A stretch of 64,000 nucleotides of DNA, from NCBI RefSeq assembly GCF_030684315.1, contig NC_081397.1, forward strand, positions 5,332,001 through 5,396,000. Reading direction: 5' to 3'. Origin of the DNA: Stegostoma tigrinum (taxonomy: Eukaryota). Under the pieces are notes generated by a model. It searched no databases. It saw nothing but the letters and a program-made list of their open reading frames with translations, and was not told where the DNA came from. The position numbers and the translations under genes were made by a program. Of the stretch, positions 1 through 64,000 are shown one piece after another; within the stretch, counting starts at the first letter, position 1; each line of letters begins with the position of its first letter.

Positions 1-287
1 CAGCAAGATGACCCTGACATCCCTGTTCCTGAACTTTAATCCTCTCCCTTATCTGATGAAGGACGTTTCTCACTCTCTCCACAGATGCTGCGAGACACAG
101 TGAGTTCTTTTCCAGCATTTTCTGTATTTATAACCAGTAACATTAACTCTGTTACTGTCTCTCTGTCTCCACAGATTGATGCCAGAGCAGATGAGTTTCT
201 GCAGCCATTTTTCCAAGGGTTCAAGTCAAGTCTTCAGGTAGAGCCCAGTGAAGAATGAGCACAGATCAGTGATGCAGAACGTGTTAC

Positions 288-590
288 CTGGCACCATGAG
301 GTTGATGGAATTACTGGTCACATTAAATATCATTCCACCAGGATCCCTGTTGATCACGACACACTGGTATCGACCTTGGAGATGGGCCTGGAAGGATTCA
401 ATTGCCAGCTCTCTCCTGTCCAAGCTAAATTTGTAATTCTCACTGGCATTGTTTCAGGCTTTCTGTTGGAAGTACCACTGAAAGTAGGGTCCTGTGCCTT
501 GGCTTAACACACACTGTAGAAGAAGACGACTCCCAATTGGAGCCTCCGTTTTATTGGCTCGGGGAATGAGGAAAATCCCGGCAACGGGAA
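288..590 (-). pseudogene. Ig C2-type domain exon (Fc-receptor-like/IgSF) with an in-frame stop
   Basis: Manual translation gives PVAGIFLIPRANKTEAPIGSRLLLQCVLSQGTGPYFQWYFQQKA*NNASENYKFSLDRRELAIESFQAHLQGRYQCVVINRDPGGMIFNVTSNSINLMVP. It has the Ig C...W...GxYxC pattern and is a 303-nt phase 1-1 exon bounded by AG (592-591) and GTAAC (287-283). TGA at 456-454. Confidence 0.8.
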
Positions 591-819
591 CTCGAACAAA
601 ACAAAGTCAAATAAGGAATAAATGATCAGGTGCTGAATTTGTCTATTTTGTTTTACAGATGTCATCTTCAGTGACAGTATAATAATGGATGGAAAGGAGA
701 AATAAATCGAACAAGATTTTACATTTTTGCCAAGGTGAACAGTCTCAGGCTGTTGTAAAATCTACACTTTGAAAGATTTGTCTCAACTATGGATAGCCAA
801 ATGGTATATCATCCAACTG

Positions 820-1207
820 CACCCCCTGAAGAGTCAGTGATGTTCCTGTCATTATTTGCCTCCCCAGTCTCCACACTATCAACATCCAGGGGGTTACTGT
901 CATGAGAGAATCTCACCAGCACCCCCTTAATGTTCAATGGCATTAACATCACTGAATTCCCCCAGTATCAACATACTGGGGATTACCTTTGAGAGAGAAC
1001 CTAACCATTGCCCCTTGAAATTTGATGATATAACCATCACTGAGTCCCCTATTATTAATATCCTGGGGGTTACAATTTACCAGAAATTGCACTGGGCTCA
1101 CCATATCAAAATAGTTACTACAAGACAGGTCAGAGGCTGGGAATTCTGGTACAAATAACTCACCTCTGGACTCCCCAAAACTTGTTCATCATCAACAAGG
1201 TGCAAAT
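820..1207 (+). mobile_element. Degenerate L2/CR1-type LINE fragment with a triplicated ~80-bp internal segment
   Basis: Three copies of ...ccc.actatcaacatcctgggggttac...; homologous to the inverted copy at 12.9-13.1 kb (KLxWxHxI...TR...RxWxL-like text). Confidence 0.5.
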
Positions 1208-1980
1208 CAAGAGTGTGATGGAGAGAGATTGGAGAGATCAGGGTTGTTATCTTTAGAGCAGAGGAGATTGAGAGGCTGGACATGAAAGGGATGTATCAAA
1301 TGATGAGGGACCATAGATTGGGTAAGCAGGAAGAAACTTTTCCTCCTTGATGGAGGGACCAATGAGGGAAAACCAGCCCAGTTCGTCCCCTCCCCCCACT
1401 GCACCACACAACCAGCCCAGCTCTTCCCCTCCACCCACTGCATCCCAAAACCTGTCCAACTTGTTTCTGCCTCCCTAACCTGTTCTTGCTCTCACCCATC
1501 CCTTCCTCCCACCCCAAGCCGTACCTCCATCTCCTACCTACGAACCTCATCCCACCTCCTTGACCTGTCCGTCTTCCCTGGACTGACCTATCCCCTCCCT
1601 ACCTCCCCAGCTATACTCTCCTCTCCACCTATCTTCTTTTCTCTCCATCTTCAGTTCGCCTCCCGCTCTCTCCCTATTTATTCCAGAACCCTCACCCCAT
1701 CTCCCTCTCTGATGAAGGGTCTAGGCCCAAAACGTCAGCTTGAGTGCTCCTGAGATGCTGCTGGGCCTGCTGTGTTCATCCAGCCTCACATTCTATTAGC
1801 CTCTGGATGGAAGTGTTTTCCCTCATTGGTCCCTCCATCAAGGAGGAAATGTTTCTTCCTGCCTACACAATCTCTGGTCCCTCATCATTTGATACATCCC
1901 TTTCATGTCCAGCCTCTCAATCGCCTCTGCTCTAAAAATAACAACCCTGATCTCTCCAATCTCTCTCCATCACTGACACT
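1208..1980. repeat. ~165-bp inverted repeat (1208-1371 / 1815-1980) flanking a PLE 3' terminal fragment (1372-1795)
   Basis: The arms are near reverse complements (mirror ORFs share SLVPPSRRK...HPFHVQPLN). The interior is the PLE terminus seen throughout the window. Confidence 0.8.
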
Positions 1981-2377
1981 CTCCAGCGTCTAAGGCAACA
2001 TCCTGGTAAGTCTGCCTCTGCACCCTCTCCCAGTGCTTTTAGATACATTCTGGCATTAAAGTGTCCTTTATTTACAGGTCATTGTGATATTGCATCAGGC
2101 GGGAAACACTCAAGTTATTTTGCAGTGAAAAAGCTGGCAGATAATTTTTAATCAGCAAAGTTATGTTTTAGCAGGTGGTTAATGTCGAGTCACTGTTGTC
2201 TCATTGCATAGAAAGAGAGAGAGAGAGAGAGAGACAGCAACAACAACTGTTTAACCTGTGGGTCACCACATCTAAGGCAAAGGGGAACGATCATTCACAG
2301 CAATCTCAACCAGTGCAGGAACTGAACCCCACGCTTTCAGCACGACCAGACAATCAAGCCCTACATGGCAAAAACAT

Positions 2378-2630
2378 TGGTGGCTCAGTGGTTAGCACTG
2401 CTGCCTCATATTGTCTGTGTGTTTCTGCCAGGTGCTCCAGGCTTCTCCCATTCGTCTAAACGTGTGCAGGTTCGGTGGTGTCCAGGGGTGTGTAGATTAG
2501 GGAGATTAATCATGGGAAATGCATGGTTACAGGGACAGGGTAGCAGCGCAGGTCTGGGTGGGATGTTCCTTGTAGTTTAGTAGAGACTTGATGGGCCAAT
2601 GGCCTACTTCTACACTGTGGGGAATCCACG
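2378..2630 (+). mobile_element. tRNA-derived SINE (HE1/V-SINE-like), internally deleted
   Basis: A-box-like TGGCTCAGTGGTTAGCACTGCTGCCTCA start; homologous to 22775-23085. Confidence 0.65.
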
Positions 2631-3559
2631 ACTGTCAATGTTTAGCGCAACGGTGTGGGTCAATTTATTCTGATCTGAGCACTGCACTTTGATGAGATTC
2701 ACTTTCAATTTCTAAACTAATGGGGAGGTAATTTTGTCAGATGATTTTGTCAGATGTCCAAGGGGTACTCTGAGGACTTGAATTTGAACCTTGCTGTGGC
2801 AGGTAATGGATTTTGAATTCAATTTTAAACAAAGCAGATCTGGAGTTGAGATTTTAATGATGAACATTGTCAGGAACAAAGAACCATCTGGTTCACTTGT
2901 GAAGACTAGCATGAGAAGGCATTTCTTCTCTAAGGGAGCTAGGAATCTTTGGAAAATCTTGCCACAGCGAACATGTGTACTTGTTGCGGCAGGGGTGAGG
3001 CAGATGTAAGGCTGGGATTGATAGATTCTTGATCAGCCAGGGAATCAAAGGAAATGGCAGGAAAGTGGACACGAGGAATGGTGGATCAGCCACAGTCCAA
3101 CAGAATGCAGGCTTGAGGGGCTGAATGGCCTCTTTCCATTCCTGTCTCTGATGGTCCTTTTGGGAGCGAAATCTACCGTTCTTACCTGGTCCGCTCTGCA
3201 CTTTACTCTTATCACTTTGCGGACATCTCATTCACTTGCTCGGCATGAAGGCAATCTGTCGGAGGACATTCTGAGATTGGCATCCATTGCCACCTTGGCA
3301 GAGCTGGCCACGCCCTGTTCAGAGTACAGAGAAATAACATTCATCATCGTCAGTTTTAGGCTTGTTCCAATGGTGTGCGTTTCTCAGAGGAATTGGTCTG
3401 TGTAATAACCCCAGATGTTCACAGCTCATCCTGTACACTCTCACTGTCTTCCAGATAAAGTGTTATTCTCACCACGCAGCCCCTCTGTCCCCCACGCTCA
3501 CTGTCTGCCTCCTCTGTGCCTGTGTGCTCACCACCCACCTCCTCTGAATTTCGAGCTTG

Positions 3560-4590
3560 TAGACTTGACACAGAAATGGTTCATCCAGTTGAATGTGGAT
3601 CAGCGAGAGGTTATCTGCTTTGGGAGCATAACCAGGAAAACAAATTGTTATCTGAAAGGTGACAGATAGGGATGCGGGGGCGCAATTAGACCTGGGAGTA
3701 CCTCGTACACCAGTCACTGACAGTGAGCATTGCAGCAGCAGCAGACGGTGAAGAAGGCAACAGGACGGTGGCCTTCATAGCAAGAGGGTTCGAGTCCAGG
3801 AGCAGGGCTGTCTTGCTGCAATTGTACAGGGAGAGACCACGTCCTGCAGTATTGTGTGTGCAGTTTGGGGTCTCAATCTCTGAGGAAGGATGCCGTGGCT
3901 ATGGAGGGAATGCAGCCGAGGTTTCCCAGACTGATTCCTGGGATGGCAGGACTGATGGATAAGGAGAGGCTGGATCGATTAGCATTATATTCACTGGGGT
4001 TTAGAAGAAAGTGGGGTCATCTCATAGAAATCTATAAAATTTTAACAGGACTAAACAGTGGTAAACACAGGTGTTGCTGATGGCCAGAGTATAAGGCGAG
4101 GGTGCGTGAGTCCAGAATCAGGCAGTCACAGGCTAAAGGAGACAGGGAAGGACTGAGATGGGGTCAAATGTCTTCACCCAGCGGGATTCTCTGCCACACA
4201 CAGTGGTCAGGGCCAGAGCAGTGAATGTTGTTCAAGTAGTTGCATGGAGTTCTTCGGGGCGAAACGTCTTGTACAGCCACATAATAACATCCCAACTGCT
4301 ACACTCAGTGTTAGAACTGAAAAAAGACAAGTGTTCCAAACTTGCTATCCACCTGTGACTCCACTTAATGGAACTATGTGTCTGGACCCCTCGATCCCTC
4401 TGTTTGACAACACTCGCCAGGGCCCTAGCCCCTGCACTGGTTTGGCTCACCAAAGATGCAACACCTCCACATTTGTCTAAATTAAACTCCACCCGCGAAT
4501 CCTCAGCCCATTGGCCCAGTTGATCAAGGTCCTGTTGTACTCTGAGATAATCACCTTCACTGTCCACAAGGCCACCAATTTTGTTCCTGC
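3560..4590. mobile_element. Two degenerate CR1-like LINE 3' fragments, tail to tail (+ 3560-4220, - 4220-4590)
   Basis: Remnant peptides RFPRLIPGMAGL..ERLDRLALYSL and IGGLVDSEGDYLRVQQDLDQLGQWAE...FNLDKC. Confidence 0.75.
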
Positions 4591-4979
4591 TCCTCATTTA
4601 CTACGTTTCTGTATTGTCCTATTTTCAGGCTGATCAACCAGACCTGCGTCAGGTTTCTGCAGCTGACAAATGGCTAAGCTTTGTTGCCATTCACTCAGCC
4701 AGACATCAATTCCAAAGATGAACTTGCCTTGAGAAACCATCTGAATAACTGACTCACACATCACTCTGAGAGAGCCAATTTCTCCTGCTGTAGCATGATC
4801 TGACCCTTGATGGCAGGGATTTGAGATTTTGTGCTGTCCATTCCCAGCTTGAGTATCCATTTGATCTCCTGGTCAGTGGGTCAGAACAGATTAGCCATTG
4901 AATTGAATCGACTCTGCGTTTATTTTTTTAATTGTGGTGAGCTGGAAATAATTCTGGGCAGAATTGTTCTCCAGATCTA

Positions 4980-5840
4980 TCTAAATTAGCGTCTAAGTTC
5001 ATCATTTTCAAACATATATCCAGCTCTCTTTTCATACCTCATATGGAATCCACCTCCGCCACTCTCCCAGGCAGCACATTCCAAATCCGAACAACGTTCC
5101 GAGTAAAGACGTTTCTCCTCATCTCACTCCTAGCTGTCTTGGTGACAATCTTGAAATTGTGACCCTTGGTTACTGACATAGTGGAAACAGAGTATTGAAC
5201 TTCACTCTCTCAAAATTCTTCATAATTGTGAACACGTCCATAAAGTTTCCTTTTAATCTTCTCTGCTCCAAGGGGAATAAGCCTGATTTCATTAATCTTT
5301 CCATGTAAGTAAAATCTTTCATTCCTGCTGTCATTCTAGTAATCTCCTTTGGACCCTCCCCAGAGACTTCTTCCAGAAGTAAGGTGCCCACAACTGAGAA
5401 CAAACACAGTCTGAGCAATGTGGTCTTAGCAATGACTTGTAGAGATGTAGCATTACTTCCTTGTTTTGAGACTCAATGTCTCTATTTTTAAACTCAAAGA
5501 TCCTTTGAAACTGCTTCACAACTGTTTCAACTTGCCTGGCCACCTTCAGAGAATAATGCACATGAACCCCAAGATCTCTCTGCTCAATACTCCCCTCAAA
5601 GCTGTACCCTTAAGCTTGTATTGTCTCTCTGTGTTTTTATTAGCAAAATGCTCAAGCTCATATTTTTTCTGTATTGAAATTTATCTGCCAGGTCTCTGCC
5701 CATTTGGCCAACTTGTCAATGTACCTGTGAAGTCACTCAGTGTCATCCTCACAATTCACTCTTCTCCCTGGCTTAGTATCAACTGCACATTTAGAGATTT
5801 TATCCTCAACACCCAACTCCAAATCATTTATATATAATCA
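4980..5840 (-). mobile_element. Degenerate CR1-like LINE 3' fragment
   Basis: LYKSLLRPH...QLWAPY and ERLMKSGLFPLEQRRLKGNF remnants. Confidence 0.75.
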
Positions 5841-5844
5841 ATAC

Positions 5845-6480
5845 AGTTATCAATATATACCTGCCAGTTTCACCAAAGTCAATGGGTGAATATATTTACC
5901 AGTCTGTTCTTGTTAGTTTCTGCTCTGTGAATTAACAGAGGTTACCCTGTCTCTGTCAGTTTCTGCTGCGTAAGCATGAGTACAGTTACCAATGTAAGCC
6001 TCTCTGTTTCTGTCTTGCAATTTGTAAATGTTCTTATCAAAATATACCTCTCAGTTCCTGCTTAGTGAATGTGAGTGCTGTTACCAATATATGTCTGTGA
6101 GATTCTGCTCTGTGAATAGGAGAGTCTAGTTATCAGACTGTACTTATCACTTTATGCTCTGTGAAACTGGGAATGTAGTTATCATTATGACTGTCAGTTT
6201 TAGCTTTGTCAGTGAGAATGTAGTTTTTAATCTCTCCCTGATAGTTACTGCAGTGTGAATGCCTGACTGAAATTAGCAGAAACCAAAAGAAACTGATAAC
6301 GATAGTCACATATTTACATTGTAGTAAATGTGTCATCATCATCGGTTTGTGTGCTTCTTCAAGATGAACAAATGGGTTTAGTTATTGATCTGTGCATGTC
6401 AGTTTCTCCTCGTTTATCAAAATGGCTTAGTTCTCTGAAAGCCAGCATTATTCTATGTAACTGCATGATTCACACTGTGA
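5845..6480 (+). repeat. Degenerate ~47-49 bp tandem array
   Basis: Units resemble GTTATCAATCTGTACCTGTCAGTTTCTGCTCTGTGAATGTGAGAGTGCA. The same array type recurs at ~7975-8400, 20340-20600, 23440-24060, 25530-26260, 27460-27970, 28750-29520, 31690-32220 and 34560-35100, and inverted in the right arm. Confidence 0.75.
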
Positions 6481-6696
6481 TAGTTATTGTTAGGACGTTG
6501 ACGCTGCATCTTAATCTCTTCTGCATTGCGTGATTTATGAGTTGAGTGTCAGTCCATGTGGTAGTTGAGGGGATGGAGAAGTTGAGGACATGGGGTGATA
6601 ACAGGAGGGGAACTGCTTTATTCTGAGAACCATTCTGATGAATGGTCACACATTTCTGATATGGTTAGAGAATGTGAGATCTGTGGCATCACTAAT

Positions 6697-7800
6697 ATAG
6701 AACATAGAACAGCACAGCACAGAACAGGCCCTTCAGCCCACAATGGTGTGCCGACCATTGATCCTCATGTATGCACCCTCAAACTTCTGTGACCATGTGC
6801 ATGTCCAGCAGTCTCTTAAATGACCCTGCTTCTACAACTGCTGCTGGCAACGCATTCCATGCTCTCACAACTCTCTGTGTAAAGAACCCGCCTCTGACAT
6901 CCCCTCGATACTTTCCACCAACCAGCTTAAAACTATGACCCCTCATGCTAGCCATTTCTGCCCTGGGAAATAGTCTCTGGCTATCAACTCTATCTATGCC
7001 TCTCATTATCTTGTATACCTCAATTAGGTCCCCTCTCCTCCTCCTTTTCTCCAATGAAAAGAGACCAAGCTCAGTCAACCTCTCTTCATAAGATAAGCCC
7101 TCCAGTCCAGGCAGCATCCTGGTAAACCTCCTCTGAACCCTCTCCAAAGCATCCACATCTTTCCTATAATAGGGCGACCAGAACTGGATGCAGTATTCCA
7201 AGTGCGGTCTAACCAAAGTTTTACAGAGCTGCAACAAGATCTCACGACTCTTGAACTCAATCCCCCTGTTAATTAAAGCCAAACCACCATACGCTTTCTT
7301 AACAACCCTGTCCACTTGGGTGGCCATTTTAAGGGATCGATGTATCTGCACACCAAGATCCCTCTGTTCCTCCACACTGCCAAGAATCCTATCCTTAATC
7401 CTGTACTCAGCTTTCAAATTCGACCTTCCAAAGTGCATCACCTCGCATTTATCCAGGTTGAACTCCATCTGCCACCTCTCAGCCCCTCTCTGCATCCTGT
7501 CAATGTCCCGCTGCAGCCTCCAGCAGCCCTCTATACTGTCAACGACACCTCCGACCTTTGTGTCGTCTGCAAACTTGCTGACCCATCCTTCAATCCCCTC
7601 ATCCAAGTTATTAATAAAAATTACAAACAGTAGAGGCCCAAGGACAGAGCCCTGTGGAACCCCACTCACCACTGACTTCCAGGCAGAATATTTTCCTTCT
7701 ACTACCACTCGCTGTCTTCTGTTGGCCAGCCAATTCTGTATCCAAGCAGCTAAGTTCCCCTGTATCCCATTCCTCCTGACCTTCTGAATGAGCCTACCAA
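6697..7800 (-). mobile_element. Young 5'-truncated CR1-clade LINE with an open RT C-terminal ORF (6779-7708)
   Basis: Uninterrupted 309-aa ORF with GVPQGSVLGPLLF and KFADDTK; (TTCTATG)n-type tail at ~6697-6712. Confidence 0.93.
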
Positions 7801-10800
7801 TACAACTGCTCGTTTCTCACCGAAATCAGAATCACAGATATGGTACAGCGCAGAGGTGTACAAAATGAACAGAGGTAGAGATAGAGGAGTGGAGTTAGCT
7901 TTGACGAGGTGACATGGTTTTAAAGTGAAAGGAGGTAGATATCGGGGAGACGTCAGAGGTAGGTTCTTTGCTCAATGTGTACCTGTCAGTTATTACTCTG
8001 TGAATTTGTATCTAATAATTATATTCTTCATGTCAGTATTTGCAACATAAATGTGTGAGCACATGTCTCCAGCACTCCCTGTCAGTTAGTAGTTATCAAT
8101 TATCAACCTGTACCTGTCAGTTTCTGGGTTTTGAATGGGAAATGAATTTATCATTCTCTCCTAGTCAGTTTATGCTCTGTAAATGGGCAAGGAAAATGAT
8201 CAGTCCTTGCCTGTCAGCTTCTGCTGTTTGAATACGAATGTCATGATAAACCTGTACCCATCAGTTCCCGCCATGTGAATGTGAGTTTTAACATCAGCTT
8301 TCTTTTGTCTGTTTCTGGAATGTCAACGAGTCGTCGTAGATATCAATCTGTACCTGTCAGTTTTTACTGTTGTGTATCAATGTGCCTTGATTCTCTGGCA
8401 ACCAGTAACATTCTCTTTGACTGAGAGATACATTCTGATATAGCTATTAGGATGTCCAGACAGGCTATTAATCTCTTCCGCATTTTGTGACTTCTGCATT
8501 TACTGTCAGTTGGCAGGATCTAGGAAGGGTCATAGAAGTGGGGTTGCTTTCCTCTGAGAACCACTCTGAATCAGTAACACGTTTTCTAGTTTGCGTGCTG
8601 AGTGTGGGTTTTCTATACCGCACGTCCCGAATGCTGGTTCTGTGTGTCAGTACGGGATCTTTTTTCTGGGTTCTGTAGTATCAATGAGATATTTAGATTC
8701 ATTTTCCGTTGGACATTTTTAGTGCTCTTTCATTAAAGAGAGTTATGTTCTGCACCTATCTGTCTATTTCTACATTATATATTTATACTAATACTCTAAA
8801 CAACAGAATGTCATTTCCTTCATCACCAGGATCAGAATCAGGATGAGGTGCAGTGCAGAAGTAGACCATTCTGCCCATTGTGCTTGCACTGGGACATTCT
8901 ATTCTGCATACTAGTTTCCAGTAGTTGGAGAGAATGTGAGCTTCTTCCACTCACTCCTCGTGTCTATCTGGTAGTGCCAACATGACATTAATTCTGTAGT
9001 TAACAGCCTTTGAATAGCTGGAGTGCCAGCTTTGCGATGTCTGCAACAGTCTCAGGTACTGTATATGGATTTCATTCTCCTTTCCTGTTCATTTGTGGTT
9101 TTGTATCTGAATGTAGCATAAACTCTGCAGATATTCACTGACCCTGTATGATTGAGGGATTAATTTTGCACTGACATTTGTCCTTACCAGTGAGGCTTAA
9201 TTTCGTTGCATTCAATCTCAGTTTTTTTCTTTTAATTTGAGTGCACAGTGGACTTTGTCAATCATAACTAGACAATGTAACAAATAAACATCGAACATCA
9301 AATCTCCTCTCTGTTGTGATTGGTGAGTTTGTGCATCAGTTTACATTTGTCCATATCTGGAAATCTGTGTAAGGATAAATTTCATTATCTTCCTTTCGTC
9401 ATTCAATGACTGGCTGTGAGCGAGTTTTCTTGCATGCTCCTCGTCAATATATCTTTAAAGACTGTTACTGATTCATGTCACACTGACTGTTTCTGTATGT
9501 CTCCTTGTGTTTCTAGCTCATGTCATGTCATCATCTGATACTCCTCATAAGGTGTGATTCATGTACTGTAAAACAGCTTTTTCATACATTGACTCTCGCA
9601 GAAACATGTCCACTCTTTCTCAGTCTCTTGACCAGAATGTCAGCATGGATGAAGTGAGTTTTCATCAGTACTTTATTCAGTCTCTGGTATTATCTGTCAA
9701 TCTGCTTCTCATTATTTGTCATTGTATTTCACAGTGCATGAGTATCTTTTTAAAATGAACACATCACTTTCAGAAGTTGCAGGAGTGTGTTTGATTTTTC
9801 TAATCTCTACTGCTCAACATGAATGAGTCTTCATCTAATCCCCTCAGTGTCAGGGCCTAAAAGTGAAGGCATTTCTCCCTTTGTCAGTCTCTGATGTGCG
9901 ATTATTCTAGATTGGTCAGTCCCTGGTCTGAACGTTTATTCCAAATTTTGCTCATGTGACTGGCATCCAACAGAGAAGAACATGGAAACTAACATGAGTG
10001 TACTAGGGAAGGTCGAGAGTAACTTCAATCCCTTTGTAGAAATTTGAAAACAAAATGAAAGGAAATGTACAATGTTTCTTGTTGGACTGAAGGAAAAATT
10101 AAAAGCAATGTTAAATCCTGTAAGGTGAAGCAATGGAGAATAATGTTGCCATAAGGGTGAGGACAGCAGTTCCTCTGCAGCCTCGATACATTCATAGAAA
10201 TAGAATACTGACTGATTGGGTTTAGCGTTGTGAGCTGTTTTTCATTGGCGCAGACCCAAAGGGCCAAAGGGCCTTTTTCTGTGCTGCAGACTTCTATAAC
10301 TTGAGGTTGTTTGGGGAGATCACATTGAATGTACCATTTTCTATGATTTGCAGCGTATACAGAACGTTTGGTTGTTCCACATTGCAACATGCACCTTTGG
10401 ACAGTCAGAGTGTGTGTGTGTGTGAGCCAGAGGGTTAGAATTATTCCACAAAGAATTAATTCTGTACTTCTCATTTACTGATAAGCTTCATAAAAACGTG
10501 TTTCCTCCATGTTAGTAACTCTTGTCCTCTCAGTGAGCAGTTTCTTCCCATTTCTGCACTGAACTGAGGTATGGCTGTTGCCACTATGTTACAGCATGAT
10601 CTATTTGTTTGTCTTGATTGTAAGTTTGAAAATGCCCTTAGTCAGTGCAGATTTAATTCTGTTCCCGAGTGTCTATTCCAGATGACCGTTCAGTCTATCC
10701 ATCTTCAAAACCGGTGTCGATGTCAATGTCAATGGGCTACATACCTGCTGATTGTTAGAAGCAGCTAGTCACACATGGCTTTCTACCGAGGAAATATGAT

Positions 10801-10879
10801 AACATCCAGGTCCTTCCAGTATTTGCCTGGAGGAAGAGAGAATACACGCTTCCTGTAAAATCCTGAAAATGTGAGATAA

Positions 10880-10990
10880 TAGGAACGGCGGATGCTGGAG
10901 AATCCGAGATAACAAGGCGGAGAGCTGGACGAACATCGCAGAACAAGCAGCTTGGCTGCTGTCTTCATCCAGTTCTACACCTTGTTATAC
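10880..10990. mobile_element. Short fold-back element made of two inverted PLE terminal fragments
   Basis: GATAACAAGG...GCTGGACGAA...AAGCAGCTTGGCTGCT...TTCATCCAGT...CCTTGTTAT palindromic arrangement. Confidence 0.65.
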
Positions 10991-11029
10991 AGAAAGTCTG
11001 GCAATATTTCCACTGTTCACGGCACAATA

Positions 11030-11477
11030 TCGAAAAACAGCGTGAAACAGAAGCTAATCGATGAATTTCCATCAGTGCTGAGAGGATAAAAAATACCATA
11101 AGACTGACCCCCAGCAGCTTCTTGCCGCTGTGTCTCCCACAGCAGGCCCACACACAGCCCGAGAAAGGCCTCTCTCTCTCCCCGCCCCCAGGCCGCTCTC
11201 TCTCCAAGTTCCGGGACCAGTTCCTGCTCCGCTCGGCCTCTTACCAACAGCCCCCGGTTCTCCCGGAACTGAGTCCGAATCAATGCCGGTCTCGGAGGCC
11301 CCCTCTGTGTCCCAGACTCACATCTCGATGCGCTGCCGGAAGGAGCCTGCTGCTCCCTCGCTTCCCTGGGCGCTGGTCTCTCCATTGCGGTCTGTTTCAA
11401 ACAAACCTCTTCCACTCACTGAGTAAATGCCCCTGAATGGCAGCGCAGGGGGAGGGCCTCACGCATGCGCTCCTCTG
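11030..11477 (-). promoter_or_regulatory. CpG-island promoter and putative first exon, copy 1 (ATG 11385, exon end 11322, GTGAGT donor)
   Basis: CpG-rich; GCGCATGCGT NRF1-like site at 11461-11470; gcaATGG Kozak context; near-identical to 37800-38240 and 46586-47030. Confidence 0.65.
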
Positions 11478-11719
11478 GGTTGTGTGTGACAAAGGGACAG
11501 GGCAGTGCAATGTGTCTGGTGGGGATGCTGTTCAGAGGGTCGGTGTGGGCTTTTAGTTGGTCTGAATTGTCTGTTTCCACACTCTAGGGATTGTATGATG
11601 ATTCTATGAAGTTTGCTGCAAATTAGATGCATAAATGTGAACTTTATGCTCATGTTTTGATCTGCTCATATAAACTACTTTCCTGTTTTCATATAGAATA
11701 AACGTTAGACTATAATTTT

Positions 11720-11910
11720 GAATGCTCCGGTTTCCTCCCACAGTCCAAAGGTGTGCAAGCTAGGCGGGTTGGCTGTGCTAAATTGCCCGTGGTGCCCAGG
11801 GATGTTTAGGTTAGGTGGGTTAAGGACGAGATATAAAGGGTAGGGGAATAGGTCTGGGTCTGCTCTTCAGAGGGGCGATGGGGACTTGTTGGACCAAATG
11901 CCCTGGAGGG
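11720..11910 (+). mobile_element. 5'-truncated HE1/V-SINE-like fragment
   Basis: GCTCCGGTTTCCTCCCACAGTCCAAAG...GCTAAATTGCCC core shared with 22775-23085. Confidence 0.65.
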
Positions 11911-12539
11911 GTTTTGTGTGTGGAAGCATCTTCAAAGGAAAAAGAAACAAAATTAACATTCTGGATCCAGTGACCATTACGCAAAATTGATGGTGGCCGG
12001 GGAAACGTCAGTTTATATACAGAAGCAAAAGGAGAGTGTGATGGGGTTTGGAATAAATGATAGGATAGAGCCTAACAGAGAGAAGAACATTTGGTCAGAG
12101 TTGTTGGCGATCAGGCTGGGAGGTTAAATAGTAGTTAATGGGGACTATTAGTGACTGACAGGAGGTGGTGGATAATGGCAGGGTATGTGGTAACAAGGCA
12201 TTGTGAGGGGTAGAGTTTAGGCACAAAAATTATTCATCTCGATATTAAGTCTGGAGGGCTGCAGGGTCCCCAAGTGGAAGATGAGGCGTTGTTCTTCTAG
12301 CTTGTGTTGAGCTTCAATGGAACTCTACAGCAAGACAGAGATGTTGGACTGGGAACGAGGTGGTGTATTAAAGTGTCAGGCAACAGGAATTTCAAGGTCT
12401 TTTTTGCAAGCAGTACATAGATGCTCTTCAAAATGATGAGCCAGTCTATGCTTTGTTTCACAACTGGATGTTTTAAGACAATTTGGACAGTCTTTGTTAC
12501 TGGGCAAGAATGATGCAGGCTTTTCAAAGAAAAAAAAAT

Positions 12540-13140
12540 GCCAGGTGTGGGCATCACTGACTGGTCTGAGCATTGATTGGCCCTCCTGAAATGCGCGTCA
12601 GAAGGTGATAGTGAACTGCCTTCCTGAACCATTGAATCTCTGAGCTGTAGGTCGACCCACATTGCCGGTAGTAAGGGAATTGCAGGATTTTCACGGATTG
12701 AAACAGGCTGAATGGCCAATATATTTCCAAGTCAGGATGGTGAGTGGCTTGGAGAAGATCTTGCAGATCATGCTGTTCCCGTGAACCTGCTGCTGTTGTC
12801 TTTCAAGATGGAAGTAGTTGTGGGTTTGGAAGGTGCTGTCTAATTTTATGTTTGAGAGAGTGGAAGTTTGTGAATGTGGTACCAATTAAACAGGAGCAGC
12901 TTTTTCATGGATAGTATCTCGCTTGCCGTGTGCAGTTGGAGCAGCACTAACACATGACTTAAATGTTGGAGATTTTGGACAGGTTTGAGAAATCAGGAGG
13001 TAAGTTACTTGCTGCAGTATCCATAGCCTTAGACCTGCTCTTGTTGCCACTGCATTTATTGGGTGAGTCCAGTTCAGCTTGTGGTTCATGGTAGCTTCCA
13101 GGATGTTGATAGTGGAGGATACAATGATGCTGAGGCCCAA
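12540..13140 (-). mobile_element. L2-like LINE 3' fragment
   Basis: HKLNWTHPINAVATRAGLRLWILQQV remnant; homologous to 820-1207. Confidence 0.55.
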
Positions 13141-13575
13141 GTCAAAGGATGCCTTACTGCACGTCTCTGTGATGCAGTTTTACACTCACACACTGATCAG
13201 ACTTGATATAGCCTCCATCCACCCTAACAGCAAGTTCCATCACAACAATCTCCACTACAATCCCAAATCTCTATGGTATTGTATCGATTAATGTGAGTGA
13301 TAGTGAACAGAATTGGACATGTTGCACTGACCCTGAGAACAATACTCCTGTATTACAGCAGGGCAGTCAATGTTCCTTCTCCTCTCGGAAAGTCTGCCCA
13401 GGCACACACTGACCTTGACTAGAGGTTAGCTACATCTCCCCATGCTGAGAAACTGCACGGTCTGTGTGTCTATGTTTAGTGGAGAACAGCTGATCTCCGC
13501 TGGGATTGATTTTGTAATGTTCACTGTCAGAGCAGGAGGAGCAAATACAATTGAAAACATTGGAAAGGTTCACTA

Positions 13576-13770
13576 AAGTGAAGGCCAAGCTGATAGTGAA
13601 AGTGACCAAGAAAGCAGCAAAGAAATGAACCCAAAGGTGCAACATGTAACCATCTGAACCCAAAGGCTCCTGTCAGAGACACCGATATCTCTCAGGAAAG
13701 AGCTGAGCCCGGCTCAAAGGGTCCCTGTCCTGGTTCGAGTGGAGACGTAGGCATTAATTAATTTGAATCA
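13576..13770 (+). pseudogene. Histone H1 relic (3' end only)
   Basis: GTGAAAGTGACCAAGAAAGCAGCAAAGAAATGA (stop 13626-13628) matches the end of the H1 at 45064. Broken stem-loop GGCTCCTGTCAGAGAC at 13665-13680, intact GGAAAGAGCTGAGCCCGG downstream element, no upstream coding sequence. Confidence 0.85.
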
Positions 13771-13889
13771 CTCAAAGCACGCTTTCTTGGCTCCATTTAC
13801 ACCAGTTCCTCTCGCACATTCTACAATGAATCAGTGTGAGGACACCCCCTCTCATTTTTACTGACCATCAGTTCGGGTGCACTTGCAGT

Positions 13890-14625
13890 TCAGGAACAAA
13901 AACAAAGTTACTGGAAATGCTCAGCAGATTTGGCAGCATCTATGGAGGGGAAAAAAGTGAACATTTCAGGTCCGATGACCCTTCCTCAGAACTGGATGCA
14001 GCGAGATAATGCTGAGGCCTTTGCTGAGTACAGAGCGTTCAGCATCAGAGAGCAGAAGGTTAGGAGGGATGGCCAATACCGGACATGATGTGGGGTGTTT
14101 GTGGGAAGGGATAGAGTCAGAGGGAAGGGAAGGAGCGGTAGGTTCCAGACAGCCATTGGTATTTTTGAGTTGATGCATCTTGTGGGCCTGATTGCCTGAT
14201 CGGAAAAGAAAAAAAATTCCTTGTTAGTCTGACGAATGAGCCGGAGGATGAAGTGGAACTGAGGACTGGTACAGCTCTGAGCCAGTGTGTTACGATGCTG
14301 TTGGAGAGAGAGGTTGAGAGTATGCATGTGCCTCCGCATCGCATTGAGGGTGGATCTCAGAATGTGGCCAGAGCTGCCGTCCGTGGAACGTTGAACATCA
14401 TGGTGGTATCTATGATCCTGGGAGGATTCAAAACATGAGGGATGAAACTTGAGTTGGAATCCACGTGGTGTGAGTCTGAGCCGGAGGCAGTCACTGAGGA
14501 ATGTGATATGGCTGTGGAAAGTGATATTGGCTGAATGAAGAGTCTGGGCCCGAAATATCAGCTTTTGTGCTCCTAAGATGCTGCTTGGCCAGCTGTGTTC
14601 ATCCAGCACCACACTTTCTTATCAT
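13890..14625 (-). mobile_element. PLE fragments: N-terminal ORF region (~13995-14520) plus terminal-repeat pieces
   Basis: FHSHITFLSDCLRLRLTPRGFQLKF...LSDAERSVLSKGLS; a terminal fragment at ~14530-14622 is flanked by duplicated ATGGCTGTGGAAA. Confidence 0.65.
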
Positions 14626-15004
14626 GGCTGTGGAAAAGTCAGTTTCAGTTCCTGTCCGTTTCTACTTTACACATTCAGGGAGAGAGTAACACTGGCGCAG
14701 AAACCCCGCTTCATAACACAGCCCTCAAGAATTGATTTTGTGTGATTCAGCTGGAGCAATGGAAACTGACACTGTCGTATTCTACAGCATCTGCAGTTTC
14801 TGCTATCTTTGAAATGGAAGCTGACATGCTGTCTCCTGAAAGAAAGGCCGGCACATGGGCGTTTAATTGTATCACAACTGCTTTTAAAAGTTCCAGGTTT
14901 TATTATCTTCGAACGTGAAGCTTGAGTCTCAGCTGGAGGCGGAGACGGACATTTCTCTGTCTGTCACTCAGCTTCCTGCCCGGGCCGCCTCTCCCTCTCT
15001 GTCA

Positions 15005-15040
15005 GCTCTTTCTCAGTCAGGTCGGGGCGGGCTGTATAAA
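15005..15040 (+). promoter_or_regulatory. H4 promoter: site II-like element, GC box, TATA
   Basis: TTTCTCAGTCAGGTCGG, GGGGCGGG, TATAAA at 15035-15040. Confidence 0.7.
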
Positions 15041-15088
15041 GAAGGAAGGTGAGGCAGCTCGGCTCTCACTCGGCAGCGATTGCAGTGA

Positions 15089-15409
<321 letters not shown>

Positions 15410-15439
15410 GCAACTCATTCCTTTTCCAGCGAACCCAAA

Positions 15440-15455
15440 GGCTCTTTTCAGAGCC
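15440..15455 (+). terminator. Histone 3' stem-loop (H4)
   Basis: CCAAA-GGCTCTTTTCAGAGCC-ACCCA, followed by purine-rich GAGAGCGG. Confidence 0.97.
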
Positions 15456-16064
15456 ACCCAAACCCTCCGATTGAGAGCGGAGACCTGAGGACGGGGAAAG
15501 GCAACACATAGGGCTGTTGCAGCGACTTTTAGTTTTGAACCAATCCTTTAAGGAAATATATTAACTTCGTGCCGCGCGTGGCAGGAGAGAGAGCGCGGAT
15601 TGTGAAATTATACTGTATGCAGAAAAGTGTTTTCTAACCAAGGTATCCCTACACTACAGATAGAGGTTTCACGCCATTCGAGACCATACTGTTCTGCAGC
15701 TGGTTATGGCCTTTCTAGTGAATACCAATCTATCAGTAATACTACCAGTTGTCCATACCATGAATAATTTGCTCTGTCCGGAATTTTGGGCCCAGGCGCT
15801 AATTGCATATTGCAGTGTTTGTACTTCATTCACGCTTCCTGGAATGATACTTTGTTCATTTTGATTCTGGTAGCTGTGCCGATGTTTTCGTGGCGAGTTC
15901 ATTCTAACTGCCTGTCAGAGACACATCAGGAAATGATTCAGAGCCCTCTCCGCGCTGACTGCAAGTTAGGTTCACAAGAAAATTTTGTAAAGCATAAGAT
16001 ATAACCTTAGTTGCAGACACATGGGACTTCTCGTTTTAAAATTATTTCAGCTCAGGCTGAAATC

Positions 16065-16230
16065 GGCGGGCGATTTGAAATAGACCAACTGTCATTTCAA
16101 CTTAACCAATCAGCCTCCAACAACTATTTTGCTGCCTTTTCTGTCCTTCAGCGGCTGTTTCTCAGGGGGTTGAGGGACGGGACTGTATCCAATCCCAGCT
16201 CTTGGCCGGGCTCTCCATTCCCTTAAACAG
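16065..16230 (+). promoter_or_regulatory. H3 promoter: CDE/CHR-like element and CCAAT boxes
   Basis: GGCGG-gcga-TTTGAA at 16065-16079; CCAAT at ~16106 and ~16189; TTAAA at ~16223. Confidence 0.55.
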
Positions 16231-16260
16231 GCAGCGCCGCAGCAGGATCAGCATTGATAG

Positions 16261-16698
<438 letters not shown>

Positions 16699-16740
16699 AA
16701 GGAGCGGGCCCGGCCCTGCACATTCACCCCGAGAAACAAC

Positions 16741-16756
16741 GGCTCTTTTCAGAGCC
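16741..16756 (+). terminator. Histone 3' stem-loop (H3)
   Basis: GGCTCTTTTCAGAGCC-ACTA, followed by AGAGAGAGCAG. Confidence 0.97.
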
Positions 16757-17470
16757 ACTACACTATACAGAGAGAGCAGCAATCGTCAGGCACTATGGAC
16801 TTCAGTTAATGCTATTGATGTCGTCTCAATGCAACAGCTCTTACAGAAACTTAATGTGTCTGAGATGCACTAATTCATCTGAAAGACAGGACGCAACTCG
16901 GGGCAATCAGATTTATACACTTTCACTAATCGCAACAAATTCAAGTACTGCACACCACGTTTTATAATTTATAATTTTCAATTGAAACGCCTCTGTGTGC
17001 GAATTGCTTCCCTTGGCGTTTCCCCAGCTGTAACTGAACTTGGCGGAGGAGGAGGATGGTGGAAAAGAATCGCCAATTTCAAAACCCACCAGAACAGACA
17101 AACTATTTTTATATTTTTGTTCGTGCACTCGAAATTTTGCGCAATCTCCCACTAGTGGATTCGTTCGACCAACTGAGGAGGGTCGGGTCAGTCTCGAATG
17201 GCCTCTTCCTGGCGCAGAGCTATTCTATGTCTCTATTTCCCTATCAGCGTATTGATGGGGATGCCCCTTTGAGTCACTGTTTGAAGTCGCTGTCCCTGTA
17301 GCAAAACCTCCAACTTTATTCGTCCCGTCCGGCAGCTGTTTTAGTGTTATCCGTGTTAAGGAGAAAGCAAAAGCGATTATTTTTGCTCATTTAAAGGACC
17401 GTGCTTGAACATAACGAAAGTTAATTAGCCAGCAGTGACGGTCTAGCTGCTTTTCACTGATGTTGTGGGT

Positions 17471-17486
17471 GGCTCTTAAAAGAGCC
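17471..17486 (-). terminator. Histone 3' stem-loop (H2A)
   Basis: Minus strand reads AAA-GGCTCTTTTAAGAGCC-ACCCA. Confidence 0.97.
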
Positions 17487-17516
17487 TTTGTGTTTGCAAA
17501 TTCAAGAACGGCCTCT

Positions 17517-17921
<405 letters not shown>

Positions 17922-19029
17922 TCAAACACTTTCACAGAGAATGCTGCAATGTGGCCTCATCCCGCCCTCTTATACCTTCGGGAGGAATGGGGGTGCGGCC
18001 ATTGCTGATTGGTCACATTGTTCGGTATCTCCTAATGTCGTTTCCATTCCCAATCAGATATCTGCTTCCCTCACCAATCCGGAGAGGGCCCGGAGAGGAG
18101 GCGGGAACGTCCCGGCGCCAAATCATCAACCGCTTTCTTTCAAACTCGGAAAGCCCGCCAATATGGACAAAACTGGAAGAAGTTTTACAAAGAAGAATAC
18201 GTTCATAGTTCAGATAATTTACTTTTAGAATACACCTGTATACTTCACACAATCTCTCTCTGATTCCCAGGCCTCAGTGAATCGATGTGTTTCTGATTTT
18301 TTTTATACTTAAGAATAAGCAGATGGCAGAAAAAAGAGCCCGCCCGAAGTAAGTCTCTGCACAGATTTATTTTATTTCAGATCAGCATATAATGCTGATA
18401 ATGGAGATAATGATAACAGTATCACACAACAATTTCTTTCCCGTTGAGCGCATTACTGCTTTAAACAACATTTTACAATCGCGCTCCCAACTGCACGAGA
18501 TCAACAATATTTCTCCTTTTGCGATGCCAGTCCGGCAGCTGTTCTGCTTTCATCTCGGTTCACTTTGAAATGTTCCCACCGACAGCAGAAAGCCTCATTT
18601 ATAGCTTTCTGCAAAACTGGACAGAACCCGCGGGGAGATTTGAAAATAAAACAAAATTCCTCTGCGTGGAAACCGTAGGAAAATACCGGCGCCAAATCAT
18701 CCACCGTTTTCTTTCCGATTTGAAAAGCCCGCCAACATGGGCAATACGAGGAAGACGCTTTACATGAATGCTTACGATTTAATTTCCTTTCAGATTACAA
18801 ATTGATACTTGACATAACCTCTCGTTCTCACTCAGTGAGTAACTCCGGCTTCGGGAAATTTTGTAATTATTGTGCTCGATCAGACTTCCCTGTTAATCTC
18901 GGTTCATTTTGAAAGCCTCTTACCGAGAACGGCAAGCCCCACATCCTGCATTCTGAAAATAAATTCCGAGAACTTCACGGAGAGATTTGGAAATTGAAAC
19001 AAAACACAAATCGCACGATACTACCAAAG

Positions 19030-19229
19030 ATAATGGGAACTGCAGATGCTGGAGAATTCCAAAGATAATAAAATGTGAGGCTGGATGAACACAGCAGGCC
19101 AAGCAGCATCTCAGGAGCACAAATGCTGACGTTTCGGGCCTAGATCCTTCTCTAGGCTCGAAACGTCAGCTTTTGTGCACCTGAGATGCTGCTTGGCCTG
19201 CTGTGTTCATCCAACTTCATTTTATTATC
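19030..19229. mobile_element. Fold-back PLE-terminus mini-element with a 14-bp target duplication
   Basis: Inverted termini meet at GACGTTTCGGGCCTAG...CTAGGCTCGAAACGTC; TCGCACGATACTAC occurs at 19011-19024 and 19230-19243. Confidence 0.85.
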
Positions 19230-19598
19230 TCGCACGATACTACTCTTCGTTGGTCTCAAATACGGGGTCATTTGCTTTCGTTACCACGGGAGAAATTTAG
19301 GGCTCATTACCCACAGGGACAAAACCCTCCAACATGTCCGAATTAGGAAAATGACGTTTTACAAAGAGGAATGAATAATTTAATTTTTCATAGAATTTAA
19401 TTCATTTTCATATTGCAAGTGCACCTGAAATATTTAGGAAAAACTCACATAACCTTCGCCCCGAAACGTCAACATTCCTGCTCCTCTGATGCTGCTTGGC
19501 TTGCTGTGTTCACCCAGGCCCACACCTGGTTGTCTCAGATTCTCCAGCATCGGCGATCCAAGTTAAAACGGTTCAGCTGCCTCAGTGCAATTGTGGGT

Positions 19599-19614
19599 GG
19601 CTCTTAAAAGAGCC
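19599..19614 (-). terminator. Histone 3' stem-loop (H2B)
   Basis: Minus strand reads CCCAAC-GGCTCTTTTAAGAGCC-ACCCA. Confidence 0.97.
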
Positions 19615-19658
19615 GTTGGGTTTTGGATTGGTGTCTGCTTTCAGCACAGCGAGGTGTC

Positions 19659-20039
19659 TCACTTGGAGCTGGTGTACTTGGTCACCGCCTTTGTACCCTC
19701 CGACACGGCGTGCTTGGCCAGCTCCCCGGGCAGCAACAGCCGCACGGCGGTCTGGATCTCCCGGGAGCTGATGGTGCTGCGCTTGTTGTAATGGGCCAGG
19801 CGGGAAGCCTCCCCTGCGATACGCTCGAAAATATCGCTGACGAACGAGTTCATGATGCTCATGGCCCTAGAGGAGATGCCGGTGTCGGGGTGAACCTGCT
19901 TCATCACTTTGTAGATGTAGATGGAGTAACTTTCTTTCCTGCGTCGGCTCCTTTTCTTGCCGCTTTTCCCCGGCGCCTTCTTGATGATTTTCTTCGCGCC
20001 TTTCTTGGAAGTTGCCTGCGATTTCTTCTCATCTGCCAT
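19659..20039 (-). CDS. H2B: Histone H2B (126 aa, divergent N-tail)
   Basis: [17 protein letters not shown]...[23 protein letters not shown]...AVTKYTSSK. Confidence 0.99.
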
Positions 20040-20091
20040 AACGACGGTCACCGTCAGACACAGAAGAAGGGAAAGTGGGCGCGTAGCTCGC

Positions 20092-20155
20092 TTTTTATAG
20101 GCTGCTGGCGTCAGCAATGCTAATGAGGGATGGGGGAGGTCTTGTTCATGATTGG
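20092..20155 (-). promoter_or_regulatory. H2B promoter: TATA, CRE-like site, octamer variant, CCAAT
   Basis: TATAAAAA at 20099-20092, TGACGCCA, ATTAGCAT at 20124-20117 (canonical ATTTGCAT), CCAAT at 20155-20151. Confidence 0.7.
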
Positions 20156-20619
20156 ACAGTTTACAAGAATCTCAGCGGATGTGATTAGCTTTTCTGTGAT
20201 TGCTTAGTGTGGGACACAACGGGGATCTGTCAGGATATGCAACGAAAAGTGAAACACAAGCCGAAATTTTGTACCCGAATCACTCTACATTTAACTCGTT
20301 ATTGTCATTTATTGATATTGTGAACACAGTACCTGAGAGTTTTTAATTGCGACAATGTATTTATCTGCTCAAAGCAACCTTTCATGTATAACATATTATT
20401 TTGTTTCATCACTCTCTGTGGTTTCTGCATTACACTATGAGCAGTATTGTGTTCAGAGCTTGATGTTTAATGAGGGATAGTTTGTCGAATATCTGTCAGT
20501 CTCTGCGATATGAAAATGGGAGTGCAGTTATCCATCTGACGCTTTTCACGCAGTGTGGATGGTTATTACTCTCTCACAGTCTGTTCCTGTCATACTGTCG
20601 TAAAGATAGACAACACTCG

Positions 20620-21680
20620 TGGGTCCACCTCATCCATGGCAACCAGATATCCTAAATTAATCTCGTCCTATTTGCCAGGATTTGGCCCACATCACTCGAA
20701 GCCCTTCCGATTCATACACCCGCCCAGATGTCTTTCAAATGTTGTAGCTGGACTCAACTCCACCACTTCCTCTGGCAGTTCACTGCAATTCCACACCACA
20801 CTCTGTGAGCAAACATTGCCCACCGAAAGTTCCTTTCATATCGTGATTTTCTCATCCAAAACCCATGCCCTCTAGTGTTGGACTCCTACCCCTTGTGCAT
20901 AAGAACGTGATTATTCATGCTATCCATGCCCCTCTTAATTTTATATCTTCTATACAGTCACCATCGAGCCTCAGACACTTCATGGAAAACAAGCTGCAAA
21001 ACAAGCCACAATAAGCCCTGTCTATTCAGTCTCTCCCTGAAACTCAAACTTTCCAACTGTGGCAACATCCTTTTAAACATGTTCCTGACTCAGTCAAGTT
21101 GAACAACACCTTCCCTATTGCAAGGGGGCACCAGAACTGAATGCAGTATTTCAAAAGTCGTCTAACCAATCTTCTGTACAGTCACAACATCACCTCCCAA
21201 TCCTCAATATACACTGAATGCCCTGACCAATAAAGGCAATTGTATCAAACACCTTCTTCACTGCCCTGTCTCCCTGGAATTCCACTTTCAAGACGCTATG
21301 AGCCTGCATTCCATGGCCACTTAGTTTGACAACACTTCCCGAGAATTGACCATGAAGTGTGCAAGTCTTGCCCCGATTTTCTGTTACAAAATGTAGCACC
21401 TCACATTTGTCAAGATTAAACCCCAGCTGCCACTCCATAGCCCATTGGTCCTCTCGATCAAGGTCCTGTTGTAGTCTGAGGTCAGGCAGTCGTGCAGCAT
21501 GGACAAAGGCCCTTCAGCCCAAACTGGTTCATGCTGATCATGGTGTCCTCTCAGCTAATTCCAACTGCCCACATTTGGTCCATATCCCTCTAAAACCTAC
21601 TCTTTTTTTTAATGCTGCAATTGCACCTGCCTCAACAACTTTCTCTGGCAGCTGATTCCACATGTGCACCACTCCGCAAG
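20620..21680 (-). mobile_element. Degenerate CR1-like LINE fragments (mirror at ~63000-64000)
   Basis: WQLGFNLDKCEVLHF remnant. Confidence 0.75.
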
Positions 21681-21809
21681 GTCCTTCTTAAATCCCTCTG
21701 TTTTCTTGATAAACCTTCCTCACTCTCAAAACTACATCTTAATTTTGTATATTGGAAAACATACGAATCATGCCTTGTACATTCACATCAAGGCCACTTA
21801 TCACACAAT

Positions 21810-22100
21810 CATCGAATCCCTACTGTGTGGAAACAGGCCCTTTGGCCCAACAAGTCCATGCTGACACTCCGAGCATCCCACCCAGATCCATCCTGCTATA
21901 ACTCACCCAACACATCACTGAACACCACGGGAAAATTCCCATAGCCAACCCACTTAGTCTGCACATCTTTGAACTGTGGGAGGAAACCAGTGCACCCGGA
22001 GGAACATCATGCAGACATGGAGAGAATGTGCAAACTCCACACAGATAATCGCCTGAGGATGGAATTGAACCCGGATCCCCGGTGCTAACCACTGAGACAC
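21810..22100 (-). mobile_element. HE1/V-SINE-like SINE (mirror 62580-62880)
   Basis: B-box-like GGTTCAATTCC on the minus strand plus the conserved SINE core. Confidence 0.75.
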
Positions 22101-22124
22101 CGAAGTGCCCAACAAAGGTCACAG

Positions 22125-23430
22125 CACAAACCCCTGTGGCACACCACGAGTCACAGGCCTCCAGTCCGAGAAACAAGCTTCAACCATCACACTCTGCTTT
22201 CTACCATCGAGCCATTTTTGAATCAAATTAGCTAGCTCTCCCTGGATCCCTTGCAACTTAACCTTCATTACTAGTCTGCGTGGAGGACCTTGTCAAAAGC
22301 CTTACTAAAGACCATACAGACTACATCCACTGCCCTCCCATCATCTATCCACTTGGTTACTTCTTTGAAAAACTCAAAGATTTGTCACATGTGCCTTTCC
22401 GCACACAAATCCATTCCGACTATCCAAATGTTCATTGATCCTGTCACTCAGCATCCTTTCCAATAACTTGCTTACTGCTGGTGTTCGGCTCACTGGCTTG
22501 TCTTTCCTCCCTTTCATAAACAATGTAACAACTTTAGCCACCCTCCAGTCTTCTGGAACCTCGCCAGTGGCTAAAAATGAAGCTAAAATCTCTGCAAAGG
22601 AAGGGTCTCTGCAATTTCTTTCCTGGCTTCCCACAAAATCCGACATGGACACTATCAGAACTCGGAAATTCATCCACCTTAATATGATCTAAAGCTGCAA
22701 AGACACCCTTTCTGTTCATACAGATGCAGTCCAAAATATCTCTACTTCCTTCCCTTATTTCTTATAGGGATTATAGGGTGGCACAGTGGCTCAGTGGTTA
22801 GCTATGCAGCCTCACAGCACCAGGGACCCAGATTCGAATCCAGCCTCGAGCGACTGTCTGTGTGGAGTTTACACATTCTCCCTGTGTCTGCGTGGGTTTC
22901 CTCCGGGTGCTCCGGTTTCCTCCCACAGCCCAAAGATGTGTAGGTTAGGTGGACCGGACATGCTAAATTGCCTGTCGTGTTCGGAGTGTGTGGGTTAGAG
23001 GGGGATGGGTCTGGGTGGGAAGCTTGAAGGGGTGGTGTGGACTTGTTGAGCCGAGGGGCCTGTTTCCACACTGTAGGGAATTAATCTCATTTCCTGAGCA
23101 TCCATGATTCTCTCCTCAGCAAACACTGAGGAGAAATATTCATTAAAAATCCTCCCCTTCTGCTGTGGCTCCACACATGGACCACCATCCTGATCTTAAA
23201 GGGGTCCTCCTCTCCCCAGCCAACCTTTTATGCTTATTATAACTATGGAGCCTCTGGGGATTATCTGTAACCTTTCATGCCAGATCCATTTCATGACATA
23301 TTTTTGCTCTTCTGATTTCCCTCTTGTGTGCTTCTCCACTTTTTATAGTTATCTAGGGATTCACTTGAGCCTGATAGTTTAAACCCAATGTCTGCCTTCT
23401 TCCCTTTCCTGACCAGATCTTCAATGTCGC
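22125..23430 (-). mobile_element. Degenerate CR1-like ORF2 fragment interrupted by a SINE (mirror ~61230-62560)
   Basis: LATGEVPEDWRVAKVVTLFMKGRKDKP...GFVCGK remnant. Confidence 0.75.
22775..23085 (+). mobile_element. Full-length tRNA-derived SINE (HE1/V-SINE-like; mirror 61560-61875)
   Basis: A box TGGCTCAGTGG, B box GATTCGAATCC, V-SINE-like core, LINE-like 3' tail GGGCCTGTTTCCACACTGTAGGG. Confidence 0.85.
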
Positions 23431-24060
23431 TTGATATTTCAGGTTATCTGCCTCTGTCATTTCTGTTGTCCAAAAGAGTGGCATTATTAGTCTGTACCTT
23501 TCAATCTGTGCTCTGTGAATGTGTGAGTGTAGTTCTCATTCCATGCCTGACAGTTTCTCCAAGAAAATGCATGAGTGTTGTTACTCGTACCTACATGTCC
23601 ATTCGGTGGTATCAATGTAAGAGTGCAGGCATTAGTCTGCACATGCCAATTTCTGCTCCGTCAATATGCGAGTTTAGTTTCTGTTAGGCAGATGTGAGAA
23701 TGTAGTTGTCACAATGTACCTGGGAGACTTTGATCTCTGACCATTTGAGTTCAGTTGTCACACTGTACCTGCCAGTTTTTAGTTTGTGAAAAAGAGAGTG
23801 TGGTTTTAAATCTGTGACTGTCAGTTTCTCCTAAGTGAGTTTGTTTGTACAATTATCAGTATATTCCTGAAAGATTCTGTTGCATGAATGTGTAATTGTA
23901 GTTATCAATCCGTCCATATCAGTCTTTGATGTGTGAAATTATGAGAGGATGTACTAATTTTTCCCCATCCGTCTTCTGTCTTGTGAAAATGGGTGTTTAG
24001 TTATCAAGCTGTTTATTTTCATATGTGCTCTGCGAATGTTTGGCAGCAGTTATCACTATC

Positions 24061-25530
24061 TCAGGAGCACAAAAACTGATGTTTTGGGCCTAGATCCTTC
24101 ATCAGAGAGGGGGATGGGGAGAGGGAACTGGAGTCAATAGGGAGAGAGGGGGAGGCGGACCAAAGATGGAGAGAAAAGAAGATAGGTAGAGAGGAGAGTA
24201 TAGGTGGGGAGGTAGGGAGGGGATAGGTCAGTCCAGGGAAGACGGACAGGCCATGGAGGTGGGATGAGGTGGTCGGTAGGAAATGGGGGTGCGGCTTGAG
24301 ATGGGAGGAATTGATTGGTGAGAGGAAGAACAGGTTAGGGAAGCAGAGACAGGTTGGGCTGGTTTTGTGGTGCAGTGAGGGGAGAGGAAGAACTGGGCTG
24401 GTTTTGGGAAGCAGTCGGGGAAGGGAAGATTTTGAAGCTTGTGAAGTCCACGTTGATACCATTGGGCTGCAGGGTTCCCAAGTGGAATATGAGTTGCTGT
24501 TCCTGCAACCTTTGGGTGGCATCATTGTGGCACTGCAGGAAGCCCATGATGGATATGTCGTCTGAGGAATGGGAGGGGAATCTGAAATGTTTCGCAACTG
24601 GGAGGTGCAGTTGTTTGTTGCGAACCGAGCGGAGGTGTTCTGCAAAATGGGCCCCAAGCCTCCGCTTGGTTTCCCCAATGTAGAGGAAGTCACATTGGGT
24701 GCAATGGATACAATATACCACATTGGCAGATGTGCAGGTGAACATCTGTTTGATATGGAAGGTCATCCTGGGGCCTGGGATGGGGGTGAGGGAGGTGTGT
24801 GGGGCAAGTGTAGCACTTCCTGCGGTTGCAGAAGAAGGTGTCTGGTGTGGTGTGGTTGGAGGGGAGTGTGGAGCGGACAAGGGAGTCGTGGTGAGAGTGG
24901 TCTCTCCAGAAAGAGACAAGGGTGGGGATGGAAAAATGGCTTGGGTGGTGGGGTCAGATTGTAGATGGCGGAAGATTCGAAGGATGATATGTTGTATCCA
25001 GAGGTAGGTGGGGTGGTATGTGAGGATGAGGGGGATCCTCTGGGGTCCCCCAACTGTAACCCAAAACCAGCCCAGTTCTTCCCCTCCCCCCCACTGAATC
25101 ACAAAACCAGCCCAGCTCATCCCCTCTCCCCACTGCAATCCCAAAACCAGCCCACCCTGTCTCTGCTTCCCTGACCTGTTCTTCCTCTCACCCATCCCTT
25201 CCTCCCACCTCAAGCCGCACCTCCATCTCCTACCTACCACCTCATCCCGCCTCCTTTACCTGTCCATCTTCCCTGGACTGACCTACCCCTCCCCACCTCC
25301 CCACCTGTACGCTCCTCTCTACCTATCTTGTTTTTTCTGCATCTTCGGTCCACCTCCCCCTCTCTCCCTATTTATTCCCGTTCCATCTCCCCATCCCCCT
25401 CTCTGATGAAGGGTCTGAGCCCGAAACGTCAGCTTTTGTGCTCCTGAGATGCTGCTTGGCCTGCTGTGTTCATCCAGCTCCACACTTTGTTGTCTTGGAT
25501 TCTCCAGCATCTGCAGTTCCCATTATCACA
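24061..25530 (-). mobile_element. PLE (Neptune-type) 3' fragment with GIY-YIG endonuclease and inverted terminal repeats (mirror 59198-60592)
   Basis: RIPLILTYHP...FTCTSANVVYCIHCTQCDFLYIGETKRRL..HFAEH...EQQLIFHLGTLQPNGIN; termini ~24061-24420 and ~25055-25530 are inverted. Confidence 0.9.
25401..25432 (+). ncRNA. Minimal hammerhead ribozyme motif in a PLE terminus (intact core)
   Basis: ct-CTGATGA-a-GGGT(ctga)GCCC-GAAA-C-GTC-ag: CUGAUGA and GAAA boxes, stem II, palindromic ACGT and a GUC cleavage triplet. Confidence 0.75.
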
Positions 25531-26261
25531 TCACTCTGTATCTGTCAGGTTCTGCTTGATGAATAAATTTTCAGTCTATCCATGGCAGTTTCTGTTATAA
25601 GAATGTCAGAGTTTAGTATCACTCTGTTTCTGCCAGGCTCTGTGATGTCAACGTCTGAACGCTGTTATCAGTTCTTGCACTGTCAGTTTCTGCAACTGTG
25701 TGTATGTGAGTGTGGTTGTCAATTTATACCTGCCATTTTCTGGTATGTGAATATGAGAGTTTGAATATTAAACAGTGCCTGCCAGCTTCTGATGTGTCAA
25801 TATTTGAGTGCAGTTATCAATCTGTTCCTGTGATAACAGGAACTGCAGATGCTGGAGAATCCAAGATAACAAAGTGTGGAGCTGGATGAACACAGCAGGC
25901 CAAGCAGGGTCTCAGGAGCTGCTTGGCCTGCTGTGATTGTCCAGCTCCACACTTTGTTATCAATCTGTTCTTGACAGTCTCTGCTATGCAATAGGTGGGA
26001 TTGAAGCTGTTTGTCATTGTCAGCATTTACGGTGTGAATGTATGAGGGTAGTTATCTATCCGTACCTGTTTGTTGCAGCTGACAAGATAACGTGAATGCA
26101 GTTACCAGTCAATGCGAGTCAGTTTCTGCTATGTTAATACATGAATTTAGTTATCAGTCTATGCCTGTGTGTTCCTGTTCTGTGAATGTATGACTGTGAT
26201 TATCAGTCTCTAGCTCAAAGATTCCTCAATGTGAATACGTGAGTTTAGTTATCGATCTGTA

Positions 26262-27445
26262 CACCGGACCTGAAATGTTAACTCTGTTTTCTCCCTCACA
26301 GATGCTGCTGGACCTGCTGAACTTTTCCAGCAACTTTGCTTTTGTTCCTGATTTACAGCTTCCGCAGATAACAAGGGGTGGGGCTGGATGAACACAGCAG
26401 GCCAAACAGCATCTTAGGAGCATAATAGCTGACGTTTTGGGCCAAGACCCTTCATCAGAAAAAGGGGGAGGGGAAGAGGATTTTGAAATAAATAGGGAGA
26501 GAGGGGGAGGTGGACTGAGGATGGACAGAGGAGAAGATAGGTGGAGAGGAGAGTATGGGTGGGGAGGTAGGGAGGGGATAGGTCAGTCTGGGGAGGATGG
26601 ACAGGTCAAGGGGGCAGGCTGAGGTTAGGAGGTAGGAAATGGAGGTGCGGCTTGAGGTGGGAAGACGGGATAGGTGAGGGGAAGAACAGGTTAGGCAGGC
26701 GGGGATGAGCTGGGCTGGTTTGGGATGCAGTGGGGGGAAGGGAGATTTTGAAGCTGGTGAAATCCACATCGATACCACGAGGCTGCAGGGTTCCCAAGTG
26801 GAATATGAGTTGCTGTTCCTGCAACCGACGGGTGGGATCATTATGACACTGCAGGATGCCCATGTTGTCTAAGGAATGGGAGGGGGAGTTGAAATGATTC
26901 GCGACTGGGAGGTGTAGTTGTTTATGGCGAACCGAGCTGAGCTGTTCTGCAAAGCAGTCCCCAAGGCTCCGCTTGGTTTCGCCAATGTAGACAAAACCAC
27001 ACCGGGTACAGCTGATGCAGTATACCACATTGACGGATGGGCAGTGGAACATCTGCTTGATGTGGAAAGTCATCTTGGGGCCTGGGATTGGGGTTAGGGA
27101 GGAGGTGTGCGGGCAAGTGTAGCACTTCCTGCGGTTGCAGGGGAAGTGCCGGGTGTGCTGGGGTTGGAGGGGAGTGTGGAACGGACAAGGGAGTTGTGGA
27201 GAGAGTGGTCTCATCTGAAAGCAGACAAGGGTGGGGTAGTAAAAATGTCTTTGGTGGTCGGGTTGAATTGTAGATGGCTCAAGTGTCAGAGGATGATGCG
27301 TTGTATCCAGAGGTTGGTAGGGTGGGATGTGAGGACGAAGGGGGTTCTGTTTTGGCGGTTATTGCGGGGGCAGGGTGTGAGGAATGAGGCGCGGGAAATG
27401 TGGAAGACACGGTTGAGGGCATTGCGGACCGCTGCGGGGGGAGCA
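26262..27445 (-). mobile_element. PLE (Neptune-type) 3' fragment (mirror 57715-58900)
   Basis: CNRRKCYTC Cys-rich linker plus NVVYCISCTRCGFVYIGETKR GIY-YIG motif. Confidence 0.9.
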
Positions 27446-27974
27446 TCCGCAGTTCTTTCGGTTTTTATTTTGTCCGTTTATGCTGTGTGAAACACTGAGT
27501 GTGGGTATCTATATGGGCCTTTCAGTTTCTGATTTGTGGATGTATGAGTGCAGATTTACTTTGTACCTGTCAGTTTCTGCTCTGTAAATGTGAGAGCGTA
27601 GTTGACAACCTTGTCCTCACAGTTTGTGCCGTGTGAATGAATGCAGTTATGTATCTGTCTCTGCCACTTTCTGTTGTGAGAATGTGAGAGTGCAGGAATC
27701 AATCTGTACCACTCAGTTAATGCAAGTGGAATGAGGGAGTGTAGGTATCATGTACATGTCCGTGTTATCATCAACCTGTTCCTGTCAGTTTCTGCTATCC
27801 GGGTACCTGAGTATAGATGTCATTCTCTGTCAGTCAGTTTCTACTCAGTGAATATGTGTCTGAAATTATCAGTCTGTCCATGACACTGTTTTGCGATGTG
27901 AATGTTTAGTTATCAATCGCTCTCCGTCAATTTCAGTTTGGAGAGCCTGAGAGTGTAGTGATTACTTGTTTTAA

Positions 27975-28770
27975 TACATTCTGATCAGATACTCAACTAC
28001 AACAGCAATCATCCCAATATCTACTAATGGAGCTGCAACAAAACACTGTTCAAGTGAGCCACAACACACTGCAGCATCCAGAGCTGCGTAAAGATGAGGA
28101 AGAACACGATACAGTGACTATAGAAACGAAGGTTACCTGAAAAGCATTGTCCTTCGACACCTGCATAACAGACGACAAATGGATAACACAGCACGTCCAG
28201 AGACACTAGTCACCTGACCAAACATGAAAAACATATCAGAAATGAGCACCATATTGCCCCGAGCCAACAACCAGAACTGACAGAACCAACGTTATTTGCA
28301 CGATATCGTGCACAGATGCCAAAAACAGTACAAAGGCCAAACTGGTAGGAAACTAGCCATCATGATTCGTAGACACAAACTAGCTACCAAGAGACATGGC
28401 CAACTATCATTCATCTCAATGCACATGGACAAAGAGGGACACCAATTTGACTGGGACAACTTAGTTATCTGAGGAGAAGCCAACCAAAGACATGCACGAG
28501 ACTTCCTGGAGGCCTGACATTCAAACTGGAATGCCATTAACAAATGCGTAGAGCAGGATCCCATACACCAACCACTGAGAAACAAATCCAGAAGTGATGT
28601 CAGCCATCCCAGCAAACTGCAGCACATAAACAGCCACCAGGACACAACAGCAACGCATCACCAGAGGTGCACTGAAGGTATAATGTAGCTGGTGACAAAA
28701 TGTCTCTAAACAAGCAACAAGCTTGTTGAGCAATTCAACAACAGCATAGTTATTAATCTGACCCCAACGG
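27975..28770 (+). mobile_element. Second PLE family (Penelope/Poseidon-type), decayed (mirror ~56390-57190)
   Basis: Manual translation near 28320: QKQYKGQTGRKLAIMIRRHKLATKRHGQLSFISMHMDKEGHQFDWDN. A decayed hammerhead-like CTGAAGG...GACAAAATGTCT lies at ~28673-28706. Confidence 0.7.
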
Positions 28771-30379
28771 TTCATGCAATGCAAATGTGACAGCAGCTAT
28801 CATTGTGTAGCCGCCAGTTTCTGCAATTTGAATGTCACTGTTATCAATCTCTGAGTTTCTGCTTGGTGACCATGTGAGTGCAGTTATCAATAACGGCCTG
28901 TCAGCTTCTACTCTGTGAATATGAGAGTAGTTACCAAACTGTATCTGTCAGCTAATGCTTTGTGAAACTGGGAAGGCTGACTCCAGAATCTGCAGCTCTT
29001 GCTAGCTCTAAAGTGATCGTCAATCAGTTCCTATCAATTTCTTCTGTATGGATGTGTGCATGTAGAGCAACCTGTACCTATCAGTACCTCATAATTTGCA
29101 AGTAAAGTTATCAATATGTACCTGTGGGAATCTACTTTGTGAATATTTGAGTATAGTTGTCAAACTGTACCCGTCGGTATTTTTTAAATCTGTGGATATG
29201 CAGTTATAAAACTGTACCTGTCACTTTATGGTCTGTGAAATTGGGAGTTGTCATCAATATGTAGCTGCCAGTTTCTGCTGTGTGGATATGTGAAAGTAGT
29301 TATCGTTCAGTTGCTGTCAGTTTGCTATGTGAATGTGAGTGTTGTTTACTAACCTGTGTATCCCAGTTTCTATGATGTGAATGTGTGAATATCTTTATGA
29401 ATCTTTAGCTGTCGGTTTCTGCAATGTCAATATGTGAGTCTCGTCATCCTTTTTCTTTTGTATGCATTTGCAATACAAATGAGTGAGGTTAGGCATCAAT
29501 CCATACTGGTCATTTTCTACTTGTAAAAGTGGCTTAATTGTCAGCAGCCAGTAATATTCTTAGTGGAGGTATGATTCATTATGTGATAATTGCTAGTAGA
29601 GTAATTTTACATAGATTTCATTCAGATACTGAGTGTATAATTTCAGTTTATCCATCTTCAAAAATGGTGTAAAAGTCAATGGGTGATGAATGCTGAAATT
29701 TGTTGGAACTGTGTATGTGGAATGGAGAGATAAGAAAAATAAAGTTTAATTTCTCCAACCTTGTTCTCCTGTTGGAAAAATTTGAACATATCTGTTGGAA
29801 ATTAAGCTCACTGTGTGTCTGACTCAATCTGCTCTGTGACTGCGGAAAGGATGATCTCTGCTCTGACAGTGGGAACATCCCTGCTGTTTATCAGAAGGAT
29901 CTGCTCACAATTGCCTCTGCACTGAAGAAATCTTACTTTGTCTTGGTCTTTCAAGTGTTTTTTTTCTGTGGGAAGACAGAAGAGATAGTTCGTGTAAAGC
30001 AACATCAATTGGGTTTGACAATGTTAAACTGATCAACACAACATTTAGTTAATAATCATTTGGATATATTCATATAACTAGGAATTCTAACATAACTATG
30101 GGTCTTGATCCAATCTTGCCCTGAGCTGCTCCTTGTCTGATCATTTCTAAAAACTTCAACACCATTTGAATGAGCTCCTGAAAGTAAATGATACCTGTAC
30201 AGCTCCATGACTGGAACCACCCAGTGGAAGCTTGTCAGTGGATGTGAGTTTAGTTATTGATCTATTAATGTCAGTTGCTACTTGGTGAATGTGTGAGAGT
30301 AGTTATCAATGTGTCCCTCTAGGTCTTTGGTAATTATTCATGTATTACACAGCAGAGGCTGACAGGGACAGAATGATCA

Positions 30380-31580
30380 GGAATTATTGATCAATTAAAA
30401 TTATACAGCACAGAAGGTGGCCATTTGGCTCATTATATCCATGCTGACACAAACACCCCAAAATGGCCATCATAAAATCCGATCTTCTTGCAAACATCCC
30501 ATAGCCCTGCAGCTTGCAGACTGAATGTGGAGGTCCAGGTATGTTCTTACAAGAGTTGAGAATCTCTGCTATCAGCAACTCAGAAAGCGTATTTGAGATA
30601 AGCACCCTCTCATAAAAATGGTTTTCCTCCCATCATCTCTCATCGTCCTGCCACTTCACTTCATCTACACCCAATGGTTTTTAAACTCAATGCCAAGGGA
30701 AACAGATTCCCCCTGTCGACTCTATCACTGCCCATCCCAACTGCCTCAATCATGGCACTCCCAGCTTTCACTGTTCAAACTAATATAGCTCCAACCTCTG
30801 CAATCACTGCTCATAGCTATAACTCTCCAGCCATGGCAACATTCCAGTAAATCTTCTCTGCAATATATCCAGAGCAATAACGTTTTCCTGTAATGTGGTG
30901 ACCATCGCGGCGCACAATACATCAGTTCCAGCCTCACCAGTGTCTTACATAATTTCATCGTTATAGCCCGACTTTTGTGTTGTATACCTCTGCCAAAAAA
31001 GGACAGCATTCTATATACCTAGTTTCACAATCTCATCCACCTGTACTGCTATTTTCATACTCCATTACACTTGCACACCAAACCACTCATTTTATGTACA
31101 ATTTCCACACCACCTCATGTATTCCTATTTTGTGTCCTTGCACCTCCTGAAATGCATTACCTCACATTTATCAGAGTTGAACTCCATATGCCACTCATCT
31201 GCCCCTTCCACCAAAACTTCTATATCATTTTGGAGCTGACAGCTATCCTCTGCACTACCAGTACACTGTTAAATTTTTGTGCTGGCTGAAAATTTCCCAA
31301 TTGTATCCCCATGTTCAAGTCCAAGTTGTTATCATATAAAACAAACAGCAGAAGTCCCAACACTGAGCTGTGAGAAACACCACTTGAAACAGCTTTCGGT
31401 TTACAAGGGCAGCCATTGACCATTTGATTCCTGTTGCTAAGCAAACTTTGCTTCCAATTTAGCACATTGCTCCGTATCCCAAAAGCCTTTCCATTTCTGA
31501 TTCATCTGCTGCATGGTACTTTATCAAATGTCTTACTAAAATCCATGTAGTTAACGTGCATTGCACTATCCTCACACATT
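30380..31580 (-). mobile_element. Old CR1-like LINE fragment (mirror 53580-54780)
   Basis: SGVSHSSVLGLLLFVLY and KTLVRLELMYCAPRWSPHYRK remnants. Confidence 0.75.
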
Positions 31581-34500
31581 CACGTGGCATTCACTGACAG
31601 GTATTGATTGAGAACTAAAATCACACATCCACATTGTGAAAACTGACAGGGACTGATTGAAAAATACAATTGCACCTTCACACAGCAATCAGTGTCTATT
31701 CTGTTATACAGATGTGAGCTTTGTAATTGACCTGTTGATAATGATGTGTGAACATGCAACGTGAATATTTGAGTGCAAATTTCAATCTGTATCTGTCCAC
31801 GTCTGCTCTGGGAACCTGAGAACGTAGTTATTCGTCTGCAACTATCAGTTTTTGTGATGTGAATATACAAATGCAGTTATGAATTTGTAATGCTTTCCTC
31901 TCCGTGAATATGAGAATACAGTTATCTATTTCTACCTATCATTCTTGGCTATGTGCATATACGGACATTGTTATCAATCTGTCCCTGTCATTACCTGCAG
32001 TGTGAATGTTGAAGTGCAGTTGTAAACCTTTTCCAATCAGTTTCTGTGATTTAAATATGGAAAAATAATTGTTATTTCCCCCTATCAGATTCTACTCTGT
32101 GAATATAAGTGCCTTGTTGTGCCATTTTATGCCTCATGCGGCTTGGGAGTGTTACTGTGAGTTTCTTCTGATCGGTTTCTGCTTTGTGAATATCAGAGTG
32201 CAGCAATATTGTCAAAGTCCATCTGGGAAACAGACCTTTGGTCCAACAGTCCATGCTGACCACAGGTATCAATTTCATTCCTTTCCTTTCAGCATCTGTT
32301 TGTTGTATGAGAGGGAGATTTCTAATGAGGTGCCAATCTGAATTAAAGATGGGTATTGGGCTAAGTGACACTGTCCTTTTCCAAATGTCTGCTTGTGTTT
32401 CTAGCTCTGCATGTATGATTGGATTCCCTTTATGAGGTGTATTACAAACAATTATATCATTATAACACTAAATTATAATACATTAATCAGAAAGAGAGTG
32501 TGGGCATTCTTCTGAAATAGTCAGTCTCCCACTGAGATTATAAATGTTGTTACTGTTGGTTTTCATCAGCATCGGGCTGACGGTCAGCATGGGATCGATT
32601 CAGTCTCTGGCATTGTGTGTCAATGTATTCCTCATGCGTTGTCATCATATTTAACATGGGTAATGAGTGGGTAATGTTGCATTGAACATGTTACTTGTCG
32701 GAACTGCTGACATTCTTCTATTGTTCAGATCTCTGCTGCTCAACATGAATGAGATTTTACCCAATGCCATATAATCAGATCACGTAAATTAAACTATTTT
32801 AATACCTTTGTCAGTCTCTGACTCTGTAGTTGCAGTTTGGTTACTGTCCGGTTTATGATAGTAAGTTTTGTTCTGGATTGGTCAGTCACCCAAAAACTGA
32901 ATGTGTATTTATTCCTCCTGTAACAAAATCATGAGATCAGCGTTTCTTCAATCTATTTCCAATAAACTCCAGCTATCTGTATCTGTTCACGACACCATTT
33001 GCTTTCTTCTTTGGTCCATTTAACAACATCTTTATGCAGTACTTCTGTACAAGATGAGAGCTGCTTTTTAATTTGTACATCTTTGGAAGCAAATTAAATT
33101 GTCATGTTTATTTCATTTTAAACTTGGCCTACTATATATTTCCTTCAGTTTCAACAAAGGAAATTGATGCACTAGTTACATGTCCAAATCTAAGACATGG
33201 TGTGATATTTGGAGGCATATTTAATCTGGATTTCAATTTACTTCTTGAGCTATTTCATTAGAATTCATCATTGATCATGCAATCGATTCAGTATTTTCTG
33301 ATGTAGTGAACATTACGAATTCACTTTATGCCAAGCTGATACCTTATACTTAATCCTCAAGGAAAGTATTCACATACTGGGATTGAAGTACTTCGCTCTT
33401 ATCCTGTCCTATTAATGCGTAATGAAAGGGGAGCTCTCCGACCCATGTGATATTTAAGAGAAATGGCATTTTCTTTTGTTTTTGCCTGGGTATCTACTAA
33501 CCTGGCAGCATCTCCACACTTTGTAAGTTATTCTGTACCTACTGTGCACTGGCACAAGAGCTGCTGTTATGAAACAAGACAGACAGATACACTCAATTGA
33601 TCCTATTTCTATCTTCCTGTATTGCGTTACTGAGCAGATTAAGTATTTCTTGTAAAGTGGAGAGCCAATTACCACCATGGCAGAGGACAGAGTTTTTGGT
33701 TCATCTCTTCTTTCGCAAATGTGAAACAGCCTATGTTCTTCAGTTGTTTGTGCCTCCAGCATTTATAAGCAAGTGAAAATGCAAGGCATTGCAACTGAAA
33801 TGAGTCTGTGCTTTTCTTCAAAGTTGAGGACAGAGAAGCAATGGACCTTTGCCAAGGATACATTGCAGAGTCTAACCGCTGTGGTGATATCAAAGGATAT
33901 TTTCAGGAGGAGATTAATATTATTCAACATTGCATAGTGACACAAGTCTTGGAATGCTGCTAAAGTTAAGATGTTAATTTAGTATGTTATTGCCAAAGAG
34001 GAAGTGCAATGAACAAATCAACTGCATTGCGGCTGACTGACCACAATGTTGCTTGTGCAGGAAAGAAAATTAGTTTTCTTACTTCGAATTTGTCTTATGG
34101 CGCGGACATTAAACATGCTCGGTGTTGAACTTTTGTTTTCTGTCATTCAGTGGGCACAACTGGAACCGTCAAACTGAATTTACTGAAGAATAAACACCGT
34201 TGAACAATCTTTGCAAAATATAAGTGAGGACGGTTATATTGTGATATTGCTTGTTCGAAAAAAATGGCATGAAGCTTGCTTATGTTTTATGTAAAAATTC
34301 AGGTGGATTGTCAAGAGGAACACAGAGCTATTTGAACAAAATTTAAGCTAATTTGAAAACAAAAGGTCTCTGATTATAAAGTCCTCTTGCTTAATATAAA
34401 ATTTAAAAAAATCTGATCATGCTTGGTGAAGAAATTGACAACTGATAAAGGTGAGGATGATACTTCCTCTGCAAACATGACACATTCATGGAATTTGAAT

Positions 34501-35599
34501 ACTGGCTGAATTGATGTAGAATTGTCGGCTGGTTGTTTCTAAACAGTGCAGATTCAGAGAGAGAAAGGACTGTTTGCTGTGCTGCAGACATCTATGAATA
34601 TATGTGTGTGAGTGGTAGTCATTGACTCGTACTTGTTGGTAGCTGTCATGTGAAGATATGAGCGTAATCATCAAACTGTCCCTCAGTTTCTGCTGTGAAA
34701 TATGAGAGTTTAGTTATCAACCTATATCCATCAATTGCTCTTTCATGAATGTGAAAGTGTTACAAATATGTCCCTGTCAAATTTGTCTGTGAATATGCAA
34801 ATGTAGTTATCAATCTACATATGCTTATGCTTTTGCTTTCCTGTCATGTGTGCATGTATTTATCAGCCTGTACCTGCCAGTTTTTGTAGTCTGAATGTGT
34901 ATGTAATTATCTTTTTGTCCCTGTCATTTTCTGATATGTGAATATGAGTGCGCCGTTATCAATAAGTGCCTGTCAGTTTCTTCTCTCTGGCTGTGCAAGT
35001 GTTTTTCCCCATTTGGCCCCGTCAGATCCTGTCCTGTAAATCTGAGAGATGAGTTATTAGGCTATGCCTGATGCTATCTGGTTTGTGAATGCGTTTATCA
35101 TTCTCTCCCTGTATTAATTTCTAGGGTAGGTTTTCTGTCTTATATCGACTTGCTCTGTCTCTGGTCTGGACAGATATAGAGTTTAATGTTCATTTGCTGT
35201 TGCAAGCTCACTGTATGAGACATTCTTAATTGTACAGTCAACAATCTGGGTTATCTGCTTGAATGTAGGTTATTCTCTGTATCGTTTCAGGTCACTACTT
35301 GATTTCCTTCTGATCTATTTAATAGCAAAGTTTATATTCAGTAGAAGTGTATCAGATGGTTTTCACTATTCAGCTTGTAGTTTTATGCAAACAAATGCAA
35401 TGTCAATGTCAATGTCAATTTCAATCTGAAACTTATCCTGACATGCAATTTCTCCAGTTTGTACAAAAGGAAATGATACTTTAATTATCTCTCCAAGTCG
35501 ATGAGATGGTGACACACAGAGAGGTGAAATTAATCTCTTGTTCAATATATTTCTTGAACTACTTCTTGATAATTCAGTGTGTCAAAGAACAAAAAAAAA

Positions 35600-36400
35600 A
35601 TTCAGCAGAGAGGAACAGGCTCTTTGGCCCTCCAAGTCTGTGCTGATCCATATCCTCTATCTAAACCTGTCACCTATTTTCCAAGGATGTGTATCCCTCT
35701 GCTCCCTGTCCAGTCACCTATCTGTCTACATAGATATTAAAGGACACTATAATGCACTCCTCTACCACCTCCGCTGGCAACACATTCCAGGCACCCAAAG
35801 CCTTCTGTGTAAAGAATTTTCCATGCATATCATCTTTAAATTTTTGCCCCCTCACCTTGAAATCATGACACGTAGTCATAGAGTTGCACACTCTTGGAAA
35901 AAGCTTCTTGCTATCCAACCCGTCAATCCATCTCATGACTGTGTCGGCCTCAATCAAGTCCCCCCTCAACCTCCATCTTTCTCATGTAAATAATCCTAAT
36001 CTACTCAAACTCTCTTCATAGCTCGCACCCTCCATACCAGGCAACATCCTGGTGAACCTCCTCTGCACCTTCTCCAAAGCATCAACATCCTTTTGGTAAT
36101 GTGGTGACCTGAACTGAAAACAATATTCCAAATGTGTTCAAACCAAAGCCCTATACAACTGTAACATGACCTGACAACTCTTGCACTAAATGACCCACCC
36201 GACAAAGGAAAGAATGCAGTATGTCTTCTTGACCACTCTATCGACCTGTGTTGCCACCTTCAGGGTGCAATGGACCTGAACACCCAGATCTCTCTGAGCA
36301 TCAATTTTTGCCAGGGCTTTTCCATTTACCACATAGTTCGCTCTTGAAGTGGATCTTTCAAAATGCATCACCTCGCATTTGCCTGAACTGAACTCCACAA
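35600..36400 (-). mobile_element. CR1-like LINE 3' fragment (mirror 48485-49265)
   Basis: FSSGKCEVMHF, RGDLIEA and FFTQKALGAWNVLP remnants. Confidence 0.85.
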
Positions 36401-37216
36401 AATTTGTCCTTTTTTTTTACCCAAACACGGTGAATGAGTGATATTCACATTATGAACACGGGAGTGCATGTCCACACGAGGATTTAGGTATTTCGCTCAC
36501 ATTCTTTTCCATTTGTCGCTTATCATGAAAGGCTAGCTCTCTGACCTGAAATCCGTGAGTGGAAAGCATCTTCATTGTTACACTGTGAGGTTTGCAATAT
36601 ACATGATCTTCATGGCTGTTAGACGGTGTGACACGTGTGATGGGGATAGTCTATATATTTACAACACAGTGGAGTGTGTGTGTGTGCCAGAAAGTGTGTG
36701 CATACACTCTGCTGGCATTCTATGTCAGGCTTTGGGACAGGATGTGCATTTGGAAGGCACATTAATTAATTAAATTAAAAGATGAATGCTGTCCTGCTCA
36801 GTTACTGATGATAACGTGAATGTTTTCTTCCATATCTGTCCTCATTATCTGCTATATGTTTGGTTGGTGTAACTATGTAACAGCATGAACTATTTCTTCA
36901 CCTCGACAGTAAGTTTGAAAACATGCTTAATCAGTGTAGATTTACTGCCGTTCTTTTGTGTCTATTTCAGACGAAAATTCAGTCTATTCATTTTCAAAAA
37001 TGCCGTAAATGCCAATAGGCTACAAATGATCTTTTTTTGAAACAGGGTGGTGTGTTGAGAAAACAGAGGAAGGGGAAAAAACTATTTTTATTTTGTTGGT
37101 TGTGTTTGACTGTTGGCTTGCATGCATGTCACCAGAAATTGAGTTGAATGTATCTCTGACTCAATTTGCTCTGTGCCTGTGGAAAGGGTGTTCTCTGCTT
37201 GGAGATGGTAACATAC

Positions 37217-37298
37217 CTGTTGGTTGTTCGAAGGAGCTGGTCACCCTTGGCTTGGTACCAAGCACACATAACATTGTCTTGTTCCTGCAAGTGTTTTC
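37217..37298 (-). other. Exon-like module A, left-arm copy (82 bp)
   Basis: Minus strand reads ctgtcttcccccAG | ... CAG | GTATGT. Confidence 0.45.
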
Positions 37299-37799
37299 CT
37301 GGGGGAAGACAGAAGTGTTTACTCCTGTAAATCAACATCAATTAAGTTTTACAATATCAAAAAGATTACTGTAATACTCAGTTAATAATTAGTAGGATGT
37401 TTATTTTCTTTAACTTCTTCTGAAGAACAGTGCTCCAAAAGCCTGTCATTTCAAAAGAACCTGAGAGATGATGACAGTGTCATGAGACATCTACCTTTTC
37501 TTTAAAGTCATCAATTCAAATGCAGGTCAGATTCCATTTTAACTTTCAGCTGCGCCTTGTCTAAGGATATTTTTTTAAAAATATATCTCCTTCGAAAGCA
37601 ATTGAGTAAAATCTAGAAATGGAACGATAACTGTACAGCTCCACGTGAGGTGCTAACCAGAGCCACTGCAATGTCTGCGCAGTTCATGTTACCAAATCCC
37701 AATGCACTAACTGTAGAATATAGTGACTCAATCCATGACCTTTACAGGGTTCTTATTATTTCCAGTCTTGTCTGTGTTTCGACTTTGACTGCACAATGT

Positions 37800-38290
37800 C
37801 AACAAACAGCATGAAACAGAAGCCAAACAATGAATTTCCATCAGTGGTTGGGGATTTGAAAACCACAAGACTGACCCCCAGCATCTTCTTGCCGCTGTGA
37901 CTCCCTCAGCAGGCCCACACACAGCCCGAGAAAGGCCTCCCTCTCCCCGCCCCCAGGCCGCTCTCTCTCCAAGTTCCGGGACCAGTTCCTGCCCCGCTCG
38001 GCCTCTTACCAACAGCCCCCGGTTCTCCCTGAACTGAGCCCGAATCAATGCCGGTCTCGGAGCCCCCCTCTGTGTCCCAGACTCACATCTCGATGCGCTG
38101 CCGGAAGGAGCCTGCTGCTCCCTCGCTTCCCTGGGCGCTGGTCTCTCCATTGCGGTCTGTTTCAAACAAACGGCTTCCACTCACTGAGTAAATGCCCCTC
38201 AATGGCAGCGCAGGGGGAGGGCCTCACGCATGCGCTCCTCTCAACAGCCAAATGCACTTCGTTTTCGTTAGGGACATCGCGCATGCGCTA
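37800..38290 (-). promoter_or_regulatory. CpG-island promoter and putative first exon, copy 2 (ATG 38150, exon end 38087)
   Basis: Two NRF1-like GCGCATGCG[C/T] sites (~38227 and ~38279), ATG in Kozak context, GTGAGT donor at 38086-38081. Confidence 0.65.
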
Positions 38291-38340
38291 CTTTTGCAAA
38301 TAATTCCCAGAAACAGAAATCAATTGATCATTTCCCCAGA

Positions 38341-39553
38341 GATAATGGGAACTGCAGATGCTGGAGAATTCCAAGATAATAAAATGTGAGGCTGGATGAA
38401 CACAGCAGGCCAAGCAGCATCTCAGGAGCACAAAAGCTGACGTTTCCCGCCTAGACCCTTCATCAGAGAGGGGGATGGGGAGAGGGAACTGGAATAAATA
38501 GGGAGAGAGGAGGAGGCAAACCGAAGATGGAGAGTAAAGAAGATAGGTGGAGAAAGTATAGGTGAGGAGGTAGGGAGGGGATAGGTCAGTCCAGGGAAGA
38601 CGGACAGGTTAAGGAGGTGGGATGAGATTAGTAGGTACCTGGGGGTGCGGCTTGGGGTGGGAGGAAGGGATGGGTGAGAGGAAGAACCGGTTAGGGAGGC
38701 AGAGGCAGGTTGGACTGGTTTTGGGATGCAGTGGGTGGGGGGGAAGGGCTGGGCTGGTTGTGTGGTGCAGTCGGGGGAGGGGACGAACGAGGCTGGTTTA
38801 GGGATGCAGTAGGGGAAGGGGAGATTTTGAAACTGGTGAAGTCCACATTGATACCATATGGCTGCAGGGTTCCCAGGCGGAATATGATTTGCTGTTCCTG
38901 CAACCTTCGGGTGGCATCATTGTGGCAGTGCAGGAGGCCCATGATGGACATGTCATCTAGAGAATAGGAGGGAGGGTGGAAATGGTTTGCGACTGGGAGG
39001 TGCAGTTGTTTGTTGCGAACTGAGCGGAGGTGTCCAGCAAAGCGGTCCCCAAGCCTACGCTTGGTTTCCCCAATGTAGAGGAAGCCGCACCGGGTACAGT
39101 GGATGCAGTATACCACATTGCTTCCCTAAACCAGCCGAGTTCGTCCCCTCCCCCGACTGCACCACACAACCAGCCCAGCTCTTCCCCCCCCACCCACTGC
39201 ATCCGAAAACCAGTCCAACCTGTCTCTGCCTCCCTAACCGGTTCTTCTTCTCACCCATCCCTTCCTCCCACCCCAAGCCGCACCCCCAGCTACCTAGTAA
39301 CCTCATCCCACCTCCTTGACCTGTCCGTCTTCCCTGGACTGACCTATCCCCTCCCTACCTCCCCACCTATACTCTCTCCACCTATCTTCTTCACTCTCCA
39401 TCTTCGGTCCGCCTCCCCCTCTCTCCCTATTTATTCCAGTTCCCTCTCCCCATCCCCCTCTCTGATGAAGGGTCTAGGCGGGAAACGTCAGCTTTTGTGT
39501 TCCTGAGATGCTGCTTGGCCTGCTGTGTTCATCCAGCCTCACATTTTATTATC
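38341..39553 (-). mobile_element. Young fold-back PLE insertion with a 14-bp TSD
   Basis: GIY-YIG ORF at 38691-39116; inverted termini; TGATCATTTCCCCA at 38325-38338 and 39555-39568. Confidence 0.92.
38437..38466 (-). ncRNA. Minimal hammerhead motif (partner copy at 39462-39491, + strand)
   Basis: CTGATGAAGGGTCTAGGCGGGAAACGTCAG; catalytic boxes intact, stem II altered. Confidence 0.55.
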
Positions 39554-39847
39554 CTGATCATTTCCCCAATTCACTTTACACCTAGTTTCAGCAAAGCAAC
39601 TGGGGGCTGTGGGGGAAAGAGCGGAGACCGTTTGTATATAATGAGTTTTCTTTCCCACGATTCAATACCAATTCGCAAAAAAAAGAGCGTGAAACAGAAG
39701 CTAAACGATGAGTTTCGATCGTTTCCCGGACCATGTTAATAACTCTCTCCCTCCGGCTCTCACATTCTGGTGGGCAAGTGGAGTCGCTAACGGCCATTCG
39801 GCCCGTTAGATGTGCTCCCTAATTCAAAACATCACGCCTAATCTTAT

Positions 39848-42400
39848 GATAACAAAGTGTGGGGCTGGATGAACACAGCAGGCCAAGCAGCATCTCAGGA
39901 ACACAAAAAGCTGGCGTTTCGGGCCGAGGCGCTTCATCAGAAAATGGGGAGGGCGAGAGGATTCCGAACTAAATACGGAGAGAGGGGGAGGCGGACCGAA
40001 GATGGATAGAGGAGAAGGGATGTGCAGAGGAGACAATGGGTTGGGAGGGAGGAAAGGGATCGGTCAGTCCGGGGAGGACGGACAGGTCAAGGGGGCGGGA
40101 CGAGGTTAGTAGGTAGGAAACGGAGGTGCAGCTTGAGGTGGGAGGAGGGGACAGGTGAGAGGAAGAACAGGTTGGGCAGGCTGGTACGAGCTGGGCTGGT
40201 TTTTTGATGCAGTGGGGGGAGCGGAGATTTTGAAGCTGGTAAAATCCACATTGATGCCATTGGGCTGCAGGGTTCCCAAGCGGAATATGAATTGATGTTC
40301 ATGCAACCTCCAGGTGGCATCATTATGGCACTGCAAGATGCCCAGGATGGACATGTTGTCTGAGGAATGGGCCCAAGCTATGCCTGCCTCTTTGTGGCTT
40401 ATGTAGAACAGTCCCTCTTCTGCAGCGACACTGGCCCCAAACCCCACCTCTTCTTCCGCCACATTGATGAATGTATCGGCGCTGCCTCATGCTCCCAAGA
40501 GGAGCTCAAACAGTTCATCCATTTCACCAACACCTTCCACCCCAACCTCAAGTTCACCTGGACCATCTCCAACACATCCCTTTCCTTCCTGGACCTTTCT
40601 GTCTCCATCTCAGGTGACCACGTATAAACCGATGTCCATTTCAAGCCCACCGACTCCCACAGCTACCAGGTATACGCCTCCTCCCACCCACCCTCCTGCA
40701 AAATTTCCATCCCCTATTCCCAATTCCTTTGCCTCTGCTGCATCTGCTCCCAGGATGAGGCAATCCACTCCTGCACAACCCAGATGTCATCGTTCTTCAA
40801 GGGCCGCAACATCACCCCCGCAAGCAATCGAGAACACTGTCGACCGTGTCTCCCGCATTTTCCGTGCCATATCCCTCACACCACGCCCTCACAATAATTG
40901 CCCCAAGCGAATCCCAAAGTCCTCTGGCTTTCTGTAAGAAGGCAACGAGTGGTGGTTGATGGAAAATATTCAGCCTGGAGCCCGGTCATTAGTGGTGTGC
41001 CTCAAAGATCTGTTTTGGGGCCACTGCTGTTTGTCATTTTTGTTAATGACTTGGATGCAGTCATTGGTGGATGGGTTAGTAAGTTTGCAGAATACTCTGA
41101 ATTCGGTGGAGTGGTGGACAGTGTGGAAGAATGTTGCAGTTTGCAGGGAGACTTGGAGAAACTGCAGAATTGGGCCGAAAGTTGGCAAATGGAGTTCAAT
41201 ATCGATAAATGTGAGGTGATTGACTTTGGGAGGAATGATAGGAAAGTAGAATACTGGATCAATGGAAAGATTCTTGGTAGTGTGGTGTGCAGAGGGATCT
41301 TGGTGTCCATGTACATAGATCCATGAAAGTTGCCACCCATGTTGATACTGCTGTTAAGAAAGCTGATGGTGTGATAGGTTTGATTGGTAGAGGGATTGCG
41401 TTCCGAAGCCATGATGTCATGATGCAATTGTACAAAATGCTCATTCGGCCTCATTTGGAATATTGCGTGCAGTTCTGGTCGCCCCATTACAGGAAGGATG
41501 TGGAAGCATTGGAAAAGGTGAAAAGGAAATTTACCTGGATGATGCCTGGTCTGGAGCGCAGGCCCTATGAAGAAAGGCTGAGGGACTTGGGTCTGTTCTC
41601 ATTGGAGAGAAGAAGGCTAAGAGGTGATTTAATAGAGACATACAAGATGATCAGTGGATTAGATAGTGAGAGTCTTTTTCCAAGGATGATGACTTCAGTT
41701 TGTACAAGGGGGCATAGCTACAAATTGAAGAGTGATAGATTTAAGACAGATATCAGAGGCAGGCTCTTTACTCAGAGAGTGGTAAGGGCATGGAATACCA
41801 TGCCTGCCAATGTAGTTAACTCAGCCACATTAGGGGCATTTAAACAGTCCTTGGATAAGCAGATGAATAATGATGGGATAGTGTTGGGGAGGGGTTTAGA
41901 TTAGTTTGCAGGTCGGAGCAATATTGAGGGCTGAAGGGCCTGTTCTGCACTGTATTGTTCTATGTTCATTACCGCCCCACCAACCTCCGATACAACGCAT
42001 CATCCTCCAACACTTCTGCCATCTACAATCCGACTCCACCACCAAAGACATTTTTCCCACCCAACCCTTGCCTGTCTTCTGGAGAGACCAGTCTCTCCGT
42101 GACTTGCTTGTCCAATCCCACTACACCCGGCACTTTGCCCTGCAACCACAGGAAGTGCTACACTTGCCCCCACACATCCTCCCTCACCCCCATCCCAGGC
42201 CCCAAGGTGACTTTCCTCATCATGCAGATGTTCACCTGCATGTCCGCCAATGTGGTGTACTGCATCTGCTGTACACAGTGTGGCTTTCTGTACATTGAGG
42301 AAACCAAGCGGAGGCTTAGGGACTGCTTTGCGGAACATCTATGCTCGCAGTAAACAACTGCACCTCCCAGTCGCGAACCAGTTCAACTCCCCTCCCCATT
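39848..42400 (+). mobile_element. Composite PLE: inverted terminus (39848-40366), RT (40367-40915), endonuclease (41969-42400), split by a LINE
   Basis: MGPSYACLFV...FFRHIDE...FHPNLKFT...FLDL PLE RT motifs; CNHRKCYTC...LYIEETKRRL. Confidence 0.85.
40918..41967 (+). mobile_element. CR1-clade LINE 3' fragment nested in the PLE
   Basis: GVPQRSVLGPLLF, RPHLEYCVQFWSPHY, tail TTGTTCTATGTTC. Confidence 0.9.
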
Positions 42401-42429
42401 ACTGTGTCCTTAATTTCACCCAGGAAGGC

Positions 42430-44105
42430 ACGGTATAATGTGCATAAATGTAAGGTTATACACATTGGTCACAAAATAAAAGGAAGGCACTTTATTTTCT
42501 GGACGTCGATAAATGGACACAGTGGAATTTTCAATGAGACCTGGGTGCCCTCACAAATCAATCACTGAAATTAAGCATGTAGGTGTGGCAGGCAGTGAGA
42601 AAGACAACAGGTATGTTTTCCTTCATGGAGAGAGAACTAGAGTACAGGAGAAAAGTAGAAATTGTGACAATTTAACAGAGCATCTGTGAGACAACACCGA
42701 GAATATTGACAGCAGCTGTGGCCTCCTTATCTGGGAAGGATGGTGTTACTATAAAGGTAGTTTTAGTGGGCAGATTGCTGGGATGAAAGGAGAGATTGAA
42801 TTGTTTGTGTTCTTATGTACTTAAATTCAGAATAATGAGGGATTTTCTTAGAAATCTGTAAGACACTGGCAGACATAAACAATATAAATGCTGGAAAAAT
42901 ATTCCTGATGGTGTGAGTAACATTTTTCAGAGATGGGATAGGACATTTAGGGCTGAGAAAGGGAGAGATTTCTTCATACAGAGAACGGTATGCCTCTGGA
43001 ATTCTCTACCACGGAAATCAGCTACATCCAACACACTATATGATTTCAAAATGTTATTGGGTGTAGCAATTGTGAATAAAGGGAATCAAGGTATAATTGG
43101 CTTAATGGCAATAGAGAGAGAGTGAAGGTGGAGGTCTGTTTGTTTTTAACACTGGGGGCCTGTCACCAGTGGTTTCCACAGGGATTAGTACTGGCTCTGT
43201 TTTTGTTTGTCATTTATAAAAATAATTGGAATCAGAATATAGAAGGCATGGTAAGCACGTTTGTGAATGCTGGCAAAGTTAGTAGCAGAGTGAGTGGAGA
43301 AGGTTTTCTGAGATTACAAAGGGATCGTGATCCAATCGGTTGGGCTGCAAAATGGCGCTCAACTGGATAACTGTGAGGTTTTGCATTTTGGTGCAACATA
43401 CAAGGGTAGGCCTTGTACAATTAATGGGTAGTGTTGTAGAACAGAAGGACCGAGAATTCTTTTCAGTCTGCATCACACCTCAACAGGAAGGTGAAGAAGG
43501 TGTTTGGCACGCTTTCCTTCACTGCTCAGTCCCTTGAGTTTAGGAAGTGACAATCACATTGACGTTACACAGGGCATTGGGTGAGGCCAGTTGGCCATTT
43601 AGAGGAAGGACAGAATTAAGTTGGAGACCGATCAAAAGAGGTTCACCAGTAATTGCCGAGTATGTAGGTTTCAAGTTATACAGAAAAGATGGAAAGGCTG
43701 GGAGTTTTTTTTTCACTAGAGTGTAGCATGTTGAAAGTCAGCTTATAGAAGTTCATAAAATAATGAGGGGATGAGACAGAGTTAATGGCAGTTGTCTTTT
43801 GCCTGGGATGGGGGAATTGAGGAACGGCGTGAACATTTTTACAGTGACAGGAGAGAGATTAAAACAAAAGACACGAGGGTTTTATTGTCACAGAGCCTGC
43901 TGCAAGTGGAATGAACTTCCTGAGGAAACGGCCCATGTGTCTACAAATACAGCCTTGAAACGGCGTTTGGAAAAGTAGGTAAACATGATAGATTTGAAAA
44001 GAAACAGGCCAGGGACAGGCAGGTGGAACTAATTCAGTTTGGCATTATATTCGGCATGTTATGTTTGGACTGAAGGTTATGCATCCTTGCTGAACGACTC
44101 CATAT
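42430..44105 (+). mobile_element. Two old CR1-like LINE fragments
   Basis: FFIQRTVCLWNSLP and FPQGLVLALFLFVIYKN remnants. Confidence 0.7.
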
Positions 44106-44564
44106 GAGAGAAAAACGGACACAGGCTATTGAGTTAGATGGCCTGCCATTTTCATGATGAGTTGGAGGAGAGGTTTGAAGGGCCGATTGGTTCGGCCAAG
44201 TTGCCTTTATTTGTGTTTCTATGTCTGATTACTTCCAGAACCGATGTTGAGTATTGTCACCGGAATGTAAATTTTGAAAAAAAACTGATCTGGGTGATCA
44301 ATATAACTTCAAACCAGATGATTGGCTTTTGCAGCTGAATGTGGAGAAGAGCGAATCTCCAGCACACCGGCCTCAGAGAGTTTAACAGTTCCTGAGGGGA
44401 AAATCTCCAACGAACTCCCTGATATCGAGCAAAAGCTGAAAGGAAAACAAATTATATCCTTCCATATTTACATTTGGCGATGTTTCTGGCCTGTGACTGT
44501 GTGGATGTGAATATTGAATCAGAGAGACTTTGGGAAAAGGGCGGGCGTGTTAGTCTAACGTCAC

Positions 44565-44983
44565 TGTGTTTGTCTGTCCGCTCATATCATGATATTTCCG
44601 AATCTCTCTTGTGCAGATCGAAAATATTTTCAATTCCATTTATCCACCTGCTCCCCACTAAACCCGAAAGCTAGAATTCAAAGCTGTGTATTTGTTGATT
44701 TCAAGATTTCAGTCCAAAAGTGAGGATAATGCCAGCGCTCAGCTCAGAGAGCGCGATCAGAGCAGCAGCAAAATGCGTGTAACTCGACAACGGAGCCGTC
44801 AATTCGAGTGAAAACTTTTTGGCCGCGAACCTCCCCGTGTCATGGTCAAGAACGATCGAGCCTGGCTCTCTGTAGATGCGGAATTGCAGAGGAATTGGAG
44901 AGTTTCTGTCGAGAGAGAAACACAGAGCGGCAGCAGGAGCTGAGGGCAGGTTGTCTCCGCGCCGTCCGCTCGCTGCCTTTAAG
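44565..44983 (+). promoter_or_regulatory. H1 promoter: TG box, AC (H1) box, H4-site-II-like element, TATA-like
   Basis: TGTGTTT at 44565-44571; AAACACA at 44918-44924; TGTCTCCGCGCCGTCCGC at 44952-44969; TTTAAG at 44978-44983. Confidence 0.7.
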
Positions 44984-45063
44984 TTGCTCAGTGCCGCCAC
45001 CAGCAGCTTCATCGCTGACCCAGCTCAGTCTGACAGAGAGAGATTCAGCGCAGAGTTCCCGAC

Positions 45064-45702
45064 ATGAGCGACAGTGCAGCCGCCGAAACGGCTCCTCCAG
45101 CCTCCGCCAGCACCAAACCCAAGGCTCCCAAGAAGAAGAAGGCGGCGGCTCCCAGGAAGAAACCAGCCGGTCCCGGGTTGGGCGAGCGGATTGTGAAGAT
45201 TGTCGGGGAGAACAGCGATCGGAAGGGGACGTCTCTGGCCGCTATAAAGAAGGCGCTGCAGAGAAGCGGGGTCAATGTGGAGAAGCAGAATGCACAGATC
45301 AGGATGGCTACCAAGAGGTGCCTGGCGAAAGGCTCCCTGGTTCTGGTGAAGGGTCAGGGCGTCTCCGGCTCCTTCAAACTCGCAAAGAATCAGGTCAAGA
45401 CAAAAGTGGGAAAGAAGGCGAGACCCGCAGCAGCCGCCAAGAAAGCAGCCGTGAAGAAAACAACGGCCAAGAAGGTGGCAGCGAAGAAATCCCCAGCCAA
45501 GAAAGCAACAGGAAAGAAAGTGGCCGGCAAGAAGGCACCAACGCCAAAGAAAGCGGCGAAGAAAGCAGCGCCTCAGAAAAAGACTCCCGTGAAGAAGGTG
45601 AAAAAGACCAAGAGCCCCAAGGCCTCAAAGCCGGCCCCGAAATCGGTGAGAACGAAGGCGAAGGCCAAAGCGAAAGTGACCAAGAAAGCAGCAAAGAAAT
45701 GA
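45064..45702 (+). CDS. H1: Linker histone H1 (212 aa)
   Basis: Globular domain GPGLGERIVKIV...RKGTSLAAIKKAL...KGQGVSGSFKLAK; Lys/Ala/Pro-rich C-tail with S/TPxK motifs. Confidence 0.97.
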   Translation: MSDSAAAETAPPASASTKPKAPKKKKAAAPRKKPAGPGLGERIVKIVGENSDRKGTSLAAIKKALQRSGVNVEKQNAQIRMATKRCLAKGSLVLVKGQGVSGSFKLAKNQVKTKVGKKARPAAAAKKAAVKKTTAKKVAAKKSPAKKATGKKVAGKKAPTPKKAAKKAAPQKKTPVKKVKKTKSPKASKPAPKSVRTKAKAKAKVTKKAAKK

Positions 45703-45738
45703 AGCAGTCGGTGTAACGTGTCACCACCTGAACCCAAA

Positions 45739-45782
45739 GGCTCTTCTCAGAGCCACCCACATCTCTCCAGGAAAGAGCTGAG
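45739..45782 (+). terminator. Histone 3' stem-loop and U7-binding element (H1)
   Basis: GGCTCTTCTCAGAGCC-ACCCA at 45739-45759, then GGAAAGAGCTG. Confidence 0.95.
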
Positions 45783-45802
45783 CCCGGATCAAATGATCCC
45801 TG

Positions 45803-45985
45803 AGATAACAAGGTGTAGAGCTGGCTGGACATAACAGGCCAAGCAGCATGAGAGGAGCAGGAAAGCTGACGTTTCGGACCTGGATCCTCCTTCCTGCTCC
45901 TCTGATGCTGCTCGGCTCGCTCTGTCCATCCGACTCTACACCTTGTTATGTCAGGTTGTCCAGCATCTGCAGCTCCGTCTATAAG
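45803..45985. mobile_element. Fold-back PLE-terminus mini-element just 3' of H1
   Basis: GATAACAAGGTGTAGAG...CTCTACACCTTGTTAT inverted arms; absent from the homologous position in the 13.7 kb H1 relic. Confidence 0.7.
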
Positions 45986-46535
45986 TCAAATTATCCCTGT
46001 CCCGGTTCCGAGTGCAGACATAGCATAAACTTGAATTGATTCTATTAACTCAAATATCACATTTCCGAGAGCGGAAACTGAAAATGTTGATGGAATCATG
46101 GGGGGAGGGTCACTGGAACTGTATCTGGTTATTTCCTCCCACGGATTGTAATTCTGCCCAGACACTAATGTTGCATATTGCAGTATAACCCTTCCAGGAA
46201 TGATATTTTATCTAATTTTGATGCTACGATCTCTGGCGATGTTTTCACGGTTATTCCTTCCATTAACCTGCGAAATACATTTCAGGCAGCAATTGCAATT
46301 ACAAATTAAACATGCCCCGAAAAAAATGGGATTCTGTAATTAATCGCTTTGAAGTTGTTGAAATCGGCGGGTTTGATAAGATTGATTAACCACGGTTACC
46401 CAGCCGGTTGATCAGTTTGCCTGGGCTGTATTAAACCCCGCGCTTCCCTCCTGACTGGTACATACAGATCAGGCAATGAGCCCGTGTCCGGTCCGCGCTG
46501 CCTGCAAACTCGGTTTTAAAAAAAAATGGGGGTAA

Positions 46536-47030
46536 CAGCGCATGCGTGAGGCTGGCCCCGTCCCCAATGTTGCTTTTGCATGACCAGAGGAGCGCATGCG
46601 TGAACCTCCTCCACTACGCTGCCATTGAGGGGCATTTACTCAGTGAGAGGAAGAGGTTTGATTGTAACAGACCGCAATGGAGAGACCAGCGCCCAGGGAA
46701 GCGAGGGAGCAGCGGGCTCCTTCCTGCAGCGCATCGAGATGTGAGTCTGGGACACAGAGGGGGGCTCCGAGACCGACATGATTCGGGCTCAGTTCAGGGA
46801 GAACCGGGGGCTGTTGGTCAGAGGCCGAGCGGAGCAGGAACTGGTTCTGGCACTTGGAGAGAGAGCGGCCTGGGGCCGGGGAGAGGGAGAGGCCTTTCTC
46901 GGGCTGTGTGTGGGCCTGCTGAGGGAGACACAGCGGCAAGAAGCTGTTGGGTGTCAGTCTTGTGGTTTTCAAATCCCCAACCACTGATGGAAATTCATTG
47001 TTTGGATTCTGTTTCATGCTGTTTGTTGAC
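46536..47030 (+). promoter_or_regulatory. CpG-island promoter and putative first exon, copy 3 (ATG 46677, exon end 46740)
   Basis: GCGCATGCGT at ~46538 and ~46592, gcaATGG, donor GTGAGT at 46741-46746. Confidence 0.65.
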
Positions 47031-47531
47031 TTTTTGCATACAAAGTCGAAACACAGACAAGACTGTGGAAATATAAGAACCCTGTAAAGGACATGGATGA
47101 GAGTCAATATATTCTACAGTTAGTGCATTGGGATTTGGTAACATGAACTGCGCAGACATTGCAGTGGCTCTGGGTAGCACCTTACGTGGAGCTGTACAAT
47201 TATCGTTCCACTTCTAGACTTTACTCAATTGCTATCGAAGCAGATATACATTTAATAAAATGTCCTTCGACAAGGCCCAGCTGCAAGTTAAAATGGAATC
47301 AGACCTGCATTTGAATTGATGACTTTAAAGAAAAGGCAGATGTCTCATGACAATGTCATCATCCCTCGGGTTCTGTTGAAATGACAGGCTTTTTGAGCAC
47401 CGATCTTCAGAAGAAGTTAAAGAAAAGAAACATCCTAATAATTATTAACTGAGTATTACAGTAATCTTTTTGACATTGTAAAACTTAATTGATGTTGATT
47501 TACAGGAGTAAACTCTGCTGTCTTCCCCCAG

Positions 47532-47613
47532 GAAAACACTTGGAGGATCAAGACAATGTAATGTGTGCTTGGTACGAAGCCAAGGGTGACCAGCTCCTTC
47601 GAACAACCAACAG
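47532..47613 (+). other. Exon-like module A, right-arm copy (82 bp)
   Basis: ctgtcttcccccAG | GAAAACAC...AACAG | GTATGT. Confidence 0.45.
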
Positions 47614-50600
47614 GTATGTTACCATCTCCAAGCAGAGAACACCCTTTCCACAGGCACAGAGCAAATTGAGTCAGAGATGCATGAAGCTCAATTTCTGGTG
47701 ACATGCAAGCAAGCCAACAGTCAAACACAACCAACAAAATAAAAATAGTATCTTCTTCCCCCCCCCCCCCCCCCCCCCACCCCAACCTCTGTTTTCTGAA
47801 ATCACCACTCTGTTTCAAAAAATGATCATTTGTAGCCTATTGGCATTTACGGCACTTTTGAACGTGAATAGACTGAGTTTTCATCTGAAATAGACACAAA
47901 AGAACGGCAGTAAATCTACACTGAGTAAGCATGTTTTCAAATTTACTGTCAAGGTGAAGAAACAGTTCATGCTGTTACATAGTTACGCCAACCAAACATA
48001 TAGCAGATAATGAGGACAGATGTGGAAGAAAACATTCACGTTATCATCAGTAACTGAGCAGGACAGCATTCATCTTTTGTCAAATAGATGTCCCAGGCAC
48101 AGCCAGAACAATTAGTTTAATGTGCCTTCCAAATGCACATCCTGTCCCAAAGCCTGACGTAGAATGCCAGCAGAGTGTATGTGTGCACTTTCTGGCACAC
48201 ACTCACTCCTCTGAGTTGTAAATATATACACTATCCCATCAAACGTGTCACACCATCTAACAGCCATGAAGATCATGTATGTTGCAAATCTCAGTGTAAC
48301 AATAAAGATGATTTCCATTCAGGGATTTCAGGTCAGAGCTAGCCTTTCATGATGAGAGCCAAATAGAAAAGAATGTGAGCTAAATACTTCAATCCTCATG
48401 TGGACATGCACTCGTGTTCCTAATGTGAATATCACTTATTCACTGTACTTGGTGGGGGGGGGGGGGGGGGGGAGGACAAATTTTGTGGCGTTCAGTTCAG
48501 GCAGGTGATGCATTTTGAAAGATCCACTTCAAGATCGAACTATGTGGTAAATGGAAAAGCCCTGCCAAAAACTGCTCAGAGTTCTGGGTGTTCAGGTCCA
48601 TTGCACCCTGAAGGTGGCAACGCATGTCGATGTAGTGGTCAAGAAGACATACTGCATTCTTTCCTTCAACAGATGGGTCATTTAGTGCAAGAGTTGGCAG
48701 GTCATGTTACAGTTGTATAGGGCTTTGGTTTGAGCACATTTGGAATATTGTTTTCGGTTCAGGTCACCACACTACCTAAAGGATGTTGATGCTTTGGAGA
48801 AGGCGCAGAGGAGGTTCACCGGGATGTTGCCTGGCATGGAGGGTGCTAGCTATGAAGAGAGTTTGAGTAGATTAGGATTATTTATGTTAGCAAGTTGGAG
48901 GTTGAGGGGAGACTTGATTGAGGCCTACACAGTCATGAGATGAATTGACGGGGTGGGTAGCAAGAAGCTTTTTCCAAGAGTGTGGAACTCTATGACTACG
49001 TGTCATGATTTCATGGTGAGGGGGCAAAAGTTTAAGGATGATATGCATGGAAAATTCTTTACGCAGAAGGCTTTGGGTGCCTGGAATGCGTTGCCAGCGG
49101 AGGTGGTAGAGGTGTGCATTATAGTGTCCCTTAGTGTATATATGTAGACAGGTGACTGGACAGGGAGCAGAGGGATACAGATCCTTGGAAAATAGGTGAC
49201 AGGTTTAGATAGGGGATGTGGATCAGCACAGGCTTGGAGGGCCAAAGAGCCTGTTCCTCTGCTGAAATGTTTTTTTTTTGTTCTTTGACACACTGAATTC
49301 GTAAGAAGTAGTCCAAAAAATATATCGAACAAGAGATTAATTTCACCTCTGTGTCACCATCTCATTGACTTAGAGATTATTAAAGTATCATTTCCTTTTG
49401 TACAAACTGGAGAAATAGCATATCTGGATAAGTTTCAGATTGAAATTGATTATTGTTGTTGCATTTGTTTGCATAAAACTACAAACTGAATAGTGAAAAC
49501 CATCTGATACACTTCTAATGAATATAAACTTTGCTATTAAATGGACCAGAAGGAAATCAAGTAGTGACCTGAAATGATACAGAGAATAACCTACACTCAA
49601 GCAGATAACCTAGATTGTTGACTGTACAATTAAGAATGTCTCAAACAGTGAGCTTGCAACAACAAATGAACATTAAACTCTATATGTTTCCAGACCAGAG
49701 ACCGAGCAAGCCAAAATAAGACAGAAACCCTACCCTAGAAATTATACAGGGAGAGGATGATAAATGCATTCACAAACCAGTTAGCGTCAGGCATAGCCTA
49801 AAAACTCCTCTCTCAGATTTTACAGGACACGATCTGAGGGGTCTAAATGGTTAAATGCACTTGCACAGCCAGAGAGAAGAAACTGACAGGCACGTATTGA
49901 TAATGGCGCACTCATATTCACATATCAGAAAATGACAGGGACAGAAAGATAATTACACACACATTCAGACTGCAAAAACTGACAGGTACAGGCTGGTAAA
50001 TACATGCATACATGACAGGAAAGCAAAAGCATAAGTATATGTGGATTGATAACTACATTTGCATATTCACAGACAAATTTGACAGGGACATATTTGTAAC
50101 ACTTTCACATTCACGCAAGAGGAATTGATGGATATAGGTTGATAACTAAACTCACATATTTCACAGCAGAAATTGAGGGACAGTTTGATGATTACGCTCA
50201 TATCTTCACATGACAGCTACCAATAAGTATGAATCGATGATTACCACTCACACACACAAATTCATAGACGTCTGCAGCACAGCAAACAGTCCTTTCTCTC
50301 TCTGAATCTGCACTGTTCAGAAACAACCAGCCGACAATTCTACATCAATTCAGCCAGTATTCAAATTCCATGCATGTGTCATGTTGGCAGAGGAAGTATC
50401 ATCCTCACCTTTATCAGTTGTCAATTTCTTCAAGCATGATCAGATTTTTTTATTCTATATTAAGCAAGAGGACTTTATAATCAGAGACCTTTTGTTTTCA
50501 AATTAGCTTAAAATTTGTTCAAATATCTGTGTTCCTCTTGACAATCCACCTGAATTTTTACATAAAACATAAGAAAGCTTCATGCCATTTTTTTCAAACG

Positions 50601-53117
50601 AGCAATATCACAATAGAACCGCCCTCACTTATATTTTGCAAAGATTGGTCAACAGTGTTTATTCTTCAGTAAATTCAGTTTGACGGTTCCAGTTGTGCCC
50701 AGTGAATGACAGAAATCAAAAGTTCAACATCGAGCATGTTAATGTCCGCGCCGTAAAACGAAATCCAAGTAAGAAAACTAATTTTCTTTCCTGCACAAGC
50801 AACATTGTGGTCAGTCAGCCGCAATGCAGTTGATTTGTTCATTGCACTTCCTCTTTGGCAATAACATACTAAATTCACATCTTTACTTTAGCAGCATTCC
50901 AAGACTTGTGTCACTATGCAATGTTGAATAATATTAATCTCATCCTGAAAATATCCTTTGATATCACCACAGCGGTTAGACTCTGCAATGTATCCTTGGC
51001 AAAGGTCCATTGCTTCTCTGTCCTCAACTCTGAAGAAAAGCACAGACTCATTTCAGTTGCAATGCCTTGCATTTTCACTTGCTTATAAATGCTGGAGACA
51101 CAAACAACTGAAGAACATAGGCTGTTTCACATTTGCGAAAGAAGAGATGAACCGAAAACTCTGTTCTCTGCCATGGTGGTAATTGGCTCTCCACTTTACA
51201 AGAAATACTTAATCTGCTCAGTAATGCAATACAGGAAGATAGAAATAGGATCAATTGAGTGGATCCGTCTGTCTTGTTTCATAACAGCAGCTCTTGTGCC
51301 AATACACAGTAGGAACAGAATAACTTAAAGTGTGGAGATGCTGCCAGGTTAGTAGATACCCAGGCAAAAACAAAAGAAAATGCCATTTCTCTTAAATATC
51401 ACATGGGTGGGAGAGCTCCCCTTTCATTATGCATGAATAGGACAGGGTAAGAGCGAAGTACTTCAATCCCAGTATGTGAATACTTTCCTTGAGGATTAAG
51501 TATGAGGTATCAGCTTGGCATAAAGTAAATTAGTCATGTTCACTACATCAGAAAATACTGAATCGATTGCATGATCAATGATGAATTCTACTGAAACAGC
51601 TCAAGAAGTAAATTGAAATCCAGATTAAATATGCCTCCAAATATCACACCATGTCTTAGATTTGGACACTTAACTAGTGCATCAATTTCCTTTGTTGAAA
51701 CTGAAGGAAATATATAGTAGGCCAAGTTTAAAATGAAATAAACATTACAATTTAATTTGCTTCCAATGAGGTACAAATTAAAAAGCAGCTCTCATCTCGT
51801 GCAGAAGTACTGCATAACGATGTTGTTAAATGGACCAAAGAAGAAAGCAAATGGGGTCATGAACAGATACAGATAACTGGAGTTTATTGGAAATAGATTG
51901 AAGAAACGCTGATCTCATGATCTTGTTACAGGAGGAATAAATACACATTCAGTTTTTGAGTGACTGACCAATCCAGAACAAAACTTACTATCATAAACCG
52001 GACAGTAACCAAACTGCATCTACAGAGTCAGAGACTGACAAAGGTATTAAAACAGTTTAATTTACATGATCTGATTATATGGCATTGGGTAAAATCTCAT
52101 TCATGTTGAGCAGCAGAGATTTGAACAATAGAAGAATGTCAGCAGTTCCTACAAGTAACATTTTCAATGCAACATTACCCACTCATTACCCATGTGAAAG
52201 ATGATGAAAATGCATGAGGAATACATTGACACACAATGCCAGAGACTGACTTGATGCCATGCTGACTGTCAGCCCGACGCTAATGAAAACCAACAGTAAC
52301 CACACTTATAATCTCAGTGGGAGACTGACTATTTCAGAAGAATGCCCACACTCTCTCTATGATTAATGTATTATAAATTAGTGTTATAATGATATAATAA
52401 TTTATAATACACCTCATAAAGGGAATCAAATCATACATGCAGAGCGAGAAACACAAGCAGACATTTGGAAAAGGACAGTGTCACTTTGCCCAATACCCAT
52501 CTTTAATTCAGATTGGCACCTCATTAGAAATCTCCCTCTCTTACAACAAACAGATGCTGAAAGGAAAGAAATGAAATTGATACCTCTGGTCGGCATGGAC
52601 TGTTGGACCAAAGGTCTGTTTCCCAGATGGACTTTGACAATATTGCTGCACTCTCATATTCACAAAGCAGAAACTGATCAGAAGAAACTCACAGTAACAC
52701 TCCCAAGCCGCATGAGGCATAAAATGGCATAACAAGGCAGTTATATTCACAGAGTAGAATCTGATAGGGGGAAATAACAATTATATTTCCATATTTAAAT
52801 CACAGAAACTGATTGGAAAGGGTTTACAACTGCACTTAAACATTCACACTGCAGGTAATGACAGGGACAGATTGATAACAACGTCCGTATATGCACGTAG
52901 CCAAGAATGATCGGTAGAAATAGATAACTGTGTTCTCATATTCATGGAGAGGAAAGCATTACAAATTCATAACTGCATTTATATATTCACATCACAAAAA
53001 CTGATAGTTGCAGATGAATAACTACATTCTCAGGTTCCCAGAGCAGACGTGGACAGATGCAGATTGAAATTTGCACTCAAATATTCACGTTGCATGTTCA
53101 CACATCATTATCAACAG

Positions 53118-53432
53118 AGATAGAGTTGATAGCCAGAGACTATTTCCCAGGGCAGAAATGGCTAGCACGAGGGGTCAGAGTTTTAAGCTGGTTGGTGGAA
53201 AGTATAGAGGGGATGTCAGAGGCAGGTTATTTACGCAGAGAGTTGTGAGAGCATGGAATGCGTTGCCAGCAGCAGTTGTGGAAGCAAGGTCATTGGGGTC
53301 ATTTAAGAGACTGCTGGACATGTATATGGTCACAGAAATTTGAGGGTGCATACATGAGGATCAATGGTCAGCACAACATTGTGGGCTGAAGGGCCTGTTC
53401 TGTGCTGTACTGTTCTATGTTCTATGTTCTAT
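53118..53432 (+). mobile_element. Recent CR1 LINE 3'-end insertion, right arm only
   Basis: Nearly identical to the 3' end of the 6697-7800 element, with a (TTCTATG)n tail; the empty site is at ~31730 in the left arm. Confidence 0.9.
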
Positions 53433-55196
53433 TAATTACAAAACTCACATCTGTATAACACAAATAGACACTGATTGCTGTGTGAAGGTGCAATTGTATT
53501 TTTCAATCAGTCCCTGTCAGTTTTCACAATGTGGATGTGTGATTTTAGTTATCAATCAATACCTGTCAGTGAATGCCACGTGAATGTGTGAGGATAGTGT
53601 AATGCATGTTAACTACATGGATTTTAGTAAGACATTTGATAAAGTACCATGCAGCAGATGAATCAGAAATGGAAAGGCTCATGGGATACAGAGCAATGTG
53701 CTAAATTGGAAGCAAAGTTTGCTTAGCAACAGGAATCAAATGGTCAATGGCTGCCCTTGTAAACCGAAAGCTGTTTCAAGTGGTGTTTCTCATAGCTCAG
53801 TGTTGGGACCTCTGCTGTTTGTTTTATATGATAGCAACTTGAACTTGAACATGGGGATACAATTGGGAAATTTTCAGCCAGCACAAAAATTTAACAGTGT
53901 ACTGGTAGTCCAGAGGATAGCTGTCAGCTCCAAAATGATATAGAAGTTTTGATGGAAGGGGCAGATGAGTGGCATATGGAGTTCAACTCTGATAAATGTG
54001 AGGTAATGCATTTCAGGAGGTGCAAGGACACAAAATAGGAATACATGAGGTGGTGTGGAAATTGTACATAAAATGAGTGGTTTGGTGTGCAAGTGTAATG
54101 GAGTATGAAAATAGCAGTGCAGGTGGATAAGATTGTGAAACTAGGTATATAGAATGCTGTCCTTTTTTGGCAGAGGTATACAACACAAAAGTAGGGCTAT
54201 AACGATGAAAGTATTTAAGACACTGGTGAGGCTGGAACTGATGTATTGTGCGCCGCGATGGTCACCACATTACAGGACAACGTTATTGCTCTGGATATAT
54301 TGCAGAGAAGATTTACTGGAATGTTGCCAGGGCTGGAAAGTTATAGCTATGAGGAGTGATTGCAGAGGTTGGAGCTGTATTATTTTGAACAGTGAAAGCT
54401 GGGAGTGCCATGATTGAGGCAATTGGGATGGGCAGAGACAGAGTCGACAGGGGGAATCGGTTTCCCTTGGCATAGAGTTTAAAAACCATTGGGTGTAGAT
54501 CAAGTGAAGTGGCAGAACGATGAGAGATGATGGGAGGAAAACCATTTTTATGAGAGGTTGCTTATCTCAAATACGCTGCCTGAGTTGCTGATAGCAGAGA
54601 TTCTCAACTCTTGTCAGAACATACCTGGACCTCCACATTCAGTCTGCAAGCTGCAGGGCTATGGGATGTATGCAAGAAGATCGGATTTTATGATGGCCAT
54701 TTTGGGGTGTTTGGGTCAGCATGGATATATTGAGCCAAATGGCCACCTTCTGTGCTGCATAATTTAAATTGATCAATAGTTCGTGATCATTCTCTCCCTG
54801 TCAGCCTCTGCTGTGTAATACATGAATAATGACCAAAGACCTCGAGGGACACGTTGATAACTACACTCACACATTCACCAAGTAGCAACTGACATGAATA
54901 GATCAATAACTAAACTCACATCCACTGACAAGCTTCCACTGGGTGGTTCCAGTCATGGAGCTGTACAGGTATCATTTACTTTCAGGAGCTCATTCAAATG
55001 GTGTTGAAGTTTTTTGAAATGATCAGACAAGGAGCAGTCAGGGCAAGATTGGATCAAGACCCATAGTTATGTTAGAATTCCTAGTAATATTAATATATCC
55101 AAATGATTATTAACTAAATGTTGTGTTGATCAGTTAAACATTGTCAAACCCAATTGATGTTGCTTTACACGAACTATCTCTTCTGTCTTCCCACAG

Positions 55197-55280
55197 AAAA
55201 AAACACTTGAATGAACAAGACAAAGTAAGATTTCTTCAGTGCAGAGGCAAGTGTGCCCAGATCCATCTGATAAACAGCAG
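55197..55280 (+). other. Exon-like module B (84 bp), paralog of module A
   Basis: ctcttctgtcttcccacAG | ... CAGCAG | GTATGT; the left-arm counterpart (~29880-29965) has GG in place of the donor GT. Confidence 0.4.
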
Positions 55281-58200
55281 GTATGTTCCCACTGTCAGAG
55301 CAGAGAACATCCTTTCCGCAGTCACAGAGCAGATTGAGTCAGACACACAGTGAGCTTAATTTCCAACAGATATGTTCAAATTTTTCCAACAGGAGAACAA
55401 GGTTGGAGAAATTAAACTTTATTTTTCTTATCTCTCCATTCCACATAGACAGTTCCAACAAATTTCAGCATTCATCACCCATTGACTTTTACACCATTTT
55501 TGAAGATGGATAGGCTGAAATTATACACTCAGTATCTGAATGAAATCTACGTAAAATTACTCTACTAGCAATTATCACATAATGAATCACACCTCCACTA
55601 AGAATATTACTGGCTGCTGACAATTAAGCCACTTTTACAAGTAGAAAATGACCAGTATGGATTGATGCCTAACCTCACTCATTTGTGTTGTAAATGCATA
55701 CAAAAGAGAAAGGATGACGAGACTCACATATTGGCATTGCAGAAACCGACAGCTAAAGATTCATAAAGATATTCACACATTCACATCATAGAAACTGGGA
55801 TACACAGGTTAGTAAACAACACTCACATTCACATAGCAAACTGACAGCAACTGAACGATAACTACTTTCACATATCCACACAGCAGAAACTGGCAGCTAC
55901 ATATTGATGACAACTCCCAATTTCACAGACCATAAAGTGACAGGTACAGTTTTATAACTGCATATCCACAGATTTAAAAAATACCGACGGGTACAGTTTG
56001 ATAACTATACTCAAATATTCACAAAGTAGATTCCCACAGGTACATATTGATAACTTTACTTGCAAATTATGAGGTATTGATAGGTACAGGGTGCTCTACA
56101 TGCACATATCCATACAGAAGAAATTGATAGGAACTGATTGACGATCACTTTAGAGATAGCAAGAGCTGCAGATTCTGGAGTCAGCCTTCCCAGTTTCACA
56201 AAGCATTAGCTGACAGATACAGTTTGGTAACTACTCTCATATTCACAGAGTAGAAGCTGACTGGCTGTTATTGATAACTGCACTCACATGGTCACCAAGA
56301 AGAAACTCAGAGATTGATAACAGTGACATTCAAATTGCAGAAACTGGCGGCTACACAATGATAACTGCTGTCACATTTGCATTGCATGAACCGTTGGGGT
56401 CAGATTAATAACAATGCTGTTGTTGAATTGCTCAACAAGCTTGTTACTTGTTTAGAGACATTTTGTCACCATCTACATAATACCTTCAGTGCACCTCTGG
56501 TGATGTGTTGCTGTTGTGTCCTGCTGGCTGTTTATGTGCTGCAGTTGACTGGGGTGGCTGACATCACTTCTGGATTTGTTTCTCAGTGGTTGGTGTATGG
56601 GATCCTGCTCTACGCATTTGTTGATGGCATTCCAGTTTGAACGTCAGGCCTCCAGGAATTCTTGTGCATGTCTTTGGTTGGCTTGTCCTCAGATGATTAA
56701 GTTGTCCCAGTCAAATTGGTGTCCCTCTTTGTCCATGTGTATTGAGATGAGTGATAGTTGGCCATGTCTCTTGGTAGCTGGTTTGTGTCTACGAATCATG
56801 ATGGCTAGTTTCCTACCAGTTTGGCCTGTGTACTGCTTTTGGCATCTGTGCACGATATCGTGCAAATAACATTGGTTCTGTCAGTTGTGGTTGTTGGTTC
56901 GGGGCAATATGGTGCTCATTTCTGACATGTTTTTCATGTTTGGTCAGGTGACTAGTGTTTCTGGACGTGCTGTGTTATCCATTTGTCGTCTGTTGTGCAG
57001 GTGTCGAAGGACAATGCTTTTCAGGTAACCTTCGTTTCTATAGTCACTGTATCGTGTTCTTCCTCAGCTTTACGCAGCTCTGGATGCTGCAGTGTGTTGT
57101 GGCTCACTTGAACAGTGTTTTGGTGCAGCTCCATTAGTAGATATTGGGATGATTGCTATTGTAGTTGAGTATCTGATCAGAATCTATTAAAACATGTAAT
57201 AACTACACTCTCAGGCTCTCCTAACTGAAATTGACAAAGAGCGATTGATAACTAAACGTTCACATAGCAAAACAGTGTCATGGACAGACTGATAATTTCA
57301 GACACATATTCACTGAGTAGAAACTGACTGACAGAAAATGACATCTATACTCAGGTACCCGGATAGCAGAAACTGACAGGAACAGGTTGATGATAACATG
57401 GACATGTACATGATACCTGCACTCCCTCATTCCAATTGCATTAACTGAGTGGTACAGATTGATTCCTGCACTCTCACATTCTCACAACAGAAAGTGGCAG
57501 AGACAGATATATAACTGCATTCATTCACACGGCACAAACTGTGAGGACAAGGTTGTCACTACGCTCTCACATTTACAGAGCAGAAACTGACAGGTACAAA
57601 GTAAATTTGCACTCATACGTCCACAAATCAGAAACTGAAAGGCCCATATAGATACCCACACTCTCTGTTTCACACAGCATAAACGGACAAAATAAAACCC
57701 GAAAGAACTGCGGATGTTCCCCCCGCAGCGGTCGGCAATGCCCTCAACCATGTCTTCCACATTTCCCGCGCCTCATCCCTCACACCCTGTCCCTGCAATA
57801 ACTGTCAAAACAGAAACCCCTTCGTCCCCACATACCACCTTACCAACGTCTGGATACAACGCATCATCCTCCGACACTTGTGCCATCTACGATTCAACCC
57901 TACCACCAAAGACATTTTTACTACCCCACCCTTGTCTGCTTTCAGGTGAGACCACTCTCTCCACAACTCCCTTGTCTGGTCCACACTCCCGTCCAACCCC
58001 AGCACACCCGGCACCTTCCCCTGCAACCGCAGGAAGTGCTACACTTGCCCTCACACCTCCTCCCTAACCCCAATCCCAGGCCCCAAGATGACTTTCCACA
58101 TCAAGCAGATGTTCCCCTGCACATCCGTCAATGTGGTATACTGCATCGGCAGTACCCGGTGTGGTTTTGTCTGCATTGGCGAAACCAAGCGGAGCCTTGG

Positions 58201-61200
58201 GGACTGCTTTGCAGAACAGCTCCACTCGGTTCGCCATAAACAACTACACCTCCCAGTCGCGAACCATTTCAACTCCCCCTCCCATTCCTTAGACAACATG
58301 GGCATCCTGCAGTGTCATAATGATCCCACCCGTAGGTTGCAGGAACAGCAACTCATATTCCGCTTGGGAACCCTGCAGCCTCATGGTATCGATGTCGATT
58401 TCACCTGCTTCAAAATCTCCCTTCCCCCCACTGCATCCCAAACCAGCCCAGCTCGTCCCCGCCTGCCTAACCTGTTCTTCCCCTCACCTATCCCCTCTTC
58501 CCACCTCAAGCCGCACCTCCATTTCCTACCTCCTAACCTCAGCCTGCCCCCTTGACCTGTCCATCCTCCCCAGACTGACCTATCCCCTCCGTACCTCCCC
58601 ACCCATACTCTCCTCTGCACCTATCTTCTCCTCTGTCCACCTTCAGTCCACCTCTCCCTCTCTCCCTATTTATATCAAAACCCTCTCCCCTTCCCCCTTT
58701 TTCTGATGAAGGGTCTCGGCCCAAAACGTCAGCTATTATGCTCCTAAGATGCTGCTTGGCCTGCTGTGTTCATCCAGCCCCACACCTTGTTATCTGCGGA
58801 AGCTGTAAATCAGGAACAAAAACAAAGTTGCTGGAAAAGCACAGCAGGTCCAGCAGCACCTGTGAGGGAGAAAACCGAGTTAACATTTCAGGTCCGGTGT
58901 ACAGATCGATAACTAAACTCACGTATTCACATTGAGGAATCTTTGAGCTAGAGACTGATAATCACAGTCCTACATTCAGAGAACAGGAACACACAGGCTA
59001 GACTGATAACTAACTTCATGTATTAACATAGCAGAAACTGACTGGCATAGATTGGTAACTGCATTCACGTTATCTTGTCAGCTGCAACAAACAGGTACGG
59101 AGAGATAACTACACTCATACATTCACTCCGTAAATACTGACAATGACAAACAGCTTCAATCCCACCTATTGCATAGCAGAAATTGTCAAGAGCAGATTGA
59201 TAATAAAGTGTGGAGCTGGATGAACACAGCAGGCCAAGCAGCATCTCAGGAGCACAAAAGCTGACGGTTCGGGCCACAACCCTTCATCAGAGAGGGGGAT
59301 GGCGAGAGGGAACTGGAATAAATAGGGAGGCGGGGGGAGGCGGACCGAAGATGGAGAGAAAACAAGATAGGTGGAGAGGACAGTGTAGGTGAGGAGGTAT
59401 GGAGGGGATAGGTCAGTCCAGGGAAGATGGACAGGTCAACGACGTGGGATGAGGTGGTCAGTTGGAAATGGAGGTGTGGCTTGAGGTGGGAGGAAGGGAT
59501 TGGTGAGAGGAAGAACAGGTGAGGGAAGCAGAGACAGGCTGGGCTGGTTTTGGGATGCAGTGGGGGGAGGGGAAGAACTGGGCTGGTTTTGGGATGCAGT
59601 CGGGGGACCCCAGAGGATCCGCCTCATCCTCACATACCACCTCACCTACCTCTGGATACAACATATCATCCTCCGACTCTTCCACCATCTACAATCCGAC
59701 CCCACCACCCAAGCCATTTTTCCATCCCCACCCTTGTCTCTTTCCGGAGAGACCACTCTCTCCGCGACTCCCTTGTCCGCTCCACACTCCCCTCCAACCA
59801 CACCACACCCTGCACCTTCCCCTGCAACCACACAAAGTGCGACACTTGCCCCACGCACCTCCGCCACCCCCATCCCAGGCCCCAGGACCTTCCATATCAA
59901 ACAGATGTTCACCTGCACATCTGCCAATGTGGTTTATTGTATCCTTTGCACCCAGTGTGGCTTGCTCTACGTTGGAGAAACCAAGCGGAGGCTTGGGGAC
60001 CACTTTGCAGAACACCTCCGCTCGATTCGCAACAAACAACTGCACCTCCCAGTCGCGAAACATTTCAGGTCCCCCTCCCATTCCTCAGATGACATGTCCA
60101 TCATGGGCCTCCTGCATTGCCACAATGATGCCACCCGAAGGTTGCAGGAACAGTAACTCATATTCCGCTTGGGAACCCCGCAGCCCAATGGTATCAACGT
60201 GTACTTGACAAGCTTCAAAATCTCCCCTTCCCCGACTGCATCCCAAAACCACCCCAGTTCTTCCCCTCCCCACTCTGTATCACAAAACCAGCCCAACCTG
60301 TCTCTGCATCCCTAACCTGTTCTTCCTCTCACCAATCCCTTCCTGCCACCTCAAGCCGCACCTCCATTTCCAACTGACCACCTCATCCCGCCTCCTTGAT
60401 GTGTCCATCTTCCCTGAACTGACGTATTCCCTCCCTACCTCCCCACCTATACTCTCCTCTCTACCTATCTTCTTTTCTCTCCATCTTCGGTCCGCCTCCC
60501 CCCTCTCTCCCTATTTATTCCAGTTCCCTCTCCCCATCCCCCTCTCTGATGAAGGGTCTCGGCCTGAAACATCAGGTTTTGTGCTCCTGAGATACAGTGA
60601 TAACTGCTGCCAAACATTCGCAGAGCACGTATGAAAATAAACAGATTGATAACTAAACACCCATTTTCACAAGACAGAAGACTGATGGGGAAAAATTGGT
60701 ACGTCCTGTCATAATTTCACACAGCAAAGACTGATATGGACGGAATAATAACTACAGTTACACATTCATGCAACAGAATCTTTAAGGAATGTATTGATAA
60801 TTGTACAAACAAACTCACTTAGGAGAAACTGACAGTCTCAGATTTAAAACTACACTCTCTTTTTCACAAACTAAAAACTGGCAGGTACAGTGTGACAACT
60901 GAACTCAATAGTCACAGAACAAAGTCTCCCAGGTACATTGTGACAACTACATTCTCACATCTGCCTAACAGAAACTAAACTCGCATATTGACGGAGCAGA
61001 AATTGGCATGTGCAGACTAATGCCTGCACTCTTACATTGATACCACCGAATGGACATGTAGGCACGTGTAACAACACTCATGCATTTTCTTGGAGAAACT
61101 GTCAGGCATGGATTGAGAACTACACCCACACATTCACAGAGCACAGATTGAAATGTACAGACTAATAATGTCACATTTTTGGACAACAGAAATGACAGAG

Positions 61201-64000
61201 GTAGATGACCTGAAATATCAAGCGACATTGAAGATCTGGTCAGGAAAGGGAAGAAGGCAGACATTGGGTTTAAACTATCAGGCTCAAGTGAATCCCTAGA
61301 TAACTATAAAAAGTGGAGAAGCACACAAGAGGGAAATCAGAAAAGCAAAAAGATGTCATGAAATGGATCTGGCAGAAAAGGTTACAGATAATCCCCAGAG
61401 GGTCCATAGTTATAATAAGAGTAAAAGGTTGGCTGGGGAGAGGAGGACCCCTTAAAGATCAGGATGGTGGTCCATGTGTGGAGCCACAGCAGAAGGGGAG
61501 GATTTTTAATGAATATTTCTCCTCATGTTTGCTGAGGAGAGAATCATGGATGCTAAGGAAATGAGATTAATTCCCTACAGTGTGGAAACAGGCCCCTCGG
61601 CTCAACAAATCCACTCCACCCCTTCAAGCTTCCCACCCAGACCCAACCCCCTATAACCCACACACCCCTGAACATTACGGGCAATTTAGCATGTCCGGTC
61701 CACCTAACCTGCACATCTTTGGGCTGTGGGAGGAAACCAGAGCCCCCAGAGGAAACCCACGCAGACACGGAGAATGTGTAAACTCCACACAGACAGTCGC
61801 CCGAGGCTGGATTCGAATCTGGGTCCCTGGTGCTGTGAGGCCGCAGTGCTAACCACTGAGCCACTGTGCCACCCTATAATCCCTACAAGAAATAAGGGAA
61901 GGAAGTAGAGACATTTTGGACTGCATATGTCTGAACAGGAAGGGTGTCTTTGCAGCCTTAGATCATATTAAGGTGGATGAATTTCTGAGTTCTGATCGTG
62001 TCCATCTCGGATTTTGTGGGAAGCCAGTAAAGAAATTGCAGAGGCCCTTCCTTTGCAGAGATTTTAGCTTCATTTTTAGCCACTGGCGAGGTTCCAGAAG
62101 ACTGGAGGGTGGCTAAAGTTGTGACATTGTTTATGAAAGGGAGGAAAGACAAGCCAGGGAACTTCCAGCCAGTGAGCCTAACACAAGCAGTACGCAAGTT
62201 ATTGGAAAGGACGCTGAGTGACATGATCGATGAACATTAGGATAGTCAAGGTATGATTACGAATAGTCGGCATGGATTTGTGTGCGGAAAGGCACATGTG
62301 ACAAATCTTTGAGTTTTTCAAAGAAGTTACCAAGTGGGTAGATGAGGGGAGGGCAGTGGATGTAGTCTGTATGAACTTTAGTCAGGCCTTTGACAAGGTC
62401 CTGCACGCAGACTAGTAATGAAGGCTAGGTTGCAAGGGATCCGGGGAGAGCTAGCTAATTTGATTCAAAAATGGCTCGATGGTAGAAAGCAGAGTGTGAT
62501 GGTTGAAGCTTGTTTCTCGGACTGGAGGCCTGTGACTCGTGATGTGCCACAGGGGTTGGTGCTGTGACCTTTGTTGGGCACCTCGGTGTCTCAGTGGCTA
62601 GCACCGGGGATCCGGGTTCAATTCCATCCTCAGGCGATTATCTGTGTGGAGTTTGCATATTCTCTCCGTGTCTGCATGATGTTCCTCCGGGTGCTCCAGT
62701 TTCCGCCCACAGTTCAAAGATGTGCAGGCTAGGTGGGTTGGCTATGGGAATTTTCCCATAGTGTTCAGTGATGTGTTCGTTGGGTGAGTTATAGCAGGAT
62801 GGATCTCGGTGGGATGCTTGGAGTGTCAGCATGGACTTGTTGGGCCAAAGGGCCTGTTTCCACACAGTAGGGATTCGATGATTGTGTGATAAGTGGCCTT
62901 GATGTGAATGCACAAGGCATGATTCGTATGTTTTCCAGGATACAAAATTAAGATGTAGTTTTGAAAGTGAGGAAGGCTTATCAAGAAAATGGAGGGATTT
63001 AAGAAGGACCTTGCGGAGTGGTGCACATGTGGAATCAGCTGCCAGAGAAAGTTGTTGAGGCAGTTGCAATAGCAGTACTAAAAAAAAAGAAAGGATAAGT
63101 TTTAGAGGGATATGTCCAAATGGGGGCAATTGGAATTAGCTGAGAGGGCACCATGATCAGCATGAACCAGTTTGGGCTGAAGGGCCTTTGTCCATGCTGC
63201 ACGACTGCCTGACCTCAGACTACAACAGGACCTTGATCGAGAGGACCAATGGGCTATGGAGTGGCAGCTGGGGTTTAATCTTGACAAATGTGAGGTGCTA
63301 CATTTTGTAACAGAAAATCGGGGCAAGACTTGCACACTTCATGGTCAATTCTCGGGAAGTGTTGCCAAACTAAGTGGCCATGGAATGCAGGCTCGTAGCG
63401 TCTTGAAAGTGGAATTCCAGGGAGACAGGGCAGTGAAGAAGGTGTTTGATACAATTGCCTTTATTGGTCAGTGCATTCAGTGTATATTGAGGATCGGGAG
63501 GTGATGTTGTGACTGTACAGAAGATTGGTGAGACTACTTCTGAAATACTGCATTCAGTTCTGGTGCCCCCTTGCAATAGGAAAGGTGTTGTTCAACTTGA
63601 CTGAGTCAGGAACATGTTTAAAAGGATGTTGCCACAGTCGGAAAGTTTGAGTTTCAGGGAGAGACTGAATAGACAGGGCTTATTGTGGCTTGTTTTCCAT
63701 GGAGTGTCTGAGGCTGGGTGGTGACTGTGTAGAAGATATAAAATTAAGAGGCGCATGGATAGCATGAATAATCACGTTCTTATGCACAAGGGATAGGAGG
63801 CCAAAACTAGAGGGCATGGGTTTTGGATGAGAAAATCACGATTTGAAAGGAAACGGTGGGCAATGTTTGCTCACAGAGTGTAGTGTGGAATTGCAGTGAA
63901 CTGCCAGAGGAAGTGGTGGAGTTGAGTCCAGCTACAATATTTAAAAGACATCTGGGCGGGTGTATGAATAGGAAGGGCTTCGAGTGATGTGGGCCAAATG

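Follow-up and report, generated by a model that had tools for sequence, protein, structure and literature searches.

The window analysed here, a 64,000-nucleotide stretch of zebra shark (Stegostoma tigrinum) DNA, probably contains an old inverted segmental duplication lying inside a large, partly ordered carpet-shark histone region. The two arms of this duplication look like an old, decaying duplicate in repetitive histone DNA and not like an actively maintained palindrome. Their mirror symmetry has no evident function, and the histone genes appear to undergo birth-and-death turnover.

Self-BLAST joins the arms in three colinear minus-strand blocks, namely 20680-25494 with 63999-59199 (92.4%), 25918-31728 with 59242-53434 (96.5%) and 31732-38241 with 53117-46586 (92.8%). 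In a global alignment trimmed at 38241, positions 20680-38241 are the reverse-complement partner of 63999-46586, with 827 mismatches and 51 indel events over 16,982 columns. Identity across 500-column windows ranges from 90.0 to 98.4%. Inverted segmental duplications are defined as copies of at least 1 kb and at least 90% identity in opposite orientation, and the arms are oppositely oriented copies with 95.1% identity over the 16,982 columns. Arms of at least 17.4 kb surround a shorter spacer of 8.3 kb, and the parts of this structure are as follows:

20680..38241, minus strand: left arm (module copy L), whose true outer limit lies further left than 20680
25473..25939, strand not assigned: 467 bp present in the left arm only, with a retroelement terminal repeat in direct orientation at either end
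38242..46585, strand not assigned: 8.3-kb spacer with Penelope-like pieces, LINE pieces, an intact H1 gene, a hairpin insertion and an H3-upstream remnant
46586..64000, plus strand: right arm (module copy R), 95.1% identical to the reverse complement of L and extending past the window
53119..53431, strand not assigned: LINE 3' end of 313 bp present in the right arm only, 92% identical to 6694-6998

The first-pass annotation had described 20.68-38.24 and 46.59-64.0 kb as colinear, similar but non-identical reverse complements with homology still running at the window edge, where about 640 bp separate it from the H2B start, and both observations hold. Because homology begins at 20680/63999, the visible left limit is fixed by the window edge. 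If homology continues, mirrored genes are predicted outside the window near 64,640 (H2B), 66,770 (H2A) and 69,580 (H4), and the existence of a mirrored quartet beyond 64,000 with an H2B start near 64,640 is judged about evenly balanced. The spacer, which had been called unique, is indeed unmirrored, but 56% of it matches repeats elsewhere within the window. The spacer contains three pieces classed as Penelope-like at 38.3-40.4 kb and others classed as LINE, class names that are weakly supported.

Histone genes and their remnants are located both outside the left arm and in the spacer:

13580..13780, plus strand: H1 remnant with the last codons, a degenerate stem-loop and the 3' flank
15098..15409, plus strand: intact histone H4, stem-loop 15435-15480
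16288..16698, plus strand: intact histone H3, stem-loop 16736-16781
17517..17909, minus strand: intact histone H2A, stem-loop 17447-17491
19659..20039, minus strand: intact histone H2B, stem-loop 19574-19619
45064..45702, plus strand: intact replication-dependent histone H1 of 212 amino acids (Pfam Linker_histone), 3' stem-loop 45734-45779
46150..46525, plus strand: H3-upstream remnant, colinear with 15790-16290 and stopping about at the would-be H3 ATG

All five intact genes are of the replication-dependent type, with a single-exon open reading frame and a 3' stem-loop. Three of the stem-loops reach the Rfam gathering score of 34, and those of H4 (33.1) and H3 (32.4) fall below it. Residue 101 of the mature H3 is Ala in the window and Val in four H3 parts that databases list for the same chromosome-scale sequence. 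As had been claimed, the spacer H1 is the single intact H1 within the window; its closest database proteins are H1-like proteins of Stegostoma tigrinum itself (96%). The H1 remnant lacks its 5' part and was missed by the first-pass annotation. Its part at 13580-13727 matches the end of the intact H1 (45654-45802) at 84% over 149 bp, with similarity going on into the flank, and it brings all five histone types into one unit (H1 remnant-H4-H3-H2A-H2B, 13.6-20.0 kb). Near the inner end of the right arm, 46156-46525 is 67-71% identical to DNA upstream of H3 (E 5e-11 and 4e-7), no H3 coding sequence follows, and this remnant is the mark of a polarity switch near 46.5 kb. Searches with all five histones by tblastn and blastn detected no histone pseudogenes in the arms, the only extra copy being the H1 end at 13.6 kb. 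The window contains no tRNA, 5S or snRNA genes, and such genes were rejected as a repeated passenger on that ground. Matches to microRNA families near 19.1 kb score far under the gathering thresholds and sit on a small hairpin element.

The arms themselves are copies of a non-coding module, of which the window has an older third copy, oriented like the left arm and also missed by the first-pass annotation. The features of this module are the following:

5840..11106, minus strand: module copy A, the older third copy, direct to L with colinear blocks of 61-73% identity
11107..11476, minus strand: element X, copy A, which matches copy L at 97.0%, its flank at 72.7%
37215..37305, minus strand: exon-like segment with acceptor and donor signals and no shared open frame
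37870..38300, minus strand: element X, copy L, CpG-rich and promoter/first-exon-like with a putative splice donor
46540..46960, plus strand: element X, copy R, more decayed, with 20 private changes against 5 in L

The left arm is made up of retroelement fragments, degenerate 49-bp satellite blocks, two exon-like segments and, innermost, element X, and 71% of it matches non-mirror repeats within the window. Copies A and L have the 49-bp satellite in common on the same strand, and the H1 remnant comes after copy A just as the intact H1 comes after L, order and orientation being alike, with an X-to-X spacing of 26.8 kb. Copy L of element X has a CpG observed/expected ratio of 0.69, against 0.30 for the arm, and holds motifs at 38227 and 38279 that are presumably of NRF1 type. 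The exon-like segment has five copies in the window, at about 10.8 kb (-), 29.9 kb (-), 37.25 kb (-), 47.6 kb (+) and 55.25 kb (+), and a five-way alignment retains the acceptor in all five and a GT donor in four. It is possible that element X and these segments form a spliced non-coding transcript, giving the arms a non-coding gene pair. No protein gene was found in the arms; of the 15 long open reading frames in the window compared with Pfam, two matched (H1 and one reverse transcriptase). For the open reading frame over X, there were no matches among 656 candidates, all of them longer proteins, and two weak multi-stretch matches (E 1e-5 and 8e-5) among 1.84 billion representatives. Tandem Repeats Finder fails to detect the degenerate satellite blocks, whose top period is 49 in seven of nine, 47 in one and 98 in one; a zinc-finger origin of these repeats was rejected on account of the dominant 49-bp period.

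Taken together, the third module copy, the H1 remnant and the H3-promoter remnant lead to a reading of the window as decayed histone repeat units of ~27 kb whose polarity switches near 46.5 kb. At least 14 different H1-containing protein models lie on the same chromosome-scale sequence (15.6 Mb), and in four of the 14 the H1 is fused to H3, an indication that H3 comes after H1 on one strand. The repeated unit, reconstructed from about two copies, would span ~27-32 kb and combine a module of ~18 kb, consisting of the promoter-like element X, exon-like segments, 49-bp satellite and retroelement debris, with the genes H1-H4-H3-H2A-H2B. The window would then run from module A through a unit with a decayed H1 and module L to a truncated unit, in which H1 is intact, H4 is absent and only the promoter remnant of H3 persists, joined near 46.5 kb to the reversed module R. 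The inversion probably dates back some tens of millions of years and would have come about when repeats of the array recombined ectopically or served for template switching. The locus had been described as unlike simple tandem histone repeats, which is apt in that the array is not simple and has one polarity switch; it nonetheless looks like decayed tandem units, and inverted repeats of histone genes have already been described.

The divergence of the arms bears on both their age and their authenticity. Arm divergence of 0.050, set against a dS of 0.061-0.111 for a split of ~50 My (PMC13100897), gives an age of 23-41 My, a rough figure because genome-wide dS is applied to non-coding, repeat-rich DNA. 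Strata within the arms are put at 35-69 My. In a region so rich in repeats and multi-copy sequence, a mistaken join of two haplotypes or a fold-back read could in principle produce mirrored arms. Such an assembly artefact is hardly credible here, as the arms differ by 4.9% substitutions, roughly 25-fold the nucleotide diversity given for a related shark (0.002; PMC10587355). There are 16 substitutions per indel, only 6 of 21 one-base indels fall in homopolymers, and the differences show a strong CpG bias (29.4% at CpG-context sites, 3.5% at other sites). The LINE insertion is confined to one arm and entered the right arm after the arms split, and the repeat-bounded 467-bp segment was most likely lost from R via recombination between its flanking direct terminal repeats.

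The first-pass annotation had proposed an ampliconic palindrome in the order H4-H3-H2A-H2B, arm, H1, arm, inverted quartet, homogenised by ongoing arm-to-arm gene conversion. The inverted geometry, the central H1 and the homology that reaches the edge, with 640 bp left to the H2B start, agree with this proposal, as do the significant heterogeneity along the arms and two long perfect runs. As a current process, however, arm-to-arm homogenisation is unsupported, given the 4.9% difference, 51 indels and an age of ~23-41 My, and the proposal as a whole is regarded as improbable. Identity does not come near 99.9% even in the best 500-column window (98.4%), the arm-specific insertion and deletion persist, the visible arms have yielded no protein gene, and in element X the left arm resembles direct copy A more closely than it does the right arm.

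Arm divergence is mosaic (p=2e-4), with strata of 95.9, 92.0, 96.6 and 92.5% identity, which leaves room for old exchange between the arms. The perfect runs of 267 and 216 bp slightly exceed the within-segment expectation (p=0.02-0.03 and 0.01, five segments, uncorrected), and on the basis of these runs and the strata some arm-to-arm conversion may have occurred. The clearest sign of exchange lies with a different pair: the sole tract that the third copy can polarise joins the direct copies A and L. Around the putative donor of X, A-L identity rises from 72.7% outside (80/110) to 97.0% inside (357/368; Fisher p=6e-8), whereas L-R identity is 95.5% outside and 93.2% inside, and the longest identical run in X is 108 bp for A-L and 50 bp for L-R. 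Copy A of X is thus probably, judging by these alignments, a conversion tract between direct copies. Selection may contribute, because A-L similarity begins at the putative splice donor. Selection alone would hardly suffice, since private changes number just 6 in A and 5 in L even though the flanks differ by 27%. The mosaic would then reflect later patchy exchange among family members, certain for direct copies and possible for arms, after which the arms would have diverged independently.

A further reading treats H1 between oppositely oriented modules as a regular building block, the present pair being one of many in a higher-order array of alternating polarity. In such an array, a promoter-bearing spliced non-coding module with its satellite would alternate with histone units, flank H1 in both orientations, form many inverted repeats and have its promoter and first exon homogenised by conversion. 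Seven of the 14 H1 models finish with a tail that resembles the exon-like segment of the module, so that the H1-to-module junction may recur as a unit and not be a one-off breakpoint. In tblastn searches, the five best matches of these seven C-terminal tails within the window are the five exon-like copies, with best scores of 30-35 bits, whereas 300 shuffles gave 23.9 at most. Such matches imply that several other loci also have module DNA 3' of H1 and on its strand, and the head-to-head module-H1 layout is present twice within the window. Even so, this reading is considered rather unlikely. In the first unit, H4 and no module follows the H1 remnant, and weaker tail matches (22-25 bits) fall within the shuffled range. 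With an identity to the window copies of only 31-55%, the tails derive from another subfamily, the evidence consists of automatic gene models read as protein and not as DNA, and the H1 tail was seen in just one protein cluster (1/1 candidate). Zebra shark H1 entries in databases that carry a foreign tail or an H3 fusion are probably gene-model errors caused by the array architecture.

The preferred reading of an old inverted duplication in a decayed array is structurally unsurprising, since mammals and chicken are already known to have inverted repeats in their histone clusters. What makes it useful is that it samples how such clusters are built in cartilaginous fishes; neither 'shark' nor 'cartilaginous' occurs in the main text of a 250-species review (PMC13525598), nor any of five chondrichthyan terms in its two supplements. 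The array would be intermediate between ordered and jumbled, its units being long, some genes surviving as remnants, polarity switching once and direct copies having exchanged sequence, and its change would be slowed by the low substitution rate of sharks. If the module is indeed a transcribed non-coding gene tied to H1 array-wide, histone repeats would have a passenger of a new kind. If the alternating module-histone array is real, it would be a type absent from the categories in the available part of that review, where histone-rRNA units come nearest.

No description of a shark histone palindrome was found among the papers listed from the non-subscription literature. Large H1/H2A/H2B/H3 clusters on smaller chromosomes are described for red stingray chromosome 28 in a preprint (10.1101/2025.06.08.657570) whose main text does not mention inversion; in the accessible part, that cluster adjoins tRNA loci, unlike the shark window. 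Human Y palindromes P1 and P8 also have long inverted arms around a short spacer (38-kb arms and 3.4 kb for P8; PMC6790999, as far as available). According to the accessible portion of its source, P1 has gene pairs in arms of 99.97% identity (PMC5816366), whereas the shark arms, at 95.1%, have no gene found. Closer in kind is the large inverted repeat within the replication-dependent mammalian histone cluster HIST2, as given in the part of the report at hand (PMC9526256). The HIST2 repeat contains core histone genes and lacks H1, whereas in the shark the visible arms are non-coding and the spacer holds the H1. The HIST2 arms are near-identical, whereas the shark arms are 95% identical. Inverted duplications of chicken histone genes were reportedly described by D'Andrea et al. 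in 1985, a likeness in a vertebrate histone cluster known from the title alone, as listed with PMC13525598. Tandem quartet and quintet arrays have units of 3.7-13 kb and include partly decayed vertebrate forms such as Xenopus tropicalis chromosome 9, which shares with the shark five gene types per repeated unit, partial order and pseudogenes (PMC13525598, available part). Homogeneous head-to-tail copies of 3.7-13 kb are absent from the window, where spacing is 26.8 kb, modules are 61-73% alike outside X and the second unit is truncated. Relative to the arrays in that part of the review, the shark unit of ~27-32 kb is distinguished by its long non-coding module, diverged copies and polarity switch, and by H2A and H2B arranged in tandem on one strand instead of as a divergent pair.

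Self-BLAST of the window resolves the two arms of the inverted repeat into three colinear reverse-strand blocks (20680-38241 against 63999-46586), and their global alignment gives 95.1% identity, with 827 mismatches in 16,982 columns, 51 indel events and 90.0-98.4% identity per 500-column window. Both comparisons bear out the colinear, similar but not identical arms claimed in the first-pass annotation. The homogenised palindrome that it also proposed stands in part: the inverted duplication is real, but it is probably an old one inside a repetitive histone gene region, and not actively homogenised.

Features of the window
5.8-11.5 kb (-): module copy A, oriented as the left arm (the module holds element X, exon-like segments, a 49-bp repeat and retroelement debris)
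20680-38241 (-): module copy L, the left arm
46586-64000 (+): module copy R, the right arm
38242-46585: spacer
11107-11476 (-), 37870-38300 (-), 46540-46960 (+): element X of copies A, L and R, a CpG-rich promoter/first-exon-like segment
5840-6280, 7970-8400 and seven blocks per arm, nearly always on the strand of element X (121 of 129 profile matches): ~49-bp degenerate satellite
13580-13727: H1 3' remnant (84% identity to the intact H1's end)
15098-15409 (+), 16288-16698 (+), 17517-17909 (-), 19659-20039 (-): H4, H3, H2A and H2B (the quartet)
45064-45702 (+): intact H1
46150-46525: H3-promoter remnant, matching H3-upstream DNA to about the start-codon position

The module is present three times, and copy A, whose colinear blocks are at 61-73% identity, is older than the L/R pair. 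The window runs in the order module A, H1 remnant, H4, H3, H2A, H2B, module L, H1, H3-promoter remnant and inverted module R: the H1 remnant lies after copy A and before the quartet, module L is likewise followed by H1, and the inverted right arm begins next to the second of the two gene remnants. The window therefore reads as decayed units of ~27-32 kb with a single polarity switch near 46.5 kb. All five histone genes are intact and single-exon with a 3' stem-loop, and no additional histone copies were found in either arm. Arm homology is already running at the window's final bases, both outer ends lie outside the view, and the predicted mirror position of the H2B start is ~64,640, past the window edge. 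The chances are even that H2B and H2A lie beyond 64,000, mirroring the quartet, because module L adjoins the promoter of H2B and the window shows no breakpoint, yet module R could stop or lead elsewhere. Within the spacer, 56% matches sequence located elsewhere. A 42-bp piece of element X flank at 39679-39720 (90% identical to copy A, 83% to copy L) hints at a further decayed module copy, and inverted retroelement terminal repeats (38372-38808 / 39119-39556, 95%) occupy the spacer's left edge.

Among database proteins, those nearest to the window's H1 are Stegostoma tigrinum H1-like proteins (96%), ahead of whale shark (87-90%), no identical H1 being present in the collection. The exact H2A and H2B proteins are on record on what is apparently the same chromosome-scale sequence as the Stegostoma H1 models. 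That sequence holds 14 different H1-containing proteins, so the earlier description of an only intact H1 applies within the window and not beyond it. Four of the 14 models are H1-H3 fusions, seven carry a foreign tail and three are plain. Searched against the window, every one of the seven tails has the five exon-like copies as its five best matches; the highest scores are 30-35 bits, 300 shuffles of one tail gave at most 23.9, and weaker matches at 22-25 bits fall within the shuffled range. To judge from these automatic gene models, whose underlying DNA was outside the comparison, several other loci probably have DNA of the module family on the H1 strand, downstream of the gene. The matches confirm that the histone region contains the module in multiple copies, and suggest that the junction of H1 with the module may recur as a unit instead of marking one isolated breakpoint. 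Such recurrence would also favor H1-centred inversions as the regular unit of the array, which is nevertheless unlikely. RefSeq proteins named 'H1-like' that end in a foreign tail or are fused to H3 (P0001, P0181, P0183-P0187; P0007, P0008, P0018, P0188, P0189) are probably gene-model errors in which H1 is spliced into adjacent DNA. At mature position 101 the H3 at 16288-16698 carries Ala, against Val in the H3 portions of four models on the same chromosome-scale sequence; it is possibly a drifting copy. Between H2A and H2B, a short segment repeated at 18104-18258, 18678-18823 and 19321-19372 (72-80% identity) is perhaps a relic of duplicated H2A upstream DNA.

Non-mirror repeats of the window match 71% of the left arm, and the window's retroelement pieces are presumably CR1-like, Penelope-like and SINE. 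The one ORF with a reverse-transcriptase family match lies outside the arms, the GIY-YIG match of one arm ORF is weak and under the curated cut-off, and protein searches found no protein gene in the arms. Degenerate repeat blocks in the arms have a top period of 49 in seven of nine cases. Of the 129 matches to a profile made from units of the left arm and 5.8-8.4 kb, 58 fall on the minus strand of the left arm, 50 on the plus strand of the right arm and 13 on the minus strand of 1-11.5 kb; Tandem Repeats Finder did not detect these blocks, which were identified with no known family. Element X, at the arms' inner end, has a CpG o/e of 0.56-0.69 versus 0.30-0.32 in the arms and carries NRF1-type motifs. 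The exon-like segment has an acceptor in five of five copies and a GT donor in four, with no open frame common to the five. The module is best read as non-coding spacer, possibly with a spliced non-coding transcript in it.

Small hairpin elements, each formed by two inverted retroelement terminal-repeat copies, occur at 10872-10988, 19063-19230, 25865-25961 and 45799-45994; the last, just 3' of the H1 stem-loop, has no counterpart in the flank of the H1 remnant, and a short direct duplication brackets it. A 159-bp inverted pair (1215-1373 and 1815-1973, 96%) directly flanks a retroelement terminal piece (1369-1800). Near the left edge, a short segment at ~175-240 (+) that combines an open frame with acceptor- and donor-like signals is perhaps an exon of a gene reaching left beyond the window.

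The differences between the arms look biological rather than artefactual. Their rate is 29.4% at CpG-context sites and 3.5% at other sites, with 16 substitutions per indel and only 6 of 21 one-base indels in homopolymers. Indels are independent, with a 313-bp LINE 3' end in the right arm only and 467 bp retained between two direct terminal repeats in the left arm only. Divergence is ~25x the nucleotide diversity of the related epaulette shark (0.002; PMC10587355). All of this argues against mis-assembly of the arms, which is very improbable.

Arm divergence is mosaic. A permutation test shows over-dispersion (p=2e-4), which holds too for non-CpG sites and for positions away from indels. The blocks have identities of 95.9, 92.0, 96.6 and 92.5%, and two perfect runs, of 267 and 216 bp, slightly exceed the length expected for their segments (p=0.02-0.03 and 0.01; five segments, uncorrected). 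Some past exchange is therefore likely, arm-to-arm exchange being among the possibilities. The third copy can polarise differences at element X only. Outside the putative splice donor, A is the outgroup (80/110 identical for A-L, 105/110 for L-R); inside it, A and L are closest (357/368, versus 342/367 for L-R), with 6, 5 and 20 private changes in A, L and R (Fisher p=6e-8). This pattern suggests that direct copies exchanged sequence, or that a close relative from another part of the array was the partner, with R decaying; promoter selection may contribute to the A-L similarity, because the similarity step falls at the putative donor. The sliding-window scan suggested for finding conversion tracts recovers a mosaic between the arms; the sole polarised tract, at element X, pairs A with L. 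An actively converted palindrome is quite doubtful, the arms of Y palindrome P1 being 99.97% identical (PMC5816366) against 95.1% here.

Whale and zebra sharks, which split ~50 My ago, differ by a median dS of 0.061-0.111 (PMC13100897). On that scale the arms' corrected divergence of 0.050 corresponds to ~23-41 My overall, with 16-35 My for the younger and 35-69 My for the older blocks, a rough estimate because the arms are non-coding and repeat-rich. An old inverted duplication would have arisen when array repeats recombined ectopically, or a template switch occurred among them, and a truncated unit became linked to an inverted module; exchange in patches would have come next, and the arms would have been drifting since. 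No function of the mirror symmetry is apparent.

Chicken histone genes reportedly form inverted duplications, as a title cited in a review supplement indicates. A search covering few subscription journals found no published description of this locus; 'histon' had no match in the accessible main text of the zebra shark genome paper (PMC10620051), nor did shark terms in the accessible text and two supplements of a histone review (PMC13525598). The lineage is little described, but specialists would hardly be surprised by an old inverted duplication in a multi-copy histone region; of greater interest is whether the promoter-bearing module regularly accompanies H1 throughout the array. In a ray genome, large clusters of histone genes lie close to tRNA loci (10.1101/2025.06.08.657570). 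The histone review describes partly ordered vertebrate clusters and array units of 3.7-13 kb, whereas the units here are decayed and span ~27-32 kb. Mammalian HIST2, possibly rearrangement-prone (10.1101/720235), includes core histone genes arranged as a large inverted repeat and lacks H1 (PMC9526256); here the visible arms hold no histone copy and H1 occupies the spacer.

Follow-up and report, generated by a model that had tools for sequence, protein, structure and literature searches.

Hammerhead motifs in a 64-kb shark window are most probably decayed ends of a Neptune-type Penelope-like element family

Introduction

Why does one stretch of shark DNA carry so many copies of a small ribozyme motif, and does any of them act on host RNA? 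The window (the whole stretch analysed, 64 kb) had been predicted to hold minimal type-I hammerheads at the termini of Penelope-like elements (PLEs), and several of them were proposed to process long transcripts of the arms of a large palindrome. Cervera and De la Pena (2014, PMC4209133) described the min-HHR class in metazoan PLEs. That paper reports no cleavage of monomers and a low cleavage of dimers, and the dimer-cleavage background given with the original prediction agrees with this. A review outlines the hammerhead dimer model (PMC6765202).

Results and discussion

The window carries three families of hammerhead motifs

Combining a pattern scan with a sensitive self-comparison, we found ten full motifs of one family (family A) across the 64-kb window. 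Their first core base, C3, lies at 1709+, 24105-, 25403+, 26458-, 38466-, 39462+, 39940-, 58703+, 59290- and 60546+. These are the ten sites of the original prediction, whose minus-strand numbers denote the low ends of the GAAACGTCAG part. Also present are the GUC of the 25403 motif (25428-25430), the predicted half copies (14532, 19126-19170 and 45866) and, on the minus strand, the CTGAGGA variant (13989-13961). However, the list lumped three families together: family A comprises the ten full copies, family B comprises 13989 with the half motifs 26262/58899, and family C comprises 45866 and 19460. It lacked a half copy at 19443-19472 on the plus strand, the family-B halves, a remnant at 53, and the tail-only mini copies 10891-10988 and 25846-25976. 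The state of the individual motifs is given below.

1709-1738, plus strand: family-A motif, G12 lost; on a single 5′-truncated arm starting at 1370
13961-13989, minus strand: family-B motif with CUGAGGA and a 5-bp stem II; palindrome and stem I altered
14532-14625, plus strand: family-A half motif and tail, joined inverted to an N-terminal PLE ORF piece (about 14000-14530, minus strand)
19028-19230: two half motifs that meet within stem II, forming a mini inverted insertion with a target duplication of 14 nt
19443-19553, plus strand: family-C half motif and tail
24076-24105, minus strand: broken family-A motif; G12 lost, stem II mismatch, palindrome broken
25403-25432, plus strand: family-A minimal hammerhead, the sole fully intact copy, with core, inserted A, 4-bp stem II, ACGU palindrome, GUC and 2-bp stem I
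26262-26351, plus strand: family-B half motif and tail; duplicate at 58810-58899 on the minus strand
26429-26458, minus strand: family-A motif without G12; an ORF end lies upstream (26750-27441)
38437-38466, minus strand: family-A motif in the left arm of the inverted insertion 38340-39553 (14-nt target duplication); two pairs of stem II disrupted
39462-39491, plus strand: family-A motif in the right arm of the same insertion; stem II defect as in 38466; arms 96% identical
39911-39940, minus strand: family-A motif; U16.1 lost, stem II mismatch, palindrome also broken
45802-45975: family-C mini inverted insertion; half motif 45866-45888 on the minus strand, with stem II pair 3 A-U instead of G-C
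58703-58732, plus strand: family-A motif, G12 lost; palindrome duplicate of 26458, 96% identical
59261-59290, minus strand: family-A motif, palindrome counterpart of 25403; A15.1 lost, ACGU broken
60546-60575, plus strand: family-A motif that corresponds to 24105 in the other palindrome arm; all core letters present, stem II closed by G-U, ACGU palindrome broken

All 11 core letters (CUGANGA, GAAA, UH) are kept in four of the ten family-A copies (25403, 38466, 39462 and 60546), and the remaining six have each lost one. An unpaired A stands between positions 9 and 10.1 in every copy (10/10). The 10.1-11.1 pair is G-C in seven, G-U in one and G-G in two, and all four stem II pairs are formed in six. 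The palindromic positions 15-16 read ACGU in 6/10, being broken in 24105, 39940, 59290 and 60546. Stem I has 2 bp in nine copies and 3 bp in 60546. The sites had been found correctly, while their description as intact or with one or two changes understated the damage, as nine of ten copies are altered in a core base, stem II or the palindrome.

We used a hammerhead descriptor (CUGANGA, stem II of at least 4 bp, GAAA, palindrome, UH; at most one core mismatch). The listed motifs are present above chance expectation: the window gave five descriptor matches, one of them exact, against shuffle means of 0.1 and 0.03 (30 block-wise dinucleotide shuffles). An Rfam search of the window returned 14 matches at E up to 5, none of them to hammerhead families.

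The motifs lie behind the ORF of a Neptune-type element

Judged by sequence, the motifs are minimal type-I hammerheads with an ACGU palindrome and without a stem III loop, and they form part of the 3′ end of a Neptune-type PLE. The end of a GIY-YIG ORF lies 290-365 nt upstream on the same strand in six of the ten motifs; the other four belong to arms that begin in the 3′ UTR. One such ORF end is the following.

24434-25039, minus strand: Neptune-type PLE ORF end (linker and GIY-YIG), found by tblastn with the RT plus GIY-YIG protein P0001, E 1e-38

Among eight related proteins, six are labelled whale shark (five at 70-79% identity) and one skate; the closest are predicted whale-shark proteins, which suggests a shark-like genome, probably that of a carpet shark. 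The ORF translations of 26606-27358 and 57950-58555 contain a CX4CxxC linker, and two cysteines stand between GIY and YIG. According to PMC8557442, a CX2-5CxxC linker with cysteines between GIY and YIG is a mark of Neptune/Nematis. Pfam GIY-YIG was matched by one of four GIY-type pieces, below the cutoff, and the PLE reverse transcriptase is present as a fragment only (about 40370-40876). The N-terminal PLE ORF piece at about 14000-14530 (minus strand) matches six long PLE-type proteins at E 1e-5 to 1e-3. The source element is assigned as a Neptune-type PLE by its linker and cysteine marks, from a window that holds no full-length element. The predicted Penelope-like termini are borne out by the upstream GIY-YIG ORF end (6/10), the two tail ends and the target-site duplications described below.

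Aligning contigs of one sequencing run on 25300-25600 (301 nt), we obtained 133,664 of them; three runs from other organisms gave 1,322 to 25,255. These contig numbers show a very abundant PLE family and are not a copy number. At 25417 and 25418 the loop II of 25403 does not match the family majority, which there makes up 86% and 95% of the depth in the contigs of one sequencing run. These two positions are the sole differences inside 25403-25432 among the differences listed. Since the majority differs at both, the loop II of 25403 is private.

An AUG in the motif core (25406-25530) opens a 13-codon frame, whose stop lies one base before a second AUG. The second AUG stays open through the tail, and the 13-codon stop is shared by six of the seven family-A pieces translated. 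Lying 18 nt beyond the cut site, the second AUG may be a candidate ORF start.

Ten motifs stand for five insertions

Two larger features organise the motifs.

20680-63999: large palindrome with arms 20680-38241 and 46586-63999, 93-96% identical; three motifs duplicated through it
24058-25530: inverted PLE insertion; its long arm, on the minus strand, runs from the GIY-YIG end to motif 24105, and its short arm, on the plus strand, comprises 3′ UTR, motif 25403 and a long tail

The palindrome (43 kb overall) consists of two 17.5-kb arms and an 8.3-kb spacer, and it pairs 58703 with 26458, 60546 with 24105, and 59290 with 25403. In addition, 24105 and 25403 are the arms of a single inverted insertion, and so are 38466 and 39462. 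With three palindrome duplicates and two second arms, the ten family-A motifs stand for five insertions and are not the independent copies that a plain list suggests.

The PLE insertions are 5′-truncated, often as two inverted arms, with the tail on one end. The arms of the insertion 24058-25530 are 88% identical over 365 columns. Target-site duplications of 14-18 nt were present in four of seven insertions tested, and the family tail has two alternative 3′ ends about 30-35 nt apart. The motifs 38466 and 39462 share one broken stem II; therefore, either the template was already broken when it was copied, or conversion between the arms followed.

We asked where the short pieces begin. The cut site was the starting point of 0/11 short pieces and was spanned by 6/11, in a count that omits 24058 (a long copy) and 53 (an internal deletion) and in which the family-C starts are approximate. 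Cleaved RNA as the template for the window copies was therefore rejected; the pattern agrees with uncut RNA as the template, as described in PMC11167929. All 11 short pieces begin within 28 nt before to 21 nt after the cut site (10891-10988, 14532, 19150, 25918, 26262, 45888). From this zone to about 340 nt upstream there is no piece start, which may reflect hairpin breakage or the search method.

Some further observations concern the surroundings of the insertions. Between the palindrome arms, the PLE insertion 24058-25530 differs from 59199-60593 by about 10%, and a neighbouring insertion by 4%. The right arm lacks the counterpart of about 25495-25918, apparently lost between two tails. A degenerate repeat of about 49 bp covers 5840-8370, 23470-34980 and 49830-61170; its TTATC word is the insertion point of several PLE pieces and also terminates both PLE tails.

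The motifs decay along with their flanks

In six non-duplicate copies, 9/114 motif cells (7.9%) and 130/1541 flank cells (8.4%) differed from the column majority (p = 1.0), a comparison of low power in which the flank rates include subfamily differences. Core changes made up 4/66 in the non-duplicate family-A copies. The motif is conserved no better than its flanks. Neither mark of host domestication was found, the core not being conserved above its flanks and a monomer stem III being impossible. CpG-type changes at the two motif CpGs occur in five of the nine damaged copies (5/10 overall).

Stem II covariation was examined in 13 aligned window copies, and no pairing measure rose above shuffles, at low power. 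Two pairs in the window have changed on both sides, and 222 of 500 shuffles scored as high. The one true stem II swap in the window, A-U, belongs to family C. The original prediction had itself taken a lack of stem II covariation across copies as counting against it; within the window, at this low power, that is what we see.

Searching beyond the window with a degenerate motif pattern, we obtained at least 123 metagenome stretches and 3 viral stretches. The 130 motif rows listed from other contigs share the architecture of the window motifs. In 21 of these rows a GIY-YIG end lies 83-164 nt upstream, and in 101 stem I reaches at least 3 bp, as it does in 78 of the 102 distinct relatives among the matches listed. 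Pairing at positions 1-4 of stem I exceeded all 2000 shuffles in 61 distinct types among the matches listed, with relatedness uncontrolled. The pattern fixed most of stem II and left stem I free, so that the relatives say little about stem II. The core is kept while the stems vary, across the three window families and the 130 rows listed. A 31-nt tail pattern found 0 matches in viral contigs and 0 in metagenome contigs. The three viral contigs with hammerhead-like cores have no PLE protein nearby, and two of them have G at position 17 and no stem I.

Could the hammerhead likeness be a coincidence within a repeated hairpin? The Rfam result, empty of hammerheads, and the window covariation, not above shuffles, would fit such a view. 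But the descriptor matches far exceed shuffles, the core is retained in three families and 130 rows listed, and the motif sits behind GIY-YIG as published (PMC4209133). By the descriptor counts against shuffles and the core retention of the relatives, we ruled this explanation out and give it practically no credence.

Putative palindrome-arm transcripts would be a poor substrate

It had been proposed that motifs of the window cut long host RNAs transcribed from the palindrome arms; 25403 would be the foremost candidate. The 25403 motif keeps every core base, stem II and the palindrome. The 60546 motif retains the enzyme-side letters, with a GUC-bearing copy 1.8 kb off on the same strand. Doublets at the inner ends of both arms, which we take to be NRF1-like, hint at promoters. 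These points make host processing conceivable, but the arm transcripts remain putative, and one intact copy in ten is compatible with the observed rate of decay.

The RNA partners also argue against it. The 25403 motif has no intact partner on its strand; the nearest full same-strand motif is 14 kb off with a broken stem II, and its palindrome counterpart 59290 lacks A15.1. By predicted folding, two of the ten copies (25403 and 60546) are capable of serving as the enzyme strand, and every same-strand pairing lies at least 23 kcal/mol above the best dimer. The pairing of 60546 with 58703 has a 2-bp stem I and 3/4 stem III pairs, and it is energetically unfavourable (+4.2 against -29.7 kcal/mol for the best dimer). 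In read-through RNA, 25403, 39462, 24105, 59290 and 60546 are each predicted to pair with the opposite arm of their own insertion. Of the six arm motifs, 26458 and 58703 lack G12, and the other four (24105, 25403, 59290 and 60546) would be buried in long double strands by the opposite insertion arm.

The cues to transcript direction conflict. The promoter-like doublets point outward, suggesting outward arm transcription; donor-like words speak for the other strand, an effect probably due to the 49-bp repeat. Outward transcription would place 26458, 24105, 58703 and 60546 in the sense orientation, each of them damaged, and would leave 25403 antisense. With the opposite direction, 25403 is sense but solitary and buried in double strand, and 59290 is without A15.1. 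Both directions being unfavourable, processing of arm RNA by the motifs is unlikely, and the proposal is not supported by this analysis; we regard host processing as very improbable. As side observations, GCGCATGCGC-like doublets occur at both inner ends of the palindrome, a third copy of that region lies at 11007-11476, and no C2H2 finger motif was found in the palindrome arms.

Fossil 3′ termini explain the motifs best

We conclude, with a probability of about 0.86, that the motifs are fossil 3′ termini (pseudo-LTR, hammerhead and tail) of the abundant Neptune-type PLE family, passengers free of a host role, with 25403 as the least decayed. In a partial tandem of an active parent, two minimal hammerheads would pair via ACGU/ACGU into a double hammerhead and cut after GUC. 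Drawing on PMC4209133 and PMC11167929, we expect that this cleavage was weak and probably occurred only with protein assistance. Reverse transcription from two tail start sites, mostly on uncut RNA, would then yield the 5′-truncated and inverted insertions that we observe. After insertion, the motifs would have decayed in parallel with their flanks, largely at CpGs.

The stem I of 2 bp is below the 4-5 bp of the min-HHRs and below that of most relatives, so even in the parent family the ribozyme may have been poor or dead. Folding revealed no distal extension of stem I. One alternative is that the family hammerhead has become a self-sequestered or dimerising hairpin that only the protein of the element switches on, or that has another job, such as RNA pairing or translation start. 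In the 51-nt fold of 25403, the core CUGAUG pairs over the cut-site strand with P 0.94. The active double-hammerhead fold of 25403 lies 23 kcal/mol above its best alternative, compared with a median of 12.5 (range 7.4-31.5) for 102 relatives, in dimer energies that exclude tertiary contacts. The majority stem II/loop II is palindromic and could form a 12-bp self-duplex of -22.6 kcal/mol, a strength that none of the 41 relative stem types reaches. The family majority has the 2-bp stem I as well, with no difference at 25400 or 25433 among those listed, and the candidate ORF start lies just past the cut. Two papers add that the anole PLE hammerhead needs protein to cut (PMC11167929) and that translation start has been proposed as another role for weak hammerheads (PMC13725137).

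However, the self-pairing is minor in 170-nt context (P 0.13), with the active stem I still absent, and the loop palindrome is broken in the sub-variants 26458, 58703 and 39940. The supplement of PMC4209133 prints an Acropora motif nearly matching family A, with the same GUCAG arrangement and a 3-bp stem I. A 2-bp helix I has also been described already for D. virilis (PMC4209133). We consider this hairpin explanation unlikely. Equally doubtful is its stronger form, in which a high-copy shark Neptune family carries a hammerhead unable to fold alone, and the motif is a protein-gated switch or an RNA-dimer signal for a dimeric PLE protein. Such a gate or signal could also account for the breakage and inversion of short insertions within the motif or directly after it.

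The window adds shark examples to a known class

The reading as fossil PLE termini fits the systems described so far. Like the window copies, the min-HHRs of PMC4209133 have a type-I core without the stem III loop, palindromic positions 15-16, an unpaired base before stem II and G10.1-C11.1. They likewise lie in PLE terminal repeats, mostly as single truncated copies, with pairs on opposite strands. The difference is in helix I, which has 2 bp in the window family (helix II has 4 bp) and 4-5 bp in the min-HHRs, with 2 bp for D. virilis only. The 2-bp stem I matches this exception and therefore makes the window family a variant within the class, not an outsider to it.

Frangieh et al. (2024, PMC11167929) report that the Anolis carolinensis Poseidon hammerhead cuts only with the element protein, that its cleavage is dispensable for insertion in vitro, and that no RNA-seq ends occur at the cut site. 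Anolis Poseidon resembles the window element in having a hammerhead beside the ORF start, two reverse-transcription start sites defining the tail, and an uncut RNA template; unlike it, the window element carries the Neptune/Nematis linker motif. The EN+ PLEs of Neptune and Nematis (Craig et al. 2021, PMC8557442) share with the window element a C-terminal GIY-YIG with a CX2-5CxxC linker, 5′-truncated inverted insertions and a tail on one end. By its linker marks the window element is placed with these two clades jointly.

A preprint (bioRxiv 10.64898/2026.07.22.740005) describes hammerhead non-LTR retrozymes in one chondrichthyan, and cleavage in 1/9 frog dimers. Their type-I hammerheads are, like the window copies, related to PLE terminal repeats. 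Retrozymes are head-to-tail tandems with a ribozyme per unit, whereas the window copies are single or inverted and tied to ORF remnants. Tandem units were not found in the window: the closest same-strand motifs lie 1.5-2.4 kb apart, in separate insertions, and two are never both intact. Shark terms are absent from two supplement files of PMC4209133, the available part of PMC6155905 adds nothing on sharks, and in the accessible literature on shark PLE hammerheads we found nothing relevant beyond that preprint.

In summary, the motifs belong to a known type that had been named correctly; odd are the family-wide 2-bp stem I, the self-pairing core and the palindromic loop II. Shark examples are thereby added to a described class, and the window illustrates how easily dispersed PLE ends mimic a set of working ribozymes. 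The 2-bp-stem variant would matter more if it were protein-gated, since what PLE hammerheads contribute to transposition is open (PMC11167929).

Histone genes and other neighbours

The window also contains the histone genes H4, H3, H2A, H2B and H1 (15089-20171 and 45034-45779), each with a 3′ stem-loop; H1 is located in the spacer of the large palindrome. Each of the family-C mini insertions 19443-19553 and 45802-45975 is located about 20-25 nt beyond a histone stem-loop match, the first behind that of H2B and the second behind that of H1. Family C possibly prefers open histone 3′ ends for insertion. In addition, fragments of a non-PLE LINE reverse transcriptase are present at 6779-7816 on the minus strand (Pfam RVT_1, E 1e-13) and at 40930-41900 on the plus strand.

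Follow-up and report, generated by a model that had tools for sequence, protein, structure and literature searches.

A spliced, likely non-coding transcription unit stands at the edges of histone gene blocks in Stegostoma tigrinum, in a family of ~160 copies. It is tentatively regarded, at somewhat less than an even chance, as acting in cis, with copies that face an H2B gene splicing onto that gene in the manner of a LUTI (long undecoded transcript isoform). The H2B junction is taken from automated gene models; promoter activity, poor translation and repression in cis are putative. The window, the whole stretch of DNA analysed, comprises 64,000 nt of the forward strand (GCF_030684315.1, NC_081397.1, positions 5,332,001-5,396,000). 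It lies on C56, a histone-rich contig of 15.6 Mb, and this chromosome is composed of large inverted and tandem duplications. The window contains genes for histones H4 (15098..15409, +; head-to-head with copy 1 of the unit), H3 (16288..16698, +), H2A (17517..17909, -), H2B (19659..20039, -; with its own TATA box and stem-loop, and the target of copy 2's direction) and H1 (45064..45702, +; 3' stem-loop present, between copies 2 and 3). Neither tRNA genes nor C2H2 zinc-finger genes occur within the 64 kb.

Each of the three window copies opens with a promoter-like cassette, at 11.0-11.5 kb (-), 37.8-38.2 kb (-) and 46.6-47.0 kb (+), 90-93% alike over ~460 bp. A preceding sequence-only reading had counted three cassettes; the count holds for the window, but the genome carries ~160. 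The copy 3 cassette (46536..46950, +) comprises a promoter-like sequence, rich in GC and with no TATA box, together with exon 1 and the opening ~200-300 nt of intron 1. It carries two GCGCATGCG sites, at 46538 and 46592. The GCGCATGCG motif, presumably an NRF1-type site, has six matches in the window, all inside cassettes (expected 0.05; six or more in 0/100 shuffles). The supposed CpG island is borderline, with a GC content of 0.60-0.64 and a CpG o/e of 0.59-0.63 vs 0.40 across the window. The distance from the strong ATG to the GT donor is 64 nt in 3/3 copies, and the encoded peptide is as originally read. Exon 1 of copy 3, from its ATG to the donor (46677..46740, +), holds a 21-codon upstream ORF whose stop is formed at the junction with exon A-a. 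Cassette and exon 1 of copy 2 lie at 38087..38290 (-; ATG 38150), and those of copy 1 at 11322..11476 (-; ATG 11385), directed away from the histone block. Copies 2 and 3 do point outward from H1 into the arms of a palindrome (20680-38241 / 46586-64000), whose identity is 92-96%. Across 60 copies the 64-nt exon is almost invariant, and its GT donor is missing in two.

The exons that follow belong to module A. Copy 3 has exon A-a (47532..47613, +; 82 nt, non-coding) and exon A-b (55197..55280, +; 84 nt), the latter with a GT donor after 55280 and an internal GC donor after 55246, which is predicted from RefSeq models of paralogous units. Copy 2 has A-a at 37217..37298 (-; 82 nt) and A-b at 29881..29965 (-; 85 nt; both donors altered). 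Copy 1 has a single module A exon (10745..10826, -; 82 nt), followed by a trail of module B repeats down to ~5 kb. The T+GA stop that would leave a 21-aa peptide is formed in copies 2 and 3 but not in copy 1, whose second exon begins GC and gives a 35-aa ORF. The splice sites 46740>47532 and 47613>55197 are located where the sequence-only reading placed them. The junction 47613>55197 (GT..AG) is present in contigs of X1 and X2, probable RNA runs from a related species; these contigs start at 47532 and connect A-a to A-b. It is found zero times in run X3 and zero times in the DNA-like run X4. Three runs were guessed to be RNA (word share 0.04). The joint of exon 1 to A-a does not occur among the contig matches listed (15 listed, 118 further), and the RefSeq model P0024 begins within intron 1, so that the models leave exon 1 unproven as the first exon. 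The X2 junction contig continues through A-b to 55647, a form unspliced to H2B. Neither reads nor contigs crossing a joint to H2B turned up in the comparison, which covered a stretch ending short of the H2B gene. LINE fragments occur in the introns of units.

Module B is a degenerate repeat of ~49 nt with the core GCAGAAACTGAC, sense to the unit and densest at 55790..57700 (+). It gives 223 hits in 264 kb, sense-oriented and confined to units; its exact 21-mers on C56 number 11/11. An AATAAA at 57691 is retained in copy 2 and possibly marks the end of a stand-alone form. The B trail of copy 3 does not stop at 55300, the unit end formerly proposed, and reaches an H2B gene at G000:C56:5397640 (window equivalent 65640; acceptor 65629), 1.6 kb past the window edge. 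The co-oriented link to H2B had been missed because this target lies outside the window.

Exact matches to the promoter/exon-1 cassette number 156 in the whole genome; among the 100 listed, 99 are on C56 and one on C18. A second cassette subfamily pattern has 99 of 100 listed matches on C56 (5 further matches), and two further cassettes lie on C62, a histone-bearing contig. A dispersed transposon end, the case named as fatal to the sequence-only reading, is rejected, since the matches listed are almost all on one contig and not spread over chromosomes. The C18 copy was considered as a processed pseudogene and rejected; its donor is retained and module A is absent. The expected co-location with histone genes was borne out: a cassette lies <=6 kb away for 49/51 H1 genes (random mean 5.9, maximum 14) and 31/37 H4 genes (random mean 4.3, maximum 12), although the copies arose by segmental duplication, so that the counts are not independent. 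Cassettes occupy several distinct positions around histone blocks. No listed histone lies ahead within 40 kb for 71/157 (~45%). The family is found in at least four shark species. A role as leader for zinc-finger genes is rejected: the nearest such family is convergent with the units in 17/17, and the nearest upstream cassette, co-oriented in 16/17, is 111-183 kb off, while the B trail stops after ~12 kb.

For 32/33 H2B genes a co-oriented cassette is the first listed upstream feature, 10-20 kb away. In 32/34 H2B genes an acceptor AG stands 11 nt ahead of the ATG, and it is shared by two H2B subfamilies differing in context (CAG and AAG). With one gene scored per histone class, H2B has the only clean acceptor (16/20 pyrimidines, no competing AG). 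In the window's own H2B gene, otherwise intact, the AG at -11 reads GG. Joining natural loci as A-a>H2B, or as A-a>A-b(GC donor)>H2B, reproduces the zebra-shark RefSeq 'late histone H2B.L4-like isoform X1/X2' proteins P0019, P0022 and P0023 with no letter changed. In the whale-shark model P0018 a MERPA start is joined to module A, to sequence derived from B and to H2B; the model passes through the H2B promoter and leaves the -11 acceptor unused. H2B fusion models are thus known from two species, and automated gene models point to a unit-to-H2B junction. In RefSeq models P0006, P0011 and P0012 module A is linked with sequence other than histone. Spliced H2A fusions were tried and rejected, as the 147-aa H2A models of RefSeq start from an upstream ATG in the genomic sequence; no spliced H2A model matching the H2B case was found. 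All 13 splice forms modelled from 5 units open with a 21-codon upstream ORF followed by 3 or 4 more upstream ATGs. An in-frame extending ATG occurs in 6/13, by which H2B would gain 13-38 residues; these forms therefore need not be undecoded.

In the preferred reading, the unit would act in cis through its own transcription. RNA from an H2B-facing copy would cross the H2B promoter and splice onto the acceptor 11 nt ahead of the H2B start codon; the product would be a long H2B isoform. Short upstream ORFs in this isoform may block most H2B translation, and the passing polymerase may damp the H2B gene's own promoter. Copies facing away from histones may have a chromatin-opening role. The broader proposal of a second histone-locus control layer in carpet sharks, in which ~160 promoter-and-leader modules convert H2B genes that are intronless and S-phase into spliced isoforms driven from upstream, either for shut-off in cis or for an N-terminally extended supply outside S phase, is considered somewhat unlikely.

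It is somewhat unlikely, but a serious alternative, that the units are a stand-alone multicopy lncRNA family, in which exon 1 is followed by one to three A exons and a long last exon of B repeats, acting as RNA or as a transcription-made boundary, with splicing to H2B an occasional read-through into a cryptic acceptor. The copies without a listed histone ahead yet carry the same cassette as the H2B-facing ones; the extension of the X2 contig beyond A-b, the AATAAA shared with copy 2, the sense orientation and confinement of the B repeats and the three non-histone models all agree with it. Retention of the H2B acceptor across two subfamilies of differing context, the fusion models from two species and the absence of conserved structure argue against it.

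A second, cell-cycle-independent promoter giving H2B protein, partly extended by 23-38 N-terminal residues, to non-dividing cells is improbable. The TATA-less, housekeeping-type cassette and the in-frame extended forms in RefSeq and copy 3 would suit such a role, and mammalian differentiated tissue makes spliced, polyadenylated H2B mRNA (PMC5100578). Against it, a strong-context upstream ORF precedes in every form, no matching spliced H2A model exists among those found, and the extension-coding exons, 72-85 nt long, are free of coding constraint. The pN/pS of module A is 0.89 in the open frame vs 0.93 and 0.79 in the other frames (25 non-redundant modules), and no Pfam domain was found in 6/6.

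It is still less probable that the unit is a neutral passenger, an active promoter trapped in the histone segment as it was amplified, kept uniform by gene conversion and without selected function. The duplicated structure of the chromosome, the free decay of exons and the two donorless copies would fit. This is opposed by the ~400-bp cassette, ~90% alike between unit types where the parts downstream are only ~70% alike, and by the spread of the family over species and over positions around histone blocks.

The units are very unlikely to form a family of unstructured precursors for piRNA or other small RNAs. Multicopy spliced non-coding units with intronic LINE fragments, antisense towards the adjacent zinc-finger genes, would be in keeping with this, but positive evidence is lacking. 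Rfam finds three histone stem-loops in the window and nothing else, with 0 matches within 46400-57800 up to E 5, and no stable hairpin occurs in the repeated module (best folding z -2.2 over 29 windows). A structured form of the small-RNA precursor proposed in the sequence-only reading, and likewise a snoRNA/miRNA host gene, are not supported on these grounds. A box C/D snoRNA before module A was also dismissed: what looks like a D box is ~40 nt away from the acceptor, the expected place of a branch point, and has neither Rfam nor fold support.

A micropeptide gene family for the 21-aa peptide, suggested by the strong start context and the almost invariant exon, is largely refuted and hardly credible, since variants in the 60 copies comprise 14 replacement vs 3 silent (silent share at or below the neutral 24-29%), the ORF is 21, 29, 35 or more aa long depending on unit type, models from bamboo shark have lost the splice donor and diverge at 5/21 residues, and the unspliced exon-1 ORF found no protein match either at E 1 (67-214 aa) or at E 10 (73-2000 aa). 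Reading the junction TGA as selenocysteine was set aside, since TGC stands at that place in other unit types and module A lacks coding constraint. Exon 1 and module A are without coding constraint. With the placement and the RNA-contig junction, this upholds the earlier idea of a histone-locus-associated spliced non-coding unit.

No description of the family was found in the literature searched, which comprised main texts and few subscription papers. Automated RefSeq models of Stegostoma, Rhincodon and Chiloscyllium ('uncharacterized protein LOC...', 'late histone H2B.L4-like isoform X1/X2') are pieces of it, annotated singly as unknown proteins or H2B isoforms and unrecognised as one family. 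If the preferred reading is true, upstream promoters whose transcripts are spliced to the 5' UTR of almost all H2B genes on a 15-Mb histone chromosome would be a different regulatory route, and a natural many-copy test case for transcriptional interference in a vertebrate. The weaker reading would still leave a lncRNA family, unrecognised so far, as a marker of the histone blocks of sharks and as an explanation for odd RefSeq H2B isoforms.

FIRRE, SNHG14 and C19MC are repeat-built lncRNAs and small-RNA host genes. Like them, the shark units contain local repeats and exon-plus-intron modules duplicated in tandem, but have no snoRNA/miRNA match and many separate promoters instead of one long gene. 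In a preprint, tRNA loci are interspersed among histone clusters of stingray, human and zebrafish (bioRxiv 10.1101/2025.06.08.657570); these are likewise non-histone multicopy units co-amplified with histone genes, whereas the shark unit is a spliced Pol II-type gene and the window is free of tRNA. A LUTI, for example yeast NDC80-luti, has a distal promoter, a 5'-extended isoform with the whole ORF, several upstream ORFs and transcription over the proximal promoter (PMC5948300). In a LUTI the main ORF goes untranslated from the long isoform, and under a regulated promoter switch the proximal promoter is repressed in cis with H3K36me3/H3K4me2. The shark unit would resemble it in a predicted distal promoter, a predicted whole-ORF 5'-extended isoform, the H2B joint being drawn from RefSeq models, and predicted transcription over the proximal promoter; upstream ORFs are present in all 13 modelled leader forms. 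They differ in a leader spliced across 10-20 kb, a ~160-copy family, a replication-dependent histone target, the ~45% of copies without a histone ahead, and repression and poor translation that are conjectural here. Animal replication-dependent histone mRNAs are described as lacking introns and ending in a stem-loop, the known exception being spliced within the 3' UTR (PMC8015243, PMC5100578). Two reports describe spliced, polyadenylated mRNAs also from replication-dependent HIST1H2BC/BD/BK (PMC5100578; PMC3661734). The shark models do not fit this Lyons type of polyadenylated histone mRNA, as their splice runs from upstream exons into the 5' UTR. In both cases an H2B gene of the canonical stem-loop kind has a spliced transcript as an alternative; HIST1H2BC/BD/BK use their own promoter and a 3' UTR donor that removes the stem-loop, whereas the shark unit would use an upstream promoter and a 5' UTR acceptor.

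The link between the unit and H2B is closer than the sequence-only reading could reveal. The unit consists of the cassette (about -90 to +350 relative to the ATG) with exon 1, between one and three module A exons (A-a, A-b; 72-85 nt) and, on the sense strand, a trail of degenerate ~49-nt B repeats. B repeats give 223 matches in 264 kb, nearly all within units, and reach as far as the next H2B. Across unit types, likeness is about 90% in the cassette versus about 70% in the downstream parts. The three window cassettes, at ~11.3 kb (-), ~38.1 kb (-) and ~46.5 kb (+) (copies 1, 2 and 3), are 90-93% alike; the 64-nt distance from ATG to donor and the exon-1 peptide read from sequence were both confirmed. 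The stop proposed at the exon junction is present in copies 2 and 3 and absent from copy 1, whose frame continues to 35 aa. The motif GCGCATGCG has six matches in the window versus 0.05 expected, and in the 264 kb around it 10/10 sites of this type are inside cassettes. An orphan module A, with neither cassette nor B trail nearby, is located at C56:5442743 (-).

Module A was recovered by profile search at the N-terminus of two histone-domain proteins. The RefSeq proteins P0019, P0022 and P0023 ('late histone H2B.L4-like isoform X1/X2') are exactly reproduced from natural loci by splicing module A exons onto an H2B acceptor 11 nt upstream of the H2B ATG, using A-a alone or A-a together with the initial 50 nt of A-b (GC donor). 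RefSeq isoform models of this kind are usually based on RNA-seq introns. The acceptor AG is kept in 32/34 H2B of the class on C56, the window's contig (11/12 + 19/20 + 2/2); the two lacking it include the H2B gene within the window. Copy 3 is directed at the H2B at window-equivalent 65640, where the acceptor is kept. A 21-codon uORF opens all three modelled splice forms of copy 3; an ATG frame overlaps the H2B start in two, and in one an in-frame ATG extends H2B by 38 residues.

Below 15.1 Mb, the first listed feature upstream of H2B is a co-oriented cassette in 32/33 cases, at 10-20 kb; the single exception has no cassette within 30 kb. Seen from the 157 C56 cassette positions (merged from both subfamily patterns and one further listing), the first feature met on the same strand is H2B for 32 and H2A for 44, some of the latter passing an H2B pseudogene on the way; four face H1 head-on, six reach another cassette, and 71 have nothing listed ahead within 40 kb (H3 is outside the list). 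The first feature upstream of 49/51 H1 and 34/37 H4 is an oppositely oriented cassette. Broken H2B genes are located downstream of cassettes at C56:5556286 (-), C56:5581925 (+) and C56:324746 (-).

Genome size is 3.2 Gb, of which C56 comprises 15.64 Mb. The window contains H4, H3, H2A, H2B and H1 genes with histone stem-loops, surrounded by LINE-like fragments. C56 can almost be called a dedicated histone chromosome: its 52 H1, 80 H2A and 34 H2B pattern matches form one block at 0.3-5.7 Mb and another at 8.9-15.3 Mb, and cassette and H2B fall into two sequence subfamilies; C62:480001-510000 is grouped with it as a further histone-bearing stretch. Window 20680-38241 / 46586-64000 is a large inverted repeat (92-96%) with H1 at the centre and a spacer of 8 kb; comparable divergent pairs of cassettes around an H1 are repeated along C56.

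Exact matches to a 20-nt exon-1 pattern number 156 in the genome, with 99 on C56 and one on C18 among the first 100 listed; the second-subfamily pattern has 105, with 99 on C56 among 100 listed. All 54 H1 matches are on C56 or C62. Cassettes are found at ≤6 kb from 49/51 H1 (random mean 5.9; two matches on C62 and one outside the listed range left out) and 31/37 H4 (random mean 4.3; 40 scored among 85 candidates, three left out likewise), counts that are not independent, cassettes and histone copies being products of segmental duplication. Four control stretches of 10 kb each, taken where C56 is free of histone genes, contained no cassette, module or histone. A dispersed transposon end does not fit the cassette, whose listed matches lie almost all on C56; the C18 copy is a lone fragment. 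In this fragment (C18:14250531-14250720) exon 1 has lost 9 nt in frame, and a high-copy repeat adjoins the point where it ends; neither module A nor histone occurs within 40 kb. Cassettes at C56:10238823 and 10285360 have ATGAGT instead of the exon-1 donor, and the region of the latter also contains an H2B without upstream cassette.

Other neighbours are as follows. A five-finger C2H2 gene at C56:5405779-5406157 (-), for which no promoter of its own was found, belongs to an 18-copy C56 family that is always convergent with the nearest unit. A 271-aa ORF at C56:5241189 (+), presumably resembling a GPR139-like receptor, faces an outward unit. In many shark H2A models (RefSeq P0026-P0039) translation begins 17 aa early, at an upstream ATG that lies between the TATA box and the real start; this is likely an artefact of annotation.

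Four sequencing runs, all in the form of contigs, were compared with window 46300-57700 at 80% likeness. X1 and X2 are two studies of one organism; X1-X3 are guessed to be RNA, and their pieces, about 87-95% alike to the window, represent relatives or paralogues. The best-supported joint, 47613>55197 (GT..AG), has a depth of 298 in X1, 64 in X2, 0 in X3 and 0 in DNA-like X4. The X1 and X2 joint contigs both start at acceptor 47532, with 16 extra letters ahead in X2, whose contig continues beyond A-b as far as 55647. The exon1>A-a joint is absent among the 15 joints listed (118 more exist). The unit is probably transcribed and spliced in a relative. The family also occurs in gene models from Chiloscyllium punctatum, C. 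plagiosum, Stegostoma and Rhincodon (15 profile matches, 12 of module A and three of unrelated repeats) and is so far restricted to carpet sharks. The literature search listed no account of it, though supplements of shark genome papers could mention it. Histone and tRNA co-location is described in a ray, in passages silent on the unit (bioRxiv 10.1101/2025.06.08.657570).

The unit is likely non-coding. Across 60 copies of the 21 exon-1 codons, a sample biased toward sequences closely matching the query, 17 distinct variants comprise 14 replacement and three silent (24-29% silent expected by chance). The open frame of 25 non-redundant A modules has a pN/pS of 0.89 and shows no codon periodicity. 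Bamboo shark models P0009, P0004 and P0005 translate the exon-1 region with 5/21 residues changed and, judged from protein, lack the exon-1 donor. Rfam search and folding of the unit gave no family match and no stable fold.

The favoured, though tentative, reading is that the unit acts in cis, in the manner of a LUTI (long undecoded transcript isoform). The cassette would initiate transcription where a histone block borders on its surroundings; RNA from H2B-facing copies would traverse the H2B TATA promoter and splice to H2B, placing several uORFs ahead of it. The main rival, a stand-alone lncRNA with incidental read-through, is somewhat less probable; in its favour are the 71 copies that point outward and the contig of X2. 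Supply of a replacement or extended H2B is unlikely, and a neutral passenger slightly more so. A piRNA source is very improbable, and a micropeptide hardly credible.

Splicing of H2B in the 3' UTR is described in PMC5100578, and further background is provided by PMC3661734 and PMC8015243. For the cis-acting reading, the closest known system is the LUTI, defined functionally by lack of translation together with repression in cis (PMC5948300). These defining features are only proposed for the unit, which would thus work like a LUTI rather than belong to the class.
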